Origin: Candidatus Hydrothermarchaeum profundi | GTDB lineage: Archaea > Hydrothermarchaeota > Hydrothermarchaeia > Hydrothermarchaeales > Hydrothermarchaeaceae | Length of the DNA: 64,000 bases | Assembly (NCBI GenBank): GCA_002011125.2 | Contig: MTMF02000009.1 | Location: 1,064,989-1,128,988, forward strand | Direction: 5' to 3' | Part shown: positions 1 through 64,000 of the stretch, one piece after another | Layout of the letters: the number at the start of each line of letters is the position of its first letter | Position numbering within the stretch: position 1 is the stretch's first letter | The notes under the pieces: generated by a model | Told to the model about the DNA's origin: nothing | Database searches by the model: none | The model's input: only the letters and a program-made list of their open reading frames with translations | Program-made: the position numbers and the translations under genes

Positions 1-274
1 GGCGAGAGTAGAGGGCATTGGCATTTTAGACAATGCAAAAAGAAGTTTCGTAGCTCCGGTAGAATCCAAAGTGGAAGCACCGGTGATAGAGAAAAAAGTT
101 GGGCAGATCATCTCGATTGGGAAGGACGCAGTCCAACTTATGGATTTAGAATCCTATGAAACTTTTGAACTTCCGAAACCTAGAGAAGATGAATTAGAAG
201 GCTCGCTTGTAGAAGGCGCTGAGGTGGAATATATACAAACTATGGGTAAGAGAAAAATAACGCGGGTTAGATAA
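1..274 (+). CDS. eif5a: Translation factor aIF5A (5'-partial)
   Basis: The frame is open from base 2 (ARVEGIGILDNAKRSFVAPVESKVEAPVIEKKVGQIISI...QLMDLESYETFE), matching the aIF5A C-terminal half. It lies next to agmatinase, as is common in archaea. Confidence 0.93.
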   Translation, partial: ARVEGIGILDNAKRSFVAPVESKVEAPVIEKKVGQIISIGKDAVQLMDLESYETFELPKPREDELEGSLVEGAEVEYIQTMGKRKITRVR

Positions 275-285
275 GGTGCGTTTTA

Positions 286-1167
286 TTGTTTACAGCTCCC
301 TTTACTTTTGGTAGGAGGGAACTCAGCCTAAAGGAGGCTAGGTATGCTGTAATTGGTATACCCTACGATAGTAGCCAGTCGTATAGGTCAGGCTCGAGAC
401 ATGCGCCAGCAGCTATTCGAGAGGCTTCAAGAGAAATAGAGGATTATGATATATTAAGTGATTTTAATTTGCATGACTTAAAAATATGTGACCTAGGAGA
501 TATAGATGTCTCGTTTGGGTACTTTGAAGAGACTGCGAGAGTGATAGAGGATACCATTAGAGATATTCTGAAACACGATGTTATTCCAGTATCTCTAGGT
601 GGCGAGCATACGATATCCTATGGGGTTATTCGAGCATTTGATAAAAAGCCTTTTTATGTCGTCTTAGATGCGCATTTAGATTTTAGAGATGAATATCTTA
701 ATAATAGGTTTTCACATGCATGCGTACTTAGGAGAATAGGCGAGTTAGTGGGTTTTAAAAATATGCTTGCAATCGGGGTTAGGAGTGGCTCGTTAGAAGA
801 GATAAATGGGGCTAAAGAAGCAGGTTTAAACTTCATAGATTTTAATGAATGCGAAAATTCCGATTCAGTTCTGGATAAGATTTCTGGCATAGTATCAGAT
901 AAAAATGTATATCTATCAATTGATATGGATGTTCTTGACCCTGTGGAGGCTAGAGGGGTGGGTAATCCTGAGCCTCTTGGTTTCTCCTATCGTGAATTGT
1001 TGGGATACCTTAGAGCATTAAGTAGTAGTTCTAGGTTAATTGGCGTGGACCTAGTGGAGATTTGTCCGCAGTATGATAGTTATACCCCTATATTGGGAGC
1101 AAAGCTTATTTTTAAAGTCTTGGAGGCGTTTGAACGTCAAAGCCAGCTTTCTTTAGGGAAGAAATAA
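286..1167 (+). CDS. speB: Agmatinase (ureohydrolase family)
   Basis: Mn-binding motifs GGEHTIS, DAHLD, SHA and SIDMDVLDP; TTG start. Confidence 0.92.
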   Translation: MFTAPFTFGRRELSLKEARYAVIGIPYDSSQSYRSGSRHAPAAIREASREIEDYDILSDFNLHDLKICDLGDIDVSFGYFEETARVIEDTIRDILKHDVIPVSLGGEHTISYGVIRAFDKKPFYVVLDAHLDFRDEYLNNRFSHACVLRRIGELVGFKNMLAIGVRSGSLEEINGAKEAGLNFIDFNECENSDSVLDKISGIVSDKNVYLSIDMDVLDPVEARGVGNPEPLGFSYRELLGYLRALSSSSRLIGVDLVEICPQYDSYTPILGAKLIFKVLEAFERQSQLSLGKK

Positions 1168-2323
1168 TTTTATCGGAATGTTCTTTCCCCCAAGTTTCAA
1201 CAAGTAACTCAATCCTTGCGTAGCCTACGGGTATGTCTAATCTAATTCTATCGTGATTCACAGTAACTACATTTGCCTTAAGTTTACTTATTAAGGATAA
1301 CATATTCTTTAGTTCTCCAGGTTCATCTTTCACAATAGTTCTTATGCTAAGGTACCTCCCCTCCTTTACGAGTCCCCTCTCTATTATCCTTGAAATCAGA
1401 TTAGTATCTATATTCCCTCCACTTAATATGATAGCTGTCTTTTTCCCACTACAGTTTATCTTTTGGTTTATGCACGCAGCTAATCCCGCTGCACCTGCAC
1501 CTTCTGCAATGAGTTTTGCTCGCTCTAATAATAGAAGAATTGCACCTGCGATCTCTTCTTCCGTGACCGTTACAATGCTGTCTACATATTTTTTAACGAA
1601 TTGAAAGGTTATCTTACCTGGAGTTTTAACTGCAATTCCGTCGGCTATTGTAGTTTCAGGCGGTATAGAACACATCTTACCCCTTTCTAGGCTCACTTTC
1701 ATTGATGGGGACTTCTCAGATTCCACTCCAATTATCTTGACCTCAGGATTTAGCTGTTTAATGGTGAAAGCAATCCCGGAAATCAAACCTCCTCCTCCGA
1801 CAGGTACCACTACTTGATGTACATCTGGAAGGGACTCTAATATTTCGAGACCTATTGTGCCGTGCCCTGCTATTATTTGCGGATCGTCAAATGCGTGTAT
1901 AAAAGTGTATCCTTTTTCTTTTTGTATCTCTGTAGCTCTATTATAAGCTTCTTCATATCCTCTACCATATAGTAGAACTTTAGCACCGTAATGCCTTGTA
2001 GCCAACACTTTTATTATCGGGGAAAACTCTGGCATTACTATAGTGGCTTTTACTCCCATAATTTTTGCAGCGTACGCTACTCCCTGTGCGTGGTTTCCTA
2101 AAGAGGCAGTAATCACTCCTACCTTCTTTGCATTTTCGGGTAGATTTGCTATTTTATTTAAAGCCCCTCGAATTTTGAAGGACCCGGTTTTTTGGAGGTT
2201 TTCTGTTTTAAGATAAATATCCCCACCGCATTTTTCAGTAAATGTTTTAGAGGGTTCTAATTTAGTTCGGTGTATCTTTCCTTCGAGTAACTTATTTGCT
2301 TCGTAGATATCCTCTAGTTTAAT
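1112..2323 (-). CDS. ilvA: Threonine ammonia-lyase with a single C-terminal ACT domain; probable ATT start
   Basis: The frame extends upstream of the track ORF (2116) to include KTENLQKTGSFKIRGA (PLP lysine). Also GNHAQG, PVGGGGL, SGGN and an ACT-like C-terminus. Confidence 0.9.
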   Translation of the reverse strand: MKLEDIYEANKLLEGKIHRTKLEPSKTFTEKCGGDIYLKTENLQKTGSFKIRGALNKIANLPENAKKVGVITASLGNHAQGVAYAAKIMGVKATIVMPEFSPIIKVLATRHYGAKVLLYGRGYEEAYNRATEIQKEKGYTFIHAFDDPQIIAGHGTIGLEILESLPDVHQVVVPVGGGGLISGIAFTIKQLNPEVKIIGVESEKSPSMKVSLERGKMCSIPPETTIADGIAVKTPGKITFQFVKKYVDSIVTVTEEEIAGAILLLLERAKLIAEGAGAAGLAACINQKINCSGKKTAIILSGGNIDTNLISRIIERGLVKEGRYLSIRTIVKDEPGELKNMLSLISKLKANVVTVNHDRIRLDIPVGYARIELLVETWGKEHSDKIISSLKKAGFDVQTPPRL

Positions 2324-2367
2324 GCTAATCCCCTTCTAAAGTATTATAAAAAGGTATATAAAATAGT

Positions 2368-2649
2368 GTGGGAGAAGGAGTAAGAGTGACGGAAGTACTA
2401 GATGCATTGAAAATAGTAATAGGAATGGCGATACTCATATTAGGGCTATTGATTTTCTTTGAGTCAGGAGTTTTTTTAGACGCTACTCTAGCTATATTGG
2501 AGGCGGGTTACAATCCGAATGCCTTAGAAAATGCAATGCTGTTTGGTAAGGTGCATACTTATTCGGTAGTCCTAATATGCATTGGTATATTAATAACGGC
2601 TGACGGACTTCTGAGACCTCTTATAAGAGAGTTCTCAAGGAGACAATAA
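2368..2649 (+). CDS. Small hypothetical membrane protein (2 TM)
   Basis: 93-aa ORF with two hydrophobic segments, filling the gap before srp54. Confidence 0.6.
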   Translation: MGEGVRVTEVLDALKIVIGMAILILGLLIFFESGVFLDATLAILEAGYNPNALENAMLFGKVHTYSVVLICIGILITADGLLRPLIREFSRRQ

Positions 2650-2689
2650 CCTTTTATTTTGGTAAATAGTACTTATCTTGAAGATTTAA

Positions 2690-4006
2690 ATGGTCTTAGA
2701 AAAATTAGGAGAAGCAATGACTGGGGTGGTTAGGAAGATATCCTTAGCCGCCTTAGTTGATGAAAGACTTGTAAAGGAGATAGTGAGAGATATACAAAGG
2801 GCTCTATTAAGCGCTGATGTTAATGTAAAGCTTGTAATGGAGCTTTCAAAGAAGATAGAAAGAAGAGCACTTAAAGAAAAACCCAAGCCTGGGCTTTCAA
2901 GAAAAGAACACACTCTAGCGATTCTCTATGAAGAGTTAGTTAACATTCTTGGACAGGGGCGGGAATGGAAGCCAGCACCGGGGAAGGTAATGCTTGTAGG
3001 ATTACAGGGCTCAGGAAAAACAACAACTACAGTAAAGCTTGCGCGATTTTATACGAAGTATGGTTTAAAGCCCTTTATTATCGCTGCAGATACTTATAGA
3101 CCTGCAGCATATGAGCAGATAATGCAGCTGGCTGAGCCACTGAATATAAAAGTATATGGAGACCCGAAAGCTAACGATCCCGTAGAAATCATAAAAAAAG
3201 GGCTAGAAAAACGAAAAGGTGACGTAGTAATAATTGATACGGCAGGGCGGCATAAGTCAGAAAAGGAACTTTTTGAAGAGATGAAGGCCATAGCAACCCT
3301 CGCAAAACCTGATGAGAAGCTCCTTGTGATAGACTCTACCATAGGGCAACAAGCTGGAGCACAGGCAAAGGCTTTTTCAGATGCTATAGGGATTACGGGG
3401 GTTATTTTAACAAAGTTAGATGGATCTGCGAAAGGAGGCGGAGCTCTCTCAGCCGTAGCTGAAACATCTTCTCCCGTAATGTTTGTTGGTACTGGAGAGA
3501 AAATCGAGGATTTTGAATTCTTCGATCCAAATAGGTTTATGTCTAGGCTTTTAGGTATGGGGGACTTAGCGAGTTTAATGGAAAAAGCGAGAGAGGTAGA
3601 AGAAGAGAAAGTCAGGGATATTTTGAAGGGAGAGTTCACACTAGTAGATCTTCAGTCTCAGATAGAGGCGATTAGAAAAATGGGTCCTCTTGGAAATCTC
3701 ATTAATATGATCCCCGGCATGGGTATGAGCATCCCTAAAGAAGCCCAGCGTGTGACTGAGGAAAAAATGAACAAGTTTTTAGTTATTATTAATTCTATGA
3801 CCAAAGAAGAGAAGTCTAAGCCAAAAATTATTGATTCTTCTAGAATAAGAAGAATAGCTAGAGGCTCAGGTACTAGACCAGAGGACGTTAAGGAATTGAT
3901 GAACTATTATAAGATGATGAAAAAAGCAATTAAGGGCTTCAAAAAAGGAGCTTTTGGAAGGAGGGTGCCAAGGGGTTTTGAAAAGATGTTAAAGACGTTA
4001 AGGTAG
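2690..4006 (+). CDS. srp54: Signal recognition particle protein SRP54
   Basis: GLQGSGKTTT, DTAGRH and TKLDGSAKGGGALS motifs; M domain with SRIRRIARGSG. Confidence 0.97.
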   Translation: MVLEKLGEAMTGVVRKISLAALVDERLVKEIVRDIQRALLSADVNVKLVMELSKKIERRALKEKPKPGLSRKEHTLAILYEELVNILGQGREWKPAPGKVMLVGLQGSGKTTTTVKLARFYTKYGLKPFIIAADTYRPAAYEQIMQLAEPLNIKVYGDPKANDPVEIIKKGLEKRKGDVVIIDTAGRHKSEKELFEEMKAIATLAKPDEKLLVIDSTIGQQAGAQAKAFSDAIGITGVILTKLDGSAKGGGALSAVAETSSPVMFVGTGEKIEDFEFFDPNRFMSRLLGMGDLASLMEKAREVEEEKVRDILKGEFTLVDLQSQIEAIRKMGPLGNLINMIPGMGMSIPKEAQRVTEEKMNKFLVIINSMTKEEKSKPKIIDSSRIRRIARGSGTRPEDVKELMNYYKMMKKAIKGFKKGAFGRRVPRGFEKMLKTLR

Positions 4007-4078
4007 AAAAAGAAAAATATATAAATATTGAAGAATAATCTTTTAAAAAATCGATTTCATTAGATTGGAGTAGGTCAC

Positions 4079-4378
4079 ATGGAAAGATCAAAAGGGTTTA
4101 GAAGTAAAACTAGGCATAAATTGAGGAAAAAACCTCGCGATAGAGGTAAGATACCTGTAACTAGGATGATTAGAGAATTTAACATCGGGGATAAAGTTCA
4201 TATAGTGATAGAGCCGAGTGTGCAAAAAGGGCAACCACATCCTAGGTTTCATGGAAAAACAGGAACTATAGTTGAAAAGAGAGGGAAATCTTACCTAGTT
4301 GAAGTATCTGATAACGATGCAAAAAAAATTGTTATTTCTGCTCCGGTACATCTCATCCCACAAGGTGGTAAAAAATGA
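4079..4378 (+). CDS. rpl21e: 50S ribosomal protein L21e
   Basis: SKGFRSKTR and GQPHPRFHGKTG signatures. Confidence 0.97.
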   Translation: MERSKGFRSKTRHKLRKKPRDRGKIPVTRMIREFNIGDKVHIVIEPSVQKGQPHPRFHGKTGTIVEKRGKSYLVEVSDNDAKKIVISAPVHLIPQGGKK

Positions 4379-4713
4379 TTGGGAAAAGGGTTGTAGAGGA
4401 GAGGCCTATTACGTTATCAGAAGCAAAGGCTCTCCTTGAAAAAAGAGCTGAAAGCGGTGGAGAGCTTAATTATGAACAGAAAACTAGTTTAGATTATCTG
4501 GCTAAGTTCTCTAAGCTCACTCCTGAACAATCAAGAAAAATAGTTGAGGATTTAGTGGCGAAGAGCGATAAAATTAAACCTGAAATTGCGGTAAAGATTG
4601 TAGACCTCCTGCCCAAAGATGAGGAAGACGTTAGAGCTATTTTTGCTAAGCAGAGATTTACTTTGACTAAGGAAGAGATTGAGGCTATCCTCGCTACTTT
4701 GCCAAAAGAGTAG
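4375..4713 (+). CDS. rpo4: RNA polymerase subunit Rpo4 (F)
   Basis: YEQKTSLDYLAKFSKL and AVKIVDLLP; conserved order rpl21e-rpoF-DUF655-ksgA. Confidence 0.93.
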   Translation: MIGKRVVEERPITLSEAKALLEKRAESGGELNYEQKTSLDYLAKFSKLTPEQSRKIVEDLVAKSDKIKPEIAVKIVDLLPKDEEDVRAIFAKQRFTLTKEEIEAILATLPKE

Positions 4714-4723
4714 GGCGAATTTT

Positions 4724-5314
4724 ATGGGCATGGAGGAATATGCTATCATTTTGGATTATAGGCCTCACGGTCATCCAGAAGACTCTAGGCCGATTTATAA
4801 GCGAGAGCCAATAGCGTATGCCATAGGGGAGGATTATCTCACTTTAATAGAGTTGGTTCCCAAGAGAGGAGTTGAGCTTAAACCCCATGAAAGGGTCTAT
4901 ATAGGAAAAGAGGGGAGGGATAAGATTGATTATATAAAAAGAAGGATTACTGCCGATGAACTCACTGCAGCCGCCAAAAGCGAGCTTCCTTATGCCGTTG
5001 AAACCATTGTAAGCAAGAAAGAGAAGAAATTTGTTGATTTTTTTAACTCAGCGGGCCCTATTTCAACAAGGCTTCATCGTCTGGAATTACTCCCAGGCAT
5101 TGGTAAGAAACTAATGTGGGAGATATTAGAAGAAAGAAAAAAGAAACCCTTTGAGTCGTTTGAAGATATATCTAGGAGGATAAAATCCCTTCCCGATCCG
5201 AAAAAGTTGATAGTTAAGAGAATAGTTACCGAACTTGAGGATGAGGGTGAGAAACTAGGTAAACGAAAATATAAGTTATTTGTCTCTCCGCCTCCGGCGA
5301 GGAGAGAAAGGTGA
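4724..5314 (+). CDS. DUF655 family predicted RNA-binding protein
   Basis: EEYAIILDY and FFNSAGPISTRLHRLELLPGIGKK (HhH); conserved operon position. Start taken at ATG 4724 (4730 is possible). Confidence 0.9.
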   Translation: MGMEEYAIILDYRPHGHPEDSRPIYKREPIAYAIGEDYLTLIELVPKRGVELKPHERVYIGKEGRDKIDYIKRRITADELTAAAKSELPYAVETIVSKKEKKFVDFFNSAGPISTRLHRLELLPGIGKKLMWEILEERKKKPFESFEDISRRIKSLPDPKKLIVKRIVTELEDEGEKLGKRKYKLFVSPPPARRER

Positions 5315-6141
5315 ACTTGCTAGATGAAACAAAGCTACTTTTAAAGAAATACCATGTGCATTTAAAAGAACGTCTCGGACAGAATTTCATAGTTGATGAA
5401 GGAGCTGTAGAGAGGCAGATTCAGTATGCTAAGTTATGTAGGGATGATACAGTAATAGAATTTGGGGCAGGATTAGGGACGCTCACTAAAGTGCTTATTG
5501 AGAATTCTGGCAAAGTTATTGCAGTTGAAAAGGACTCCTTACTAGCAAAGATATTGAGGGACAGATTTACTCAGAAAAACCTAGAGGTTATAGAAGGAGA
5601 TGCTCTTAAAATAACTTGGCCCTCCTTTAACAAAACGGTTTCTAACATACCTTATAGCATCTCTTCTCCTCTGACTTTCAGAATATTAAAGAGCGATTTT
5701 GAGGTCGCAATACTGACATATCAGAAAGAGTTCGCTGAGAGATTAGTAGCTAAGCCTGGTACTCCAGATTATTCTCGACTTTCGATTGCAACGTACTATT
5801 ATGCAGACGCCGAGATTCTAGAAGTACTCCCTCCAAAATCTTTTTATCCTCCTCCTAAAGTAGACTCTGCAGTTGTAAAGCTAACTCCTAAAATAAAAAA
5901 GCCTTTTTCAGTTGATGAGGATTTCTTTCTTAATACGTTAAGGGGGCTTTTCGTGCATAAGAAAAAGACGGTAAAGAATGCTCTTTATCATTCTCGAGAG
6001 ATTTTTGGATTTAAGGACGGTAAAGAATGGAAAAAAATATTGAATACCTTTATTCCAGCATATTTATTGGAAAAGAGAGTTTTTATGCTTGATCCAGAGG
6101 AAGTGGCTGAGGTATGCAATATTTTAAAAGAAATGGTGTAA
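5311..6141 (+). CDS. rsmA: 16S rRNA m6,2A dimethyltransferase KsgA/RsmA
   Basis: LGQNF, EFGAGLGTLT, SNIPYSISS, QKEFAERL and FYPPPKVDSAV. Confidence 0.95.
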   Translation: MNLLDETKLLLKKYHVHLKERLGQNFIVDEGAVERQIQYAKLCRDDTVIEFGAGLGTLTKVLIENSGKVIAVEKDSLLAKILRDRFTQKNLEVIEGDALKITWPSFNKTVSNIPYSISSPLTFRILKSDFEVAILTYQKEFAERLVAKPGTPDYSRLSIATYYYADAEILEVLPPKSFYPPPKVDSAVVKLTPKIKKPFSVDEDFFLNTLRGLFVHKKKTVKNALYHSREIFGFKDGKEWKKILNTFIPAYLLEKRVFMLDPEEVAEVCNILKEMV

Positions 6142-6707
6142 CCTATAGGTTCAAGGTATTCCCGGAAGTTTATCCTCCAAGTGATGATTCCTTTTTACTG
6201 GCAGAGAATTTTGAAGTAAAAAGAAATATGTCAGTTCTAGATATGGGAACAGGATGCGGTATTCAGGGAATTGTGGCATCAAATGAAGGTGCGGCGGTTA
6301 CAGCTTGCGATTTGAATAAGAAGGCCCTCTACTGTGCAAAATATAATGCAGAGCTTAATGGGGTTGAAATAAAGCTTGTACTTAGCGATCTTTTTTCTTC
6401 GATTGAAGGGTTATTTGATGTCATACTTTTCAATCCTCCTTACTTAATATCCGATTCTCAGGAACCAACTGACTTACTTAAGAAGGCATGGGATGGAGGA
6501 GCTGGGGGCAGAGAAGTTATTGATAGGTTCTTATTTGAGGTAGAGGATTATTTGAGTAAAAATGGGAGAATTTTTTTAGTACAATCTTCTCTAAACGACC
6601 TTGCCAGAACTTTAAGTTTGATCAAAGAAAAGGGGTTTAATGCCACTGTAAAAGCTGAAAAAAAGCTTTTTTTCGAGAGACTTTACCTTTTAGACATCTT
6701 TAAATAG
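6114..6707 (+). CDS. HemK2/MTQ2-related methyltransferase
   Basis: VYPPSDDSFLL, LDMGTGCG, FNPPY and GGAGGREVIDRF. Confidence 0.9.
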   Translation: MQYFKRNGVTYRFKVFPEVYPPSDDSFLLAENFEVKRNMSVLDMGTGCGIQGIVASNEGAAVTACDLNKKALYCAKYNAELNGVEIKLVLSDLFSSIEGLFDVILFNPPYLISDSQEPTDLLKKAWDGGAGGREVIDRFLFEVEDYLSKNGRIFLVQSSLNDLARTLSLIKEKGFNATVKAEKKLFFERLYLLDIFK

Positions 6708-6759
6708 ATACAACTTATTATCAACCTTTTTCTAAAGTGAAAAAATTGAGTAGTAAAAA

Positions 6760-7527
6760 ATGGATAAAGAAACCTTTGACTTGATATACATGGAACTTAA
6801 TGACTCAAATATAACCACGTTAGCTGAAAAATATGGAGTAACTGAAGAAACACTTCAAGCAGTATTAAATTTAAAACTTGTAAGACAGAATAAGAGGCTC
6901 TATAGAGATGTTAAGAAAAATCCCGGGCATATACTAAGGCGTTGGAAGGAGGGTGCATCCCTACTAACTATATCTTCTGAGACCGGAGTTTCACCGGCAC
7001 TTACGGCGTTATATTTAATGAGGGAGATAGGATTTACAAAGAAGGAATCTAGGATGTACTTAAGAGATCCTGCGAGAATAAGAAACAACAGTAGGCTGAG
7101 ACAAGAGGTGAGTGAAGCAGTTGAAAAAGACTTTCTCTATTCGCCGCAAGCACATAAGTTGCAGATGGAGAGGGCGAAGCTTGGAGAAGAGATATTGGGA
7201 GAATGGCTAGCTGGGAACGGAGTCGTTTTCATAGAAAAGAATAATACAAATAAAAATCCTGATTTTCTTTTTGAGAATCCCTTTGTGTATAAGGGTAGAG
7301 AAACGTATTGGGCAGATAGCAAAGCAATTTTTGCAGATGAAAAGGAACATAAGAGGTATATATCCAAACAGTTTTCGAGTTATATAGAGTTGTTTGGTCC
7401 GGGAATAGTAGTCTACTGGTATGGCTTTGTAGATTCTATTCTTTTTCTACAACCTGAGATAGTAGTGATGGATTGTAAGTCGATCTCAAATCCTAAGATA
7501 GAAAAGCTCTTTGAAAAAATAAGATGA
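6760..7527 (+). CDS. C15orf41/CDIN1-like (TPD domain) PD-(D/E)xK nuclease-fold protein
   Basis: HTH-like N-terminus, then PDFLF...WADSKAIF...QFSSYIELFGPGIVVYWYGF, typical of the C15orf41 family. Confidence 0.8.
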   Translation: MDKETFDLIYMELNDSNITTLAEKYGVTEETLQAVLNLKLVRQNKRLYRDVKKNPGHILRRWKEGASLLTISSETGVSPALTALYLMREIGFTKKESRMYLRDPARIRNNSRLRQEVSEAVEKDFLYSPQAHKLQMERAKLGEEILGEWLAGNGVVFIEKNNTNKNPDFLFENPFVYKGRETYWADSKAIFADEKEHKRYISKQFSSYIELFGPGIVVYWYGFVDSILFLQPEIVVMDCKSISNPKIEKLFEKIR

Positions 7528-7913
7528 AAGTTTATACCATAGGTTACTCTGGAAAGAGTCTTGAGAATTTTATCAAGGAATTAAAGAGAGAAGGCATAGA
7601 CATGGTAGTAGATATCCGCGCTTTCCCTACGTCAAAATATGAATCATTCAAAAAGGAAAATCTTAAAGCTTTTTTACATAGTGAAAAAATAGGATACATA
7701 CATATTCCAGAATTAGGAGGATTTAGAAAACCCTCCTATGAAGAGTATACAAAGACTGAGGAATTCAAAGTAGGTTTAAGGAAATTAATGAAAATAGCAA
7801 GTTCTAGTAATGCTGTGATAATGTGTTTAGAGAAAAATCCAAAGTCATGTCACAGGCGTTTTATTTCTAGCAGTCTCGAGTCATTGGGAGTTGAAGTAGT
7901 TCACTTGGTTTGA
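7524..7913 (+). CDS. DUF488 family protein
   Basis: YTIGYS, VVDIRAFPTS, LGGFR and MCLEKNPKSCHRRFI. Confidence 0.88.
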   Translation: MKVYTIGYSGKSLENFIKELKREGIDMVVDIRAFPTSKYESFKKENLKAFLHSEKIGYIHIPELGGFRKPSYEEYTKTEEFKVGLRKLMKIASSSNAVIMCLEKNPKSCHRRFISSSLESLGVEVVHLV

Positions 7914-9028
7914 GAATTATGGATGAAGATATTTTTTATGATAGTCAGCTATTACTCAAAGCTATTGAGAGGGCAGATAGGATACACAGAGAGGTGCATG
8001 GTGACTATGTTACTCTAGAAAGAGCTCTTTTCCTCTCGTGGTGGTGCGATATAGGTGACTGCAGGTTTTGTTATATGTCAACTCAAAAACCAAGGCTGAA
8101 GGATCCTATTAAAGCAAGAAGAAAGCCTTGGAGTATTCTCGCAGAAGCAGAGCTTTGCAGTAGGATCGGGTGGAGAATAGAATTTTTATCAAGTGGTTAT
8201 GGCTCTTATGATGCCCCTGAAATTAAAGAGATAGCCGAAATGGTGGCTTTTGTTACTAGGAGGCCTGTCTGGCTTAATATAGGAGCCTTGAAAAAGGAAG
8301 AACTTGAAGTTTTTGGAGAAGAAATCTGCGGAGTTATAGGCTCAATTGAAACAATAAACGAGGAAATCCGCAGTAGAGTCTGCCCAAGTAAGCCTATACC
8401 GAGAATTATCGAAATGCTTGATGAGGCCAAGGATAAAGGATTAAAAACGGGTATAACGATCATCTTGGGGCTTGGAGAAACTATTGAGGATATTCCCCGG
8501 CTGATGGATTTCATATCTGATTTTAAGCTGGATAGAGTGACATATTACTCACTAAACCCTCATACAGGAACTATATTTGAGAATTCTCCATCTCCTGCTT
8601 CTCTTTATCAGGCAGGAGTCATTGCACTAACTAGAATAAATTTTCCGAAAATCGAGATCATTGGAGGCACTTGGGTAGACCAGCTTCCAAATATCGGCCC
8701 CATGCTTTTAGCTGGAGTCAATGGCCTGACTAAATATCCTTTATTTAATATATTTGGAAACAAATACGGTAAAAAGGTAGAGGAAGAAATAAAATTTGCT
8801 AACAGAAAAATAATCGGGACGTTTTCCGATATAGAGGTTTTAATGGGAAATAAAAAGCTTAATGAGAGTTCTGATCTATACCGGATGTTACCCGTTAAAG
8901 CTCCGAAAGTATCTAAGAGTGCCGTGGATAAAGTAAACTACTTTAGAGAGAGAATTGAGGATATGAAGGAAAACTATATAAAAGGAGTCCTCGGAAAGAC
9001 TTCAAGAAAGTCTACTAAAGTCTTTTAG
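7910..9028 (+). CDS. Radical SAM protein, biotin synthase-related archaeal family
   Basis: Variant motif CDIGDCRFC (CX4CX2C); [11 protein letters not shown]; YSLNPHTGT. Confidence 0.8.
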
Positions 9029-9048
9029 ACAAATACGGAGGTGGTACT

Positions 9049-10707
9049 TTGATACCAGCGCAAATGAGTGGTCAACCAATTTTGATCCTTAGAGAAGGGT
9101 CAGAGAGAACAAGAGGCAGAGATGCCCAGAGAATGAACATAACTGCGGCCCGCATAATAGCCGAGAGCGTGAAAACCACCCTTGGCCCTCGCGGGATGGA
9201 CAAAATGTTGGTTGATAGTATAGGTGACGTAGTGGTTACAAACGATGGCGTGACCATACTAAAGGAAATGGATGTTGAGCATCCTGCAGCAAAAATGATG
9301 GTGGAGGTTGCTAAAACCCAAGATGATGAGGTAGGTGATGGAACAACCTCGGCAGTTGTAATAGCTGGAGAGCTTCTTAAAAGAGCTGAAGCTCTAATAG
9401 ATCAAGAGATTCATCCGACAGTAGTTGCGGGGGGATATCGTCTCGCAGCTAGTAAGGCAACTGATATAATTAAGAAAATGGGGATCGATGTTTCTATTGA
9501 AGATGATGAGATCCTTAGACAAGTTGCTATGACTGCTATGACGGGTAAAGGAGCTGAGAAGGCTAAAGAATACTTAGCGGATTTAGTTGTCAAGGCAGTT
9601 AAAGCTGTAGCTGAAATTGAGGACGGGGAAATTTCTATTGACACAGATCATATAAAGATAGAGAAAAAAGTGGGAGGAGGAATAAAAGATACTGAGATTA
9701 TTCAAGGGATAGTTATCGATAAAGAGAGGGTTCATTCTTCTATGCCTCGCGTTGTTAAAAATGCTAAGATTCTACTTTTAAACACATCCCTTGAAGTAAA
9801 AAAAACAGAGTTTGATGCAAAGATACAGATCGCAGATCCAGAAAAGATGAAGGCCTTCTTAGATGAAGAGGAGCACATGTTAAGTAGCATGGTAAAACAG
9901 ATCAAAGACTCGGGCGCAGATGTAGTATTCTGTCAAAAGGGTATAGATGATCTAGCTCAGCATTACCTTGCTAAAGAGGGGATCTTTGCCGTTAGACGAG
10001 TAAAGAAGAGTGATATAGAGAAGCTTTCCAGAGCTACAGGTGCAGATATTATAACAAACTTAGAAGACCTCGAAGAAGAAAATCTTGGTTACGCTGGCGT
10101 TGTGGAAGAAGTGAAAATTAGCGACGATGAGATGGTGTTTGTTAGAGAGTGTAAAGATCCAAAGTCAGTGAGTATACTGGTAAGAGGGGGAACAGAACAC
10201 ATAGTTGATGAGTTGGAAAGGACCATTGAAGACTGTCTTGGGGTTGTACCTGCAGCTATATTGGATGGGAAAGTTTTAGCAGGTGGTGGTGCTCCAGAAA
10301 TTGAAATCGCTAAAGAATTAAGAACATATGCGAGGGCGATTGGAGGAAGAGAACAGCTTGCTATTGAGTCCTTCGCAGATTCTTTGGAGGTTATCCCAAG
10401 GTCGCTGGCGGAAAACGCAGGGCTAGATCCTATTGACATGCTCGTTAGTCTCAGGTCTAAACATGAGAAGAATGGTGAGAGATATGGCTTGGATGTCTAT
10501 AAGGGAGAGGTCAAAGATATGTTTAAAGAAGGTGTAATAGAACCCGTTCGAGTTAAGAAGCAAGCGATTGAAAGTGCAAGCGAGGCCGCTGTGATGATAC
10601 TCAGGATAGATGATGTCATACTGGCTTCTTCCTCCGACAAAGGTATGCCTTCTGGAGGAGCTGGCATGGGTGGCATGCCAGGAATGGGCGGAATGCCTCC
10701 AATGTAA
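9049..10707 (+). CDS. ths: Thermosome (group II chaperonin) subunit
   Basis: [25 protein letters not shown] and a GGM-rich tail; SD GGAGGTG before the TTG start. Confidence 0.97.
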
Positions 10708-11364
10708 CTAAAGGTTAATAAGACCTTTATGCAATGCGGTGCCTATTAGGGCACCTTTTATCCCCTTTTTTTCTAGTATAGGCAAGTCGTTTTCTCTAAT
10801 TCCTCCACCATAATACGCTTCAATCTCGTTAAAAGGAATTCTACTAAACAGATCAAAGTTGACTTTGAGAGTTCCAACAGAGGAAATGTTAAGAAAGATA
10901 AATCGGCTGAAACCTTTTTTATGTAAAATCTTAAATGCTTTGTAAGGCTCTTCGGGGAGAATTTTAGACAATACTTTCCCATTCTTAATATCCAGACTAA
11001 ATATACCCTTAGTATAATCTTCTAAGTTTTCAGCATCTTCGAAAGTCTCAGATCCCAGCACTATTTCTACATTTAGCTGTGATATCTCTTTATAGTCTCT
11101 CTTATTCCTTATCCCGGCATCTAGTATTACTTTTTTCTTCTCTGCTATTTTTCTAATTAAGTTTAAATCAGGATTCTTTTTCTCAATGCCATCTAAATCT
11201 GCAATGTATATTCTCTTGAATGGAAGATTTCTCGCTATTTCTATAGGGTTTGAACTCTTGGAGAATATTGTTTTGAGGTCTGTATATTTTTCTCTCTTGC
11301 CAGATTTACCAGAAACGGCTTTTCCTCTACGTATGTCTAACACAGGAATTATCTCCATGCACAA
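10708..11364 (-). CDS. HisA/HisF-related TIM-barrel protein (Orf17-like, C1 cofactor biosynthesis)
   Basis: IIPVLDI..GKAV.GKSG.RE.Y, YIADLD, GGGIR and IGTALH; divergent from mfnB. Confidence 0.8.
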   Translation of the reverse strand: MCMEIIPVLDIRRGKAVSGKSGKREKYTDLKTIFSKSSNPIEIARNLPFKRIYIADLDGIEKKNPDLNLIRKIAEKKKVILDAGIRNKRDYKEISQLNVEIVLGSETFEDAENLEDYTKGIFSLDIKNGKVLSKILPEEPYKAFKILHKKGFSRFIFLNISSVGTLKVNFDLFSRIPFNEIEAYYGGGIRENDLPILEKKGIKGALIGTALHKGLINL

Positions 11365-11397
11365 AATTTTAATACCTAGGTATTTTAATTTGGCGTT

Positions 11398-12090
11398 ATG
11401 AGGCTACTCATTAGTCCTATTGATGTTGAGGAAGCAGTTATAGCGGCGAGTGCAGGGGCGGATATAATCGATGTAAAAAACCCTCGTGAGGGCTCGTTAG
11501 GAGCTAACTTTCCATGGGTGATTAAACAGATAAGGGAAGCTTTACCTCCGAGAATTGAGGTGAGTGCGACCCTTGGTGACTTAGATTTTAAGCCAGGGAC
11601 AGCTGCATTGGCAGCTTTTGGCTTATCTTCTCTTGGAGTGGACTACATAAAAGCCGGATTATATGGTATGAAGAGTAGAGAGCAAGTTATTGAGATCTCA
11701 GAGAAGATTGCAAGATCTATTGAATCCAAGGCCAATCTGGTCTTGGCGGCATATGCGGATTATAAGGAGATAAATTCGATCTCTCCTATGATGCTGCCGG
11801 AGATTGCAGCGAAGGTAGGGGCCTATGGAGTGATGATTGATACAGCTCAAAAGAATGGTAGAACATTACTTGACCACCTTGAACTAGAGAAATTGGAAGA
11901 GTTTGTTAAACTCTCTAAAGATCTTGATTTAATGGTTGCTCTAGCTGGTTCACTAGGCTTTAGGGAGATATTAGAACTAAAGAAGGTGAAGCCCGACATA
12001 ATAGGTGTTAGAGGCTTGGTGTGTGATGGAGACAGAGTACGTGGAAGAATTTCAGAAGAAAAAGTTAGGCAACTGGTATCTATCCTCTAG
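11398..12090 (+). CDS. mfnB: (5-formylfuran-3-yl)methyl phosphate synthase MfnB (DUF556)
   Basis: LLISP..EEA, DIIDVKNPREGSLGANFPWVI, DYIKAG, MIDTA.K, ALAGSL and DIIGVRG. Confidence 0.92.
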   Translation: MRLLISPIDVEEAVIAASAGADIIDVKNPREGSLGANFPWVIKQIREALPPRIEVSATLGDLDFKPGTAALAAFGLSSLGVDYIKAGLYGMKSREQVIEISEKIARSIESKANLVLAAYADYKEINSISPMMLPEIAAKVGAYGVMIDTAQKNGRTLLDHLELEKLEEFVKLSKDLDLMVALAGSLGFREILELKKVKPDIIGVRGLVCDGDRVRGRISEEKVRQLVSIL

Positions 12091-12835
12091 AATAACCTGC
12101 CATATCTAGTGTAGCGTATCCAAAACCTTGACTTTTAACAATTTTAGATATCTCATTTCTTCTTTCTAGGATTCTCCTCATATCTTCGTCTGGCACTTCT
12201 ATCCTCAGAAGGGCGCCATGCGCTCTGGCCCTTACTCGGGGGAATCCTAGTTTTCTGATTTCATTCTCTATTATACGAAGCTTTTCTACGGCTCTTTTTG
12301 TTATATCGGTATAAGTTGGAAACCTCGTGGCTAGGCAGCTTTCTTGTCCCTCACTTTTTAAATTAAATCTTTTTGCTATTTCTCTTATTTCCTTCTTTTC
12401 CAATCCTATATCAAATAATGGTGCTAACACACCTTCCTCTTTCAATGCTACTAATGCTGCTTGGTAGTCTTTTATCGCTGACTTAGTTGTAGCATCTATC
12501 ACGTAATTATAGTCCTCCCTCCGCCTTATATCTTCTAGTGCTCTAAGAATCTCTTTTTTACAAATGTAACATCTCTCCGGCGAGTTCTCTGTGAAGACTT
12601 TGTCATCTAGGAGGTCTATCTTTACTACTTCATGCTTAAGCCCTAGAGCCTTTGCACTCTCTTTTATCTCTTCTAGGTTTCGAAGCATCCCATTGTCGAC
12701 AGTTACTGCTATGAACTGCTTCCCCATGTTTTTCATAAAACAAGCCAAAAATGAGCTGTCTAGACCTCCTGAGAATGCTAATACGAATTTATCCAAAGGC
12801 TTGAGAAACTCTTCCAGCTCTTCAAGCTTATCCAT
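12080..12835 (-). CDS. larE: LarE-like PP-loop ATP-dependent sulfur transferase (divergent)
   Basis: AFSGGLDS PP-loop, RCYICK, SCLATRFP and VRARAHG..LRIEV. Confidence 0.7.
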   Translation of the reverse strand: MDKLEELEEFLKPLDKFVLAFSGGLDSSFLACFMKNMGKQFIAVTVDNGMLRNLEEIKESAKALGLKHEVVKIDLLDDKVFTENSPERCYICKKEILRALEDIRRREDYNYVIDATTKSAIKDYQAALVALKEEGVLAPLFDIGLEKKEIREIAKRFNLKSEGQESCLATRFPTYTDITKRAVEKLRIIENEIRKLGFPRVRARAHGALLRIEVPDEDMRRILERRNEISKIVKSQGFGYATLDMAGYSRG

Positions 12836-12925
12836 GCCATTAGAGCAGTTTTATAACTTTGGTAATTAAATTTAATAGGAAAGTTAAAATAGAGTAAACT
12901 GGTTTAATGCTATATCGGTGGTAAA

Positions 12926-13195
12926 ATGGAACTCCCCTTTAATCTGAAGGATATAAAGCCGGGAACATTCTCCTACTTAACTAGGAGAAAGCTGGAAAAC
13001 AAGGAAGGTGAAGAGACAGGCGAGATCTTCCTATGGAAAAAAATCGATGAGGAAGAGTCGAGCTACATAATGAGATGCCCATTCTGCGAGGAAGAGCAGC
13101 AGGGGAGAGTCCTATTAAAAAAACGCCCTTATAGAGTAAAATGCTCATCCTGCGGGAGGACAGTGAATCTGCCAAAGCTAAATCCAAAAAAATGA
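12926..13195 (+). CDS. Small zinc-ribbon protein
   Basis: CPFC...CSSC pairs; ATGA overlap with the next gene. Confidence 0.75.
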   Translation: MELPFNLKDIKPGTFSYLTRRKLENKEGEETGEIFLWKKIDEEESSYIMRCPFCEEEQQGRVLLKKRPYRVKCSSCGRTVNLPKLNPKK

Positions 13196-14007
13196 GATTA
13201 AAAATCATAATAGTAATGTTGTTACTAGCCGGATGCTTATCCCAAGGCGGGCCTTCAGTGACTCCGCAGGCAACCGCTAAGGCAAGTATAGCTGGAGTAG
13301 AATATGGAGACAATGTGTCAGTGGACTTTATAGGTATCGTTAAAAGTACAGGAGAGGTTTTCGATACTACCGAAGAAGATATAGCGATGGACCCGAATAT
13401 TCCAAAGATAACCGGATTTGTGCCGAGGGAAAGCTATGAGCCACTTAGTTTTATAGTTGGTAGCGGAGAAATTATCCCAGAATTCGAGGAAGCTATTCTA
13501 GGCCTGAAAGAAGGTGAAGAAGCAACAATTGAACTGCCTCCGGAGAAGGCTTTTGGTGAAGTAGATCCAAATTTAATAGTCTCGTCTCCTAGGAATGCCG
13601 AGTTCAGCATAGTGGAAGAGGTCTCGCTCGAAAACTACGTTATGGCTATGAAGAAAGAGCCTATAGTAGGGGATATCGTTAATGTAACACCCTATTGGTC
13701 AACTGAAATAACTAATATCACAAATGGAACAGTCGTGCTTACTCATCTACCAGTTAATGATTCAATAGTTAAGACCGCCTATGGGCCCGCGAGAGTTACT
13801 ACTAATGGTACTACGATTTTTATGAGACTCTTACCGGAGATTAATACAACGGTATATAGTGTTTACGGGGGGATCGGAAAGATCATCGATTTTAATGAGA
13901 GCTTTGTCACGGTAGATTTCAACCACCCACTAGCTGGGGAGACTTTAATATTTAAAATAAAAGTGAGAAATATAATAAAGAAGTCGGAGACGATAGAAAC
14001 CTCATGA
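13192..14007 (+). CDS. FKBP-type (SlyD-like) peptidyl-prolyl isomerase, predicted lipoprotein
   Basis: MRLKIIIVMLLLAG-C lipobox; GEVFDTT, IIPEFEEAILG, PPEKAFG and VDFNHPLAGETLIFKI. Confidence 0.88.
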   Translation: MRLKIIIVMLLLAGCLSQGGPSVTPQATAKASIAGVEYGDNVSVDFIGIVKSTGEVFDTTEEDIAMDPNIPKITGFVPRESYEPLSFIVGSGEIIPEFEEAILGLKEGEEATIELPPEKAFGEVDPNLIVSSPRNAEFSIVEEVSLENYVMAMKKEPIVGDIVNVTPYWSTEITNITNGTVVLTHLPVNDSIVKTAYGPARVTTNGTTIFMRLLPEINTTVYSVYGGIGKIIDFNESFVTVDFNHPLAGETLIFKIKVRNIIKKSETIETS

Positions 14008-14010
14008 ACA

Positions 14011-14096
14011 GCGGGGGTGGTCGAGCTTGGCTAAGGCGCGGGACTCAAGATCCCGTGGACGTAGGTCCATCAAGGGTTCAAATCCCTTCCCCCGCA
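14011..14096 (+). tRNA. tRNA-Leu(CAA)
   Basis: Acceptor stem GCGGGGG/CCCCCGC plus discriminator A; anticodon arm CGGGA-CTCAAGA-TCCCG; long variable arm; T loop GGTTCAAATCC; CCA not encoded. Confidence 0.96.
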
Positions 14097-14475
14097 TATC
14101 TTATTATCGCCCATCTGAGCATGATTCTTGCTTTTTTCTCGTAAATATCACCTAATTATCCCCATGCTTTAGACAAGAATCATGAAAAAACAATACTAAC
14201 CCGGATAAAAGTGCCATTCGAGGCGAGGGATTTTTCTGATAAAGCTAATGTTCCTATCGATCCAGGAGGCATCAATAAAACGATTTGGGGTATATGAAGT
14301 TGCTCAACAGGGCAGTTTGAGCGAAAATGCCACGTGGTCAGAGCGGCTGAAAAGAGCAGAGAAAGACTGATGTCAGTAATTTCCTCAACCACCCGCCCTT
14401 AAATAGACAAATCATATAATAGAAGGCGCGCTAATAAGAAAATTTAATAAAAAATCTAAAATATAATTTGTAATA

Positions 14476-15795
14476 ATGAAAATTCCAAAATTATCAATAA
14501 TTATAATTGTGGTTGTAGTAGTTGGAATTGCCATTATTTTCAGTTCTAAATTTTTATTTGACCTGCAAAGACTATCTGAAAAAAGGTTCCAACCTGAATT
14601 TGAAAACCCCTTTGTTACCGGCTCAGAAGAATTAAAGTCCTGTTTGCGTAAAACTATTGGGGACAAAGCTTTTGAAGAAATTGCTCAGAATAAACGTCAA
14701 ATAACAAACACTGAAAGAAAAGATGTGGAAACCTGTTTTGAATTAGAAAGAGCCAGAAATGAAAACACACCAGCTCCTACCAAAGAATTTTTTGAGAGTG
14801 ACCTAGTTGATACGAGTCAATTGAGTCGCAACTATCCAGAATTTATTATATGCGAATATGTTTCTGAAATGGATGTCATTCCCATGGTTTTTGAGCTTGA
14901 AAAGTTCAAAGAAGCTGGCTTAAACACAATCTGTATTTATCTCACACCACCAAGGTACAGTCCTACTATGTCGCCAAAAGATAAAGAAGCTGAATGGCGA
15001 ATTCTTAAAATCAAATGGGCGGTTGGCAAGATAAAAAAGGCTGGTTTTGCTGTTTTATTGGATCAAGATGTAGGAGCTGGTTCCAAAGAAGGCGAATTGT
15101 TAGTAACCAAGGGTACATCTGATGAGTTGCTCTCAGAAATGGAAGATGAAAATCTTATGTGGGCAAGAGTGGCTGAAGAGTATAAAATTGAATATCTTTC
15201 ACCTTTTGGTGAAATTGAAGATAAACTTGACTGGTTTTTGGAAAAGGAAGGTTTAACAAAAGAAAAAAGGATCGCCAAAACTAATGAATGGCTCTCCCAA
15301 CTCGCACCAAAGCTAAGAGAGGTATATAAGGGCAGGCTTATCGCTCATTATGGCAAGTTATATCCGGAACTTGATCCAACGGGCTATGATTACTTCGGCA
15401 GTACTGTAGATATTGGTCCCTTAACTGATCCTACGGAACTTAATGAATTCCGCCAGATGATAAGAGATACCTATCAAGTAGCGCTTGCTTTAGAAGAAAG
15501 AACTAAGTCCGAGTGGATAATTCCAGAAATCTTTTTTGCCTATGAGGAGCTAAATGTTGGACCAGATATTCAAAAGAAATATGAAGAATATGGAGAGCAA
15601 TTAAAAGAACTTCAGGATGATTATTTCAGGATAACCTTTGAGGAAATTTTAAATCTTCCTCCAGAAAAAAGACCTAGAGGGGTTGAAACTGGTGGATATG
15701 TGCTTGACTTTGGTGGATATGGGCCAGTAACATTTTCACCATTAACTGACGAAGCACGTAGTGAGATTAAAAAGTTTCTCAGTCAAATAGAATGA
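14476..15795 (+). CDS. N-terminally anchored extracellular TIM-barrel protein, glycoside hydrolase GH113/GH5-like
   Basis: Signal anchor; KFKEAGLNTI, WARVAEEYKIEYLSPFGE, LREVYKGRL and WIIPE resemble clan GH-A/GH113 segments. Confidence 0.55.
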   Translation: MKIPKLSIIIIVVVVVGIAIIFSSKFLFDLQRLSEKRFQPEFENPFVTGSEELKSCLRKTIGDKAFEEIAQNKRQITNTERKDVETCFELERARNENTPAPTKEFFESDLVDTSQLSRNYPEFIICEYVSEMDVIPMVFELEKFKEAGLNTICIYLTPPRYSPTMSPKDKEAEWRILKIKWAVGKIKKAGFAVLLDQDVGAGSKEGELLVTKGTSDELLSEMEDENLMWARVAEEYKIEYLSPFGEIEDKLDWFLEKEGLTKEKRIAKTNEWLSQLAPKLREVYKGRLIAHYGKLYPELDPTGYDYFGSTVDIGPLTDPTELNEFRQMIRDTYQVALALEERTKSEWIIPEIFFAYEELNVGPDIQKKYEEYGEQLKELQDDYFRITFEEILNLPPEKRPRGVETGGYVLDFGGYGPVTFSPLTDEARSEIKKFLSQIE

Positions 15796-15857
15796 GTGTT
15801 ATAAAAGATTCATAATAATCTATCTTAAACATCAACCAATCAGAGTATGGCTTTAGA

Positions 15858-16799
15858 ATGAAAAAAAATCACAATCTCAGCTGTTATCATAGCTGTTATC
15901 ATAGTTGGGGTTATTCTTTCTCAAATCTGGGGTTTTCCAAACTATCCAGAAGAGCCGACCCTCAAACGGGCATTGCCCATATCTCTATACGACCTTAAGC
16001 GGGTTGCGAAGCACGCGAAAAAGTATTTGATTGAAAACTGCCTTTTACTCGCAGATGATTGGAACAGCAATAGCTTCTGATGATGGGAATGTTCCAATCC
16101 CATGTCCAAAAGATGGCTTTAGCCTAGAGTGGTGGGAAAAACATATGGACGAACTGGAAAGGTGGAATGTCTACAATGCAAGAACAGCAGAAGCAACAGG
16201 CGTTGATTACCTTCTCGTGCAACCAGCAATATCTGCTTATCCTGTTGAAGAATACAACAATGAGCAATATCCAAACTACAACCAAAGAATGAATGAAATC
16301 ATCAAAAAAATGAGAAACTACTACAGCAACAAATTGGTTGCGGAGATGGTGGGGTTGCCAGGAGTTGACACTACTTATTCCATAGATTACTGCATGGATG
16401 CAGATATTGTTTCAGCACGGTTGCAGGAATCCTGGGACAGAGTAAGTGTTTCAACTTCACAAGAAGAAGCTAACAGAATAATGGCAGAGGATGTGGACAA
16501 ATACAGTAGGGCATCTGAATTATCTGGCAAGCGTTTTATTATGCAACAACTCAGCGTAGGGAGTCTTGATTACCCTAACAATCCCAGCAAGGAGCAGATA
16601 GAAAACCACTGGGAAAGGCAGAAGAAGGTGCTGAATGCCTTCTTTAATGCGGCTAATGATAGAGACTGGATTGAAGGGATATAGCTGTTCCCATATAATT
16701 TTTTCGACTCAATAGAAAAAAATCGCCCCAGACTTCAGAGGAAAAACTGCAGATAAAATGGCCGCGGCCTGGACAAGGAAAATTTCACAAAAATTTTGA
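15858..16799 (+). pseudogene. Disrupted GH113-like membrane-anchored protein
   Basis: ATG 15858 is followed by an A8 run; one A fewer gives MKKITISAVIIAVIIVGVIL. A further frame change occurs near 16030, an in-frame TAG at 16682, and a shift in an A-run near 16720 restores DFRGKTADK...TGA 16799. Confidence 0.6.
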
Positions 16800-17986
16800 A
16801 TGTTTGCCTTAGGTGGCTCCTGATTGTACCTTAAAGCTACGTCACGTAAAAAAGACTTTTAACTTCTCTAGTTCAGACCCGAGTTTGTACCTATTTCCCC
16901 GCATCATTTATACTTTTTTGTAAAATAAGGCCAAATTCTATGTATAATCCATTCATGGAATTGGAAATCTAGCTCTAAAAGTAATCCTCAAAGCCAACAT
17001 GATCAAAATAAACACAGCGAGGTATACCATTCTATAGAAAACTACTGTCCCTCTTTATCAAGAAAGATATAGCGTTCCAACAAAAGCGAGGAATCCTACA
17101 TAAAAAGAGAGCCTAATAAAAATGGCGGTTGATCTGCCACAAGGATCAAAGCTACTAAAAAAATTCCAGAGAGCCCAGCGACTATCAAAATAGAATAGCT
17201 AATATGCATAACTCCCTTTTCAGGATTGAGAACCGAGGAAGTAAGGAGATAAAGTATTATAAAGAACAAAAGTAAGACACAAACATTAAAAATAGATTCT
17301 CAAACAAGCCTTTAAATCAGGCATAAACTGTGATTTAGTCATGATAATATATTATAGTGCTAAGCAATGGGAGAATCTCGTTAGGTTTTTACAAAAAAGT
17401 CTAATCATCTGATGAGGAGCTAAGTGCATTATCACTATACTAGGCTCTTTTGACGCAGGCTATTAAGATTTTAATCATATCCTTTTTATGCTAAAACTTA
17501 AAGATAACCCGAAATCTTATTTTGAGGGTTGTTTTTTTCGGAAAGAGATACTCCTATAAACCCCTACTTTTTGTTTAAGAATTGAAAGGTATTAGAAAAA
17601 GGTATTTTTTGGCTTAGATGAGAACCAAAAACTAGAATTGTCAGAGTTCCTTATGCTTGATGGTAACTCATTGTGCCCATAATCTCGTTAGAAACTGTTC
17701 AACTTCGAGTTCGGTCGGCTCTCTTATATGATATTTTTCTAACAACTTTTTCCTATATTTTTGAAAGCTAATTTTATTACTTACCATAGGCTGTCCACAG
17801 TTAACTAATAGATTACTTTAATTCCCAAGTATTTTCGGTTTACGTGCGTGATTGTGGAGGTATACATATATGCACCTCTAGATTTTCATATAGAGTTGGA
17901 TTAACTATGCGTAGCTCACTAATTCAAAAAAATACAATATTCTGTTTCTAAAAACTATTAAAATCGATTTTTCTCAAAAACCGAAC

Positions 17987-18925
17987 TTACTTCTTCTTTT
18001 TTTCTTTTACTAGTTCAGATATAGTAGTGGCAGTAAAAACCTTCCCCTCGGGATGATAAATGTTTACAAGAGAACAATCAGACAATAAGTCTTCAAGAGA
18101 TTTTAATGCTTCTGGATGGCATGTAGCCCCGAGAGCGCAGGCAGAGGTTGCTCTTAATTCTTCCCTTGGGCTTCTTATAAGCTCCTTTAATTTTGGTACT
18201 GCATCCTTAATAAGTTCAGGCTCTTTCGTACCGATTAAGGCAAGAGCTTGGGCAACGTTTTCTTCAACAGGGGGAGAGCTATCTAAAAGCCTAATCAAAG
18301 TGGGTACGGCTTTCTTAACTAGCTCTGGGTTCTGGCTGCCTATTAGCCCCACGATATAGGCAGCGTTAATACGAACTACCTCGTTGTCATCTTCTAATGC
18401 TTTTATAAATTTATTTGCGTAGTCCAAAACCAGCGTAGGGTTTCCTTTGGCGAGTAACGCTAAAGCGCAGGCCGAGTTTGCTCTATAAATGTCCTCTCCT
18501 TTCTCAAAGGTTTTCAGTAAAAGAGGCACAGCATCCTTAACTAGTTCAGGATCATCCTCGCCTATTAGAGCTAATGCATAAGCCGCGTATCTACGTATGC
18601 CTAAGTGCTTTTCCTTTAGAAGTTCAATAATTTTTTTTACCTTAGATTTTATAGCGTCTGGCATAATCTCTGAAATTTGAGCTACTGCGAATATAGCGCT
18701 ATGACGAATTTCCACTTCTTCATCTTCAAGCAATTCTAATACATTAGGGACAATTGCTTCTAGTAAGAGGGGGTTCTCTTCTGCTAACCTACTCGCTACG
18801 TGAAGGGCCTTGATCTTATGTTCTTTGCTAGTACTAGCTAGAAGTTTTTTTAACTCTTCTAGGCGGCTTTCATTTTCCATTATTAGATTCACTATTTCTT
18901 CCTCAGATTTTTCTGACAGTTCCAT
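17987..18925 (-). CDS. HEAT/PBS-lyase repeat protein
   Basis: About 7 repeats of VP.L..LL.D....VR..AA.AL..IG. Confidence 0.88.
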   Translation of the reverse strand: MELSEKSEEEIVNLIMENESRLEELKKLLASTSKEHKIKALHVASRLAEENPLLLEAIVPNVLELLEDEEVEIRHSAIFAVAQISEIMPDAIKSKVKKIIELLKEKHLGIRRYAAYALALIGEDDPELVKDAVPLLLKTFEKGEDIYRANSACALALLAKGNPTLVLDYANKFIKALEDDNEVVRINAAYIVGLIGSQNPELVKKAVPTLIRLLDSSPPVEENVAQALALIGTKEPELIKDAVPKLKELIRSPREELRATSACALGATCHPEALKSLEDLLSDCSLVNIYHPEGKVFTATTISELVKEKKKK

Positions 18926-18990
18926 AGATGAATAGAAAAAAATTAGCGAATGAAAAACTTATCATTAGGTAAAAATAGAGGGCTATAATC

Positions 18991-20235
18991 ATGAGAGTAC
19001 TACTAGTTCATCCATCTTTTCCCTATAAGGGTAGAGACCTTTTCCCTATCGGTCTGGGTTATTTGGCGTCAGTAATTAAAGATAGGGCAGAGATTTTAGT
19101 GATAGATGACCCGGTAGAGCCTTTTGATGCTGAGAAGGTTAAAAAATTCAGGCCAGATATTATTGGTATCTCCTCTACTACGCCGTCTTTTTCAAGAGCA
19201 GCTGAGATAATAGGTAAAATTAGAGCTCTAGGCATCGAAACTACCCTAGTAGTTGGAGGAGTCCATGCTACCTTTAGACCAGAAGATGCATTAGCAGCCG
19301 GGGCAGATATTGTTGTTAGGGGGGAAGGAGAGATAGCTTTTTCCAAGATAGTTGGAGGACATGATTTGTCTACGATAAGAGGAGTATCTTACAGCGATAA
19401 TGGGATAAAGCACAATCCCGATGAGAAGCTAATCGAGGACCTTGATAAAATACCTTACCCCGCCTATGAATTTTTTCCTATACACAGCTACGGTATAATG
19501 TCGATAGTTACTAGCAGGGGGTGCCCTTACTCCTGCACGTATTGCTCTGCCACAAGATTTTGGAGACATAAAGTAAGATTTCGATCTCCAAAGAATGTTA
19601 TCGGAGAGCTCGAGAAGATAGTTGAGTTAAACCATAAGAGGATTAAATTTATGGACAGTACCTTTACTTTGGACAAGGAGAGGGCAATTAAAATATGTGA
19701 GGGTATTATAGAGAAGGGACTCGATATAATATGGAGCTGTGAAACTAGGGCAGATCATTTAGATGACGAGCTATTACAAGCTCTTTCAGAAGCCGGATGT
19801 AATCTATTATGCATAGGAGTCGACTCGGGCTCTCAAGAGATACTAGATAAAAGCAAAAGGCGGATGAAAGTCTCTACGATTGTAGACGCTTTTGATAAGG
19901 CAAGGAAATATGGCATTAAAACAAGGGCATATGTAACTTTCGGGTTACCTGGAGAAAACAAGCAGTCACCAGAGACAACTATTAGGCTTTTAGAAAGGAT
20001 TAAACCAGGTCAAACGTTGCTATCCTTAGCAACCTCTTATCCTGGCACAGAGCTTTATGACGGGAAACATATAGATGTTCATCCCAGTTGGGTATCAAAA
20101 TTTCATGGTCATGGTTTAGGAGCTAAATTATATTTACCGGAAACTCTTAGTAAAAGGGATTACATAAGGCTTGCAGACTATATGTACAGGGAAGTAAAGA
20201 GAATAAATAGGCTTTCAAGTACCCAAGGTATCTAA
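18991..20235 (+). CDS. Cobalamin-binding radical SAM protein
   Basis: PIGLGYLAS and VVGGVHAT (B12-binding domain); TSRGCPYSCTYC (CX3CX2C). Confidence 0.9.
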   Translation: MRVLLVHPSFPYKGRDLFPIGLGYLASVIKDRAEILVIDDPVEPFDAEKVKKFRPDIIGISSTTPSFSRAAEIIGKIRALGIETTLVVGGVHATFRPEDALAAGADIVVRGEGEIAFSKIVGGHDLSTIRGVSYSDNGIKHNPDEKLIEDLDKIPYPAYEFFPIHSYGIMSIVTSRGCPYSCTYCSATRFWRHKVRFRSPKNVIGELEKIVELNHKRIKFMDSTFTLDKERAIKICEGIIEKGLDIIWSCETRADHLDDELLQALSEAGCNLLCIGVDSGSQEILDKSKRRMKVSTIVDAFDKARKYGIKTRAYVTFGLPGENKQSPETTIRLLERIKPGQTLLSLATSYPGTELYDGKHIDVHPSWVSKFHGHGLGAKLYLPETLSKRDYIRLADYMYREVKRINRLSSTQGI

Positions 20236-20298
20236 ATCTGCAGTGCACTTTGCATCAGAGATGTCGCAGTCTATTCTAAAATTTTAATGTCCTTATTC

Positions 20299-23200
20299 TT
20301 ATGAGAGTTCCTTTATCTTTTCCTCGATTTTTCGTAGCTTTTCCTGGTTTTTCTTTCTTAATTCAGTATAGGTCTTTCTTGATATCATGCCACTGCTATG
20401 TTGCTTCTTTAGGGTTTCTAACAGCTTCTTTATTCTCTCCTTTTCCCTTCTAAGTTCTATAAGCTCATCAGACATTTTTGGCGGGACATTCTGTGGTATA
20501 GTTGTAGAGGGCTTAGATTTTTTAGCAGGCTTCTGTTCAACTTTTCTAGGAGGACCTATCCGCATAGCAGTTTTCTCCGCAAAACTTTCAAATTTCTTGT
20601 ACCACTTCATGCCGAAGTATACAACGAGACCTATTGTGAGGATAAAGAAAAACGCAGTAATGCCAATCCACATGTATGGAGTCTCGGGAGTAGGAGTAGG
20701 CGTCTCTGTAGGAACAACTTTGACTACTTCTACAGGAGTAGCTTTATCGAGAATACTGTTAACCTGATCTATATATTTTAAGCATCTCTCTATAGATTCT
20801 AGTACTTTGGGATACTCGCCATTTTTCAGATACTCCTCCGCATTGAAAATTTCATTCGCAGCTTTATCTAGTAAATCTAAGGAGTTAGAAACATTTTTTC
20901 CCTCGCTTATTGCTTTGAATACTCTCCTCTCAACTGTTCTTAATCTTTCATTGGCAGCATCTATTTCAAATTCAAAAAGTTCCTGCTTTGAGTCAAAAAT
21001 ACGCAGAATAATATCCTTTTCATCTGTTGCTTCAGTTGAAACAACTTTAACGGTTAAAATTCTAGGACCTGGAGAAGCGTTTTGGGGAACCTTAATCTCT
21101 ATAAGGACATCAAATATATCTGCAGGAAGAAGTTCCGATGTTTGGTATTTTATCATCTCATACCAATCTTCAGGGATTCCGGTAAGACTAGCCTCAACCG
21201 AATGTAGGGTTTCAGTTCCAGAATTATTCACAGTGGCAACAAGATATACCCAGCCCCCTCTCTCTAATAAGATCTCTTCAGGATGAATATCTTCAATCTT
21301 GATTTCTGTTTTTTTGAGTATCTCCTCCTCTTCAGTAACTCCTCCACCACCGCCACCACCTATTATGGGTGGAGGCAATACTTCAGCAGCGCCTCCACTA
21401 ACAATCAAAGGGATCTCGGCAACGGCAGGTGGCTTCTCAGGGTCGTATATTACTGTTCCCCGTAGCGTATATTCCCCGGGATCTAACTCTACATTGGTGA
21501 AATTCCTCTCGAATCTAAGCTCTACTCCGGGTGGAGGATTTTTAACCGTCTCCGTATAACTATAAGACGTGCCTACGATTGTATAAGTAAGAGGCAGATC
21601 CTGGATATTCGGGTCTCCAAAATAAGTAAGCAAAATAGTGAAATCTGCATTATCTCCTTTATTTATTTCTATTTTACTCTCAGCAAACCTAATATCCGTT
21701 ACACCATATTTTATTCTGAATACTTCGATATCCCACGCCCTCATAGTACCTACCTTAACCTCAAGAAAAGCCAAATAAGAGTCGACTGCAGTATTACTCG
21801 GATTAAGGTCCTCGGTATACCTATATAAGCCGTCACTAACTTTTGTCATATTTCCGATCTCAAGCCTCCTCCACACATCATAGGTAGAATTCCTGATAAC
21901 TAAGGTTAAAGAATCAGGCTCAACTCCTAGACCCGTACCCGCGTCTAGTACTTGAACAGTTATTTCCATGGTTACATTTTCGGTTGTGCTTAGATAATAG
22001 GTAGGTTGTACTCCTATCTTCACAAACAAGCTTTGATATACATCGAAGAGCACTATCTCCTCAGCTTGGGACGCTCCATACCTTGCGGTACCTTCCAGTC
22101 TATATGTTCCCGGAGTCGCGTTAATATCTAATGGGATATCTGCTATCTTAGAGGGGCTAACTACATCTGTGAAGGTTGCATTATAGATTATGTTTCCATC
22201 AGGGTCTTTTAGGAGTAAAGAAACGTTAGCTCCATCTAGATATTGTCCATCAGCATTTTTTATCTCTCCCTTTACCGATACTGTATCGCCCGCCCTATAC
22301 GGTCCCCCAGGATATAAATCGAATTGCAATGCTCCGCCTTCTAATACTGTAAATGTATCTATCACAGTACTTGAAATCGGTCCATAATATGCGGTCGCTG
22401 TAACAATATATGTACCCGAAGTTGCATTATTAGGTAAGGTATACTCAGACTTATATGCTGGTCCAGGGATCAAAGTTGAATTTTCTTCGTATAAGATAGT
22501 GTTATCTAGTGATACTGTAACTGTGAGATAGTCAACCTGGAAGAGTTGATTGTCCTTAAGGACCGTGCTAAGTATCGTTACGTTTTCGCCTGGATAGTAT
22601 AAATCTCCTGCACTTGTATCAACCGATAAACTACCGACGAAAAATACCCCAGAATCATAAGCAAAGACATTCTGCCCAATATCTGTATAATTGACATCTA
22701 CACTCCAGTAATAGAATCCTTCTACGCCTGTAAACTTGAAGCTTGTTGAACTAATACCCTCTGAGGATGTAACTAAATATTTCGGCCAGCTTCCATCTAA
22801 CCCAAAGTGATTACCGCTTTCATTGTTTAGTAGAATATCAACGATTGCAGTCGCAGCCTCTATTGGTTCTCCTATAAGATCAGTTACATTGACTTGCATA
22901 CTGCCCGAGTCATCTGGTTCAAAAATAGTTGAGCTAGTGAGTACAGTGAGTCTGAGTTTTGCGAACACACTAAAGTTTTTTGCATCGGATTCTCCCCATC
23001 CTCCAGCAGAGTCTTGTGAGTATACTACTATAGTATAATTTCCTCTGAGTAGAGTATCCTGATAATTCGCAGTCCAATTTGAAGAGTTTTCAGGATCATT
23101 ATAAAGATCTATTTGGTGAATATTACCGAAAGAGTCTGTTATATTAGCTTTAACCCATTCGATTCCTTTGCCAATCCTATCCGTCAAGTTTGCTTTTATA

Positions 23201-26190
23201 GTAACTGAGCCATTTTGCTCTATAAGCTGTGGTGAGACTTCAAAATCAATTAAAGGTCCTAGTTCTACTCGTAGATATACCGAAATATTTTGTGAAGTAG
23301 GGATAGATCCTGCGTCAATAGCGTCTACAGTAAACACAGCTACATAAGTGTTCCCAGCGTTAGCGTCCTGGGTGTCAAATTGGATATTGAAAAGATGTGT
23401 TGAGCTGTTTTCGACTATAAAAGTTGTTTCATTAGGAAAGAGATATGCGCTTCCATTTCCAGATGAAGTAATGCTGAAGTTTATAGGTACATTTCCCGTG
23501 TTATTTATTTCCACTTCGCAGTTAAATATCTCTCCAGTTTTATTTGGCGGCGCGGCGTCTTCGCATATTTCGCGACTCAGCGTCCATGTTCTCGATTCAG
23601 GTACTTCCACACTAAGAATTATTGTATCTCTGCCATCTTCACTTGTATCGCTCGAATTGACTTCTACAATACCACTATAGTTTCCAGGAGGATATCCTTC
23701 TGGGATTGTAACATTTATCTCTACAGACTCAGAGGCTGCTGGATTTATCGATGCGAAATAATCAGGGTAAAGGGTTACATTGAATTCACTGCATACTACT
23801 CCAGAGCCACAGGAGGCATATACCTCTTCTACCTTGTAGTTTCCAATAGATTCTACTGTAAATGTTCCTACAGAACCTGAAGTGCCTTCCTGAATACTCG
23901 AGTATAGAAGGTCCTGTACTATATTTATTACGGGATTTTGAAGTACTTCCACTGTTAATGTATCTTGAGAATAACTTTCATTTCCATCGAAATTCATCCA
24001 CTCAGCTGTAGCATTTATGGTATAATTGCCGGGTGAGGTAGCAGCAGGTGCGGTTACCCTAATATCCTTGATACAAGGACTACTGCCCGGAAAAAGATCA
24101 GGGCAGTTAATTTTATTATCACTATAATTAGTACTCCATCCAGCTGAGCTGAATGAGATAGTAATATTGACTGAGGTAGCTGAACCCAGACCAGTATTTG
24201 TTACATTTACTTGGATGTCGAAGCTTTGATTATCGTTCTGAGTTATCCCATCAATATATGTGGTATTTGTGACAATACTCGTTTCGAGAGTAGTATTCTC
24301 AGCTTGATAGGTAGTGAAATTAACGGTTGAAGTGCCCGTATTGTTGCTTTTAGTAAGATTACAAGTTAAGTTCCATACTCCAACTTCGCTAGGAGATGAA
24401 TAGTTTATATAATATACTCCATTGTCGCTGTCAAACGATATATTATCTACTTCTGTCACCTTCGTGTATTCGGATGAATTATAATACTCGCAATACAAAT
24501 TTCCAAAAATTTTTGTGTCATTTCTATAGTTTTGAACTGTTACATTAGCCCTGAAAGTTGTTTGATTAACTAGGCCCACGTTATACGTCGGAGGCCAAAA
24601 GATAATTTCAATATTAAAAGTCTTAGAAAGATAAAAAGTGGTAGTAGTAGTGTTTAGCACTTGCCCATTGCTATTATAGACATACGCGGTTATTGTCCAA
24701 TTTCCTTCTACACTATCGGCCTGAAATGTATAAGTGTTAGAATAAACATTATCATTTGGAAGTTGGTCTCCGTGGGTTCCATCGTCATATAAAACTAAGG
24801 TTATATCATCGTTTGGGTTAGTAGTTCCCATATCTAACGTGGCATTTACAGAAGAGGTCTGGTTAAAATTATCCTCTGTGATATTCACAGTGATCAACGC
24901 AGTCTCATTTCTATTATAATATGGATAATCGGTTTTTACTTCAACACTTGCAGACCAGCTCTCAAGATTTCCCTGAGTTATTATGATGTTGTTTATTAGT
25001 CTATTTCTAAGTTCTAAAATAGGTTCATGGGATTCGATATCGTTAAAGTATATTACCGCTGTATCAGATATAGTATCTCCTTTTGAAAGGCTTTTTGACG
25101 AGAGATATATTCCAATTCTCGTATTGGAATCTTTGTTAGCGTAGTAATCCCCTCCGCTTTTATTTAAATTAATAACACCTATCCCTAAACCATTATCGAA
25201 AATTGAATAATAAGAATAGGGTTCGGTAGTAGTTCCCTGGATTTTATCAGGAGTTGGCGTGCCTATAGTAGACCTCCCTGTATCTAGAGCAAGAGCTGTA
25301 GTGTATGATCCTGATCCTCGAGAAATAGAATCGTTAGCCGTGAATCGCTGTTCGATTTTTATCCATTGATTATCCTCATAAAACACATATCTTTTTGTCA
25401 TGTTTCCTTTATTCGTATATTGTGGAGTAGTTTCCCCACTTGACCCCCATAATATTTCATCTCCTTCTTGTTCGATTATTTTCCTAATAGGGCCATCAGA
25501 TATAACCCTGAAGTTTTTCCTGAAATCATACTCATAATACTCGCCTGAAACACTACTATAGTAACGTATGTATTCTATTGGTAATTGGCTAGTAGGAGCA
25601 TTGAAGATAATCTCTCCGGTATCTCTTAATTTTGCAAAATACATACCAGCGGTCCTATTGAGATGGTTATAGGTATCTACTTTTATCTCTAACTTTGAGG
25701 TATTAACCCAGAACTCTTCCCCACTCTTGTTCACAAACGATAGTTCAGTGGTGTAGTTAGGAGGAGACTTTCCGTTTTCTATTGTATCAAAATAAATATA
25801 ATAATAATAGAGGGTGTTCTCAGTTCTGTTCCCTGACAAGAGCCAAACTACTTCACCTATAGCGTTTCCATTTGCATCATAGTTGGAATACTCATCAAAT
25901 TGACTTAGTATCCCCTCATTTAAGGAACCGCTGTCTTTAATAGACCCATTATCGTAATATTCTATTACTCTAATGGAATTATTATCAAAGGTTCCATTTA
26001 TTCCAAGAGATGAGAAATTTATAGGGTACTCTACAGGCCAATTAGTTCGGTTGTATGTTGATGTATTTACGATTATTCCAACCCGATAATGCCAACTCGA
26101 GTTCCACCATTCAAAGTTAGTGGCAGAGACATTTTCTAGGTTTAAAAATAAAATTACAGCAACAACTAATAATAGAGCTTTTTTGCTCAT
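20299..26190 (-). CDS. Large membrane-anchored surface glycoprotein (1,963 aa) with cytoplasmic coiled-coil tail
   Basis: Signal peptide; WWNSSWHYR (DUF2341-like); LYDDGTHGDQLPNDNVYS (choice-of-anchor X-like); many Ig-like domains and N-x-S/T sequons; PPP-G7 linker; TM YMWIGITAFFFILTIGLVVYFGM; Lys-rich tail. Confidence 0.85.
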   Translation of the reverse strand: MSKKALLLVVAVILFLNLENVSATNFEWWNSSWHYRVGIIVNTSTYNRTNWPVEYPINFSSLGINGTFDNNSIRVIEYYDNGSIKDSGSLNEGILSQFDEYSNYDANGNAIGEVVWLLSGNRTENTLYYYYIYFDTIENGKSPPNYTTELSFVNKSGEEFWVNTSKLEIKVDTYNHLNRTAGMYFAKLRDTGEIIFNAPTSQLPIEYIRYYSSVSGEYYEYDFRKNFRVISDGPIRKIIEQEGDEILWGSSGETTPQYTNKGNMTKRYVFYEDNQWIKIEQRFTANDSISRGSGSYTTALALDTGRSTIGTPTPDKIQGTTTEPYSYYSIFDNGLGIGVINLNKSGGDYYANKDSNTRIGIYLSSKSLSKGDTISDTAVIYFNDIESHEPILELRNRLINNIIITQGNLESWSASVEVKTDYPYYNRNETALITVNITEDNFNQTSSVNATLDMGTTNPNDDITLVLYDDGTHGDQLPNDNVYSNTYTFQADSVEGNWTITAYVYNSNGQVLNTTTTTFYLSKTFNIEIIFWPPTYNVGLVNQTTFRANVTVQNYRNDTKIFGNLYCEYYNSSEYTKVTEVDNISFDSDNGVYYINYSSPSEVGVWNLTCNLTKSNNTGTSTVNFTTYQAENTTLETSIVTNTTYIDGITQNDNQSFDIQVNVTNTGLGSATSVNITISFSSAGWSTNYSDNKINCPDLFPGSSPCIKDIRVTAPAATSPGNYTINATAEWMNFDGNESYSQDTLTVEVLQNPVINIVQDLLYSSIQEGTSGSVGTFTVESIGNYKVEEVYASCGSGVVCSEFNVTLYPDYFASINPAASESVEINVTIPEGYPPGNYSGIVEVNSSDTSEDGRDTIILSVEVPESRTWTLSREICEDAAPPNKTGEIFNCEVEINNTGNVPINFSITSSGNGSAYLFPNETTFIVENSSTHLFNIQFDTQDANAGNTYVAVFTVDAIDAGSIPTSQNISVYLRVELGPLIDFEVSPQLIEQNGSVTIKANLTDRIGKGIEWVKANITDSFGNIHQIDLYNDPENSSNWTANYQDTLLRGNYTIVVYSQDSAGGWGESDAKNFSVFAKLRLTVLTSSTIFEPDDSGSMQVNVTDLIGEPIEAATAIVDILLNNESGNHFGLDGSWPKYLVTSSEGISSTSFKFTGVEGFYYWSVDVNYTDIGQNVFAYDSGVFFVGSLSVDTSAGDLYYPGENVTILSTVLKDNQLFQVDYLTVTVSLDNTILYEENSTLIPGPAYKSEYTLPNNATSGTYIVTATAYYGPISSTVIDTFTVLEGGALQFDLYPGGPYRAGDTVSVKGEIKNADGQYLDGANVSLLLKDPDGNIIYNATFTDVVSPSKIADIPLDINATPGTYRLEGTARYGASQAEEIVLFDVYQSLFVKIGVQPTYYLSTTENVTMEITVQVLDAGTGLGVEPDSLTLVIRNSTYDVWRRLEIGNMTKVSDGLYRYTEDLNPSNTAVDSYLAFLEVKVGTMRAWDIEVFRIKYGVTDIRFAESKIEINKGDNADFTILLTYFGDPNIQDLPLTYTIVGTSYSYTETVKNPPPGVELRFERNFTNVELDPGEYTLRGTVIYDPEKPPAVAEIPLIVSGGAAEVLPPPIIGGGGGGGVTEEEEILKKTEIKIEDIHPEEILLERGGWVYLVATVNNSGTETLHSVEASLTGIPEDWYEMIKYQTSELLPADIFDVLIEIKVPQNASPGPRILTVKVVSTEATDEKDIILRIFDSKQELFEFEIDAANERLRTVERRVFKAISEGKNVSNSLDLLDKAANEIFNAEEYLKNGEYPKVLESIERCLKYIDQVNSILDKATPVEVVKVVPTETPTPTPETPYMWIGITAFFFILTIGLVVYFGMKWYKKFESFAEKTAMRIGPPRKVEQKPAKKSKPSTTIPQNVPPKMSDELIELRREKERIKKLLETLKKQHSSGMISRKTYTELRKKNQEKLRKIEEKIKELS

Positions 26191-26208
26191 TTCTTTTCTC
26201 CTGAATTA

Positions 26209-26266
26209 ATATATGTTGAGATATTATTATATGTTGAGCATATAAAGTAAATACACGTATATACTT
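26209..26266 (-). promoter_or_regulatory. Upstream region of the 1,963-aa gene sharing motifs with the wHTH promoter
   Basis: On the - strand, AAGTATATACGTGTATTTA matches 27305-27323 at 17/19 and AATATCTCAACATAT matches 27353-27367 at 14/15. TATATGTTGAG occurs twice with an 18-bp period. Confidence 0.55.
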
Positions 26267-26283
26267 AGAATTTCTACAACCTT

Positions 26284-27294
26284 TTATTCTAAAATAATAA
26301 GAGTCACAATGCTTATGTTACGTTTAATATATTCAAATATCTCTCTTACATCGCTTATCAATTCTTTGATCGTGTGTTCTTCTGGTTTAACGACAATTTC
26401 TTTAACCTTTGCTACCCTTGTGAGAGCCTGTCTTTCTATTGGGGGGTTCTCCCCATAATTGGTAATTTCTCTTTCAGTTACATATAACTCCTTCATGGCA
26501 TCTTCTATTTCATCTAGAGTTTCTAGGGCTTTTTCTCTATTCTTAGTCCGCCATGCTTCAATTGATGCTCTGTGACACTCTAGTGCCTTTTCAAAGAAAT
26601 AAGCTATTTTTTCGTTATTTTTAGTATAATGAAAATCAATATTCGAGGAGAGTTTAGCCATATCCCTGAGATTCTCTACAAATAGAGTATAATATACAGG
26701 GTCTTTAGATTTAAGTTGCATGTCAGAAGACGCCTTTACGCTACTAGACGCTGCAATTAAATTTCTAACAAGAGTATAATACAGCTTATCGGTTTCTTGT
26801 ATTCTTTTTATAGTTTCCAGTTCAGAAGCATTATTCTCTTTATAGGCCGTTTTTAAGGATTTCAAATGGTTAGTAACTATTAACGAAAATCTACCTAATA
26901 TTTTCTTCAAAGGCATCGCTGTTCCGCCAAAATATTCTATAACAACTTTTTTTCCACTTGCTTCTGTGATCTCAAGTCCAGAGAGATTGCGTATTGTGTT
27001 ATATATCGTATCCATAATTTCTGGATCTATATTCCTATCCGAAGGTACTATTCTAATTATCTCGGCTCCATTTATATAGTGGTCAATAATACTCTTATCT
27101 AGGTGTCTACACCGGGTAATATCTACCTGAAGTCTCTTCGTCTTGGTAATTTTAGGCCTTAAAATCAGTTCTCCCGTCTGGAGTTCCTCTACTTCCACGA
27201 CCTTTCCTTTAGAAAGTTGGGCTTTCTCTACCCAAGGTTTAGGTAAGGATACTACCAGACTGGAATCCCCCATTTTTATGATCTTGCGTTCCAC
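26284..27294 (-). CDS. AbrB/MazE-domain plus PhoU-like transcriptional regulator
   Basis: RKIIKMGDSSLVVSLPKPWV (archaeal AbrB-PhoU N-terminus), YINGAEIIRI and LSGLEITE, then PhoU-like helices. Confidence 0.82.
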   Translation of the reverse strand: MERKIIKMGDSSLVVSLPKPWVEKAQLSKGKVVEVEELQTGELILRPKITKTKRLQVDITRCRHLDKSIIDHYINGAEIIRIVPSDRNIDPEIMDTIYNTIRNLSGLEITEASGKKVVIEYFGGTAMPLKKILGRFSLIVTNHLKSLKTAYKENNASELETIKRIQETDKLYYTLVRNLIAASSSVKASSDMQLKSKDPVYYTLFVENLRDMAKLSSNIDFHYTKNNEKIAYFFEKALECHRASIEAWRTKNREKALETLDEIEDAMKELYVTEREITNYGENPPIERQALTRVAKVKEIVVKPEEHTIKELISDVREIFEYIKRNISIVTLIILE

Positions 27295-27304
27295 AAAAAA
27301 TTAA

Positions 27305-27367
27305 AAGTATATACGTATATATAAAGTATTTCCAATATACATATAAAAATAGAATATCTCAATATAT
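27305..27367. promoter_or_regulatory. Divergent promoter region with a perfect palindrome and a shared 29-bp motif
   Basis: TATATACGTATATA palindrome at 27308-27321; ATATATAAAGTATTTCCAATATACATATA (27317-27345) matches 29102-29130 at 27/29. Confidence 0.65.
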
Positions 27368-27371
27368 TCAC

Positions 27372-27593
27372 ATGAAACTTTCCGAGGTAGATAAGAAAAT
27401 TTTAGATTTTTTAACGAGACATAATAACCATGGACTAGTTTCTACATATAAACTTGCAAAAGAAACAGGGATTTCATGGGCAACAGCGATTACACATTGT
27501 TACAAACTGAAGTCTTATGGATATATAGAGGGGAGGGCTGAAAAGCCTAAATATGGGGATAAGGATACAATGGTTTGGTGGATCCCTAAATAG
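27372..27593 (+). CDS. Small winged-helix DNA-binding protein
   Basis: LSEVDKKILDFL...STYKLAKETGISWATAITHCYKLKSYGYIE is a wHTH pattern. Confidence 0.82.
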   Translation: MKLSEVDKKILDFLTRHNNHGLVSTYKLAKETGISWATAITHCYKLKSYGYIEGRAEKPKYGDKDTMVWWIPK

Positions 27594-27597
27594 TTTT

Positions 27598-28353
27598 TTA
27601 TCTCAGTTTTCCCCCAGAGGCTAATGTAGTGTATAGTGGGGACCTGATCGAGAGCCCCTTGTCAGTTATATCATAAACTCTAATTTCTCTTGAATGAGGT
27701 ATCCATCTCATTTTGATAATCTGGATAGTATGAAGGTAATGGCTTAATTCTTCCGTATGATAACGGCTTAATAAAATTAGACCATCAGCTACGTATTCTG
27801 CGATACCATATTTTGTAGTTATACCATCTGGGGAAACTTCTGCAACTAATAGTGCGGTAGCACCTATCTCACTTATTATCCTCCGTAAGTTTAAAATTCG
27901 TGTCCGCCTTTCAAGCTCGCTCGTACAGACATCATTAAACTCGGTGATTGAATCAATTGCTATAATTTCTGCTTTGGAATTTTTGATAACTTTTGGCAAT
28001 TCTTCTAATGAACTCGAGTATAATCCTCCCGCACTTAAAATATCTGGGGAGAGGGTAGGTAAAGCGTCAGCAAGCTTAATGCTCGCAATTGTTAGGAGAT
28101 TTTTATCTATAAATTGTTTAAGATCCCATCCGAATCTAAAAGAATTGGTTATTATTGATTCCTCACTATCACTTGCACTTATGAATAAGCAGCGTCTACC
28201 CTCCGTTAGGTTAGCATGGATGAATTGTAGGGCACTTATCGTTTTTCCAGATCCTGCAGGCCCGGCTATCACTACCATTTGGCCAGGTAGAAAACCCCCC
28301 CCTAGCATGCTGTCTAAAACTTCATTACCCGTTGTTATCCTCTTCTCCCTCAT
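27598..28353 (-). CDS. Single-domain KaiC/RAD55 (RecA-superfamily) ATPase
   Basis: RITTGNEVLDSMLGGG, Walker A GPAGSGKT, Walker B IAIDSIT, EYVADGLILL and IIKMRW.PH. Confidence 0.9.
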   Translation of the reverse strand: MREKRITTGNEVLDSMLGGGFLPGQMVVIAGPAGSGKTISALQFIHANLTEGRRCLFISASDSEESIITNSFRFGWDLKQFIDKNLLTIASIKLADALPTLSPDILSAGGLYSSSLEELPKVIKNSKAEIIAIDSITEFNDVCTSELERRTRILNLRRIISEIGATALLVAEVSPDGITTKYGIAEYVADGLILLSRYHTEELSHYLHTIQIIKMRWIPHSREIRVYDITDKGLSIRSPLYTTLASGGKLR

Positions 28354-28889
28354 ATTGACCTCGCTATTAACGGTTCAATCTGTGTTCCCATTATCGCCTT
28401 TGGAGTAAAACCTACAAGCTTAACTGCTTTTTTTATTACCTCTTCTATCTGTTTATTTGTTTTCTTTTTTGATAACCTCGTGCTTAAGATATTTCCGTTA
28501 GAGTCATAAATAGTTAAAAGATGCTTTTTTTCTCCGTTTACAACAGTTATAGATTCATTAATATACCACGTATCTGAATGGGGCCTTAGTGTATAGGAGT
28601 TTATAAAATAAGAAAATTTCCTCGCCCAATTGTGAACTGTAACATGCGATACGTCTATTCCACAGCTTTTAAGATATTTTGAGACATCTCTGTAGGTTTT
28701 TTTATAACGGTAGTGGAGGATAAGTCCAAAAGTTATTATTGTGTTTGGAAATCTCATTTTGGAAAAGTAGGTATCAGTTTTTGAGGTAAATTGTTTGCCA
28801 CAAGAGGTGCACATATACCTTTGGTAACCTTTTCTATCTAACCCATTCCTTTTTACTAAATTAGAGTGACATCGTGGACAGAAAACCAT
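28350..28889 (-). CDS. Zn-ribbon plus IS6-family transposase-derived protein, probably catalytically dead
   Basis: CPRC...QRYMCTSCGKQF; YRDVSKYL...GIDVSHVTVHNWARKF (IS6 HTH). The catalytic WxxDET reads WYINES and the protein ends before the rest of the DDE core. No terminal inverted repeats seen. Confidence 0.72.
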   Translation of the reverse strand: MVFCPRCHSNLVKRNGLDRKGYQRYMCTSCGKQFTSKTDTYFSKMRFPNTIITFGLILHYRYKKTYRDVSKYLKSCGIDVSHVTVHNWARKFSYFINSYTLRPHSDTWYINESITVVNGEKKHLLTIYDSNGNILSTRLSKKKTNKQIEEVIKKAVKLVGFTPKAIMGTQIEPLIARSI

Positions 28890-29101
28890 TTACTCTCATT
28901 TTTAATTAAAGTTGAGCGTACTATTTAAGGCTTTTTGTTAAGTTGTAGCATGCTATATGATCGTGGATAGCAAGATTATTAGTAAAAATAACATTCTATA
29001 ATTTAACAAACTAATAAAAATTTCAATTGATAGTGGATTATTCAGTTCAGTTCCTTTAATTAATACTAAAAAACATATCATAACTTAACAAATATATATC
29101 C

Positions 29102-29130
29102 ATATATATAGTATTTCCCATATACATATA
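29102..29130 (+). promoter_or_regulatory. Second copy of the 29-bp promoter/operator motif, upstream of the giant gene
   Basis: ATATATATAGTATTTCCCATATACATATA; 27/29 identical to 27317-27345, same orientation. Confidence 0.65.
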
Positions 29131-29356
29131 GATTTTCATAAGGAAAAAAATTACATGCACCCGGTAATAGACGAGGAGTTGAAAAAGGCCTTTAGAGGAG
29201 AGAAAAATATTGGCCCCAACTCGCTAATTAGGAACATCCTAAGCATTGTAATATTCTGTTGCAAACCAATTCAACAACTTTACTCGCGGCTATGTAAAGA
29301 CAGCATTAGAGTACGAAAATTGATTATTAAAATTAATTAGGCGGATTGGGGGTTTC

Positions 29357-32300
29357 ATGTCTAATTCCTCTAGGGAAAGGCCTGTATTGTCAGTATGGAT
29401 TCTACCGTTTATATTAGTTTTGACTATCCTCGCTTCATTAATGGCAAATTCACAAACGCAAGATGCGAATATAACAATACTCAATCCATATGAACATCCA
29501 AGATTGGGGGGAAACTGGACAATATACTTCACTACCACAGGAGAAGGAAGTCTATCGATCTATGATCACTCGTTCCCAGAGGAAGTCGAGTTTGTTGACC
29601 TTTATAAGAAGAAGAATAGTGAATGGAAAGTTGTTCCAGTAACTATCAATGATGATCTTATCCAAGCATATTGGGCATATTCTCAAGGAAAAGTTGTTTT
29701 TAAAGTTAAAACTCCTAAGAAACATATTCTTGAGATCCGATACGGTGAGCAAAAGGTATATGCTCATAATTTTGCTTCGCTTTCCGTAAATCTAAACGCT
29801 CCATCAAGAGTTCTTCGAGGGGATATCATAAACATCTCAGGGTACGCAATGAATCACAATTTATCTTCGGTTTATATTAACTACTCACTTCCAGAAGGGT
29901 TTGATATTATTTTTGGGGAGTCAAAAAAATACTGTGGAGGCTCTCCAATCTGTTGGAATAATATAACTATAAATACTTCTAGAGTCTCATTGGGAGAACA
30001 TGTTGTAAAATTAGAAGCCTGCTCATATGACATATGCGAATCTAATACTACTAAGTTAGTTATTGAAAATGTTAAAACTGTAGTAGGCGAGCCTTTACAG
30101 GGAAGGGCTATTATTGGTTTGCCAGTAGAGTGGAAGCAGGACTTCAATATATGGAACCCATCTTTAAGGAAGGTGTATAACTATACTCTTCCACTTCCAT
30201 TAGACGCTTTCGATATAAATGCGGGTAGTATAAGGGTAATAGATAATGTTCTACAGGAGATCGATGGAGGAGAAAACCTCTCTTTTTCTGTAAAATACTA
30301 TACTTCACCTCCTCTTCTAACCTCTGAAGATAAGTTACTTCTCCTCCAAGATCTCCTGCCTGATAACAGTATCGACATAAAAGTATACGAAGACGGAGTT
30401 CAATTGTTTAGTGCGTCTAATATTGACATGCTTAAAGAACTTCAATTAAAAGTGCCAGTAAAAGCGATAACAGTGTTTCAAAATTCTAGCGTAGCCTACG
30501 AGAATGTAGAGGTTAATGTGTCAGTTGAAGGAGTTCTACTTAAAAATAAAACAAAGTTAGAACCAATTAGAGCGGAATTATCAAATGGTAGCTTATTTTG
30601 GATAATTCCTCGACTTGAAAACAGCGAGACTTTTTACATTATTTCATCATATAATAAGTCTCAAGGAGAAGCTAGGGTTGGAGAAATTGTTCGATGGAGG
30701 CTAGATTTAGGTAAAAGGATAGTAGAGTACTCCACCCCATCACCAAAAATCCTAGAAACCGAGATACTAGAGAATGGAAAATGGAGTAAGGCAATTAACA
30801 TTAAGAGCGATGTTCTATTAGAGAATGTAACCGTAAATTCAACGATACCTGAAGTAAATTTCACTAAGGGTAAGAAACTAAAAATTAAACCCAAAAAAAG
30901 TTACTTCAAGGTAAATGAAAACCCGGAATTTGAAGTAGAAGTAGACACAAATATAAGTCTGATCTGGACGAATGGTACTACTCCTCTATTTAATGAAAGC
31001 ACCGACGTAACTAATGAAACATCGCATAGTGTAAGATTCTTAGATACGGATAATAATGGATTTAGTGACACTATTGTTTGGACTATTCCCTATCTAGATG
31101 AGCAAAATTACATAATCGAAAAAGATTCAGGGATAATTACTGCTGAAGTCGAGGATAGTCATGGAGTAAGAGCAGGAGTAAAGCCTAAGGTTATCAATGT
31201 AGGAGGAGGTAAATACAAACTTGAGATACCTTCAACTCGGGCTATTAAGCCAGGGTTATACAAGCTAGTAGTTGAAAGTAATGGGGAAAGAGAGGAGCTT
31301 TGGTTCCAGTGGGGATTAATCTCGATTAACACAGAAAAAGCTGTTTATCACCCAGACGAGGACGTAAAAATAATCATGGTTGTTTTGGATAAGGAAGGGC
31401 ATCTAGTATCTGGAGCAGATGTTAATCTGATTGTAAATCCTCCAATAGGACGCCCAACTACCTACTCTACTTCCGATAAAACAATTGTGGAAACCCAAAG
31501 AGGAATATATGAGGCAGTATATCGAGCAAGTCGCGAGGGAAATTATACCCTTTTTGCGTCCGTCAAAGCTCAGGATGTTGTGAGTTCTATAGACTCCTAC
31601 TTCACTGTTAGAGACTTTTATGAATTTGATATTTTGAGGAATATTCCTGTGACTATTGACCCAAGAGTTGGGCCGTTTAACTCTAGTATAAAAGTGATCT
31701 CTTATGTAGGCCATGGTACTCTAACTTTAAGAGAATACTTGCCAGCAGTGTTTGATGTAAATGCTGGTAATGCTATAATTAAAGAAGAGGGGGATACTAT
31801 TATCTTAGAATGGAAGAACCTTACAAATGGTTCTAAAGTGGTATATAAGTTCAATACGCCCTTTATATGGCCTTACTTATATATGATTGGTCCTGTTGAA
31901 ATTATTTATGATAATGGGACTTATGTTGAGGCAAGGCCTTGGATGCTTGCTGTTGATCCCTCAGAGGAAATATGTAATTGGTATGAAGATACCGTATCTT
32001 GGACTGCATTTGGAACAACAAACTTGGGTGCTATAGAATACTACAACTGGACATTAGATACTCCTTGCCCTGGGTCTTTGGATTGTTATATCGCGAACAT
32101 TTCAGTTTATATAAAATATACAGATCAAGGTACTGGGGCTGGTGCAGATCCAGGTCAAAGTTATGTGCAGATAGCTAATTTCACTGAAAGAAATCCAGAC
32201 CCCTCTCTGGCTAATTATAGTCGTTATGCTGCATATTCTCCAGACACTGCAGGCGGAGAGACTGTAGAAAGATGGGAGTGTGGAGAAAGCACGTCGCCAA

Positions 32301-35300
32301 ATACCTGTAGCCTTTCATTAGGAAGCGGATATAATGCTAGTGATTACTACTCTGTAAAAATAGAAGTACCTGCAAAATATAGTGCAGCAGTATCTTCAGT
32401 AAAATACCTCTGGTGTTATAATACCTCAAATCCTGCCTTAGTGGATGCCAATGTAACCCCAGCGAGAGGTGGTTGGGGTGAGATATTCAATTTTACCGTG
32501 AATGCTAGTGATCCACAAAATTCGACTGTAAACATCAGTTTATGGAAGTCCTATAGCATTCTTGATCCAACTTGGATACTAATAGATAACTATTCTTTAT
32601 ACCCCTCAGATCCCCCTGTAATTGTTAATTTTACTGGTAGATTTTTCAAACAATCTGATGTGGACAGTACTATATACTATAAATTTAATGCCACAGATGG
32701 ATCTAACACGAATGAAACGGAGATTAGATCATTAATAATAGAAAAGGACGACATAATTATCCAACACGGTAGTGGGAATGGAACGACCGTTAACCGTAGT
32801 GATAGTCTATCTAATTATAGTGTAAATTTGACTACAATAGTTTTCGATACTGATAATCAAACCAATGTTAGCGATGGCATACCTGGAAAACTTTGGATAA
32901 CACATGATGCTTCCCTTGGGTATCAGGTCGGAGATCAAGAAGGTGCTAGTACGCTAAATGGATATCTTCGAGCTTCAGCGACTGATGGGGTATTTAATCC
33001 TGACTGTAACTATAAGGCAGGAGTTCAGAAGTGGTACATGGAGATTACTGATAATTCATACTATAAAACTAATACATCTATAAACTACAGTGGAGACAAC
33101 TTCACTATTACTATACTGGGGGACCTTTCGATTTCTTCCTATAACATCCTGCCTTCAGCTACTATTGAAATTGGGAATAATGTAACAATAATATCGGATG
33201 TTCAAGACGATTGTGGGAGCGATATTGATGATGCGTCTGTGACCTTTAGGATAGTAAATAATACATATGGATACGACAATACCTACAGCGCAGATTTTAT
33301 TCCCTCATCTGACGATTATAGATTTAACCTTACAACCAACTTCAGTACTATTGAAGGTGTCTATAATGTTTATATAAATTCATATAAAGAATATCATTGG
33401 AATGGAACTGCAACAACTCAATTTAGATTATACTATAATCCATTATTAGAGGATGCGTCTGTTAGCGCATCAGAGATAGATGTCGGGCAGTATCTCAATT
33501 TCACAGTCAATGTAACTGATACTTTTAATGACACAGTTAGCATTTACCTCTGGACTAAGAAGGGGATAGGAAATTGGACACTTGAAAATTCAACCACTTG
33601 CACTGACTATGTTTTCCAATGTACTAATTGCAGTGACTTCGTAGCATATTGTTATAAACAATTCAGCGGCGGAGATGCTGGGACTTGGAGTTTCAAGTTT
33701 AATGCTACAGACGATAAGGGCAATACCCGAGAAACAGATATCGGATCTTTCCAAGTAAATAATGTTACACTTGTGTGGAACCACGTCCAGGGCAATGATT
33801 CTCTTGCTAATAGAAGCGGAACGCAGAATACTACGTTGGTATTGAATATTACTAAGCAGTCTGACGGTAGTCCCATAACGAATGAACAAGTGGAATTATG
33901 GGTGAGTACGGAGGGGGATATAGAAATCTCTTCGACAAAAGTAATGACTAATACAACAGATTCTTCGGGGTTAGTGTATTTTGATTTCGATCCAAGTTGT
34001 TCAATAAATGTAGGAGTACAGGAATGGAAAGGAGTAATGGCAGGTAGCGCAGGATACACGAATCCTGATTCATGGGAAGACGCTAACTTATATCTCGCTG
34101 TAACTGTTAATGGCACCTTGCAGAATTCGATAGACGAGCCTAATGGAGATGACAATACAACTGCGGGAAACATTATCACGCTTCAAGGAGTCATAGTCGA
34201 TGATTGCGGCAACGCCATGAATATAACCAACGGAACAGGGTATGCCACTGAAAATATAGCTTTCAATCTTACCAATGGAGGATTCACAGAATCTTGTACA
34301 CCTATAACCTTGATTGGGTCTAATGTATACAAGTGCTCATGGAACACAACGGGCAAGCCATCGGGGTGGTACAATGTCACATTTTCAGCTGATGAAGACT
34401 ATTACTATGGTAGCACGGTTACCCAATACGCTCCAAATACTTTCTTCCTTTTCACCCCTCCTGTTCTAGAAGATTATTCTGTAACTCCAACATCTGCTGG
34501 CTGGGGTGAGGGCAATTTCACATTTAGAGTTAATGTATCAGATTATACAGATTATTCAGGGCTTACCGTGAATGACACTGTTAGTGTACATCTATGGGAA
34601 AATCCTGGATCTGGTTGGACGGAGATATCACCTACAAACTATGCATGTACCGGATGCGATGATGAGCAGTTTACTTGGAGTAAGGAATATTCTTGTACCG
34701 AAGGCGGGGCCTCTGAAGTTGGATCGATTTTCTATAAGATAAATGCGACCGATGATTTTGATGGAGAAAGTCAGACTGAGACTCTTTCTTTTACTGTGGA
34801 AAAAGATGATGCAAAAATATATAATGTAACTCCCTCTTGGAATGCCACGATTAATAGATCCTCGGGTGTTACCTTTATTGTACAAATAAATGATACAGAT
34901 CGTAATACGCCGATATCAAATATAAATGAGTTCGGAAGGATCTATGTTACAATAGACGCCGATCTTGGTGCATGGGATTCACCTATCTTCAGTAGTACAA
35001 ATGCAACTGGTTACTTAAATAGGACTTTGACTGGTGGAGAAACTGGGACATGGTGTACTGGGGGTTATAAGCTAGGACAAGGCTACTGGAAAGCTGAAAT
35101 AAAAGACAGAGCCTGTTATAAGGATAACACCACAGTTGATATTCCCTTTATACTCTACGGAGACCTCATTAATACAATTCAAGAGCCAGATGGAACACAG
35201 AACTATACAAAAGGTGCCGGCAGTATAAGAATGAATGGCACGATCATAGATGACTGCTCGGCTTCTATTACCGGCTCAGGTACAACCGTTATATTCGAGA

Positions 35301-38300
35301 TATCTAATGGAGCTTATACCGATACATGTGTTGGCAACCCTGTAGGGAGCTATTATATCTGCGATTGGACTCCTCCACAAGGAGCGCCACTCGGATGGTA
35401 TAATGTTACTATGACTTCCTCCAAAAGCAACTATAATAACGGTAGCGATACTGTTAATAATGCCTTCTTCCTCCGAAGTGTTCCACGACTTGAGAATCCC
35501 TCTATACAAGCAGGAGCCTGGGGTCAGTCACCATTCAATTTCACAGTAACCCTGAAAAATGATAATAATGTGACTACATATGTATATCTATGGCTTTATA
35601 ACGCATCGTCTGGTTGGAATCTAGAAGATACGAGAATATGTACTGATTCTGAATGTTACAGTTATCAGGCAAACTTTTCACGAAACTTCTCGAAAGATGA
35701 GGTCGGTTCTTGGCAGTATAAGTTTAATGCTACGGATATTTCTGGCGCTACTAATAATACTCTCTCACCATCTTCTTTTGAGGTTCTAAAAGATGATGTG
35801 ATTGTCTCTTATATAGCTGGAGATGGAGTTGAAGTTAATAGATCTTCTGGCTCTGTGATTCTACGAGTTCAGATCAATGATACGATTAGAGGGAATATAG
35901 TAGTAGATGAGGGTACCAGTTGCGCATTTTGGATCGAGAAAGACGGGGTAAACTACGCCTCAGCTTTAATCAATACTACAGACTCTCTAGGATACTGTAC
36001 GTATTACTTCACTCCAGGAAATGATTATGGTGCAGGTGAGCAGAACTGGACAGCGGGTACTTATAACGATCCTTATTATAACAATAATAATCTCTCTGTT
36101 GCAAAATATTTGATAATTTATGGAGATCTGTCTGCTAATATATCAGATCCAGGGGATAGCAACATAGGGGATCTAATAACCATAAGGGGGCGGGTGATAG
36201 ATGATAATTCCAGCGAGGTAGTCGGTGCGAATGTAATATTTGAACTAAGAAGAGAACCTACCGATAGCTGGGAGATCTGTGGTGTAACCTATAACGAGAC
36301 TGGATCGAATGCTGGATGGTACAATTGTACCTGGAATTCTACTGGAAAAACTGCAGGTAGTTGGGATGTCAGGATGAAGGTAAGTAAGTCTTACCATAAT
36401 CCAAATGAAACCATTGAGATAGACTTATTCAATCTAATTAGTCAACCTCCTTCGGGCACAGGGCTTAGTGTTACGCCACCTGTAGGTGGTTGGGGAGAAA
36501 CATTCACGTATAATGTGTCTGTTTCTGATCCTGAGAATGACAATGTTACATGCAAACTTTGGGTCAATACCTCTGGTAGCTGGGAGTTAAAAGGGTCTCA
36601 GATACAGACTGCGCCTTATAATTGCTCGATACAAGTTTCGGATTACACTACGTTAGATATTAACTCCAATTACTCATTCAAGTTCGAATTAAATGACTCA
36701 AATAATTTAGTAAATACAAGCCTAGCCTACGGAGAAATAGAAAAAGATGATACTTCTCTGGATATCCTAGTCAATGATGAAGATGCAATAAGAGGACAAA
36801 CCATTGTATTCTCAGGAGTATTAACTGACACGGATAATGGTAATCCTATCAGCGGAGCCGCTATTAATCTTACTAAAGACGGCGAATATGTTCCTTACAG
36901 TAATACTACAAATTCTACAGGCGGGTATGTGATTTACTATACAATTAGCAGTAGTGAAGCATTTGGCGGTCACAACTTTAGCGTAATCTATGAAGGCAGT
37001 TCTTCACTAAAGGGAAGCATTTCTAGTAACATCTCAGTGAATATTAGTCCTTCGCTCACGCTATTAGATTTAACTACAGATGACAATAAAGGCTGGGGAG
37101 AAACATGGAATTTCAAAGTAAATGTTACTTCTGATCCGGCGGCACCTAGTGTTACCATCTGGTTGCAGTATAATAGATCAGGGTCTTGGGTTAACATAAA
37201 TTATACCGAGTGTGCAGACTGTACAACAACTACAACAAAAATAATTACCTCAAACTGGAGCAGAGATGACTCAAATCTAACGAGATACTACAGGTTCTAT
37301 GCAAATGACAGCAATCAAAACAATGCTACAACGCCATCTGGAAATGTAAATATACAAAAAGACGACATTGTAATCCAGGGGGAAGGCGGAGTAGGAGCGA
37401 CAATAAACAGGTCTAATTCTATAAATCTCTCCTCAAGGGTAATAGACCTCGATACGGGTGCATATGAAGTCGATATAAATACCACCTCCGCCTTCTCCAC
37501 TTGGATAACTGCTGATGGGGAAAACTATACAGAGGTAAGTGAAGAAAAAAATGAGACTCACTTCTACTACACTTTTACGCCCACTTGTGGAGGACAGTAT
37601 CAACTTGGGACTCAAAAGTGGAAAATGAATGTCAGTAACGCTGCTTACTTTAAGGACAACGAGTCAGCAGAATATACAATAACCATACTGGGAAGCTTGT
37701 CAAATATCTTAATCCAGCCTAACGGTTCTACAAATTATACGATTGGAGACACCATAATACTAAGAGGTAATGTGTCAGATGATTGTGGTAACGCAGTTAC
37801 AGGAGCAACTGTAAGCTTTAAACTTGAGACCAATGGCGCTACCTACTTATGTGAGGGTGCCAGCGTTAGTGATGAAGGGAACGGTTGGTATAATTGCTCA
37901 TGGGATTCTAGTGGTAAACTTAATGGCACATGGTATAATGTAACCATAATAGCTAGTAAAACCAATTATTGGAATGGTAGTGATTCTATTGCTAATGCAT
38001 TTTATCTTTCCACAAGACCTGTATTAGAAGATGTCTTAGTATCGCCTCCTACGGGAGGATGGGGAAAGAGTCCCTACTACTATACTGTTAATGTAACCGA
38101 TACCGATGGGAATAATGTCACAATACGATTTTATCTGAGAAATGAAACAGGAGAATGGATTTTAAGAAATTCTACTAGCTGCGTAAACTGTAATGATTAC
38201 ATTGTAAATTTCTCTTGGAGTTATAGCTATACTGATGTAGGTACTTGGTTTTTCAAGTTCAATGCCACAGATGAAAGTGGAAGTACCGCTACTACCTCAG

Positions 38301-41300
38301 GAGAAGAAAATCATACGATTTCTAAGGATGATATTCTAGTCTCATACCTAGCTGGAGATGGTGTTGAGGTTAATAGGTCAGGAAACGACTACGTGAATCT
38401 TTCTACTTTCATAACCGATACTGAAAGGAACGTCAATGTTACGGATGCTAGTGTCAAAATTTGGGTTACAACAGACGGCACTATTTTTGATAATGGGACA
38501 ACTGTTACTCCTGAAGGTAACTATTATGTCTTCCAATTTAATCCTCCTGGAGCTCCATCATGCAATTACTCGGCAGGAGTGCAAAAATGGAAGATGAACA
38601 TTACTGGTGATCCAAGGTACCTGGATAACACTTCTCAGGAATTCTCAGTTAAAATTTATGCGGATATGGATATTGCTATTCTAGAGCCAAACTCAGAGGA
38701 TATAACTATCGGCGACTCTATCACAATAATTGGAAATGTGACAGATGACTGTGGGGTGCCTGTGACAGATGCTTCCGTATTCTTCAATATAACTAGGAAT
38801 GGAGCCTACGTAGGAAACTGTACGGCTACTCATGTCGGGGGAGGTAACTACTCTTGTAGTTGGGATTCTACGGGGAAGACCGAAGGCTGGTATAACGTCA
38901 CAATGATATCAGAAAGGTCTTATTATTATAATAAGACGTCCTTGAAATCTAATGCATTCCGCCTGGTAGGGGCTCCAAAACTCGATAATCCCAGTTATTC
39001 GACTTCCTCTGGTGGAAATGGTTGGGGTGCGACTTACAATTATACAATAACTGTGACAGACACTGAGGAGGATACAGTAACTGTGTACTTCTGGATTAAG
39101 AAAGCTGGAGGAACATGGGCATATCAAGGAAACCAAACTTGTACTAATTGTAGTGGATATGTGATGTCATTTTTAAAGAACTTTACTTGCAACGACCAGG
39201 GTACTTGGTTTTTCAAGTTCAATGCCACAGATCAGGGAGGCAATACAAATACAACATCAGAATCTGATAATTATCATAATGTAGAAAAGGATAGAGTTTC
39301 ATTTACTCATGTTTCTGGAAACGGAACAGAAGCCACTACGGTAATACCCACTACTTTCAAACTCTATCTAGGGGATATCGATAAAGGAGAGGCAGTAGCA
39401 GATGGAACTGAGGTGATATTCAATGTTACTTATGATGGAACGAATTATTTCGAATATGGTCCTAATTTGACCCAAGGCGGAAATGTTTCATACAGCTTCT
39501 TGCCCAATATGAGCTTCACTTCGGGCTGGCAGAGTTGGACTGGGCAGCATATAGAGGATTCTTGCTATTTATATAATATATCAAGTATTTACGTAGTAAA
39601 TGTCACCCTTAAATATCCTCCATATATCGAAAACGGCACAGTAAGCGGAGTAACTGGCGGAGTTTCAAAAGGCTGGGGAGAGACATGGAATTTCAGCGTA
39701 TGGGTGAAGGATGTTGACGATGCGGTGACAGTAACTTTATGGAAGACAGATTTATCAGGTTATGTTGAAGATTCTAACTGGGAAAATATTAGCCAACAGG
39801 TCTATACTGATATTGGCAACTGGCAGCAACTTAACTTTTCACCTATTTTCACGCCTTCTGATATGGGTACATGGTACTACAAATTTAACGCTACTGACGA
39901 AGCAACGAATACTAATTCTACTCAGAGGTCCCTAAACTCTAACTTTACAATAACTAAAGAAGGCATAATCTTTGAATATGACGCATCATGGGCTGAAAAT
40001 AACGAATCCATACCAGCAAATAGAAGTGGAACTCAGAGTAAGGAACTCTTAATATTAGTAAAGGACATTAATGGAACTCCCCTTTCTAACTTTAATGTAA
40101 CATTTCAGATTGAACGAAAAGGGGAGGGTACTAACACTTGGTGGGATTATGATGTAGTAACTAATTCAAGTGGCTACGCTAATTTGTCATTTGATCCTAC
40201 CTGTGATAACGCTAGTACTGTAGGGGTAGATGAGAGATTTGAAGTTGGAAAGCAGAAGTGGAGAGTTAAAGTTGTTGGACTAAGTGATTATAATGATTCT
40301 TATTCTGATGAATATAATCTTACAATCTGGGGAGACACTAGGATTTACTTTGACTATCCATTAAACCAAACATATACTCTTCCTAATAGGGTACCCTTTG
40401 AAGGCCGTATTTTTGATGACTGTGGAGAAAGCCTGCCTAACGCGGAGGTAGAGTTCTGGGCTCTAGGAGCAACACATTACCTCTGTGGAAACACAAGTAG
40501 TGGAGATGCCTATGAGCCTGTTCCGGGACTTTATAGATGTAGAAATGAGGGAGAAGATGGATGGAAAACATCAGATAAGCCGACAGGCTACTATAATGCT
40601 ACCTGGAATATTACCCTTTCCTATTACTATATTAACAATTCAATTAGCGGAAGGATAGTTCCGATAACTGACAATCTTACATTAGCTAAATCGCCAGGAT
40701 GGTTTGAGCTAACAATTTCAGCAAATGCACCTGATTTAAGTGAAGCTGATGTAGAACCAAGGAGAGATGGATGGGGTGTTAAACGCAATTTTAGTGTAAA
40801 AGTCACAAATCAAAATGGAGATGTAATGAACATAAGCCTCTGGTACCAGCCTCCTGCTCAAGCAGAAATATTGTTGGCTTATACTGGTAATGTAACTTCT
40901 AATGGTTCAGACATCATCTATTTCCGTGATATATCCTTCGACTCTAGCCTATCAGGCCAAGTTATGAAATTTAAATTTTATGCCTCTGACAATGATGGAG
41001 ATAGTTATACTGGTGCAGGAGACTACAATGCATCGGGGGACGCTACTCTCGCAGACAATGAATTTTATCTCGAAAAAGATGACGTGGTAATTGAGTATGT
41101 TTCTGGAAATGAAACTACGGTTAGCTCTAGTGGGGTTGTGGGAGAGCCATTAACATTAAGAATTTATGATAGTGATAGGAAAACGTACAACATAGCGCCA
41201 AGTGCGACTGTGATATTTAATGTCACAGTAGATGGTGAAAATTATACAACGGTTAATACGTCTACAACCAACGATACAGGCTATGCCGAGGGGACTTTCA

Positions 41301-44300
41301 CCGCCACGTCCCCACCATTCCCCGCAGGTGTATCAAAACAAAAGTGGGTAGGATACATACCAAACTCAGATTCATATTACAAATATACCCTCTCTAATAT
41401 TTACAATGTAACTATAGATATCAATAATCCGCCTGACATGACGGATGAAAAAGTAAATGGAGTTACTGAAGGAGCCTCTGAGGGTTGGGGCTTTGTATTC
41501 AACTTTTCTGTAAAAGTCAGAGATGACAAGAATGCTACAACTAATATAAGTCTATGGGTAGATACGGCCAATACTGCTGATTATGAGTTGATTAATTACA
41601 CGATTTGTGATGCCTGTGGTTCTGCGGGATGGGTAACAATTAATCTTAGCGCAAAATTCACAGCAAGTGATATAGGATCAGCTTCATACTACTTTAAGGC
41701 CGTAGATAATACCTCAAATGAAAATGTAACTTCAGCACATACCTTCACAATTGAAGAAGATGAAGTAACTTTTGAAGTAGATCCTAATAGCAATGGCACA
41801 AACATCATAGTTAATCGAAGTGCAAATGCGCAGCCCCTTAATTTAACAGTTAGATTAAGAGATGAAAATGGTAGTTATCTGGGTGGGGGAATATCGAATA
41901 CACTAACGATTTCGAAAGTGGGAGTTTACCCTGGGGCTACATGGGATTCAGGCCGCACAGTAATTACAAATGCAAGTGGTTACGCAGTATACGAATTCAC
42001 TCCAACTTGCGATAATGAGTCTACATCTTTAGTGGATGAAGAATATGAGGTGGGTCTACATAGCTGGTACATAAAAGTGGATGACTCAGAGTCCTTATAT
42101 CAACCAAATCAATCTGACTACTATACTTTCAAAGTAATGGGCACTTTGATGAATACCATAGACGAGCCAAAAGGAAATGTAACCTATGATGCCGGTGAGA
42201 TTATTCTTATACAGGGTTTCATTGAAAACTATTGCGGTGAGCCCATAACCACAGATGTTTCAAATGTGTGGTACAATTTAACTAATGGACCCTACGAGTA
42301 CAGTTGCACAAATGTTACTAGGACAGGAGCAAATGTATACAAATGTGAATGGGACTCTACCGGTGCTCAAGCAGGCTGTTACAATGTTACAATGCATTCA
42401 AGCATGGAGAACTACTATGACAATGAGACCACAAAGCTAGCGGGAACTACATTTTGCTTAGAAACACCACCCTCGCTACAATATGCAAATGTAAGTCCAA
42501 GAGAAGACGGATGGGGTAAGAACTTTACATTTTCAGTTAACGCTAGTGATAATGAAGGTGATAACGTTACAGTAAATCTGAGTTATGCTATTGGCTCTAA
42601 ATCATCTGCGTGGTACCAGATTTTGCCCTCTAAAACGTTCACCGCAGGTCTAAATCAAACTAGATTGGAGTGGAATAAAAGCTATAGCTGTAGTGAGGTA
42701 GGGAAGACGCTGTTCTTTAAATTCTATGCAATTGATACTCAGGGATTTACGGATGAGACTACTGCATCAAGCTATTATATCGACGGCTCTGATTCATTCT
42801 CGATAACAAAGGATGATGTCCAGATCTTATATTCAGGAGGCAATAATTCAGAAGTAAATAGGTCTGGCAATGATACTGCTAGACTGGTCCTGAGGGTCTT
42901 CGATGTCGACAGTAATTCCTACGTGAATTCTACTCCCACGAATGTTTATTTCAATGTTACTATAGATGGAGAGAACTTTACTCGGGCATACGACACCTCT
43001 GGGGTTTCTTATGCTACCACAAACTCAACGGGCCACGTAGTTTTCGACTTTAACGCCACTTGCGAGCATCAAGTAGGCCAGCAGAAGTGGATTGGATATA
43101 TAAGTGGGGATAGTTGTTATCTCAACCAGGTTTCATCTGATTATGTTTTAACGGTTATAGGAGACTTAACAACAGAGATAAACACAGGTAGAGCTAATAA
43201 ATCTTATTATCAGAACGAGGATGTTGACCTCTGGTTTGAAGTCAGAGATGAATGCGGCAGTTTGATTCCTGGGGCCACTCTTGACGTATTGGTTTATTAT
43301 AATTCGACTTTAAATTACAGTTGCTCGCCAGTAACTGATCATAATAATGGTACTTATAACTGTACTTGGCAGACTGCTAACACTACAGATTATCCAACTG
43401 GTGCTTGGAAAGTTAGGGTCATCTCTTCAAAGCTTCCAAATTATAATAACGGCTCCGACATCAAAACTGAGGCAATACTTTTGTCTTCTGCGTTGAATTC
43501 TGCACCTGAACTTAGTAATGCTGTAGTAGAGCCTAATGGATGGGGAGGCCTAACCAACTATTCTGTTACAGTATTTGATGTAGATGGAGATGACGTAAAT
43601 GTAAGTTTATATGAAAATAAATCTGGCTCTTGGGTTTATATTGGTAGTGAAATCTGTAGTACCTGTTCAAGTAGCACACAGATTAATTTCTCGGTATCTC
43701 ATAATTGGACTGACGTTGGGACAATGTTTTATAAGTTCACAGCCTTTGACGGCACCATTGAGACGGAATTGATACCTGCATCTTATCAAATATTGAAAGA
43801 CAATGTAAGCTTCCTAGGCGTGGATGGAGAAGCATCTGTTAATAGGTCAGGTACGCAGACAGCGACTCTTAACTTCTCGGTATATGACATCACCAACAAT
43901 AGTTATGTAGCCGATTATGGAAAGCCCGAAGCTAACTGCTCGGTATGGATGACGAAAGATTATTCTAGCTATTATCTGTCAAACATTTCGGTAACTTCTA
44001 ACAGCCTTTGCACGGTAGAATTTGACCCTGATGAGTCATATGAAGTAGGAGTCCAATACTGGAAGGGAGGAGTTTACAACGATAAATACTACGCAGACAA
44101 GAATACCTCAAATCGGACCATATTAATTATAGGCGACTTATACAATGCGATCACAACTCCAGATGGTGATTCATACAACATAGGTCAGACAGTAACGATC
44201 AGATTTAATGTAACAGATGATGCCGGAAAAAATCTAACGGGATTAACTTCACAGAACTTTACTATCTCCCTCGAGCATAATGGAAACGTTTATAGTTGTA

Positions 44301-47300
44301 CAGATATAGTTGAAGAGGGAAATGGCTGGTATAACTGCACTTGGAATTCCACAGGAGCAGAGAGCGGTAATTACAATATAACCATTATATCCTCAGCAAC
44401 TTACTACAATAATGGTAGTACCATTAAAGAAAATGCCTTCTTTATCCAAGCTGCACCGATACTTGAAAACGAAACAGTTGATCCCGAGACTAAATACTGG
44501 GGCAGCTACTTCACTTTTAATGTAACCCTAACAGATGATGATGACACCGTCACCGTAAGGCTCTGGCATAGAAGAAATGGTACTACTACGTGGTATAAGA
44601 TAAACGAAACAACCTGTGTTGACTGTGTTGGGGCAGTAATATCATTTACAAGATTATATTCTTCAACAGAGATCGACACATGGGAATGGAAGTTTAATGC
44701 TACTGATGGAGTTTCAGATGTTGAAACAACTACGAAGAATCTGACAGTTACTAAGCGGAATGTCACAATAACCCTCGTATATGGAGATGGCGGTGTAGTC
44801 TACCGTAATGGAACAGACTCGCTATCGCTCATACTTCAAGTAAAAGATGCAGTTGATGGCAGTGTTCTGCCAATTTCAGCTGGCGGTGGCGGATTCTATG
44901 TTACAACGGACTACAATAATTGGGGTACAAGGATAGATGCTCCAACTAATTCCTCTTATCTCACTACCCCGCCTGGAGAGTTTGACCCAGACTGCACTTA
45001 TCTGACAGGTAATCAAAAATGGAAAGGCGTTTATGATGGTACTAGTAAATATTATTCAAAGGAGACACAGAATTATACATTGAATATATATTCTTCTCTT
45101 TCCAATACAATTTTAGAGCCACTAAATAGCCAACCAGTTCAAAAAGGACAATCTCTCTTAATAAAGGGTTACGTGGAGGACGAGTGCGGGGGAGTTGAAG
45201 GAGCTAGTGTAACCTTCGATCCATACATAGGGTCTACCTCATATGCGGCTCTTTGCGCTTCTCCAGCTCCTGAAGAGGGAGGAGGCAATTATACTTGTAA
45301 TCTAGATACCTCTCTAATAGATGATGCAGATTTAGGATATTATAATATTACCATCACCTCATCAAAAGGAGCTCCATATAATTATACAACTGATGTAGAG
45401 ACAGAGGTCAACGCCTTCAAGCTAGGATTCAGACCTGAGCTTGTCAACTCTTCTGTATCCCCTTCTTCTGATGGCTGGGGTTCCAATTTCACTTTTTCTG
45501 TTAGATTTAGAGATAGAGAAGGAGACCAAGGAAATATTACACTTTGGATAGCATACAACGAATCAGGTCCATGGTATCCTATAGTTTCTAGAAGTGAAAC
45601 GAATTCTTTGTGGACTACGTTGACCGATATCGAAAGCTTCACTAAGGAAAACTTCACATCCGCATTAAATGGAGTAGTTTACTTCAAGTATAATGTTTCA
45701 GATTCCAATGGATTTACAAATGAGACTGGTGTTAAGAACTTCGCACTTGAAAGAGATAATGTGACGATTTCTTTCGTTGAAGGAAGTGGAAGCGTTAACA
45801 GACTGGGATCAAATACTATAACCTTAAAAGTTAGAGTAAACGACACAGATGCAGGTAATGTTCCAGTTGGGGCATCAGTAAAGGGCAGGATTTATACTGA
45901 TGTGGAGTACAACGATACTACAACAGATAATGATGGTTATCTATATTATATCCTAGATCCCAGCTGTGAGCCACTTTACTCTGCAGGACCGCATACCTGG
46001 GTAGGTGGAACATTTAACGATACTTATTATGATGATGAAAACTCCTCGCAATCCACCTTTAACGTAACAGGTCAGCTTTATAATAATCTATTAGAGCCCT
46101 TACTTGGAGCTAGCTTTAATGTTAATGACAATATTACCATCAGATTCTATGTTTCCACCGACTGCTCTGCTGAGGGGAACCAAACTATAGATAACGCTAC
46201 GATAGAATTAATCCATAATCAGTCAGGCTATACTTCAAGCTGTTCAGTGATTACTGAGGAAGCACCTGGGGTGTATAACTGCACTTGGGATACTTCAGGT
46301 AAACTTGAAGGAAATTGGAGCATAAGAATAAATTCCAGTAAGCAATACTTCAATAATGCGTCTACGCTGTGGGTAAATCATTTAATGCTTGATAACAATC
46401 CACCTAACGCGACATTAGCAAACCAGACGGTTGAAGTAGTACCTGCCCAAGGTCCATGGGGCATATCCTATGCCTATAGAGTAAATATAAGTGATCCTGA
46501 AGGAGATAATGTTTCCTGCATACTGTATGCAAACACGAACGGAACATGGGTTATGAGGGGCTCTGTAACCGTAGAGGGAGGAAGTGGTGTTTGTACTATC
46601 ATACTGCCTAACTCGACTTTCAATAAGGCTGACTACTACTATAACTATTCTGGTAATAATGTAAAATTCTACTTTGCTATAGATGATGGCCAATCCGGAG
46701 AGGCATTCAACACTACTATAGTATATTCACCATCTTTTGAGAAGGATGATGTGGTTGTAACATATGGAGGTCTTGGAAACGATACGTATCTTGTAAGAAA
46801 TAGTGATAATCAAATTTTGAGGCTCAGAATTAATGATACAGATGCAGGAATTCCAGCGAATAATGCGAATGGAACAATTTGGATTACTAATGTCTCGGGA
46901 ATATGGATACCAATAGGCTCTAACACTACGGATAATAATGGTTATTTATCAATTAACTTTACACCTGATTGTTCGTATTCAATAGGAAAACAAAATTGGA
47001 CAGGAGGGACTGATGGAGACCTCTACTATGTTAATAGAAATACCACAGATAATCTAGTCATTACTATTATGGGTGGACTATCAAGCAATGCTTGGTCTTT
47101 AAATGAATCACATTCGCTGGATAGTAATTTCACGAGAGGGGAGGAGAATATAACGATTAGGGCCAATATCACAGATGAGTGCAGTGCATTAGTTTCAAGT
47201 GCAAATGTGGAGTTCACACTTTCTCAGGGCAGCCAAAATTACACTTGTAATGTTGTAGAGGAAGCTTCCCAAGTGGGATACTATAATTGTACGATAAGCA

Positions 47301-50300
47301 CGAATGATACATGGTCAGCGGGGTGGTATAATCTTACCGTCACCTCATCGAAGTCAAATTATCAGATGGATAGTAATCTAATAGAAAACTTCCTTTTCAT
47401 AGAGACAAAACCAAAGCTGACAGAACCTAATGTAACAACCTCTAACGGGAGCAACGTTGGCGGTTATTCAGAAATATTCAACTTCACAGTAAAACTCACA
47501 GATGAAGATTTAGATGAGGTTACAGTATACTTCTGGTATAAAAAAGTTGGAGATAATTGGACTCTACTTGGAACTGAACAGGCATCGGGTATAGGGGTAG
47601 TTGTATATAAAACCTTAACTCAGAAACCCCTTGGAAATTATCTTGCTAAGTTTAATGCTACTGATCCACGGGGATATATCAATGAGACAGAAACTGTAAA
47701 CTTTACTATTGAGGGGGATGATGTAAACTTCATTGCTCTTGAAGGAAATGGTTCTTCAGTTGTTAGGACTAGCGGGAGTGTAAATCTCACAGTGAGGGTT
47801 ACAGATCTAGATACTGATCCAGAAAGCGTGGTTGACGCATTCACTCAGGGCAAAATATGGGTTACCACCGATGCAGAATTAAATATTTGGGACTCCGGTA
47901 TTTCAGCGCAGACTTACCCGGACTCTGATGGAGTACTGAGGACTCTCTCCGATGAGCAAATAACATTTTCACCTGACTGTAATTATAAAGTAGGAATCCA
48001 AAAGTGGAAGGCAGGATTAACGGATACCGGTGACAAGTACAAAGAGCAGAATTCAAGTGAATGGTTAGTAACTATAACATCTTCTCTCAACGCCAACATA
48101 ACTTATCCAATTAATAAGACGTTCCTAAGAGGAGACTCAATACTAGTTAACGGTACTGTGGGAGACGAGTGCACAACAAGTGTTGAGGGAGCTAATGTAA
48201 CCTTTAATCTAACACACATGAGTACTGGAGATAACCTAACATGTCAGGCACAAGACGATGGCGAGGGTAACTATTCATGTACAATTTCGACCACAGGGTT
48301 AAGCGATATATGGCTTGGTTATTACAGCATCACAATGATAGTGGAGAAACCTCACTACACGTCGGCCTATGATTTTGAAAATCGATCACTATTTTTGGCA
48401 TCCGCTCCGGTAATAGATTCTGCAACCCTTACTTTACCGAAAGGAAAAGTATCAGAAGCAAAATGGGGAGATGGAATATATCAATGGGATATAAACATCA
48501 TAGACAACGACCAAGACAATGTTACTGTAGAATTGTGGAAAAAAATAGGGTCTGGCAATTGGGTTAAAATAAACTCCACGGTTTCAGTATATCCAGCTAG
48601 AACGATTTCCTTTAAGCATTACCTAAATTGCAGTGATATCGGCACCAACTATTGGAAAGTGAATGTAACTGATATTTGGGGATATACTGCTACCACAGAT
48701 GGTACTGATAACTTCGGAGTTGACAAAGATGATACCACGGCAGTTCAAGTAACTCCTGACGGAGTAGAAGTTAATAGATCTGATACAGAGCCTGGTAATA
48801 CTTTGATAATTACTTATCGCATTTGGGATTCATCTAAAGGTGACTACGCTGAGGGAGCAAATGGATTCTTTAATATAACTTATGACGGGGTAAATCAGAC
48901 TCCCAACCGGTATAATACTAGCGACTCAAACGGTTATGTCCGATTTTACTTTAATCCTGAAAATAACTTCTCAGTAGGTCCTCAAACGTGGAGAGGAGGC
49001 GTAATAAATGATGGTTGCTATTATGACTCGAATGTATTAGAGAGAACCCTTTACATAAACGGTACTTTAACCCTAAACTTAACTCAACCGGCAAATGGCT
49101 CTGTCTTCGCAGTTAATGATAATATTACTATAAGATTAAATATCTCTTCGGACGGTAGTGAAGTTCCTTCCGATGCCGTAGTTACTATTCAGTTGATAGA
49201 CAAGAACAATAACGTAGAATCATGTACGCCTGTGTTAAATGAGGGAGGTGAAAACGCAAGCTGGTTTAACTGTACATGGGATACGACTGCTCATGTTGGT
49301 GGAGCATGGGATATACTGGTAAATGCTTCTAAATCTTATTTCAATTTTAATTCAACGTTATTTATTGACTGGTTTAATTTGACTAATACTCCGCCCAGCA
49401 CGGCTAATATAAATGTAACTCCGAGTATAGGAGGCTGGGGGAGGAACTTTACTTTCACAATTGACGTAGATGATACCCAGAACGACGATGTAACATGTAC
49501 GCTTTATACAAACACTACCGGAGTGTGGATTGAGAGGGGAAATGACACGGTGTATGGTGGGCATGGAACCTGTACAGTTACCGTTTCTCCTTTCTTGGGT
49601 AATGGTTTTAATTATTCTGATGTAGGAAATGATAACTATTTCAAGTTCAGAGTGGATGATAAAACGGAAGGTAATGTATTTGAAGTAAATTCTTCTGGAC
49701 CAATAATAGAAAAAGATACTATACAGCTAATTTATATACAGGGCGATAATTCCGAAGTAAACCGCTCTAACTCACAGACAACAACATTTGTATTATTCGT
49801 AAATGACACTGATAAAGGCATTGGAGTGCAAGACCCGAACGTTTCTGTAAAATTTAATGTTACAACAGACGGGAGTAGTTATAATTTTGACGGTGAGAAC
49901 TATACTAATTCCTCTGGCTATGTGATTTACTACTTTGACCCTGGTGATATTTACAATATAGGGATACAAAACTGGACTGCATATGTTGTCAATGATTTAG
50001 CTTATAAGAACGCAGTTTTGGGGGTATATACTACTACCATTCTCGGGGATCTTAATTACCAGATTGAGGAGCCGCAAGGATCTAGGATATTGAGAGGTAA
50101 CAATGTCACAATAAGGCTAAATATAACAGATGACCGTAGTACACCGCAGTTAGTTCCTAATGCTGCAGTAAAGATAATTTTGACTTCAAACTTGACCGGG
50201 CAGAGCTTTGTTTGTAATGTTAATAATGAAACCGGAGCAAATGCTGGGTACTATAACTGTACATTTGAGACAAATAGTACGGTTCCAGCAGGAGCTTATA

Positions 50301-53300
50301 ATATCACGGTTGAGGCCTCTAAGAGTTATTATAATAATATTAGTGAAGATGTTCCTTACATCGCAGGCGTAAGTTCATTTTTCCTTGAAACTAAACCGCA
50401 TATCGAAAACCCGGTATTGATCACCACTACAGCAAATGGTTCATTAGGAGACGGAGGTTGGGGAGAGGATTACAACTTCAGCGTTTATGTATATGACTAT
50501 GATATGGATACTTTAACGGTAAAACTATGGATTAACCTCAGCACTGGATGGACACAAAAAGGTACAACATTAGTTGATGGTAATGGAACGGTTTCATTCA
50601 TTTTCAACGACGTTGACACTATAAACAAGGATGAAGTAGGTGATAGAAGCTTTTACTTCTGGGTCAGTGACTCGATATATAACAATCAAACTGATTACCA
50701 GAACTTTACAGTAGGAAAGGACGATGTATCATTTACCTTGATATCTGGAAACTCCACTTTCAACAGGTCAACTCCTGGAGATTACTTCTTGAATGTGAGC
50801 ATTTATGACTCTGACTTAGGAGTTAAAATGGAAAGTGGCATAACTACTAATTTTTGGTACACCAAAGATGGAAGTACATTTGTTAGAAGCCCCAATGAGT
50901 TTACCGACTCTAATGGTGAAGCAAAAACAAAAATTACTATAAGTTGCGGCGGAGGATTCTCCGTTGGTCCACAATACTGGTTTAATGAGTTTTCAGGAGG
51001 AGCTTATTATAAGCACGTTAACTCCACGATTTATACCTATACTGTTGTGACAGAGCCTTTGACAGCCGTTATAGAGACACCTAACAATGAGGAGCCGCAT
51101 CTTAGAGGAGCTTCTGATCCTATAAACATAAGTGTAAAAGTCACTGATGATTGTGGAGGGGTTGAGAATGCTTCACTAGTAATTAATATCCTCGGACCCA
51201 GTATTAAAGAATGCACGAATATAGTTAATATAAGTGGAGGGTATTATAATTGCACTGTATCTGATACTAGTACATATTCTTATGGAATTTATAATGTTAC
51301 ATCAAATGTCACTAAAGCATTTTATAACGGAACATATGTTATAAGTGAGAGTGCTTTTGCTATAGCTTCTGCTCCAGGTTTGCCTACTATCTGGGCGGAT
51401 ACTCCTCAAACACCTTACTACACCGATAATAGTTGGGGAGAAACATGGAGATTCTACGCTAGAGTGGAAGATGCCGATGGCGGTGATGTGAACGTTACTC
51501 TATGGAGCAATAAATCTGGTGCGTGGGAGCTAGTGAACTCTACTATGTGTTATTCCTGCTATGGTGGCGATATCTACTTCTATGAAAATAATCTCTTTAC
51601 AGGCGACGATATAGGAAAACAATACTTCAAATTCAATGTAACAGATCAATATAATTATACTACGGAGTCTCTAGATAATGTAACCGTAAATCCGGATGAT
51701 TTAGAAATTAACATAATCTCTGGCTTTTCTGAAACTGTAAATAGAGAAGGGAATGATACTGCACTCTTTGTAATCAGAATTAAGGATAAAGATAGAACTA
51801 AGGCATTAGGCATCGATGTTTATCTAGGAGAAGGGAGGAGTGGAATGTTCTGGGTGACAACGTCTGGAATAGAAAACGGGCCGGTTGATTCAGGAACATC
51901 GAATACTACTGAGTCTAATGGTTATTTGCGGTTAAACTTTGATCCAGATTCAAATATCCATGGAGTAGGGCTACAATACTGGGATGGAGGTATAATTGGA
52001 GATCCATGGTATACAAGTAGAAACTTATCACAAGATAAGGGCCAGAAATATGAGGTTACCATAATCGGGCAACTTAAAAATAACATAACTAATCCTACTT
52101 ATGGTACTAATATTACTGTTGGAAGTTTAGTTGATATTAATGTGAGTATTTTCACGGATAATTCCACTCAGGATTATCAAGAGAATACTAGTGTTGTGAT
52201 AAAAGTAAAATCATCAACTGGAAGCTGGATTAATTGTGAACCAGTAATTAGCGAAGGTGATGGGAAATACACTTGCACGTGGGATACAACCGGATTAGAA
52301 GGTGGCAATTGGAGTATCCTGGTTAATTCATCTAAACAATATTATAATGATAATGCTACGATATTCTGGAATTGGACGTATCTCAAGAACACTCCTCCAA
52401 ATGCAACAGGTCTGAAGGTTAGTCCGAGTACAGGTGGCTGGGGCGAGAATTTCACGTTTTCAGTGAATGTTACTGACGCTCAAAATGATACAGTAACCTG
52501 TACACTCTATACCTCTAATGATAATGGAGCTACATGGATTTTACGAGGTAATGACACCGTTATAGACACGTATCCCGGGCCAGCTATATGCTCAGTGCAA
52601 GTCTCACCATATTTTGGAAATGGATTTAACAGCTCGGATATAGGGAAGAATCATACCTACAAGTTTGAGATAAAGGATACAACTATTGGGAACGAGTTTA
52701 ATGTATCACCAGTTTCAGGTCCTCAGATAGAGCCAGACGATGTTACGATAGTCTACGTATGGAATAGTAGCGACATAGTGAATAGAGATACAGGAAATAT
52801 CGACTTTATTTTGAAGGTTTATGACAATGACCTTAAAAACTATGCTGAAGGAGCTAATATCACTATTTGGATAACTACAGATGGAAGTAATTATAGTGGT
52901 AACTCAAGTTTAACTAACAGTTCTGGAGATATACTTATCAGTTTTGATCCAAGCTGTGATTATACCGCAGGAGTACAATACTGGTTTGGCAATATAACGG
53001 ATTGGAGATTTAAATCTGCTAATACTTCTATTTATCTCTTAACTATAATCGGGAGCCTTGATAATCCATTTACACAACTTACTACACCTAATGTTGGATC
53101 AGAATTTTTGAGAGGAGAAAATATATCCTTCTCCGGTAGCGTTTATGATGACTGCTCTAATATTGTTAATGACGCAAATGTATCCTTCATATCTACTCAC
53201 ACTTCTTCTGGCAATGAATATCTATGCCAAGCCACCTACAACAATACGGACCAAGTATACAAGTGTACAAGAAATACTTCGGGAATGGAAGCTAGGTATT

Positions 53301-56300
53301 ATAATGTCACAATGAACATATCTAAGGCATACTACGATGACTACGCTATAACTTATGAAAACAGGTTTTACATAATAACTGAACCCGAATTTTCAGGTAT
53401 CTCTGTGAATCCAACCCAAGGAGGTTGGGGCGAAGTATTCTCCTTTACAGTTAATATAACTGATGACGACCTTGATAATGTAACATTATGGTTATATGCC
53501 CGGAGATACGGTACAGCTGAATGGAATAATCTAAACTCCACAAGCATTGTTGGAGCATTGAACGAGACAGTAACTTTGACAGCGAGTCGCTTTGATTCAG
53601 TTACATATAATGCGTGGCAAGGACCTGATAATGAAACTTGGGAGTTTGTATTTAGAGCAAGGGATAATAGCTCTAGGAACAATGATCTTTACAGTTCTAC
53701 AGTAAACTTCACAATAGAACAGGATGATGTAAGGTTTGAGATAGTCTCAGGCGACGGAGAATCGATATGGAGAAATGGTACGGATACTGAAAGACTTGTG
53801 GTAAGAGCAATAGATGCTGACACTAATCAACCATTACCGGCGAGTATGAGCATAAATTTCAGTATAACAGTAAATGGAACTGACTTTGAAACTTCATTCA
53901 AAAACATAACCAACAGCTCGGGATATGCGGTATACGAGTTTAGTCCAACCTGCAGTTATACAACAGGAATACAATATTGGAAAGTAACCTCAGATAATAA
54001 CCAGTATTACAAAAATAGTGAATCGGACAATTATACAATCATACTTTATGGAAATCTATCTTCTACAATAGAACTTCCAGATATATCTGTTCCAGGATAT
54101 AAGGCATATGCTTATCTTAGAGGTACTGATGTACCGATCTCAGGTTTATTAGAGGATGACTGTGGGAATCCTGTTGAAAATGCAACTGTAACATACACCA
54201 TAGAAAAAGGAAATCCCGTAAAAATTGCTCCAGGCGCTTCTGTCGGACTAGGTTACTATAACTATACATGGACAGAGTCAGGAGGCAAACCCTATGGCTA
54301 CTACAATATTACTATGAGTTCTAGCAAAGACTATTACGCTAGCAATACCACAAAGAAAGAAAACGCCTTCTATTTGGCGGATGATCCGTATCTCGGAACC
54401 CCTGCGCTTACAGTAGAGGATGATTATGGATGGGGTGAGGACTTCACATTTTCAGTACCTCTTGAGGATTGGGATGGCGACATTGTTAATGTAACTCTAC
54501 TAAAGAAAAAAGAAGGAGAAAATTGGACGGTAATTGATTCTAAGAATGCTACTACTTCTACGGTGCAATTCATCGAGAGCTTTACTCCAGACGACATGGG
54601 ACTAAACTATTACAAGATAAATGCCACCGATCCATGGGGCTTTTCTACAGAAAGCACCATTAAGAATTTCACGATAATCGAAGATGATATAGCGGTGTAC
54701 ATAAATGAGGGCGGAGGCAAAGACGTAAATAGAAAGACAGGTTCACAGCTCCTAGAGGGCTGGTTTAAGGATATAGATACGGGGCAAGGGGTTCCAGATG
54801 GAGTTGAAGGTAAAATTTGGGTAACCCTTGATGGATCAACTTATACTTTAGAATTTACTTGTAATACAACAACAAAGAATTCTATACCTGGTTACTGTGG
54901 AGTTTACTATACTCCGCCATGCAGCTCTGAGGTGGGTACGCAGTATTGGAAAGTAGGTGTAACTGACAGCAGATACAAATCTGTTAATGCTAGTGATAGC
55001 ATCACAGTGAAAGGACAATTAAACACAACGGTAGTAAGCCCAGATGACGGAATAATCCTAAATCGTGGAACTACAGAAGTCTTACTTAATGCGACAGTAT
55101 GGGATGAATGTGGAAATGAAAAAACTTATGAACAAAATCTTGAGGTAAGATGGTATAATAGTACATCAACAGTAAGTTCTAATTTACTGGTAACAGGCAA
55201 TAATGTGACTTGGCAGGTTCCCGATAATTATGAGTTAGGCCCAGAGACTATATACGCAGATGCAGGTAATCTACCGAACTATAATAACGCCAATACAAAC
55301 TGTGAAGCGTATTGCGGTAATGTATCGGTTGATATTTATGGCTGGAGTCAATTATACTCTATTGCCCCTGTTAATGGTACTATACTACAAGCATGGGAAG
55401 GCAGAGAAGATATCCGGTGTGTTGTGAAAGATCCTGATTTAGAGTGGCCAGGTTGGATCGTAGGTTACCCCGTAGAGTTCTTTAAAGATGGAATTTCCGT
55501 ATGGAATGATACAACAGATGATAATGGGGAAGCTATTTGGGGAAGACTAATCGCATCTGAAGGCTGGTACTTGGCGGAGGAGAGCTATGGTTGGCATAAT
55601 ATAACGTGCAGAATAAAAGACAACGCATCTAAATTTTATAATGTTTCAGTATCTGAGATAAGCTCATTAATATTTGTGAATAGAACCTTAGTTCTTGATG
55701 ATTTTTCTGCAAATCCTGCAACAATATATAGAAACGATTCATTTTCGCCTAATGAAAGCGTGATTTCAGTTACTTTAATTGATTCTGATGCAACTATTGG
55801 TGGAGAAGAGAATGCGACTGTATTCTTCTATAATCACACTATGGACTATATTGGCGAGTGCAAAACTGATAGTAGTGGGACTTGCTCAATCATATTTAAT
55901 CCCTCAGATACGATAGCTCCAGGTATATATGATATATATATGAATGCTACTTCTTCTGATCCTAAGGTTGCTAATTTAAGCATCAGTAAGATTTCTTTAA
56001 CTGTGCTCGGCAAGTTAAATGTTAATATAACATCGCCAGAGCCTAGAACATACACTAAATATAGCAGCATACCTCTAACTGCAATAATTACTTCAGAAAA
56101 TGGAGATCAAATAACAGATGCTTATGTCGCCTGGTATAACTCAAGTGGGGATATAATTGCAGTAGGTAATGGAAGTGAGACGTGGAGTACCGGGAGTTTA
56201 GCGGTTCAAAAAACAGGGGAGCAGGTTATAACAGCAAATGCAAGCAAGGACTATTACGATAGCAATTCTGGGGTTGTGACTATAGTGATTGGCGGAGAGG

Positions 56301-59300
56301 CTAAGGTTGAGTATCTTGCTCCGAAATCAGATACAAATTATCCAGATCCTATTAGCATATCATGTCTAGTAAAAGACGTCACCTATGATACTGGAATTGA
56401 AAACTATACCGTTGACTTTTGGAAATCTTATTCTGGAGAAGAGTACACTTATCTGAGTACAGAGAAGACTAATTCTTCGGGCATAGCGAACTATACCTGG
56501 GTGCCTCCTAAAAAGGGCACAGTCACTTTCAGATGTAATATAACAAGTGAGAGCAACTATACAGTGAATTCCACTAGGGGAGATAATGTATCCTCCTTTA
56601 CTATCACAATTAGGGATATAAAGCCGCCTACAATTTCTAGTGTAGTCATTTATCCCAATCAGAGCTTCGAGGCCTATACGACTGTCAATATTTCAGCAAA
56701 TATCACCGACGATTCAGGTATTGAAAACGCATGGGTACGAATTATTACGCCGAATGAGTCTGTTGTCATAATAGATATGCAAAATGTTTCTTCGATTTAT
56801 TCAGCTCAATATGACCCTCCAGTTGATGGCAGATATAAAGTTGAAATACACGCTGTAGACTTACCGCCTGACAGCAACGAGAATATGGTTTACAGCTATA
56901 TCTACGTATGGGGTAAAGCAAATGCTACGTTAAATAATACACCAATAAGTGTAAATCTATGGAATGTATTCTACAATAAAGGAGAAACATTTGAACTTTC
57001 ATTGAATTTCACAAATTATGGTAATGGCACAGCTTATGCCGTGAATATCACCTATAATGACACAGATCCTGAAGTCGATTTAGAATTCATTCCAGATTCT
57101 TGGGAGTGTGGAAATGTAAACAAGAGCGAAAGCTGTGCTATTAATGTAAATGTTACAATACCCTCTGCGACTACCCAGAGAACTATCATAGTACAAGCAA
57201 ATGCTACTTGGAGGAATCCAGACAGAACCATTAATATCTCGACCGTGACAACTGCAGCGGTTGTTAAAGATAATAGAGTAATAGAATTTGCTGTAATACC
57301 TGATATGCCCTTTATAACTCCCCACGGGACAATTAGCTCAACAAGTATTGTGCTCCTCTCGTCGGGCAATGCTAATGTAGGTAAAACCAATGTCAGTGCT
57401 AGAGACGGAGATGAAATTAATAAACTACATGATTACTGTCCAGATTGTAAAGTTAGAATTGAAAATGAGAAAATCTATTATATCAGCAGCCTGCCATGGG
57501 GGACAAACAAAACAATGCTCCTCACAGTTGAAGTTCCCACCTATCAGCCTCCTGGAACTTATATTACTCACGTCTGGGCAGAACCTGAAAACGCGGCTAG
57601 TATACAGTTCCCATTAACGATAGAGATTCCGGGAAATGCCTCTTGGCAAGTTTCACCCAATGATCTCGGTAATACTACCTCCTTCGTTCCTCTTCCAGGG
57701 CAGTATACCGAGGGTAAGATAGGAGACATAGTTATTACCAATATCGGAAATGTCAGAATCGATTACTCAGCTTCTACTCCAAGCATATCTGATATGAACG
57801 GTACTACGATACAGGCCATATTCACAGATACTGGTACCTCTGAGAACTATGCATATCCCGGAAATTCTATAGTACTGGAAGTAAACTACTCTATCCCATA
57901 TACTGCTGAAATGGGCACATACTGCGATAATATAAGAATAGATGTAACTAACGCTGAGTCAGTACCGCCAGAAGAAGCTGAACCCACATGGATATATATC
58001 CCCTTCTGCTTGGAGGTTACGGAGCCCAAGACTTACTGGAATCACACTCCAGAAGTAATTTCAGCGGAAGTTCTCCATGGTACAAGCGGTTATTTAGCTA
58101 ACGTAACCATAGTCAATACTGGTAATACGCCAGCGATTATCCATGTTTCTACTAATGGCTCAATATCCACTAATATCACTAATATTAGCTTAGAGGTGGG
58201 GGAATCTATATCGGTGCCTCTAAACTACTCAGTAAATTATACTACTCAGCGGATATACGATATCTCCTACCTCATAACGGATAATGAAACAGTTAATATT
58301 ACACGGTATACGATAGTAAATCTAACAGTCCACCCATATTCATTTGAGATTACTTATCCTACAGAAGCGGATAGAGCCGTAAATAAAGTAGCAGGAGAAA
58401 TATTAACAATACTCGTGAACGCTACATATGGAATGCCTATATCTTCAGGAATGAAGTTTACTGTTGAAATATCAAATGAGACGGAAACTATAATTTTCAA
58501 TGATTCCGAAGTCAATTCCAGTTATGATCCAGATACAGGGTTATGGGCCATTAATGTAACAATTCCAGAACTTGGAGATCCAAGTGCACCTGAGAGAGTG
58601 GCGAGCATAAATGTTTCAGCCAACTATACGGATATTGGATTTGTCCTATCAGATTACGAGCAAAACGCGTTAGTTTATAAAGACACAGTTAAGCCTATTT
58701 TATTCGTTTCGGTTACCCCTTGGTTTGGCTTAATAAATGACACAATAAACCTCTCTGTAATGGCTACAGATGCCGGAGGCATTAATAAGATCTCTGGAAA
58801 TGTGACTATTGAAAATGAAACCTATGATCTAAATTTGACATATACCGGTAATTATGAAAACACATATACATACGAAGGGAACTTCAATAATACCCGCCGA
58901 TCCGGCATATATCATGTGAGCATAGTAGCGTGGGATACTTCAAATAACTCGGAAATAATTGAAACAGATTTCGGTATATATTCCCCAATAAGTATAGGAG
59001 GGGTGGTAGAGGGGGCTAATGACACTATTGTAAATGCTAATTTCACTCTCTATGAAGCAGGTTATTACGGAGATTCTAGCAGAATATTATATAATATTAG
59101 TTCAAATGAGTCAGGTTATAACGAGACGATTGCAAACACGACGTATGATGTTGGCATAAGGGTTTATAAGCATGAAGTAATTTTCAAGGGAATAACTGCA
59201 GATATACTTTCAAGAGCGATTAAGGTTGACCGTATCTCCGAGAATATCTCGATTTCTAATCCACCTGCAATAGGGTATGCTGGCCTGGCGATTGAGGCTG

Positions 59301-61864
59301 AATATGATACAAGTGACATTACTATAAAACTGGATTTCTCAGGCGTTGCTTATAGTAATATTAGCAATTTAGCGGTCTATAGATGCTCAAATTGGAGCAT
59401 AGATCTCAGGAAGTGCTATGACTCTGAGTGGACTATGCCAACCGTAACAAAACTAGACGAAGAAAATAAGATTATTGAAGTTTGGACTTCAACTCTCTCA
59501 GCATATGTGGTCGGAGAACCAGATATATCAAGAGATATAACATCACCGGAAATAACCATAACTTCCCCAGCACAAGAAACAACATCGAGTTGCTCAGCAG
59601 ATGTTGATATGAAGGGTAGCATCGAGGAAGACGTTTCTGATCTTAGTTGGGTCGAGTATAGAATTGATGGAGGAAACTGGACGAGAGCTAATATTTCCCT
59701 GGGTACAAGTATGGTGGAAGACCTTAGTTTGACATGCACAAGCAAAAAGAGCTGCGAATTCCAGTTAAATCTCACAGATCTTTCATATGGTGACCACACA
59801 GCTGAGATAAGAGCCAATAATAGCGCGGGACTCCTCTCAGATACAGAGAAGCGTACATGGAGCATTATTTACTGTGGTTCTCCCCCGGCTCCGCCACCAG
59901 CCGGAGGCGGCGGCGGTGGAGGCGGCGGAGTAGCAGCGCCTGTTGTAAATATCACTCCACTAAAAGAAATGTTGAATGAAAGCTTAGAGGAAGTAGCAAA
60001 GGAACCTAAAGTTCCATCATTTAGTGTAGAAACAAATCTTGGCAGCGTAGAGTTGTATCCAGGTGAAGAGAAATGGTATTCAATTTGGATCACTAATCAT
60101 CTCAAGAGGAATCAGTCGGCTAATCTAACTGTAGTTGGCAGAGCAGCTAAGCATATTGAGCTTTACTGGGACGGTATTAAACTCCATACTAAAGATACGA
60201 TAACAATAGATCCTCAATCAACCGAAAACGTTAGAGTGAGAGTTTATGCGTTATCAGCCGAGAAAGAGGGTATCTCTACAGCAGACATAGTGATAAAGAT
60301 AGACGGTAAAACTCACATAGTACCTGTAACGGTGAAGGTAGTTGAGAAGAAAGAGCCGTTGATGGATGTTAAGGTGGAGGCTATTACGAAGGAGCTTTCG
60401 TTGGGTAGTCCTTTGAAGTTTTATGTTTCTCTTTATAATCTTGGTTTTAAGGAGAGGTTTGATGTTCATCTGGTGTATGCGGTTAAGGAGTTGGAGACTG
60501 AGAGGGTTTTGACTAAGGTTGAGGAGGAGATGGCTATTGAGACTTCTCTTTCTTTTGTTAGGGTTATTCCGGCTGAGAACCTTAGCTTGGAGGCCGGTAG
60601 GTATTATATTGAGGCGGCGGCCTTGTATGAGAATAAGTCTGCTTCTGCCGCGGATATCTTCACGGTGTTTAAGCCTTTCTGGACTACAACCAAAAAAATA
60701 GCAATGATAGCACTCTTCCTTATCACAACCGCGGGTGCATCCGGATATAGAGCAAGGAAGTGGTATATTGCTAGAAAGCAAGCAGCTGCTAGATATCTCC
60801 ATGCTACGCAATACAAAGATCTGCCTAAAGGACCCATGTGGATTGGGAAGATAGCTGAGACTGATATAAGAGCAGAATTTGATCCTAATGACTTAAGAAC
60901 TCATATGATTGTTGCAGGCGCTACTGGATCTGGTAAATCAGTAGCAGCCTCCGTAATCGTAGAAGAGTTACTCGAACTAAAGATTCCAGTTGTGGTATTT
61001 GATCCAACGGCCCAATGGACAGGATTTGTCAGGCCCTGTAGGGATGAGAATTTCTTCAAAGTATACTCGAAGTTCGGTATGAGAAGGGAAGATGCGAAAC
61101 CCTATCGGGGCCTAATATTCGAAGTCACTGATCCTAATGTAAGAATAGATTTCAAAAAGTATATGAATCCTGGTGAGATCACGATATTCACGTTAGATAA
61201 GCTAAAGCCTGGCGAGTATGATCAAGCCGTTATGAACATAGTTGATACCATTTTCGACATGGGCTGGGAGGAGTCTACTGAGTTAAAAATGGCTATTGTA
61301 TTTGATGAGATCCATAGACTCCACGAGAAATATGGTGGTAAGGGTGGTTATATCGCCTTAGAAAAAGGAGCAAGAGAATTCAGAAAGTGGGGTATAGGCC
61401 TCATAATGGTTTCTCAAGTACTTGCGGACTTCAAGGAGGAGCTTAAGGGTAATGTATTGACGGAACTACAGCTTCATACCAAGTCGTTGAGCGACGTTGA
61501 GAGAGTAAAAGAGAAATACGGAGAAGAGTACGCCAGTAGGTTAACTAAGCTAGAAGTAGGCGTGGGGATGATGCAGAATCCAAAGTATAATGGTGGAAGG
61601 CCCTTCTTTGTACACATCCGGCCGGTTAAGCACGAAGCCCATAAGTTGCCTGATCGGGATCTCGAAACCTATAAAGAGTTTGATAATCTATTGAGCATGA
61701 TTGAGACTACTATCGAGAACCTCAAGGCAAGCGGAGTAGACACTTTCGATCTCGAGCTAGAATTCAAACTCGCTAGAGATAAATTGAAAGAAGGTAGATT
61801 TAGAATGGCCGAGATATATGCTGAATCGCTTTTAGAGAGTTTAAAAAGGTATGAAAGAAGATGA
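29357..61864 (+). CDS. Giant (10,835 aa) membrane-anchored repeat glycoprotein fused to a cytoplasmic HerA/FtsK/VirB4-like (DUF87-type) ATPase
   Basis: Uninterrupted 32,508-bp ORF with a hydrophobic N-terminal signal, about 24 repeats, a G9 linker and a TM helix near 60695-60750. Walker A GATGSGKS at 60917-60940, Walker B AIVFDEIH and REFRKWGIGLIMVSQ. Confidence 0.92.
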   Translation: MSNSSRERPVLSVWILPFILVLTILASLMANSQTQDANITILNPYEHPRLGGNWTIYFTTTGEGSLSIYDHSFPEEVEFVDLYKKKNSEWKVVPVTINDDLIQAYWAYSQGKVVFKVKTPKKHILEIRYGEQKVYAHNFASLSVNLNAPSRVLRGDIINISGYAMNHNLSSVYINYSLPEGFDIIFGESKKYCGGSPICWNNITINTSRVSLGEHVVKLEACSYDICESNTTKLVIENVKTVVGEPLQGRAIIGLPVEWKQDFNIWNPSLRKVYNYTLPLPLDAFDINAGSIRVIDNVLQEIDGGENLSFSVKYYTSPPLLTSEDKLLLLQDLLPDNSIDIKVYEDGVQLFSASNIDMLKELQLKVPVKAITVFQNSSVAYENVEVNVSVEGVLLKNKTKLEPIRAELSNGSLFWIIPRLENSETFYIISSYNKSQGEARVGEIVRWRLDLGKRIVEYSTPSPKILETEILENGKWSKAINIKSDVLLENVTVNSTIPEVNFTKGKKLKIKPKKSYFKVNENPEFEVEVDTNISLIWTNGTTPLFNESTDVTNETSHSVRFLDTDNNGFSDTIVWTIPYLDEQNYIIEKDSGIITAEVEDSHGVRAGVKPKVINVGGGKYKLEIPSTRAIKPGLYKLVVESNGEREELWFQWGLISINTEKAVYHPDEDVKIIMVVLDKEGHLVSGADVNLIVNPPIGRPTTYSTSDKTIVETQRGIYEAVYRASREGNYTLFASVKAQDVVSSIDSYFTVRDFYEFDILRNIPVTIDPRVGPFNSSIKVISYVGHGTLTLREYLPAVFDVNAGNAIIKEEGDTIILEWKNLTNGSKVVYKFNTPFIWPYLYMIGPVEIIYDNGTYVEARPWMLAVDPSEEICNWYEDTVSWTAFGTTNLGAIEYYNWTLDTPCPGSLDCYIANISVYIKYTDQGTGAGADPGQSYVQIANFTERNPDPSLANYSRYAAYSPDTAGGETVERWECGESTSPNTCSLSLGSGYNASDYYSVKIEVPAKYSAAVSSVKYLWCYNTSNPALVDANVTPARGGWGEIFNFTVNASDPQNSTVNISLWKSYSILDPTWILIDNYSLYPSDPPVIVNFTGRFFKQSDVDSTIYYKFNATDGSNTNETEIRSLIIEKDDIIIQHGSGNGTTVNRSDSLSNYSVNLTTIVFDTDNQTNVSDGIPGKLWITHDASLGYQVGDQEGASTLNGYLRASATDGVFNPDCNYKAGVQKWYMEITDNSYYKTNTSINYSGDNFTITILGDLSISSYNILPSATIEIGNNVTIISDVQDDCGSDIDDASVTFRIVNNTYGYDNTYSADFIPSSDDYRFNLTTNFSTIEGVYNVYINSYKEYHWNGTATTQFRLYYNPLLEDASVSASEIDVGQYLNFTVNVTDTFNDTVSIYLWTKKGIGNWTLENSTTCTDYVFQCTNCSDFVAYCYKQFSGGDAGTWSFKFNATDDKGNTRETDIGSFQVNNVTLVWNHVQGNDSLANRSGTQNTTLVLNITKQSDGSPITNEQVELWVSTEGDIEISSTKVMTNTTDSSGLVYFDFDPSCSINVGVQEWKGVMAGSAGYTNPDSWEDANLYLAVTVNGTLQNSIDEPNGDDNTTAGNIITLQGVIVDDCGNAMNITNGTGYATENIAFNLTNGGFTESCTPITLIGSNVYKCSWNTTGKPSGWYNVTFSADEDYYYGSTVTQYAPNTFFLFTPPVLEDYSVTPTSAGWGEGNFTFRVNVSDYTDYSGLTVNDTVSVHLWENPGSGWTEISPTNYACTGCDDEQFTWSKEYSCTEGGASEVGSIFYKINATDDFDGESQTETLSFTVEKDDAKIYNVTPSWNATINRSSGVTFIVQINDTDRNTPISNINEFGRIYVTIDADLGAWDSPIFSSTNATGYLNRTLTGGETGTWCTGGYKLGQGYWKAEIKDRACYKDNTTVDIPFILYGDLINTIQEPDGTQNYTKGAGSIRMNGTIIDDCSASITGSGTTVIFEISNGAYTDTCVGNPVGSYYICDWTPPQGAPLGWYNVTMTSSKSNYNNGSDTVNNAFFLRSVPRLENPSIQAGAWGQSPFNFTVTLKNDNNVTTYVYLWLYNASSGWNLEDTRICTDSECYSYQANFSRNFSKDEVGSWQYKFNATDISGATNNTLSPSSFEVLKDDVIVSYIAGDGVEVNRSSGSVILRVQINDTIRGNIVVDEGTSCAFWIEKDGVNYASALINTTDSLGYCTYYFTPGNDYGAGEQNWTAGTYNDPYYNNNNLSVAKYLIIYGDLSANISDPGDSNIGDLITIRGRVIDDNSSEVVGANVIFELRREPTDSWEICGVTYNETGSNAGWYNCTWNSTGKTAGSWDVRMKVSKSYHNPNETIEIDLFNLISQPPSGTGLSVTPPVGGWGETFTYNVSVSDPENDNVTCKLWVNTSGSWELKGSQIQTAPYNCSIQVSDYTTLDINSNYSFKFELNDSNNLVNTSLAYGEIEKDDTSLDILVNDEDAIRGQTIVFSGVLTDTDNGNPISGAAINLTKDGEYVPYSNTTNSTGGYVIYYTISSSEAFGGHNFSVIYEGSSSLKGSISSNISVNISPSLTLLDLTTDDNKGWGETWNFKVNVTSDPAAPSVTIWLQYNRSGSWVNINYTECADCTTTTTKIITSNWSRDDSNLTRYYRFYANDSNQNNATTPSGNVNIQKDDIVIQGEGGVGATINRSNSINLSSRVIDLDTGAYEVDINTTSAFSTWITADGENYTEVSEEKNETHFYYTFTPTCGGQYQLGTQKWKMNVSNAAYFKDNESAEYTITILGSLSNILIQPNGSTNYTIGDTIILRGNVSDDCGNAVTGATVSFKLETNGATYLCEGASVSDEGNGWYNCSWDSSGKLNGTWYNVTIIASKTNYWNGSDSIANAFYLSTRPVLEDVLVSPPTGGWGKSPYYYTVNVTDTDGNNVTIRFYLRNETGEWILRNSTSCVNCNDYIVNFSWSYSYTDVGTWFFKFNATDESGSTATTSGEENHTISKDDILVSYLAGDGVEVNRSGNDYVNLSTFITDTERNVNVTDASVKIWVTTDGTIFDNGTTVTPEGNYYVFQFNPPGAPSCNYSAGVQKWKMNITGDPRYLDNTSQEFSVKIYADMDIAILEPNSEDITIGDSITIIGNVTDDCGVPVTDASVFFNITRNGAYVGNCTATHVGGGNYSCSWDSTGKTEGWYNVTMISERSYYYNKTSLKSNAFRLVGAPKLDNPSYSTSSGGNGWGATYNYTITVTDTEEDTVTVYFWIKKAGGTWAYQGNQTCTNCSGYVMSFLKNFTCNDQGTWFFKFNATDQGGNTNTTSESDNYHNVEKDRVSFTHVSGNGTEATTVIPTTFKLYLGDIDKGEAVADGTEVIFNVTYDGTNYFEYGPNLTQGGNVSYSFLPNMSFTSGWQSWTGQHIEDSCYLYNISSIYVVNVTLKYPPYIENGTVSGVTGGVSKGWGETWNFSVWVKDVDDAVTVTLWKTDLSGYVEDSNWENISQQVYTDIGNWQQLNFSPIFTPSDMGTWYYKFNATDEATNTNSTQRSLNSNFTITKEGIIFEYDASWAENNESIPANRSGTQSKELLILVKDINGTPLSNFNVTFQIERKGEGTNTWWDYDVVTNSSGYANLSFDPTCDNASTVGVDERFEVGKQKWRVKVVGLSDYNDSYSDEYNLTIWGDTRIYFDYPLNQTYTLPNRVPFEGRIFDDCGESLPNAEVEFWALGATHYLCGNTSSGDAYEPVPGLYRCRNEGEDGWKTSDKPTGYYNATWNITLSYYYINNSISGRIVPITDNLTLAKSPGWFELTISANAPDLSEADVEPRRDGWGVKRNFSVKVTNQNGDVMNISLWYQPPAQAEILLAYTGNVTSNGSDIIYFRDISFDSSLSGQVMKFKFYASDNDGDSYTGAGDYNASGDATLADNEFYLEKDDVVIEYVSGNETTVSSSGVVGEPLTLRIYDSDRKTYNIAPSATVIFNVTVDGENYTTVNTSTTNDTGYAEGTFTATSPPFPAGVSKQKWVGYIPNSDSYYKYTLSNIYNVTIDINNPPDMTDEKVNGVTEGASEGWGFVFNFSVKVRDDKNATTNISLWVDTANTADYELINYTICDACGSAGWVTINLSAKFTASDIGSASYYFKAVDNTSNENVTSAHTFTIEEDEVTFEVDPNSNGTNIIVNRSANAQPLNLTVRLRDENGSYLGGGISNTLTISKVGVYPGATWDSGRTVITNASGYAVYEFTPTCDNESTSLVDEEYEVGLHSWYIKVDDSESLYQPNQSDYYTFKVMGTLMNTIDEPKGNVTYDAGEIILIQGFIENYCGEPITTDVSNVWYNLTNGPYEYSCTNVTRTGANVYKCEWDSTGAQAGCYNVTMHSSMENYYDNETTKLAGTTFCLETPPSLQYANVSPREDGWGKNFTFSVNASDNEGDNVTVNLSYAIGSKSSAWYQILPSKTFTAGLNQTRLEWNKSYSCSEVGKTLFFKFYAIDTQGFTDETTASSYYIDGSDSFSITKDDVQILYSGGNNSEVNRSGNDTARLVLRVFDVDSNSYVNSTPTNVYFNVTIDGENFTRAYDTSGVSYATTNSTGHVVFDFNATCEHQVGQQKWIGYISGDSCYLNQVSSDYVLTVIGDLTTEINTGRANKSYYQNEDVDLWFEVRDECGSLIPGATLDVLVYYNSTLNYSCSPVTDHNNGTYNCTWQTANTTDYPTGAWKVRVISSKLPNYNNGSDIKTEAILLSSALNSAPELSNAVVEPNGWGGLTNYSVTVFDVDGDDVNVSLYENKSGSWVYIGSEICSTCSSSTQINFSVSHNWTDVGTMFYKFTAFDGTIETELIPASYQILKDNVSFLGVDGEASVNRSGTQTATLNFSVYDITNNSYVADYGKPEANCSVWMTKDYSSYYLSNISVTSNSLCTVEFDPDESYEVGVQYWKGGVYNDKYYADKNTSNRTILIIGDLYNAITTPDGDSYNIGQTVTIRFNVTDDAGKNLTGLTSQNFTISLEHNGNVYSCTDIVEEGNGWYNCTWNSTGAESGNYNITIISSATYYNNGSTIKENAFFIQAAPILENETVDPETKYWGSYFTFNVTLTDDDDTVTVRLWHRRNGTTTWYKINETTCVDCVGAVISFTRLYSSTEIDTWEWKFNATDGVSDVETTTKNLTVTKRNVTITLVYGDGGVVYRNGTDSLSLILQVKDAVDGSVLPISAGGGGFYVTTDYNNWGTRIDAPTNSSYLTTPPGEFDPDCTYLTGNQKWKGVYDGTSKYYSKETQNYTLNIYSSLSNTILEPLNSQPVQKGQSLLIKGYVEDECGGVEGASVTFDPYIGSTSYAALCASPAPEEGGGNYTCNLDTSLIDDADLGYYNITITSSKGAPYNYTTDVETEVNAFKLGFRPELVNSSVSPSSDGWGSNFTFSVRFRDREGDQGNITLWIAYNESGPWYPIVSRSETNSLWTTLTDIESFTKENFTSALNGVVYFKYNVSDSNGFTNETGVKNFALERDNVTISFVEGSGSVNRLGSNTITLKVRVNDTDAGNVPVGASVKGRIYTDVEYNDTTTDNDGYLYYILDPSCEPLYSAGPHTWVGGTFNDTYYDDENSSQSTFNVTGQLYNNLLEPLLGASFNVNDNITIRFYVSTDCSAEGNQTIDNATIELIHNQSGYTSSCSVITEEAPGVYNCTWDTSGKLEGNWSIRINSSKQYFNNASTLWVNHLMLDNNPPNATLANQTVEVVPAQGPWGISYAYRVNISDPEGDNVSCILYANTNGTWVMRGSVTVEGGSGVCTIILPNSTFNKADYYYNYSGNNVKFYFAIDDGQSGEAFNTTIVYSPSFEKDDVVVTYGGLGNDTYLVRNSDNQILRLRINDTDAGIPANNANGTIWITNVSGIWIPIGSNTTDNNGYLSINFTPDCSYSIGKQNWTGGTDGDLYYVNRNTTDNLVITIMGGLSSNAWSLNESHSLDSNFTRGEENITIRANITDECSALVSSANVEFTLSQGSQNYTCNVVEEASQVGYYNCTISTNDTWSAGWYNLTVTSSKSNYQMDSNLIENFLFIETKPKLTEPNVTTSNGSNVGGYSEIFNFTVKLTDEDLDEVTVYFWYKKVGDNWTLLGTEQASGIGVVVYKTLTQKPLGNYLAKFNATDPRGYINETETVNFTIEGDDVNFIALEGNGSSVVRTSGSVNLTVRVTDLDTDPESVVDAFTQGKIWVTTDAELNIWDSGISAQTYPDSDGVLRTLSDEQITFSPDCNYKVGIQKWKAGLTDTGDKYKEQNSSEWLVTITSSLNANITYPINKTFLRGDSILVNGTVGDECTTSVEGANVTFNLTHMSTGDNLTCQAQDDGEGNYSCTISTTGLSDIWLGYYSITMIVEKPHYTSAYDFENRSLFLASAPVIDSATLTLPKGKVSEAKWGDGIYQWDINIIDNDQDNVTVELWKKIGSGNWVKINSTVSVYPARTISFKHYLNCSDIGTNYWKVNVTDIWGYTATTDGTDNFGVDKDDTTAVQVTPDGVEVNRSDTEPGNTLIITYRIWDSSKGDYAEGANGFFNITYDGVNQTPNRYNTSDSNGYVRFYFNPENNFSVGPQTWRGGVINDGCYYDSNVLERTLYINGTLTLNLTQPANGSVFAVNDNITIRLNISSDGSEVPSDAVVTIQLIDKNNNVESCTPVLNEGGENASWFNCTWDTTAHVGGAWDILVNASKSYFNFNSTLFIDWFNLTNTPPSTANINVTPSIGGWGRNFTFTIDVDDTQNDDVTCTLYTNTTGVWIERGNDTVYGGHGTCTVTVSPFLGNGFNYSDVGNDNYFKFRVDDKTEGNVFEVNSSGPIIEKDTIQLIYIQGDNSEVNRSNSQTTTFVLFVNDTDKGIGVQDPNVSVKFNVTTDGSSYNFDGENYTNSSGYVIYYFDPGDIYNIGIQNWTAYVVNDLAYKNAVLGVYTTTILGDLNYQIEEPQGSRILRGNNVTIRLNITDDRSTPQLVPNAAVKIILTSNLTGQSFVCNVNNETGANAGYYNCTFETNSTVPAGAYNITVEASKSYYNNISEDVPYIAGVSSFFLETKPHIENPVLITTTANGSLGDGGWGEDYNFSVYVYDYDMDTLTVKLWINLSTGWTQKGTTLVDGNGTVSFIFNDVDTINKDEVGDRSFYFWVSDSIYNNQTDYQNFTVGKDDVSFTLISGNSTFNRSTPGDYFLNVSIYDSDLGVKMESGITTNFWYTKDGSTFVRSPNEFTDSNGEAKTKITISCGGGFSVGPQYWFNEFSGGAYYKHVNSTIYTYTVVTEPLTAVIETPNNEEPHLRGASDPINISVKVTDDCGGVENASLVINILGPSIKECTNIVNISGGYYNCTVSDTSTYSYGIYNVTSNVTKAFYNGTYVISESAFAIASAPGLPTIWADTPQTPYYTDNSWGETWRFYARVEDADGGDVNVTLWSNKSGAWELVNSTMCYSCYGGDIYFYENNLFTGDDIGKQYFKFNVTDQYNYTTESLDNVTVNPDDLEINIISGFSETVNREGNDTALFVIRIKDKDRTKALGIDVYLGEGRSGMFWVTTSGIENGPVDSGTSNTTESNGYLRLNFDPDSNIHGVGLQYWDGGIIGDPWYTSRNLSQDKGQKYEVTIIGQLKNNITNPTYGTNITVGSLVDINVSIFTDNSTQDYQENTSVVIKVKSSTGSWINCEPVISEGDGKYTCTWDTTGLEGGNWSILVNSSKQYYNDNATIFWNWTYLKNTPPNATGLKVSPSTGGWGENFTFSVNVTDAQNDTVTCTLYTSNDNGATWILRGNDTVIDTYPGPAICSVQVSPYFGNGFNSSDIGKNHTYKFEIKDTTIGNEFNVSPVSGPQIEPDDVTIVYVWNSSDIVNRDTGNIDFILKVYDNDLKNYAEGANITIWITTDGSNYSGNSSLTNSSGDILISFDPSCDYTAGVQYWFGNITDWRFKSANTSIYLLTIIGSLDNPFTQLTTPNVGSEFLRGENISFSGSVYDDCSNIVNDANVSFISTHTSSGNEYLCQATYNNTDQVYKCTRNTSGMEARYYNVTMNISKAYYDDYAITYENRFYIITEPEFSGISVNPTQGGWGEVFSFTVNITDDDLDNVTLWLYARRYGTAEWNNLNSTSIVGALNETVTLTASRFDSVTYNAWQGPDNETWEFVFRARDNSSRNNDLYSSTVNFTIEQDDVRFEIVSGDGESIWRNGTDTERLVVRAIDADTNQPLPASMSINFSITVNGTDFETSFKNITNSSGYAVYEFSPTCSYTTGIQYWKVTSDNNQYYKNSESDNYTIILYGNLSSTIELPDISVPGYKAYAYLRGTDVPISGLLEDDCGNPVENATVTYTIEKGNPVKIAPGASVGLGYYNYTWTESGGKPYGYYNITMSSSKDYYASNTTKKENAFYLADDPYLGTPALTVEDDYGWGEDFTFSVPLEDWDGDIVNVTLLKKKEGENWTVIDSKNATTSTVQFIESFTPDDMGLNYYKINATDPWGFSTESTIKNFTIIEDDIAVYINEGGGKDVNRKTGSQLLEGWFKDIDTGQGVPDGVEGKIWVTLDGSTYTLEFTCNTTTKNSIPGYCGVYYTPPCSSEVGTQYWKVGVTDSRYKSVNASDSITVKGQLNTTVVSPDDGIILNRGTTEVLLNATVWDECGNEKTYEQNLEVRWYNSTSTVSSNLLVTGNNVTWQVPDNYELGPETIYADAGNLPNYNNANTNCEAYCGNVSVDIYGWSQLYSIAPVNGTILQAWEGREDIRCVVKDPDLEWPGWIVGYPVEFFKDGISVWNDTTDDNGEAIWGRLIASEGWYLAEESYGWHNITCRIKDNASKFYNVSVSEISSLIFVNRTLVLDDFSANPATIYRNDSFSPNESVISVTLIDSDATIGGEENATVFFYNHTMDYIGECKTDSSGTCSIIFNPSDTIAPGIYDIYMNATSSDPKVANLSISKISLTVLGKLNVNITSPEPRTYTKYSSIPLTAIITSENGDQITDAYVAWYNSSGDIIAVGNGSETWSTGSLAVQKTGEQVITANASKDYYDSNSGVVTIVIGGEAKVEYLAPKSDTNYPDPISISCLVKDVTYDTGIENYTVDFWKSYSGEEYTYLSTEKTNSSGIANYTWVPPKKGTVTFRCNITSESNYTVNSTRGDNVSSFTITIRDIKPPTISSVVIYPNQSFEAYTTVNISANITDDSGIENAWVRIITPNESVVIIDMQNVSSIYSAQYDPPVDGRYKVEIHAVDLPPDSNENMVYSYIYVWGKANATLNNTPISVNLWNVFYNKGETFELSLNFTNYGNGTAYAVNITYNDTDPEVDLEFIPDSWECGNVNKSESCAINVNVTIPSATTQRTIIVQANATWRNPDRTINISTVTTAAVVKDNRVIEFAVIPDMPFITPHGTISSTSIVLLSSGNANVGKTNVSARDGDEINKLHDYCPDCKVRIENEKIYYISSLPWGTNKTMLLTVEVPTYQPPGTYITHVWAEPENAASIQFPLTIEIPGNASWQVSPNDLGNTTSFVPLPGQYTEGKIGDIVITNIGNVRIDYSASTPSISDMNGTTIQAIFTDTGTSENYAYPGNSIVLEVNYSIPYTAEMGTYCDNIRIDVTNAESVPPEEAEPTWIYIPFCLEVTEPKTYWNHTPEVISAEVLHGTSGYLANVTIVNTGNTPAIIHVSTNGSISTNITNISLEVGESISVPLNYSVNYTTQRIYDISYLITDNETVNITRYTIVNLTVHPYSFEITYPTEADRAVNKVAGEILTILVNATYGMPISSGMKFTVEISNETETIIFNDSEVNSSYDPDTGLWAINVTIPELGDPSAPERVASINVSANYTDIGFVLSDYEQNALVYKDTVKPILFVSVTPWFGLINDTINLSVMATDAGGINKISGNVTIENETYDLNLTYTGNYENTYTYEGNFNNTRRSGIYHVSIVAWDTSNNSEIIETDFGIYSPISIGGVVEGANDTIVNANFTLYEAGYYGDSSRILYNISSNESGYNETIANTTYDVGIRVYKHEVIFKGITADILSRAIKVDRISENISISNPPAIGYAGLAIEAEYDTSDITIKLDFSGVAYSNISNLAVYRCSNWSIDLRKCYDSEWTMPTVTKLDEENKIIEVWTSTLSAYVVGEPDISRDITSPEITITSPAQETTSSCSADVDMKGSIEEDVSDLSWVEYRIDGGNWTRANISLGTSMVEDLSLTCTSKKSCEFQLNLTDLSYGDHTAEIRANNSAGLLSDTEKRTWSIIYCGSPPAPPPAGGGGGGGGGVAAPVVNITPLKEMLNESLEEVAKEPKVPSFSVETNLGSVELYPGEEKWYSIWITNHLKRNQSANLTVVGRAAKHIELYWDGIKLHTKDTITIDPQSTENVRVRVYALSAEKEGISTADIVIKIDGKTHIVPVTVKVVEKKEPLMDVKVEAITKELSLGSPLKFYVSLYNLGFKERFDVHLVYAVKELETERVLTKVEEEMAIETSLSFVRVIPAENLSLEAGRYYIEAAALYENKSASAADIFTVFKPFWTTTKKIAMIALFLITTAGASGYRARKWYIARKQAAARYLHATQYKDLPKGPMWIGKIAETDIRAEFDPNDLRTHMIVAGATGSGKSVAASVIVEELLELKIPVVVFDPTAQWTGFVRPCRDENFFKVYSKFGMRREDAKPYRGLIFEVTDPNVRIDFKKYMNPGEITIFTLDKLKPGEYDQAVMNIVDTIFDMGWEESTELKMAIVFDEIHRLHEKYGGKGGYIALEKGAREFRKWGIGLIMVSQVLADFKEELKGNVLTELQLHTKSLSDVERVKEKYGEEYASRLTKLEVGVGMMQNPKYNGGRPFFVHIRPVKHEAHKLPDRDLETYKEFDNLLSMIETTIENLKASGVDTFDLELEFKLARDKLKEGRFRMAEIYAESLLESLKRYERR
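32430..55400 (+). repeat. About 24 diverged tandem protein repeats (mostly ~330 aa) within the giant ORF
   Basis: GWG-x-x-F-N-F-T-V anchor at about 32468, 33480 (degenerate), 34499, 35519, 36488, 37091, 38057, 39020, 39671, 40769, 41483, 42509, 43538, 44498, 45473, 46457, 47460, 48464, 49433, 50456, 51434, 52436, 53423 and 54428. Confidence 0.88.
60353..60703 (+). repeat. 351-bp exact direct repeat, copy 1 (membrane-proximal Ig-like domain of the giant protein)
   Basis: Identical by eye to 62251-62601 (offset 1,898 bp), GAGCCGTTGATGGATG...AAAAAAATAGCA. Confidence 0.95.
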
Positions 61865-62676
61865 GAGTTTTATTGTTAATTATAATATTATGCACCTTTG
61901 ATAAAGTGAGCGTGGTCTACGGATCTGGTATAAGTGTAGAGACCGATATGGTAGAGCCTGTATTTGCTCCTGGAGAAATTGGGAGGTATTCTGTATGGAT
62001 TACAAATAATCTGAAAGAAAATCAAACTATAACTATTTCTCCTGCTGGTAAGATATCTAACTTGTTGGAAGTTTATTTTGAGGGCAAAGAACTCTCAACT
62101 AGTAATTTTAAGCTTAGTACTGATACGACGGAACATCTTGAGTTAATTGTTAATGCTCCGGAGAATCCAGGGATATATACAGGATATCTTGTTTTATCAT
62201 CTGGATGGGGAACCCAAGCGATACCAATATCAGTAAAGGTTATTGATGATGAGCCGTTGATGGATGTTAAGGTGGAGGCTATTACGAAGGAGCTTTCGTT
62301 GGGTAGTCCTTTGAAGTTTTATGTTTCTCTTTATAATCTTGGTTTTAAGGAGAGGTTTGATGTTCATCTGGTGTATGCGGTTAAGGAGTTGGAGACTGAG
62401 AGGGTTTTGACTAAGGTTGAGGAGGAGATGGCTATTGAGACTTCTCTTTCTTTTGTTAGGGTTATTCCGGCTGAGAACCTTAGCTTGGAGGCCGGTAGGT
62501 ATTATATTGAGGCGGCGGCCTTGTATGAGAATAAGTCTGCTTCTGCCGCGGATATCTTCACGGTGTTTAAGCCTTTCTGGACTACAACCAAAAAAATAGC
62601 AGTTCTACCTATATTCGCTGGGTTAGGTCTGATATGGTATAAGAAAAAAACAGGAAATATTGGGGGGTTGAAATGA
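61861..62676 (+). CDS. Small membrane-anchored two-domain protein, mini-paralog of the giant protein's stalk
   Basis: Signal peptide; domain 1 is similar to the giant's (YSVWITNNLKENQ vs YSIWITNHLKRNQ); domain 2 is identical over 117 aa; TM and short basic tail; ATGA overlap with the giant gene. Confidence 0.88.
   Translation: MRVLLLIIILCTFDKVSVVYGSGISVETDMVEPVFAPGEIGRYSVWITNNLKENQTITISPAGKISNLLEVYFEGKELSTSNFKLSTDTTEHLELIVNAPENPGIYTGYLVLSSGWGTQAIPISVKVIDDEPLMDVKVEAITKELSLGSPLKFYVSLYNLGFKERFDVHLVYAVKELETERVLTKVEEEMAIETSLSFVRVIPAENLSLEAGRYYIEAAALYENKSASAADIFTVFKPFWTTTKKIAVLPIFAGLGLIWYKKKTGNIGGLK
62251..62601 (+). repeat. 351-bp exact direct repeat, copy 2
   Basis: Identical by eye to 60353-60703 and read in the same frame. 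Confidence 0.95.
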
Positions 62677-62781
62677 TAATAAATATTCATGGGCATCCAA
62701 AATATGAGCGGGTATGTATTATAGAGAGGGATAGTTTTATAGAGTATTACATATAATTATTTAAAATTGAGGTTTGCATAG

Positions 62782-64000
62782 ATGGTCTTTTGGCGAAAAA
62801 AGGAGGAAGAGGAAAAAGAAGAAGAAATAGAGCTTTTAACCGATGAGGAATATGATGCTGAGGCAGAGTTACAGAAGCAACTTGAAGCGGAGAGGGAATA
62901 CGAGAGGAAGTTGCTAGAGAAAGAAAAGAAAGAAGAAACTAGAAGGGAAGGAGAAGCATTAACTCCTGAGAGCCTCCTCCTTAAAATAGAAAAACTTGAA
63001 GGGAAGCTTGCGACATTTGAAGAGGCAAGATCTAGAATAGATGATAGGATAATGAGGGTTTCAGAGCAAGTAGGCGAATTAAGATCAATGATTCTTGAAA
63101 GAGAAAAATCATTTGGTTTTCTCGAAGCCGAATTTGAAAATATTAAAGATATTTTTGAAACAGTTAAGCCAGATGAATTTGCAAAGGAGTTAGATAGGAA
63201 AGAAAAGAAGATAATAGAAAATAAGATTCTCATAGAAAGACTCGAAGAGACTGTTGACCGCCTTGGAAAAGAGGTTTCAGAATTCAGGAAGTTGATTGAT
63301 AAAATAAAAAGTTTCGAAAACTTGGTGGAGATTGCGCAATCTGTTAGCGAGAAAGTTAGTGCAGTAGAGGAAACAAAAAAGTATACCGATAGGTTATCGG
63401 CAAAGGTGGAAACAATTTTTGCAGAGCTTACTGATAGGTTAACCGAACTCGAAGAAGATAGGAGTAAGATAATAAGGTTTGATGAGCTTTCAAAAGAGTT
63501 GCTCAGATCTCTTGATAACCTATATGTAAAATTAGAAGGAGCTGTTACTAAAACCGAATTATCTGAAGAATTAAGAAATCTTGAGAATTTTTTAGTAGAA
63601 AGATTTGCTGCTTCAGAGGGAATGAATGATAGATTAATCAGCGCAGAGGAGGCTATAAAGAATCTTGAAAGAAGGATTCGTTTATTAGAGCTGGAGAAAG
63701 TCAGTATGGAGATAACTGATAGAATTAGGAAAATAGGGCCTGAGCTGAAAGAAATGCGTAGAATTGAAGAACTCACGAGAGAAAGTCGAGAGATCCTAGA
63801 ACTAATGAAAATAGTTGATGAGGATTATAAGAGAGGAGCAATATCTGAGGAGAGTTATAATGAGATTAAAAGTAAGAATCAGAAAAAACTAGAAGAAATA
63901 AAAGATGCACTAAGGGAAGATTTCAAGAGACTAGAGAAGATGCTTGAAGTCGAGCTGACTCCCCCGGAGGTTATCAAGGAAGAGAAGGAAGAAATACCAA
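62782..64000 (+). CDS. Long Glu/Lys-rich coiled-coil protein (3'-partial, over 400 aa)
   Basis: ATG 62782 after GAGGT; MVFWRKKEEEEKEEEIELL...RVSEQVGELRSMILE...; the frame appears open to the window end, so it is absent from the ORF track. Confidence 0.88.
   Translation, partial: MVFWRKKEEEEKEEEIELLTDEEYDAEAELQKQLEAEREYERKLLEKEKKEETRREGEALTPESLLLKIEKLEGKLATFEEARSRIDDRIMRVSEQVGELRSMILEREKSFGFLEAEFENIKDIFETVKPDEFAKELDRKEKKIIENKILIERLEETVDRLGKEVSEFRKLIDKIKSFENLVEIAQSVSEKVSAVEETKKYTDRLSAKVETIFAELTDRLTELEEDRSKIIRFDELSKELLRSLDNLYVKLEGAVTKTELSEELRNLENFLVERFAASEGMNDRLISAEEAIKNLERRIRLLELEKVSMEITDRIRKIGPELKEMRRIEELTRESREILELMKIVDEDYKRGAISEESYNEIKSKNQKKLEEIKDALREDFKRLEKMLEVELTPPEVIKEEKEEIP

Follow-up and report, generated by a model that had tools for sequence, protein, structure and literature searches.

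A giant Ig-domain protein with a HerA-type ATPase and its gene neighbours: a putative SPEARE-type multi-protein surface complex in a Hydrothermarchaeota-like archaeon

Organization of the locus

The window (the whole stretch of DNA analysed, 64,000 nucleotides) harbors a gene cluster of 46 kb that begins at position 20299 and runs beyond the window end at 64000 to ~66400. Its host is a deep-sea, Hydrothermarchaeota-like archaeon outside DPANN; the size of the genome (2.19 Mb) and its completeness (97.65%) indicate that the host is not a reduced symbiont. The features of the cluster are presented in Table 1. Two large genes for surface proteins, P0001 and an uninterrupted frame referred to here as the giant gene, lie on opposite strands on either side of a central cassette. 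The giant gene is followed by a mini-paralog, whose start overlaps the giant stop as ATGA, and by CC1 and CC2, the former crossing the window end and the latter situated outside it. A sequence-only reading of the window had described the two large genes, the coupled mini-paralog and a coiled-coil protein after the giant gene, and had expected the locus to continue past base 64000; all of this was confirmed. Its statement that pilin, archaellin, relaxase, VirB6-like and phage genes are absent was upheld by Pfam scans of the listed ORFs of at least 60 aa, and neither a nuclease nor a channel protein was found among the scanned locus ORFs.

Table 1 Features of the locus (positions in the window; CC2 in window-equivalent positions)
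Feature	Position	Strand	Description
P0001	20299..26190	-	1,963-aa surface protein
P0001 cytoplasmic tail	~20302-20481		carries the motif G-x-IS-x-K-TY-x-EL-KK
P0001 TM helix	~20608-20676		
P0001 hinge	21340-21360		PPPII-G7
24-nt motif, copy 1	26251..26274	+	upstream of P0001
AbrB/SpoVT (MazE)-type and PhoU-domain protein (AbrB-PhoU)	26284..27294	-	336 aa; PF04014 1.6e-8, PF01895 1e-5; candidate local regulator
24-nt motif, copy 2	27309..27332	+	divergent promoter region of the AbrB-PhoU and HTH genes
24-nt motif, degenerate fourth copy	27335-27358		
Helix-turn-helix protein (wHTH)	27372..27593	+	73 aa; HTH Pfam matches all below cut-offs (HTH_24 21.7 bits vs 21.9)
KaiC-like ATPase	27598..28353	-	251 aa; single-domain; 1.1e-46
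IS6/IS240-type transposase remnant	28350..28889	-	179 aa; truncated; InsA zinc ribbon and first 63 of 139 DDE_Tnp_IS240 positions
24-nt motif, copy 3	29094..29117	+	240 nt upstream of the giant gene
Giant gene	29357..61864	+	10,835 aa; single ORF without stops
Supermodule array	32414..55312	+	giant aa 1020-8652; 24 tandem supermodules
Poly-Gly (G9) hinge	59903..59929	+	CGSPPAPPPA immediately before
Membrane-proximal Ig domain	60353..60703	+	copy A of the exact 351-nt repeat
TM helix and cytoplasmic HerA-type ATPase	60704..61861	+	RecA-like core ~60836-61618; Walker A GATGSGKS; Walker B VFDE
C-terminal three-helix domain of the ATPase	~61652-61858	+	
Mini-paralog	61861..62676	+	271 aa; signal peptide, two base-type Ig domains, TM helix, 15-aa tail
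Exact 351-nt repeat, copy B	62251-62601	+	inside the mini-paralog
CC1	62782..64218	+	478 aa; helical; no known family
CC1 three-helix core	62947-63606		aa 56-275; conserved
CC1 tail-type motif	63763-63918		aa 328-379
CC2	64208-66400	+	730-aa SMC-like coiled coil

The giant protein and its cytoplasmic ATPase

The giant protein consists of a signal-peptide-like N-terminus, an N-terminal region of ~1,000 aa, the supermodule array, further Ig-like domains, a Pro/poly-Gly hinge, two membrane-proximal Ig domains, a TM helix and a HerA-type P-loop ATPase. In the array, 21 supermodules are ~325-340 aa long and contain three Ig-like domains each, while 3 are short (~215 aa); pairwise identity among supermodules is 21-40%, and no DNA-level self-repeats were found inside the gene. 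Pfam matches in the ectodomain were to Big_1, Big_7, MG2 and NPCBM_assoc. The 10,448-aa ectodomain carries 560 N-X-S/T sequons, compared with 182±12 after shuffling (a density of 5.36 per 100 aa outside versus 0 in 365 cytoplasmic residues), and the single TM segment, a hydrophobic helix at aa 10449-10468, is followed by the basic stretch RARKWYIARK. As judged from these features, the giant is exported via its N-terminal signal peptide and displays ~10,400 residues of sequon-rich Ig-like domains. An orthologue of 11,078 aa in genome G011, which belongs to another family, is colinear over the whole array with 37-49% identity.

P0001 is built in a related manner. It starts with a signal peptide, an N-terminal domain without a Pfam match and Ig-like domains (NPCBM_assoc twice, MG2), which are followed by the hinge, an Ig domain, an extracellular helical stalk, the TM helix and the cytoplasmic tail. 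The proposed shared hinge-Ig-TM layout was recovered: the giant has PPAPPPA-G9 and P0001 has PPPII-G7, both ~220-260 aa before the TM helix; runs of at least five Gly, 220-301 aa ahead of the TM helix, were present in 27 of 69 family proteins.

One key question is whether a frame of this length could be an artefact, given that the window comes from a metagenome-type assembly and that the 351-nt repeat interrupts contigs. A single 21,180-nt contig of run X1 covers the last 16.4 kb of the giant ORF with 0 differences, and 17 pieces from run X2, a second study, match the giant gene, again with 0 differences. The exact shared domain is real at the DNA level: its copies in the giant and the mini-paralog match at 100% identity across 351 nt. 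A run that is possibly the source gives the 351-nt contig a depth of 176 versus 88-91 in its flanks, which fits two real copies.

The class of the cytoplasmic ATPase was examined by profiles and by structure prediction. In Pfam, the DUF87/HerA central domain matched (49.8 bits, cut-off 23.2; 6.2e-13); T4SS-DNA_transf (24.2 bits, cut-off 20.1) and AAA_10 (27.6, cut-off 27.5) scored above their thresholds and ResIII (22.0, cut-off 22.5) below. A 43-sequence ATPase profile compared with the PDB matched eight HerA-type entries (1.5e-12 to 3.3e-7); the one coupling protein matched was DotL (0.003). In an AF2 model of a 386-aa piece (pLDDT 91, pTM 0.88), a helix occupies residues 2-28, and the best Foldseek match was S. 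solfataricus HerA 4d2i (E 8e-15, TMq 0.56), with the TcpA coupling protein at rank 25. Walker A residues G72, G75, G77 and K78, Walker B D201, and R224, R227 and S237 are invariant in all 43 sequences, and E202 and Q238 are present in at least 90%. By profile and predicted fold, the domain belongs to the HerA clade of ATPases within the FtsK-HerA superfamily and has retained every catalytic motif.

The domain was also compared with named ATPase systems. CedD was the best NCBIfam match (2.2e-11), although its 43.1 bits are far below the NF053655 cut-off of 600. The scores for HerA, the DNA end-resection helicase (39.1 bits vs 800; 27.3 vs 970), are likewise far below the equivalog cut-offs, and neither a HAS-barrel nor a NurA/Mre11/Rad50 operon was found. 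As regards a T4SS or conjugation system, Pfam and NCBIfam searches of the locus ORFs gave no VirB4-type ATPase with its N-terminal domain, VirB6-like channel, relaxase or pilin; the TraC score was 21.8 bits (cut-off 567). Among known anti-phage defence systems, PADLOC returned only generic HerA and mad8 matches for the ATPase, no specific HerA-partner model pair, and nothing for CC1, the mini-paralog, the KaiC-like protein or AbrB-PhoU. A separate, ordinary HerA-like frame of ~516 aa is also present in the host genome.

Searches for related ATPases revealed 1,114 representatives at E<1e-3, 352 of them at E<1e-30, and at least 576 loci in one-genome-per-species contigs. The ATPase of the giant shares 56-61% identity with its counterparts at Nanohaloarchaeota MAG loci L048, L054, L059, L073, L087 and L093 and 48% with that of a 7,378-aa Nanohaloarchaea "DUF87 domain-containing protein". 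In some members of the family, the ATPase is followed by fused coiled coils or by an inactivated KaiC domain (DUF835, 2.9e-21), and family proteins other than the giant carry PF13385 or PF02210. As published, SPEARE and nanohaloarchaeal giant proteins combine an Ig-rich ectodomain with a single TM helix and a cytoplasmic P-loop ATPase (PMC6642349; PMC10266531). The ATPase, their most conserved region, was called ResIII-like by Hamm et al. 2019 (PMC6642349) and VirB4/TraG-like by Reva et al. 2023 (PMC10266531). The giant very probably belongs to this SPEARE-type family, judged by the layout in these papers and by the Nanohaloarchaeota MAG ATPases; no protein of 5,998, 8,553, 8,880 or 9,409 aa occurs among the family matches listed.

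Conservation of the neighbouring genes

Are the neighbours of the giant gene its constant companions? A survey of 80 related ATPase loci across archaeal phyla, with flanks limited to 6 kb, bears on this question; MAG labels can mislead, as for L050, which is labelled "Methanosarcinales" yet is nearly identical to a Nanohalarchaeota locus. CC1 adjoins the ATPase gene in 69 of the 80 loci. It overlaps that gene or follows within 100 nt in 55 loci, and the spacing is 134-324 nt in 7 and 793-1,694 nt in another 7, where a small TM-protein gene sits between the two; in 7 of the 80 loci, CC1 is absent within 2.9-6 kb downstream. With the CC1 HMM, each positive locus gave a single ORF, and so did the 5,051 ORFs of the host genome. 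CC2, present in 1 of 80 loci, is confined to Hydrothermarchaeales. Genus g2 of the same family has CC1-CC2 next to pyruvate carboxylase genes, away from the giant. The linkage suggests that the giant and CC1 are quite likely functional partners.

In several lineages within the 80 loci, the 3' end of the giant is coupled to a gene for a small TM protein, and these accessory proteins end in a helical motif also found at the giant C-terminus. The mini-paralog itself has an orthologue in genome G002 without DNA identity to the G002 giant. P0001 has orthologues in G002 and G011, and P0001-like large surface proteins occur within the 6-kb flanks of 7 of the 80 loci, 5 of them with the same tail motif. 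The proposed shared cytoplasmic helical motif is real (P0001 tail versus CC1 aa 328-379, i-E 1e-4), and a P0001-like tail HMM run against 426 ORFs matched only P0001-like proteins, 9 of the 69 CC1 homologues and 1 further ORF. However, the motif is not specific to the locus: it also occurs in at least five unrelated proteins of the host genome, including a MinD-like ATPase, and may therefore be a generic module. On balance, we slightly favour P0001 as a part of the system. In other archaea, three kinds of genes are found repeatedly next to ATPase genes of this type: CC1, a small coupled TM protein and a P0001-like protein.

The central regulatory cassette contains the expected genes, including the IS6-like remnant, but it is not a conserved part of the locus. 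In blastp searches of the 6-kb flanks, AbrB-PhoU and wHTH were found in 0 and the KaiC-like gene in 1 of the 80 loci; the G011 locus has different genes at this position, with three KaiC-like genes and a Roadblock-like gene beside the P0001 orthologue. The remnant (DDE_Tnp_IS240 25.5 bits, below the cut-off of 27) is single-copy in the host genome. By this comparison, none of the four is a conserved partner, the KaiC-like gene being a lineage-specific neighbour. A shared upstream motif, as proposed, was verified: the 24-nt ATAYAYNYATATAYWWAGWATTTC precedes P0001, the two regulator genes and the giant gene, and its exact copies are at 26251, 27309 and 29094 only across the 2.19-Mb genome (3 matches versus 0.01 expected in shuffles, a partly circular statistic because the pattern was derived from the same copies). 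Copy 3 lies within a 52-nt stretch that is 79% identical to 27294-27345. The motif is absent from G011.

Phyletic distribution points in the same direction as adjacency. Among 40 relatives examined, the 5 genomes that belong to families f1 and f9 each have at least one locus component and the 35 genomes outside them have none, i.e., components are confined to the two families possessing the giant gene; the orthologous G011 locus retains P0001, the giant, CC1 and CC2. The parts therefore co-occur and cluster elsewhere, and the claim of a multi-gene cell-surface system is supported by CC1 adjacency, by the recurring P0001-like and small TM genes and by co-occurrence in relatives.

A putative surface complex and rival explanations

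We estimate at roughly 0.6 the probability that the locus encodes a SPEARE-type surface complex; its proposed mechanism is a membrane HerA-type ring under a glycosylated fibre that would be docked on a cytoplasmic scaffold and move a polymer at contacts. By analogy with other HerA/FtsK ATPases, the cytoplasmic domain may form a hexameric ring beneath the membrane, so that six fibres would share one base; ~100 Ig-like domains of ~4 nm would give a fibre several hundred nm long, and the poly-Gly hinge could provide freedom of the fibre or a processing site. CC1 would dock on the C-terminal helices of the ring, P0001 could be tied to the same scaffold via the tail motif, and the locus-specific, operator-like 24-nt motif might allow P0001, the regulator genes and the giant gene to be expressed together. 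Wherever the fibre is attached to another cell or to a surface, ATP hydrolysis would drive a polymer through the ring. HerA proteins are ring-forming polymer pumps, and translocation of a polymer by the present ring is, on that analogy, a tentative proposal with less than an even chance. HerA, FtsK, TraB and CedD are DNA pumps, and DNA is for this reason the first-guess substrate, a doubtful one. One TM helix per protomer offers little to build a channel from.

The most substantial competitor, which we nevertheless consider unlikely, is that the ATPase moves no substrate and serves assembly, clustering, tensioning or inside-out signalling of a purely adhesive or structural fibre, one that would attach cells to minerals or to one another, with CC1 and CC2 as a cytoskeleton-like anchor. 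Two families retain the 24-supermodule array one-to-one at 37% identity, a pattern suggestive of selection on its length, the SMC-like character of CC2 suits an anchor, the fused coiled coils and DUF835 domain of some members hint at signalling, and a single TM helix per chain makes a poor channel. On the other hand, no catalytic residue varies across phyla, the nearest relatives are polymer translocases, and CC2 is confined to one order. That only the giant gene matters, with unrelated neighbours assembled by chance, or that its ORF is an assembly artefact, is highly improbable: the regulators, KaiC-like gene and IS remnant are indeed not conserved, CC1 is unlinked in g2 and contigs do break at the repeat, but CC1 adjacency across phyla, common motifs and phyletic co-occurrence speak against chance, and the X1 contig, the X2 pieces, the lack of DNA self-repeats and the colinear orthologue in another family against an artefact.

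A T4SS-like effector injector, whose Ig fibre binds a target cell while a VirB4/TraG-like ATPase exports protein effectors, is improbable here. It was proposed by Reva et al. 2023 for SVXNc_0300 and BNXNv_0298 (PMC10266531), and the T4SS-DNA_transf, AAA_10, TcpA and DotL matches agree with it. Nevertheless, the 8 best profile matches, like the best folds, belong to HerA-type proteins and none to VirB4 or VirD4; scans of the 46-kb locus gave neither a second VirB4-like ATPase nor VirB6, VirB8, a relaxase or a pilin; beside the giant there is no conserved candidate effector gene; and the host is no reduced symbiont. By analogy with type VII secretion, CC1 might instead be the substrate, an exported helical hairpin, as could be argued from its being the gene most constantly linked to the ATPase, from its core of three long helices and from a C-terminal part varying from 231 to 1,123 aa. 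This is very unlikely, since CC1 has no WXG or LXG family match, is highly charged and without a signal sequence in a locus lacking a channel component, and has a motif in common with the cytoplasmic tails of P0001-like TM proteins, which places its partners in the cytoplasm.

Comparison with known systems

The giant ATPase resembles the DNA translocase HerA and anti-phage HerA proteins in its RecA-like core and HerA-clade motifs, which give its best profile and fold matches. It differs in lacking the N-terminal HAS-barrel, in whose place are the TM helix and ectodomain (in the AF2 model only the TM helix and a short hairpin precede the core, and the HerA alignment begins at chain residue 118), and in having surface and coiled-coil proteins as neighbours instead of NurA/Mre11/Rad50 or Sir2/DUF4297 partners. 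The Ced-system ATPase CedD, Streptomyces TraB, type IV coupling proteins and type VII EccC/EssC, all FtsK-HerA-superfamily pumps of cell-to-cell transfer, are P-loop ring ATPases that are tethered to the membrane via N-terminal TM helices and act at cell contacts, in which the giant ATPase may resemble them. They are not known to carry a giant ectodomain, and none of their partner proteins was found in the locus. Giant Ig-repeat adhesins of bacteria, such as Embp, the Mobiluncus 7,651-aa adhesin and Apilactobacillus Giant1-5, and halomucin share thousands of residues of tandem surface Ig-like domains; they are wall-anchored or secreted and not known to have a cytoplasmic ATPase, whereas the giant spans the membrane and has a motor domain and cytoplasmic partners.

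The closest comparison is with SPEARE proteins as described in the two papers. Like them, the giant is mostly extracytoplasmic with adhesion-type Ig-like domains, and has one TM helix near the C-terminus, a cytoplasmic C-terminal region and a conserved P-loop NTPase with weak ResIII and stronger DUF87 and coupling-protein matches. It is longer (10,835 aa versus the published 5,998-9,409), with 24 three-domain supermodules regularly arrayed in its ectodomain. It is without the laminin-G, serine-protease and toxin-like regions reported for SPEARE proteins: three Pfam scans covering all 10,835 aa gave no Laminin_G/LamG match at E<=0.01, and no serine-protease or toxin-like domain was found in Pfam scans. 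Serine-protease and toxin-like regions were reported for the Ca. Nha. antarcticus protein, and Reva et al. doubt them in theirs (PMC10266531). The giant ATPase ends without a fused coiled coil and is HerA-clade by profile and fold rather than VirB4/TraG, the downstream genes are the mini-paralog and CC1/CC2, not a second VirB4-like ATPase, and the host is not a DPANN symbiont. The sequence-only reading was right only in part to call the machine undescribed, since the layout of the giant is already published as SPEARE. Its multi-gene character is supported by CC1 and the other recurring neighbours, and a protein type so far familiar just as a curiosity of symbionts now looks like part of a wider multi-protein machine.

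Organization of the locus

The genome of Candidatus Hydrothermarchaeum profundi (2.19 Mb in 19 contigs, GC 0.39, completeness 97.65%, contamination 1.46%) has MAGs labelled Candidatus Hydrothermarchaeaceae or Hydrothermarchaeales as its nearest named relatives. The window covers G000:C9:1064989-1128988, and its positions 1-20298 carry housekeeping genes (SRP54, KsgA, thermosome, FKBP, tRNA-Leu and radical-SAM proteins). Between a 217-aa ORF without a Pfam match and a HEAT-repeat gene lies a 1.3-kb gap with no ORF of at least 60 aa (one 57-aa frame) and no Rfam or tRNA match. From 20299 onwards, the arrangement proposed in the sequence-only reading was borne out: a minus-strand surface protein (P0001), a cassette, a giant plus-strand gene, its mini-paralog and a coiled-coil ORF (CC1) follow one another. 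The expectation that the locus extends beyond base 64000 also held, since inspection of the next stretch of the genome revealed the end of CC1 and a second coiled-coil gene (CC2) ending at about 66400; the locus is therefore ~46 kb long. Elsewhere on the contig, an open frame with weak similarity to the N-terminal domain of P0001 (E 3e-8 and 5e-6) probably encodes another large surface protein.

Features of the locus and related sites (window positions unless a contig or locus is named)
Feature	Position	Strand	Remarks
Gap without ORF	16685-17986
P0001	20299-26190	-	1,963-aa ORF
Cassette between P0001 and giant gene			3 kb
24-nt motif copies	26251-26274; 27309-27332; 29094-29117
Giant gene	29357-61864	+	10,835-aa ORF without a stop
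351-nt repeat, copy A	60353-60703		in the giant gene
Mini-paralog	61861-62676	+	271 aa; own ATG overlaps TGA of giant gene
351-nt repeat, copy B	62251-62601		in the mini-paralog
CC1	62782-64218 (end window-equivalent)	+	478 aa; runs off the window
CC2	64208 to about 66400 (window-equivalent)		730-aa coiled coil; 11-nt overlap with CC1
Beyond CC2			CheR-type methyltransferase, then queuosine/archaeosine-type genes
P0001-like stretch	G000:C9:930878-931675 (L107/L108)		in a 2,252-aa open frame; own genome
Tail-motif carrier	C9_1564034-1565107	-	own genome
Tail-motif carrier	C9_497022-498443	-	own genome
Tail-motif carrier	C9_1558962-1559741	+	own genome
Tail-motif carrier	C9_1805189-1806694	-	own genome
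Multi-TM protein	L001:8173-10071	-	632 aa
KaiC-like protein	L001:11492-12286	-	264 aa
Short upstream repeats	G011:C14 22308-22343; 22597-22612; 24859-24876		relative of another family
Internal stop in ATPase region	L098 (CP070801.1) 6001-7128		Aenigmatarchaeota
Two tandem minimal members	G019:C115 (L022) 3-4923		~670 aa each

Integrity and anatomy of the giant protein

An important question is whether so long an ORF could be a product of misassembly. The repeats of the giant protein are only 21-40% identical at the protein level, and blastn (1e-10) found no DNA self-match within the gene; therefore, misassembly through repeats is unlikely. In run X1, possibly the source sample, positions 44001-60382 lie on a single 21,180-nt Logan contig with 0 differences. 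Run X2, from another study, yielded 17 pieces, all at least 99% alike and with no other letters, and run X3, from a third study, contains a strain at 95-99%. None of the five runs listed was an RNA run. Moreover, G011, a genome of another family in the same order, encodes a colinear orthologue of 11,078 aa. It is 42% identical to the giant in the first 1,350 aa and 49% in the base and ATPase, with 37% for a single alignment of 6,302 columns running through the array; thus, both the length and the module number are conserved.

The N-terminus resembles a signal peptide, with a basic stretch followed by a hydrophobic one. A tandem array of 24 supermodules, of which 21 are full and 3 short, fills residues 1020-8652, and two partial copies extend it to residue 9175; a full supermodule consists of three Ig-like domains with the conserved landmarks GWG, VNRS and DDCG...YNC. 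Pfam detected only Ig-type families (Big_1, Big_7, MG2, NPCBM_assoc, FixG_C) and the ATPase, with no laminin-G, protease or toxin family in all 10,835 aa. The ectodomain contains 560 N-X-S/T sequons (5.36 per 100 aa), compared with 182±12 in shuffles of the same composition and 0.44 per 100 aa in ORFs elsewhere in the genome, and none falls within the 365 cytoplasmic residues, a pattern that fits a heavily N-glycosylated extracellular part. At residue 10183, the sequence CGSPPAPPPA and nine Gly residues lead into two Ig domains, a TM helix and a basic stretch. The predicted fold of the last 386 aa comprises the TM helix, a RecA-like core and three C-terminal helices (pLDDT 91, pTM 0.88).

A HerA-clade ATPase in a published family

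The ATPase matched the Pfam family DUF87 (HerA central domain; 6.2e-13), with AAA_10, T4SS-DNA_transf and HerA_C just over their cut-offs and FtsK_SpoIIIE and ResIII just below theirs; CedD and HerA were the best NCBIfam models, both far below cut-off. A profile of 43 family sequences matched eight HerA-type PDB entries, with DotL as the sole coupling protein, and Foldseek ranked Sulfolobus solfataricus HerA first (8e-15), then anti-phage HerA proteins, with the coupling protein TcpA at rank 25. Across the 43 sequences, Walker A, Walker B and further polar residues vary hardly or not at all. On this profile, fold and motif evidence, the ATPase is a member of the HerA clade of the FtsK-HerA superfamily.

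The sequence-only reading had proposed a candidate undescribed machine, which held only in part: the giant belongs to the SPEARE-type family, as evidenced by the shared layout and by 56-61% ATPase identity to Nanohaloarchaeota loci. In the portions available to us, Hamm et al. 2019 (PMC6642349) use the name SPEARE for very long, mostly extracytoplasmic nanohaloarchaeal proteins with one TM helix towards the C-terminus, read their intracellular part, the most conserved one, as a type III restriction enzyme, and report relatives in Woese-, Aenigm- and Micrarchaeota and in Altiarchaeales. Reva et al. 2023 (PMC10266531), likewise consulted in part, re-read the intracellular part as a VirB4/TraG-like ATPase and describe SVXNc_0300 (9,409 aa) and BNXNv_0298 (8,880 aa) as a signal peptide, about 75 Ig-like domains, a TM helix, an ATPase and a coiled coil.

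At E<1e-3, searches with the ATPase returned 1,114 cluster representatives; tightening the threshold to E<1e-30 left 352. All 150 representatives listed carry the ATPase at the C-terminus; 88 of them end within 20 aa after it, and 52 extend more than 100 aa beyond. Species-representative genomes hold at least 576 loci, mostly of DPANN, with some labelled Halobacteria, Methanosarcinales, Heimdallarchaeota and Hydrothermarchaeota. The 55 family proteins found within the searched range of 4,924-15,670 aa in a set of 5.8 billion proteins, a listing that includes neither the window's giant nor that of G011, reach 7,883 aa at most; the largest sizes found are thus the 10.8-11.1 thousand residues of these two. 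A run of at least five Gly lies 220-301 aa before the TM helix in 27 of the 69 family proteins with enough upstream sequence, and the two-Ig base was detected in ATPase proteins of 76/80 loci. In a quick IQ-TREE analysis of 43 ATPases (from 40 of the 80 loci, two representatives and the window), G011 stood apart from the window and G002, a genome of the same family; the tree has open forks, for which reason no transfer history is drawn.

Several individual records deserve mention. The ATPases of L050, labelled Methanosarcinales, and L048 (Nanohalarchaeota) are almost identical (branch lengths 0.028 and 0.02), which suggests a binning error or a very recent transfer; non-DPANN host labels in the family need checking. 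In L098, from a complete Aenigmatarchaeota MAG chromosome, an internal stop interrupts the ATPase region, with CC1 still downstream; the gene may be broken, or the record may contain a sequencing error. The relative G019 has, besides its giant, two tandem "minimal" members that consist of signal peptide, short ectodomain, TM helix and ATPase and precede a CC1-like gene; thus, giant and minimal versions of the module exist in one genome.

CC1, a probable partner encoded beside the ATPase gene

ORFs were called in the best 80 of at least 576 loci, with 6-kb flanks, and searched with the window's proteins. The proposal that the components cluster with ATPase homologues was upheld for CC1, a homologue of which was found in 69/80 loci, in 68 of them on the strand of the ATPase gene. 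The two genes overlap or lie within 100 nt in 55 loci, are 134-324 nt apart in 7 and 793-1,694 nt apart in another 7. CC1 is missing from 11 loci; the sequence downstream extends for 0-1,909 nt in four of these and for 2.9-6 kb in the other seven. When an HMM of the CC1 core was run, every positive locus gave a single ORF, the other 11 gave none and the own genome gave one among 5,051 ORFs; coiled-coil cross-talk therefore does not explain the association.

Across phyla, the core (aa 56-275) shows 25-45% identity; its predicted fold is three long helices (pLDDT 86). Pfam (44 members scanned), NCBIfam and PADLOC gave only sub-threshold coiled-coil families, the core model had no Foldseek match in PDB at E≤10, and the ESM Atlas contained only unnamed archaeal clusters. 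Fusion of CC1 to the ATPase in other lineages was considered and rejected: none of the 52 extended representatives carries the CC1 core at E<1e-3. In genus g2, as an exception, CC1, a small HTH protein and CC2 adjoin pyruvate carboxylase genes, away from the giant. CC2 was found in Hydrothermarchaeales only (1/80 loci).

A survey of 40 relatives placed strong ATPase orthologues in G002, G011 and G019, the P0001 N-terminus in G002 and G011, and CC1 in G001, G003, G011 and G019. Co-occurrence of the components was thus also observed, as at least one part is present in all five relatives of families f1 and f9, which are MAGs 62-82% complete, and in 0/35 genomes of other families.

Accessory surface proteins and shared motifs

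The seven wide-gap loci, and likewise L099, have a small gene coupled to the 3' end of the giant. Its product has a signal peptide, one Ig domain, an extracellular helix, a TM helix and a tail ending in a helical motif common to the giant's own C-terminus. The mini-paralog sits in the same place yet differs in its two base-type Ig domains and short tail; its sole clear orthologue is in G002. The exact shared domain of the sequence-only reading was confirmed as a 351-nt repeat in the giant and the mini-paralog, running from the membrane-proximal Ig domain to the first TM-helix residues. In X1, this repeat forms one contig of depth 176 with flanks of 88-91, which fits two copies per genome; X3 contains a 569-nt contig that crosses the giant's copy unbroken, and no joint indicating deletion between the copies, which would remove the ATPase domain and join the fibre to the TM helix and tail of the mini-paralog, was seen in the run contigs. 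An ancient or general identity is rejected, given that in G002 no DNA identity links mini-paralog and giant. We read the identity as a recent gene conversion in this strain, and it suggests that both proteins may need the same base domain, for example because they are packed together.

P0001-like neighbours, i.e., non-ATPase ORFs with P0001 similarity, occur in 7/80 loci. The five with a visible C-terminus have a TM helix and the tail "...G-x-IS-x-K-TY-x-EL-KKK...", as in P0001. Of 426 ORFs in the 80 loci, the tail HMM found 15. Five are its training proteins, 9 belong to the 69 CC1 homologues, where the motif always directly follows the core, and one more is a C-terminal fragment; in the window's CC1, the motif spans aa 328-379. 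Of the claim of a shared cytoplasmic helical motif, the link between the P0001 tail and CC1 is thus supported, but the motif is not confined to the locus. Elsewhere in the genome, "G-x-IS-x-x-x-Y" ends a MinD/ParA-like ATPase and two signal-peptide/TM proteins, and a 501-aa coiled-coil protein has three copies of it; this archaeon may use it as a general module for cytoplasmic coupling. Two other assignments were rejected: the resemblance of the tail to the SHOCT domain remained below cut-offs (E 0.026-0.028), and the HMM of the small accessory TM proteins misses P0001, which argues, at this sensitivity, against homology with its C-terminal module.

Putative regulatory cassette

A central regulatory cassette, proposed as part of the machine, is not conserved with it: in the 6-kb flanks, blastp found AbrB-PhoU in 0/80 loci, the HTH gene in 0/80, and KaiC in 1/80, and the IS piece is a single truncated remnant. 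The CheR gene beyond CC2 likewise had no blastp match in the 80 loci. In G011, a membrane protein and a PIN protein lie between the two big genes, and three KaiC-like genes and a Roadblock-like gene follow the P0001 orthologue. In this genome, the cassette probably regulates the locus. The shared upstream motifs were verified, as the 2.19-Mb genome has exactly three copies of the 24-nt motif, one ahead of P0001, one in the divergent AbrB-PhoU/HTH region and one ahead of the giant. When up to 3 mismatches are allowed, 5 of 9 genome matches fall inside these 3 kb; the genome-wide count is a fairer control than shuffles, whose statistic is partly circular because the pattern was built from the same copies. 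G011 has no match with up to 4 mismatches. Upstream of both of its large divergent genes lie short repeats, GTTTACAT-N-GAC(GTAAAC), with weak support (blastn E 0.4), which may represent a different operator for the same co-regulation.

In some family members, DUF835 follows the ATPase (P0150, 2.9e-21; P0104, 6e-10); such fusions are rare (1/55 long proteins; 2/9 short representatives picked). DUF835 is listed as an inactivated KaiC domain in the part of Galperin et al. 2018 (PMC5847659) available to us, and a loose link to KaiC-type signalling is therefore possible, not as a core feature. About 7 and 10 kb beyond the 46-kb locus, on L001, lie a multi-TM protein with Ig-like repeats, whose C-terminal region is KaiC/DUF835-like by eye only, and a further KaiC-like protein with a Walker A motif.

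Discussion

With the topology, an intact HerA-clade ATPase, conserved partners and shared motifs at hand, the question is what the locus does. HerA, FtsK, TraB and coupling proteins are ring-forming polymer pumps. By analogy with them, the cytoplasmic domains of the giant would form a hexamer and thus six fibres from one base, and about 100 Ig-like domains of roughly 4 nm would give each a reach of several hundred nm. CC1 would bind the giant's C-terminal helices; the same helices in small accessory TM proteins of other lineages argue for a common docking site. Complex prediction for the CC1 core and residues 40-386, the cytoplasmic part of the modelled ATPase piece, gave ipSAE 0.00 in both runs, made without controls, and bears on binding in neither direction. 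The tail-type motif of CC1 could recruit P0001-like proteins, and ATP hydrolysis would drive polymer movement at contact sites. The size fractions of Hamm et al. 2019 (PMC6642349), in the available text, place the ectodomain in >315 kDa and the TM and cytoplasmic part in <315 kDa and leave room for ectodomain cleavage, for which we infer the poly-Gly hinge as the obvious candidate site.

Translocation of a polymer by the ATPase ring is a tentative possibility, in keeping with the near-invariant Walker motifs, and that this polymer is DNA is doubtful. Alternatively, the ATPase could act without a substrate, in assembly, tension or signalling; the rare DUF835 fusions touch on the last of these, and we regard such a role as unlikely. 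Type-IV-like effector export, which would accord with the type-IV-like injector proposed in the portions of Reva et al. 2023 (PMC10266531) consulted, appears quite improbable; T4SS-DNA_transf was just over its cut-off, and fold and profile searches favoured HerA-type proteins over coupling proteins. That CC1, encoded next to the ATPase gene at most loci, is itself the substrate is very unlikely.

The most far-reaching reading, to which we assign a probability of roughly 0.3 as a whole, is that SPEARE-type proteins may not be symbiont "spears" but one subunit, the visible one, of an envelope machine that is widespread among archaea (at least 576 loci). A membrane HerA-type ring would carry Ig fibres, 0.2-11 thousand residues long, whose two-domain base is hinged by poly-Gly; the ring would be docked to CC1 and, in one subtype, also to a second giant surface protein via the common tail motif. 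It would serve contact-dependent transfer of DNA or another polymer between archaeal cells, free-living (e.g., Hydrothermarchaeota) and DPANN alike.

SPEARE-type giants are the most conspicuous genes of several DPANN archaea and have been invoked for the symbionts' seizing of hosts. Their cytoplasmic domain has now been read in three ways, as a restriction enzyme, as VirB4/TraG and, here, as HerA-clade, and the family's largest sizes found sit in a 2.19-Mb genome, not one reduced like those of DPANN symbionts. The giant is a new, very large, non-DPANN member of a described family. In the literature searched, supplements excluded, we found no description of a Hydrothermarchaeota member, the CC1 partner, a poly-Gly-hinged base, a coupled small TM protein, a P0001-like second fibre with a CC1-shared motif or a HerA-clade assignment; Fig. 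S17 and Table S3 (relatives) in the SI of Hamm et al. 2019 and Fig. 5 of Reva et al. 2023 could bear on this. The locus reveals a constant base module, one dedicated helical partner almost always alongside and further membrane proteins that may be recruited via common cytoplasmic motifs. A single odd gene thereby becomes a defined, expressible and testable set of parts (ATPase domain, CC1, tail peptides), with a bearing on archaeal cell-cell contact, DNA exchange and symbiosis.

The giant is likened to SPEARE by published layout and by ATPase identity to Nanohaloarchaeota loci, and it differs in that laminin-G, reported for all SPEARE proteins in the consulted text of Hamm et al. 2019, was detected nowhere in it by Pfam. 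Compared with HerA, the giant's ATPase lacks the HAS barrel, and a membrane anchor and the ectodomain occupy that position.

What the first reader, a model, noticed from the sequence alone, without database searches (positions are those of the whole stretch)
60353..60685. Extreme G/T wobble skew confined to the duplicated segment
Counted by eye: the first 75 codons of the repeat all end in G or T, and none of the first 111 ends in A. Flanking codons in the same gene often end in A, and the last six repeat codons switch to A/C endings (ACA ACC AAA AAA ATA GCA). The skew begins essentially at the repeat boundary. Inference: a local strand-specific mutation process (C>T and A>G, as expected from deamination of exposed single-stranded DNA) acting during repeated gene conversion. 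It also argues that the repeat is old and actively homogenised, since an assembly error would not change base composition.
Basis: partly seen in the sequence, partly recalled or inferred. Interest (0 to 1): 0.75.

Follow-up and report, generated by a model that had tools for sequence, protein, structure and literature searches.

The report
Archaeal repeat with intense G/T skew
An exactly duplicated 351-base gene segment in an archaeal genome has nearly all its free codon positions turned to G or T, a rare repeat-linked skew so far described in bacteria, and here it follows the direction of DNA replication.

Summary
The 351-bp repeat (60353-60703 = 62251-62601) is 100% identical. Its first 75 codons end in G/T and its first 111 have no A ending. 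The rest of the 10,835-codon gene has no G/T run longer than 13.

It is not a local oddity. In this genome 21 of 26 strongly G/T-wobble segments lie in high-identity repeats. Orthologous single-copy domains in relatives are unskewed, with GT3 of 0.44-0.50.

In 14 of 14 loci the G/T-rich strand is the replication leading strand. One lagging-strand cytochrome gene shows the mirror A/C skew. This excludes causes based on codon choice or transcription.

[quoted passage not shown] GRINS were described in bacteria and their mechanism is unknown. This case is archaeal.

Fourfold sites, the stronger loss of A than of C, and low divergence between strains argue against simple deamination. They favour a fixation bias during gene conversion.

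I propose that the mismatch endonuclease NucS/EndoMS causes the bias: it cuts G/T-type mismatches but not A/C-type ones. The gene is present here, and it co-occurs with such segments across the order. A relative in which it was not found has unskewed repeats. The NucS mechanism is inferred, not shown.
The parts
60353..60703 (+). Repeat copy 1. It encodes 117 codons of an extracellular domain of the giant surface protein, ending just before its membrane anchor.
   Evidence: Exact 351-bp identity with 62251-62601. In frame with ORF 29357..61864. GC skew +0.35 and TA skew +0.21.
62251..62601 (+). Repeat copy 2, inside the downstream 271-aa ORF.
   Evidence: In relative G002 the matching domain of the small gene is only 39% identical to this sequence, while the giant-gene domain is 60% identical. 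The small-gene copy was therefore overwritten.
60353..60577 (+). Pure zone: 75 consecutive codons ending in G or T.
60578..60685 (+). Zone free of A endings but with some C endings (codons 76-111; 8 end in C).
60686..60703 (+). Identical but unskewed 3' tail of the repeat (ACA ACC AAA AAA ATA GCA).
   Evidence: Seven of nine repeat pairs in the genome show the same polarity.
29357..61864 (+). Giant ORF of 10,835 aa: a repetitive extracellular protein, then a membrane span, then a HerA/DUF87-type ATPase tail.
   Evidence: Pfam DUF87 at 50.7 bits on residues from 60704-61861. Orthologs aligned.
61861..62676 (+). Small ORF of 271 aa: signal-like start, one diverged Ig-like domain, the repeated domain, then a membrane anchor.
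   Evidence: No Pfam family found. Ortholog at G002:C106:2587-2916.
60254..60811 (-). Antisense open frame of 185 codons. It is a by-product: without A at wobble positions, no stop codon can form in the codon-aligned antisense frame.
   Evidence: The explanation follows from the genetic code (inference).

Best explanation
The segment is a GRINS-type repeat. Two paralogous domain-coding stretches are kept identical by recurrent gene conversion. Their unconstrained sites have been driven to G or T on the strand that has the leading-strand sequence.

Shown:
- The duplication is real.
- The skew is confined to it.
- The link between repeats and skew holds across the genome.
- The skew is oriented by replication direction, not by gene direction.
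- The skew has a polarity within each repeat: it starts sharply at the 5' edge of the G/T-rich strand and fades towards the 3' edge.
- Relatives' orthologs are unskewed.

Inferred mechanism: the bias acts on which changes are accepted, not on which mutations arise.
1. A 3' single strand of leading-strand sense, for example from a collapsed fork, or a strand annealing to the lagging-strand template, pairs with the other copy.
2. Each difference between the copies then forms a mismatch.
3. NucS/EndoMS cuts G/T, G/G and T/T mismatches but hardly touches A/C, A/A and C/C.
4. Heteroduplexes that would replace G or T by A or C are therefore destroyed. Those that replace A or C by G or T survive.
5. 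Repeated over time, this removes A and C from every free site while the copies stay identical.
6. The part of the tract copied by new synthesis rather than held in heteroduplex, the 3' end, is homogenised without bias.
For: Link between repeats and skew: 21 of 26 segments with at least 36 of 40 G/T wobble letters have a second copy at 88-100% identity. Within these pairs, differences between copies lie only at the edges.

Orthologs: those in G002, G011 and G019 have GT3 of 0.44-0.50.

Replication rule:
- Cumulative G-C is lowest at 490 kb, beside the best Orc1/Cdc6 gene at 482.7 kb, and highest at 1,550 kb.
- In 14 of 14 loci the G/T-rich strand is the leading strand.
- The + strand multiheme cytochrome gene 1631841-1633382 lies on the lagging strand. 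Its 336-bp exact repeat has wobble A .44, C .40, G .10, T .06, with a mirrored gradient.

DNA-level effect: in the non-coding tail inside repeat 1841322-1842004, the first 52 nt hold no A.

Filter rather than transitions: at fourfold sites of the pure zones A is 0, G about 0.27, and T/(G+T) is 0.67-0.75 against a background of 0.69.

Polarity: residual wobble A counted by thirds of the repeat is 12 / 14 / 62 over nine pairs.

No speed-up: amino-acid change in the repeat is 22 of 117, much as in the flanks. X3 differs at 3 of 351 positions in the repeat, against 1.6-3.4% elsewhere.

NucS:
- A full two-domain gene is present.
- Within the order, complex G/T runs were seen in 6 of 8 genomes with a strong NucS hit. 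They were seen in none of the 26 inspected genomes without one (judged by eye).
- G026, with no NucS found and fetched whole, has local repeats up to 100% identical with K3 of 0.44-0.57.

Literature:
- EndoMS specificity (PMC4838380, abstract and passages).
- In vivo, strands annealed to the lagging-strand template that make G-T or G-G mispairs are rejected, while those making C-A, A-A or C-C are accepted (PMC11551744, passages).
- NucS limits recombination between non-identical sequences (PMC8228993, passages).
- NucS is needed for gene conversion in Haloferax (PMC11276520, passages).
Against: - No experiment links NucS to this skew.
- Leading strand and coding strand coincide in 13 of 14 loci. 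The distinction rests on one locus in this genome, plus one A/C-skewed gene in G027 whose replichore is unknown.
- The NucS gene lies on contig C8, not on the main contig.
- Two NucS-positive genomes, G007 and G022, gave no G/T runs.
- Two skewed segments tested in relatives (G019, G027) had no second copy in those fragmented assemblies: 0 of 2.
- In this genome the 2-kb mtmCB operon is skewed but single-copy in the assembly.
- Sorting runs into low-complexity and complex was done by eye, and G023 was not inspected.
- The genomes compared are related to one another, so they are not independent.
- A NucS-positive genome of another lineage, G038 (47% fetched), was uninformative because its normal genes already favour A/C endings.
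- GRINS are reported in bacterial phyla that, as far as I recall, lack NucS (PMC8256042, section 10).
- That paper also reports both skew signs on one strand in Streptomyces (section 11). A strict replication rule does not predict this.
- The model as it stands predicts equal loss of A and C. The stronger loss of A needs an added assumption: moderate cutting of T/C mismatches against weak cutting of A/G.
Confidence: 0.45

Rival explanations
1. A strand-specific mutation process acts in the repeats. The leading-sense strand is exposed as single-stranded DNA during replication or recombination between copies, or is made by error-prone synthesis. It then suffers A>G and C>T changes by deamination or tautomer mispairing. 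Purifying selection removes the changes that alter the protein.
For: The direction matches the mild genome-wide leading-strand G/T excess at fourfold sites: K4 is 0.54 in leading-strand genes and 0.48 on the coding strand of lagging-strand genes. The skew tracks the replication strand. Polarised amino-acid changes in the repeat give A>G plus C>T 5.0 against 0 for the reverse, of 22 changes. PMC8256042 section 11 names lagging-strand deamination and tautomerism as candidates. The organism's relatives carry names from hydrothermal settings, where deamination would be faster (inference).
Against: At fourfold sites transitions alone predict G near 0.48, but about 0.27 is observed, unless G and T later re-equilibrated. 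A is lost more fully than C, although cytosine deaminates much faster (recalled). An EndoV gene for hypoxanthine repair is present at 223 bits. The repeat is not more divergent between strains, and its protein does not evolve faster. The idea gives no reason why exposure should be confined to repeats, nor why repeats in G026 lack the skew.
Confidence: 0.3
2. The skew comes first. A stretch that happens to acquire a biased composition has lower sequence complexity and recombines more readily, so it spreads onto its paralogs. This is the GRINS authors' second hypothesis. The repeat would be a consequence of the skew rather than its cause.
For: Skewed single-copy stretches exist: the mtmCB operon here and segments in G019 and G027. 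PMC8256042 section 11 reports skewed regions present in only one copy.
Against: The skew starts at the first repeated codon and is absent from the adjoining homologous domain. Orthologs of the same domain in three relatives are unskewed. The idea explains neither where the skew comes from, nor its replication orientation, nor its polarity inside the repeat.
Confidence: 0.12
3. Selection acts on the message or on translation: a codon preference, an mRNA property, or a real antisense gene kept open by avoiding A at wobble positions.
For: A 185-codon antisense frame is open across the repeat. The residual C-ending codons (AAC, ATC, TTC, GCC, ACC) are of the kind often preferred in translation (recalled).
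Against: The lagging-strand gene shows the complementary A/C wobble skew. So does a gene in G027. The skew continues into non-coding DNA. Orthologs are unskewed.
Confidence: 0.03
4. Foreign origin or artefact: the segment was imported from a donor with a different codon usage, or was created by assembly or polishing.
For: None specific. The 100% identity could in principle be sharpened by polishing.
Against: The domain is orthologous, in the same position, in three relatives. A 351-nt unitig sits at twice the flanking depth, and the same sequence occurs in runs of three studies. The skew follows the host's replichores at 14 loci.
Confidence: 0.02

Closest known systems
[quoted passage not shown] 2021, PMC8256042; I read the abstract and sections 5, 6, 10 and 11)
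   Same: Duplicated coding regions of very high identity. Intense and positively correlated GC and TA skews that are strongest at third codon positions. Abrupt edges. A link to gene conversion. The encoded proteins remain functional. Occasional skewed single copies.
   Different: Described in bacteria, above all in Streptomyces polyketide synthase genes. The main text does not contain the word archaea. This example is 351 bp, under the paper's 500-bp cut-off, and lies in a surface-protein gene. In this genome the sign of the skew follows the replication strand at 14 of 14 loci and has a fixed polarity within each repeat. The paper instead reports both signs on one strand, and it leaves the mechanism open.
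GC-biased gene conversion
   Same: A conversion-linked fixation bias that reshapes neutral sites in sequences that recombine or are homogenised, without raising the mutation rate.
   Different: That bias favours G and C on both strands alike. Here T is kept and C is lost. The favoured set is G plus T on one strand, so the bias is strand-asymmetric.
Replication-associated strand asymmetry (GC and TA skew of leading strands)
   Same: Same direction: G and T are in excess on the leading strand, as in this genome's background.
   Different: The size differs. The G/T share at wobble sites is about 0.9 in the repeats, against 0.48-0.54 at fourfold sites of ordinary genes. The strong skew is also confined to repeats.
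NucS/EndoMS non-canonical mismatch repair and its barrier to recombination between non-identical sequences
   Same: Its mismatch preference (G/T, G/G and T/T cut; A/C, A/A and C/C spared) divides the bases exactly as the skew does. It acts at the replication clamp. The gene is present in this genome.
   Different: No published work seen in my searches links it to a compositional bias in repeats. The link is my inference.
Repeat-induced point mutation in fungi
   Same: It targets duplicated DNA, and linked copies more than dispersed ones (recalled).
   Different: It makes copies diverge and destroys reading frames. Here the copies stay identical and open.
Diversity-generating retroelements
   Same: A pair of near-identical repeats with adenine-specific changes (recalled).
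   Different: They need a reverse transcriptase, and their two repeats differ at adenine positions. Here there is no RVT_1 hit in the genome and the copies are identical.

Membership tests
GRINS (operational definition in PMC8256042, section 5) | More than 80% DNA identity to another region nearby or in the same genome | tested here: met
   100% over 351 bp.
GRINS (operational definition in PMC8256042, section 5) | Mean absolute GC skew and TA skew both above 0.15 | tested here: met
   GC skew +0.35 and TA skew +0.21 over the repeat. I computed these over the whole repeat, not in the paper's 150-nt sliding windows.
GRINS (operational definition in PMC8256042, section 5) | Length above 500 bp | tested here: not met
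   351 bp. Three other repeat pairs of this genome meet all three criteria: 939306 (1362 bp), 1823898 (983 bp) and 1841322 (683 bp).
GRINS (operational definition in PMC8256042, section 5) | Skews positively correlated and strongest at third codon positions | tested here: met
   The G/T share is 0.61 at codon position 1, 0.42 at position 2 and 0.88 at position 3.
Concerted evolution by gene conversion between paralogous segments | Paralogs within the genome are more alike than each is to its ortholog, while the orthologs of both copies exist and are diverged | tested here: met
   100% between the copies. In G002 the giant-gene domain is 60% identical and the small-gene domain 39% identical to it.
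GC-biased gene conversion | The shift is from A/T to G/C irrespective of strand | tested here: not met
   Wobble T rises (0.45 against 0.38) and C falls (0.08 against 0.18). The lagging-strand gene shows the complement.
Diversity-generating retroelement | A reverse transcriptase gene, and template and variable repeats that differ at adenines | tested here: not met
   No RVT_1 match in the genome, which is 97.65% complete. The copies are identical.
NucS/EndoMS-dependent process | An intact NucS gene in the genome | tested here: met
   248-aa ORF with NucS_N at 86 bits and NucS_C at 80.8 bits. PDB 2vld at E 2.7e-41. It lies on contig C8.
NucS/EndoMS-dependent process | The bias disappears without NucS | tested here: inconclusive
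   One NucS-negative relative, G026, has unskewed repeats, and NucS and the skew co-occur across the order. This is correlation among related genomes only. No genetic test is possible with these tools.

The most novel reading that the evidence does not exclude
GRINS-type skews are the footprint of a so far undescribed evolutionary force, keto-biased gene conversion. Mismatch surveillance that sees G/T-type but not A/C-type mismatches (NucS/EndoMS, and perhaps more weakly MutS) makes ectopic heteroduplex acceptance one-directional on the leading-sense strand. If so, any sequence that is repeatedly homogenised, in archaea as in actinobacteria, is recoded towards G and T. This would explain the unexplained origin of GRINS. 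It would also give a sequence-only readout of replication direction and of conversion history.
Probability: 0.35. Interest if true: 0.85.

Novelty: new member of a known kind. Interest (0 to 1): 0.66.

Why it matters
GRINS were reported in 2021 as an unexplained way in which bacteria recode and shuffle polyketide synthase genes. Their cause is still given as unknown in the paper I read. None of the later papers listed by my search (listing only) is titled as resolving it.

This archaeal genome is a clean case. It has one large contig with a clear origin and terminus, about ten independent repeat pairs, and relatives with and without the candidate enzyme.

It adds three constraints that any mechanism must meet:
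- The G/T-rich strand follows replication direction, not gene direction.
- The skew starts sharply at the 5' edge of that strand and fades towards the 3' edge.
- The process removes A and C by transversions as well as transitions, without faster divergence.

It also yields a concrete hypothesis that can be tested with a gene knockout. If the hypothesis holds, the composition of repeats becomes evidence of repair biochemistry. Codon-usage outliers in repeated genes should then not be read as foreign DNA or as selection.

Tried and rejected
- Codon selection, transcription-coupled mutation and an antisense gene. Rejected because the lagging-strand cytochrome gene carries the complementary skew and the skew runs into non-coding DNA.
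- Foreign origin. Rejected because orthologs sit in the same position in relatives.
- Assembly artefact. Rejected by the 351-nt unitig at double depth.
- DGR. Rejected: no reverse transcriptase.
- Polarising synonymous changes against orthologs. Not possible, because the closest relatives are only about 60% identical in protein. Only amino-acid changes could be polarised, and they gave small numbers.
- Run X2's contigs do not cover 62281-62715, and X3's do not cover 61848-62596. I draw nothing from these gaps.
- X3's contig crosses copy 1 unbroken, which might mean that strain has no exact second copy. This is not established.
- Pair 1475556/1858437 (100%, 476 bp, on opposite replichores) has 49 A-free codons at its start but many C endings. 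I left it as ambiguous.
- The TFB paralog pair 494316/557711 (94%, same replichore) is unskewed. I read it as a diverged pair that is no longer homogenised.
- G038, a NucS-positive genome of another lineage, could not serve as a test. Its ordinary genes already reach 0.90-0.95 A/C endings in 100-codon windows.
- Literature searches for a described keto- or strand-biased gene conversion found nothing. GRINS surfaced only in the search.
They may bear on whether archaea or NucS were examined there.

Full report
WHAT IS THERE. The window encodes a giant ORF (29357..61864, 10,835 aa) followed by a 271-aa ORF (61861..62676). An exact direct repeat of 351 bp lies at 60353-60703 and 62251-62601. Identity stops abruptly on both sides; the repeat finder listed only its first 300 nt. 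The repeat starts in frame in both genes. It encodes the last extracellular domain before a membrane span. In the giant gene a HerA/DUF87-type ATPase tail follows (Pfam DUF87, 50.7 bits). The repeated domain itself matches no Pfam family, and the domain before it weakly matches an Ig-like fold. The genome holds only these two copies.

Third letters of the 117 repeat codons are T 53, G 50, C 9 and A 5. The first 75 are all G or T, and the first A is at codon 112. The rest of the giant gene has A .287, C .179, G .150, T .383 at third positions. Its longest G/T run is 13 and its longest A-free run is 30. In all open frames of 100 codons or more in the 2.19-Mb genome (830,176 codons), the two copies give the two longest G/T runs, 80 and 75.

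The duplicate is real. In Logan contigs of run X1, which may be the source sample, a unitig of exactly 351 nt has depth 176 against 88-91 in the flanks. Run X2, from another study, shows no difference. Run X3, from a third study and about 98% alike, carries the same skewed sequence.

IT IS A GENOME-WIDE CLASS. Self-comparison found 24 repeat pairs of at least 100 bp and at least 85% identity. The near-identical local pairs are G/T-rich on one strand:
- 670119/672015
- 939306/940797 (1362 bp)
- 1028037/1028617
- the window's pair
- 1565947 (tandem)
- 1632061/1632472
- 1823898/1824888 (983 bp)
- 1841322/1842961 (683 bp)
- the inverted pair 1531971/1741783

In these pairs wobble A is 0-0.05 in most and up to 0.16 in the weaker ones (670119/672015, 1531971/1741783, the 1565947 tandem), against 0.14-0.33 in the rest of the same genes. 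Looking from the other side, 26 segments have at least 36 of 40 G/T wobble letters, and 21 of them have a second copy at 88-100% identity. The five exceptions all lie in one 2-kb operon (see below). Differences between the copies of "99%" pairs sit only at the edges, and the interiors are identical.

Orthologs of the window's domain in G002, G011 and G019 are 56-60% identical in protein. Their GT3 is 0.44-0.50 (the G019 value is from copies in C115, because I read locus L004 on the wrong strand). In G002 both the giant-gene domain and the small-gene domain exist, but they are diverged: 60% and 39% identical to the window's sequence. So in this lineage the small gene's domain was overwritten by the giant gene's.

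WHICH STRAND. Cumulative G-C on the main contig is lowest at 490 kb and highest at 1,550 kb. The best Orc1/Cdc6 gene (114.7 bits) lies at 482.7 kb. I take the G-rich strand as the leading strand, as is usual. On that basis the G/T-rich strand of all 14 skewed loci is the leading strand.

In 13 of the 14 loci that strand is also the coding strand. The fourteenth separates the two. The + strand gene 1631841-1633382 is a multiheme cytochrome with CxxCH motifs, and it lies where the - strand leads. Its exact 336-bp internal repeat has wobble A .44, C .40, G .10, T .06. A gene in relative G027 likewise has a 64-codon A/C run.

The non-coding tail inside repeat 1841322-1842004 has no A in its first 52 nt. 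Its G/T share is 0.71, against 0.51-0.53 in the flanks. The process therefore acts on DNA strands, not on codons or transcripts.

POLARITY. Read 5' to 3' along the G/T-rich strand, the skew starts at the first repeated base. A stays absent while some C appears. A and C both return shortly before the 3' edge, where the copies are still identical. Residual wobble A counted by thirds is 12 / 14 / 62 over nine pairs. The last third dominates in seven of them; the other two are tandem arrays. In the lagging-strand gene the gradient is mirrored with respect to the gene.

MUTATION OR FILTER.
- Fourfold sites. In leading-strand genes the background is A .307, C .153, G .169, T .371. If only A>G and C>T occurred, G should reach about 0.48. 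In the pure zones of five repeats (47, 29, 85, 148 and 153 sites) G is 0.22-0.29. T/(G+T) is 0.67-0.75, equal to the background value of 0.69. The lagging-strand gene gives the complement. A and C therefore seem to be filtered out by transversions as well as transitions. The alternative is that G and T re-equilibrated over a long time.
- A against C. A is removed more fully than C: 0 of 111 against 8 of 111 in the window.
- Protein rate. Lineage-specific amino-acid changes are 22 of 117 in the repeat and 76 in the flanks, which I estimate at roughly 480 aligned positions.
- Strain divergence. X3 differs at 3 of 351 positions in the repeat. It differs at 5 of 148 positions upstream, at 2 of 70 downstream, and at 1.6-2.6% in other pieces.
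- Direction of amino-acid changes. The repeat gives A>G plus C>T 5.0 against 0 for the reverse. This is suggestive but small, and the flanks lean the same way (12.7 against 5.0).

THE KNOWN KIND. [quoted passage not shown] GRINS are duplicated regions of more than 500 bp and more than 80% identity. They have intense, correlated GC and TA skews above 0.15 that are strongest at third positions. They have abrupt edges, are tied to gene conversion, and are commonest in Streptomyces polyketide synthase genes. Their mechanism is unknown.

The window's repeat meets the identity and skew criteria (+0.35 and +0.21) but not the length cut-off. Three other pairs in this genome meet all criteria. The paper's main text does not contain the words archaea, mismatch or NucS. 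It also states that both signs of skew occur on one strand, which differs from the strict replication rule seen here. The closest named relative of this genome is titled Candidatus Hydrothermarchaeaceae archaeon.

PROPOSED MECHANISM (inference). EndoMS/NucS cuts G/T, G/G and T/T mismatches well, T/C moderately, and A/G, A/A, A/C and C/C poorly (PMC4838380, abstract and passages). In Mycobacterium smegmatis, oligonucleotides annealing to the lagging-strand template are incorporated when they make C-C, A-A, C-A or G-A mispairs. They are not incorporated when they make G-T or G-G mispairs (PMC11551744, passages). Loss of NucS raises recombination between 90%-identical sequences tenfold (PMC8228993, passages). 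A nucS deletion impairs gene conversion in Haloferax volcanii (PMC11276520, passages).

Suppose the strand exchanged between repeat copies has a fixed sense relative to the fork. It could be the 3' tail of a collapsed fork, which has leading-strand sense. Or it could be a strand annealing to the lagging-strand template. Then every difference in which the resident leading-sense base is A or C and the other copy has G or T gives an uncut mismatch. The reverse difference gives a cut one. The outcome is a one-way replacement of A and C by G and T on the leading-sense strand, including transversions, with no rise in mutation rate and only where a second copy exists. If the 3' part of a tract is copied by synthesis rather than held in heteroduplex, it is homogenised without bias, which would give the observed polarity. 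Moderate cutting of T/C against weak cutting of A/G would favour A>C over C>A, in line with A being rarer than C.

EVIDENCE BEARING ON NucS.
- The gene. The genome has a full two-domain NucS (248 aa; NucS_N 86 bits, NucS_C 80.8 bits; PDB 2vld at E 2.7e-41 and 5gke at E 4.2e-40) on contig C8. It has only a weak MutS_V match of 43.9 bits.
- Across the order. Among the 35 genomes of the order, eight have a strong NucS hit (E below 1e-20): G000, G007, G022, G015, G019, G025, G027 and G029. Runs of 40-50 codons with G/T at every third base, in sequence that is not low-complexity, were seen in six of these eight; G007 and G022 had none. Of the 27 genomes without a strong hit, ten gave runs. The nine I inspected were microsatellites, Gly-Tyr repeats or the antisense of Lys/Ala/Glu-rich tracts. 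G023 was not inspected. This sorting was done by eye, and the genomes are related to one another.
- A negative control. G026 (no NucS found; 1.99 Mb in 15 contigs; fetched whole) has 13 repeat pairs. These include a 100% 564-bp pair, a 97.5% 815-bp pair and a 96.5% 1296-bp multiheme cytochrome pair. All have K3 of 0.44-0.57. Only two low-complexity frames reach 36 of 40.
- Against the link. Skewed segments of G019 (the signalling domain of a chemoreceptor) and of G027 had no second copy in those fragmented assemblies, 0 of 2. A NucS-positive genome of another lineage, G038, was uninformative because its normal genes already favour A/C endings. GRINS are also reported in phyla that, as far as I recall, lack NucS.

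VERDICT. It is an archaeal member of a published but unexplained class. Its deamination mechanism is not the best fit. The replication rule, the polarity and the NucS hypothesis are the new content. The NucS hypothesis is unproven. I give it about 0.45, with a mutational process as the main rival at about 0.3.

Noticed in passing
G000 C9:1885101-1887163 (- strand; outside the window): An operon of a corrinoid protein and a methylamine methyltransferase whose reading frame continues through an in-frame TAG, as in pyrrolysine-containing MtmB (recalled). Its wobble positions are almost free of A over about 2 kb, yet the assembly holds only one copy. It may be a collapsed duplicate.
   Followed up: partly
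window 29357-61864: A 10,835-aa ORF rich in N-x-S/T motifs and repeated modules. It ends in a membrane span and a cytoplasmic HerA/DUF87-type ATPase. Similar ATPase tails (42-78% identity) occur in records titled Aenigmatarchaeota, Nanohalarchaeota, Heimdallarchaeota and others.
   Followed up: partly
window 59885-59925: A run of nine to ten glycine codons (GGAGGCGGC...) links two parts of the giant protein. It is conserved as a poly-Gly stretch in the three orthologs aligned.
   Followed up: no
window 14011-14096: A tRNA gene, the only Rfam match in the window at gathering threshold.
   Followed up: no
G000 C9:494316-495241 and 557711-558636: Two TFB-like (transcription factor B) paralogs, 94% identical over 930 bp, on the same replichore and without skew. 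They are a useful contrast: a diverged pair that is apparently no longer homogenised.
   Followed up: partly
G000 contig C18 (37 kb), e.g. 2530-6552: Several ORFs with about 80% A/C endings at wobble positions and no repeats. This may be a separate replicon or a foreign element with its own strand bias.
   Followed up: no
G038 C1:1367561-1369216 and 1398565-1400337: Two different genes share an N-terminal region of about 970 nt, identical and containing an internal tandem duplication. Its A/C wobble richness ends abruptly at the repeat's end. This looks like the same phenomenon, but it cannot be told apart from that genome's normal codon bias.
   Followed up: partly
G019:C48:6235-6403 (locus L010): A 57-codon G/T wobble run sits exactly on the conserved signalling domain of a methyl-accepting chemotaxis protein, a domain shared by many paralogs. 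No second copy is present in the fragmented assembly.
   Followed up: partly
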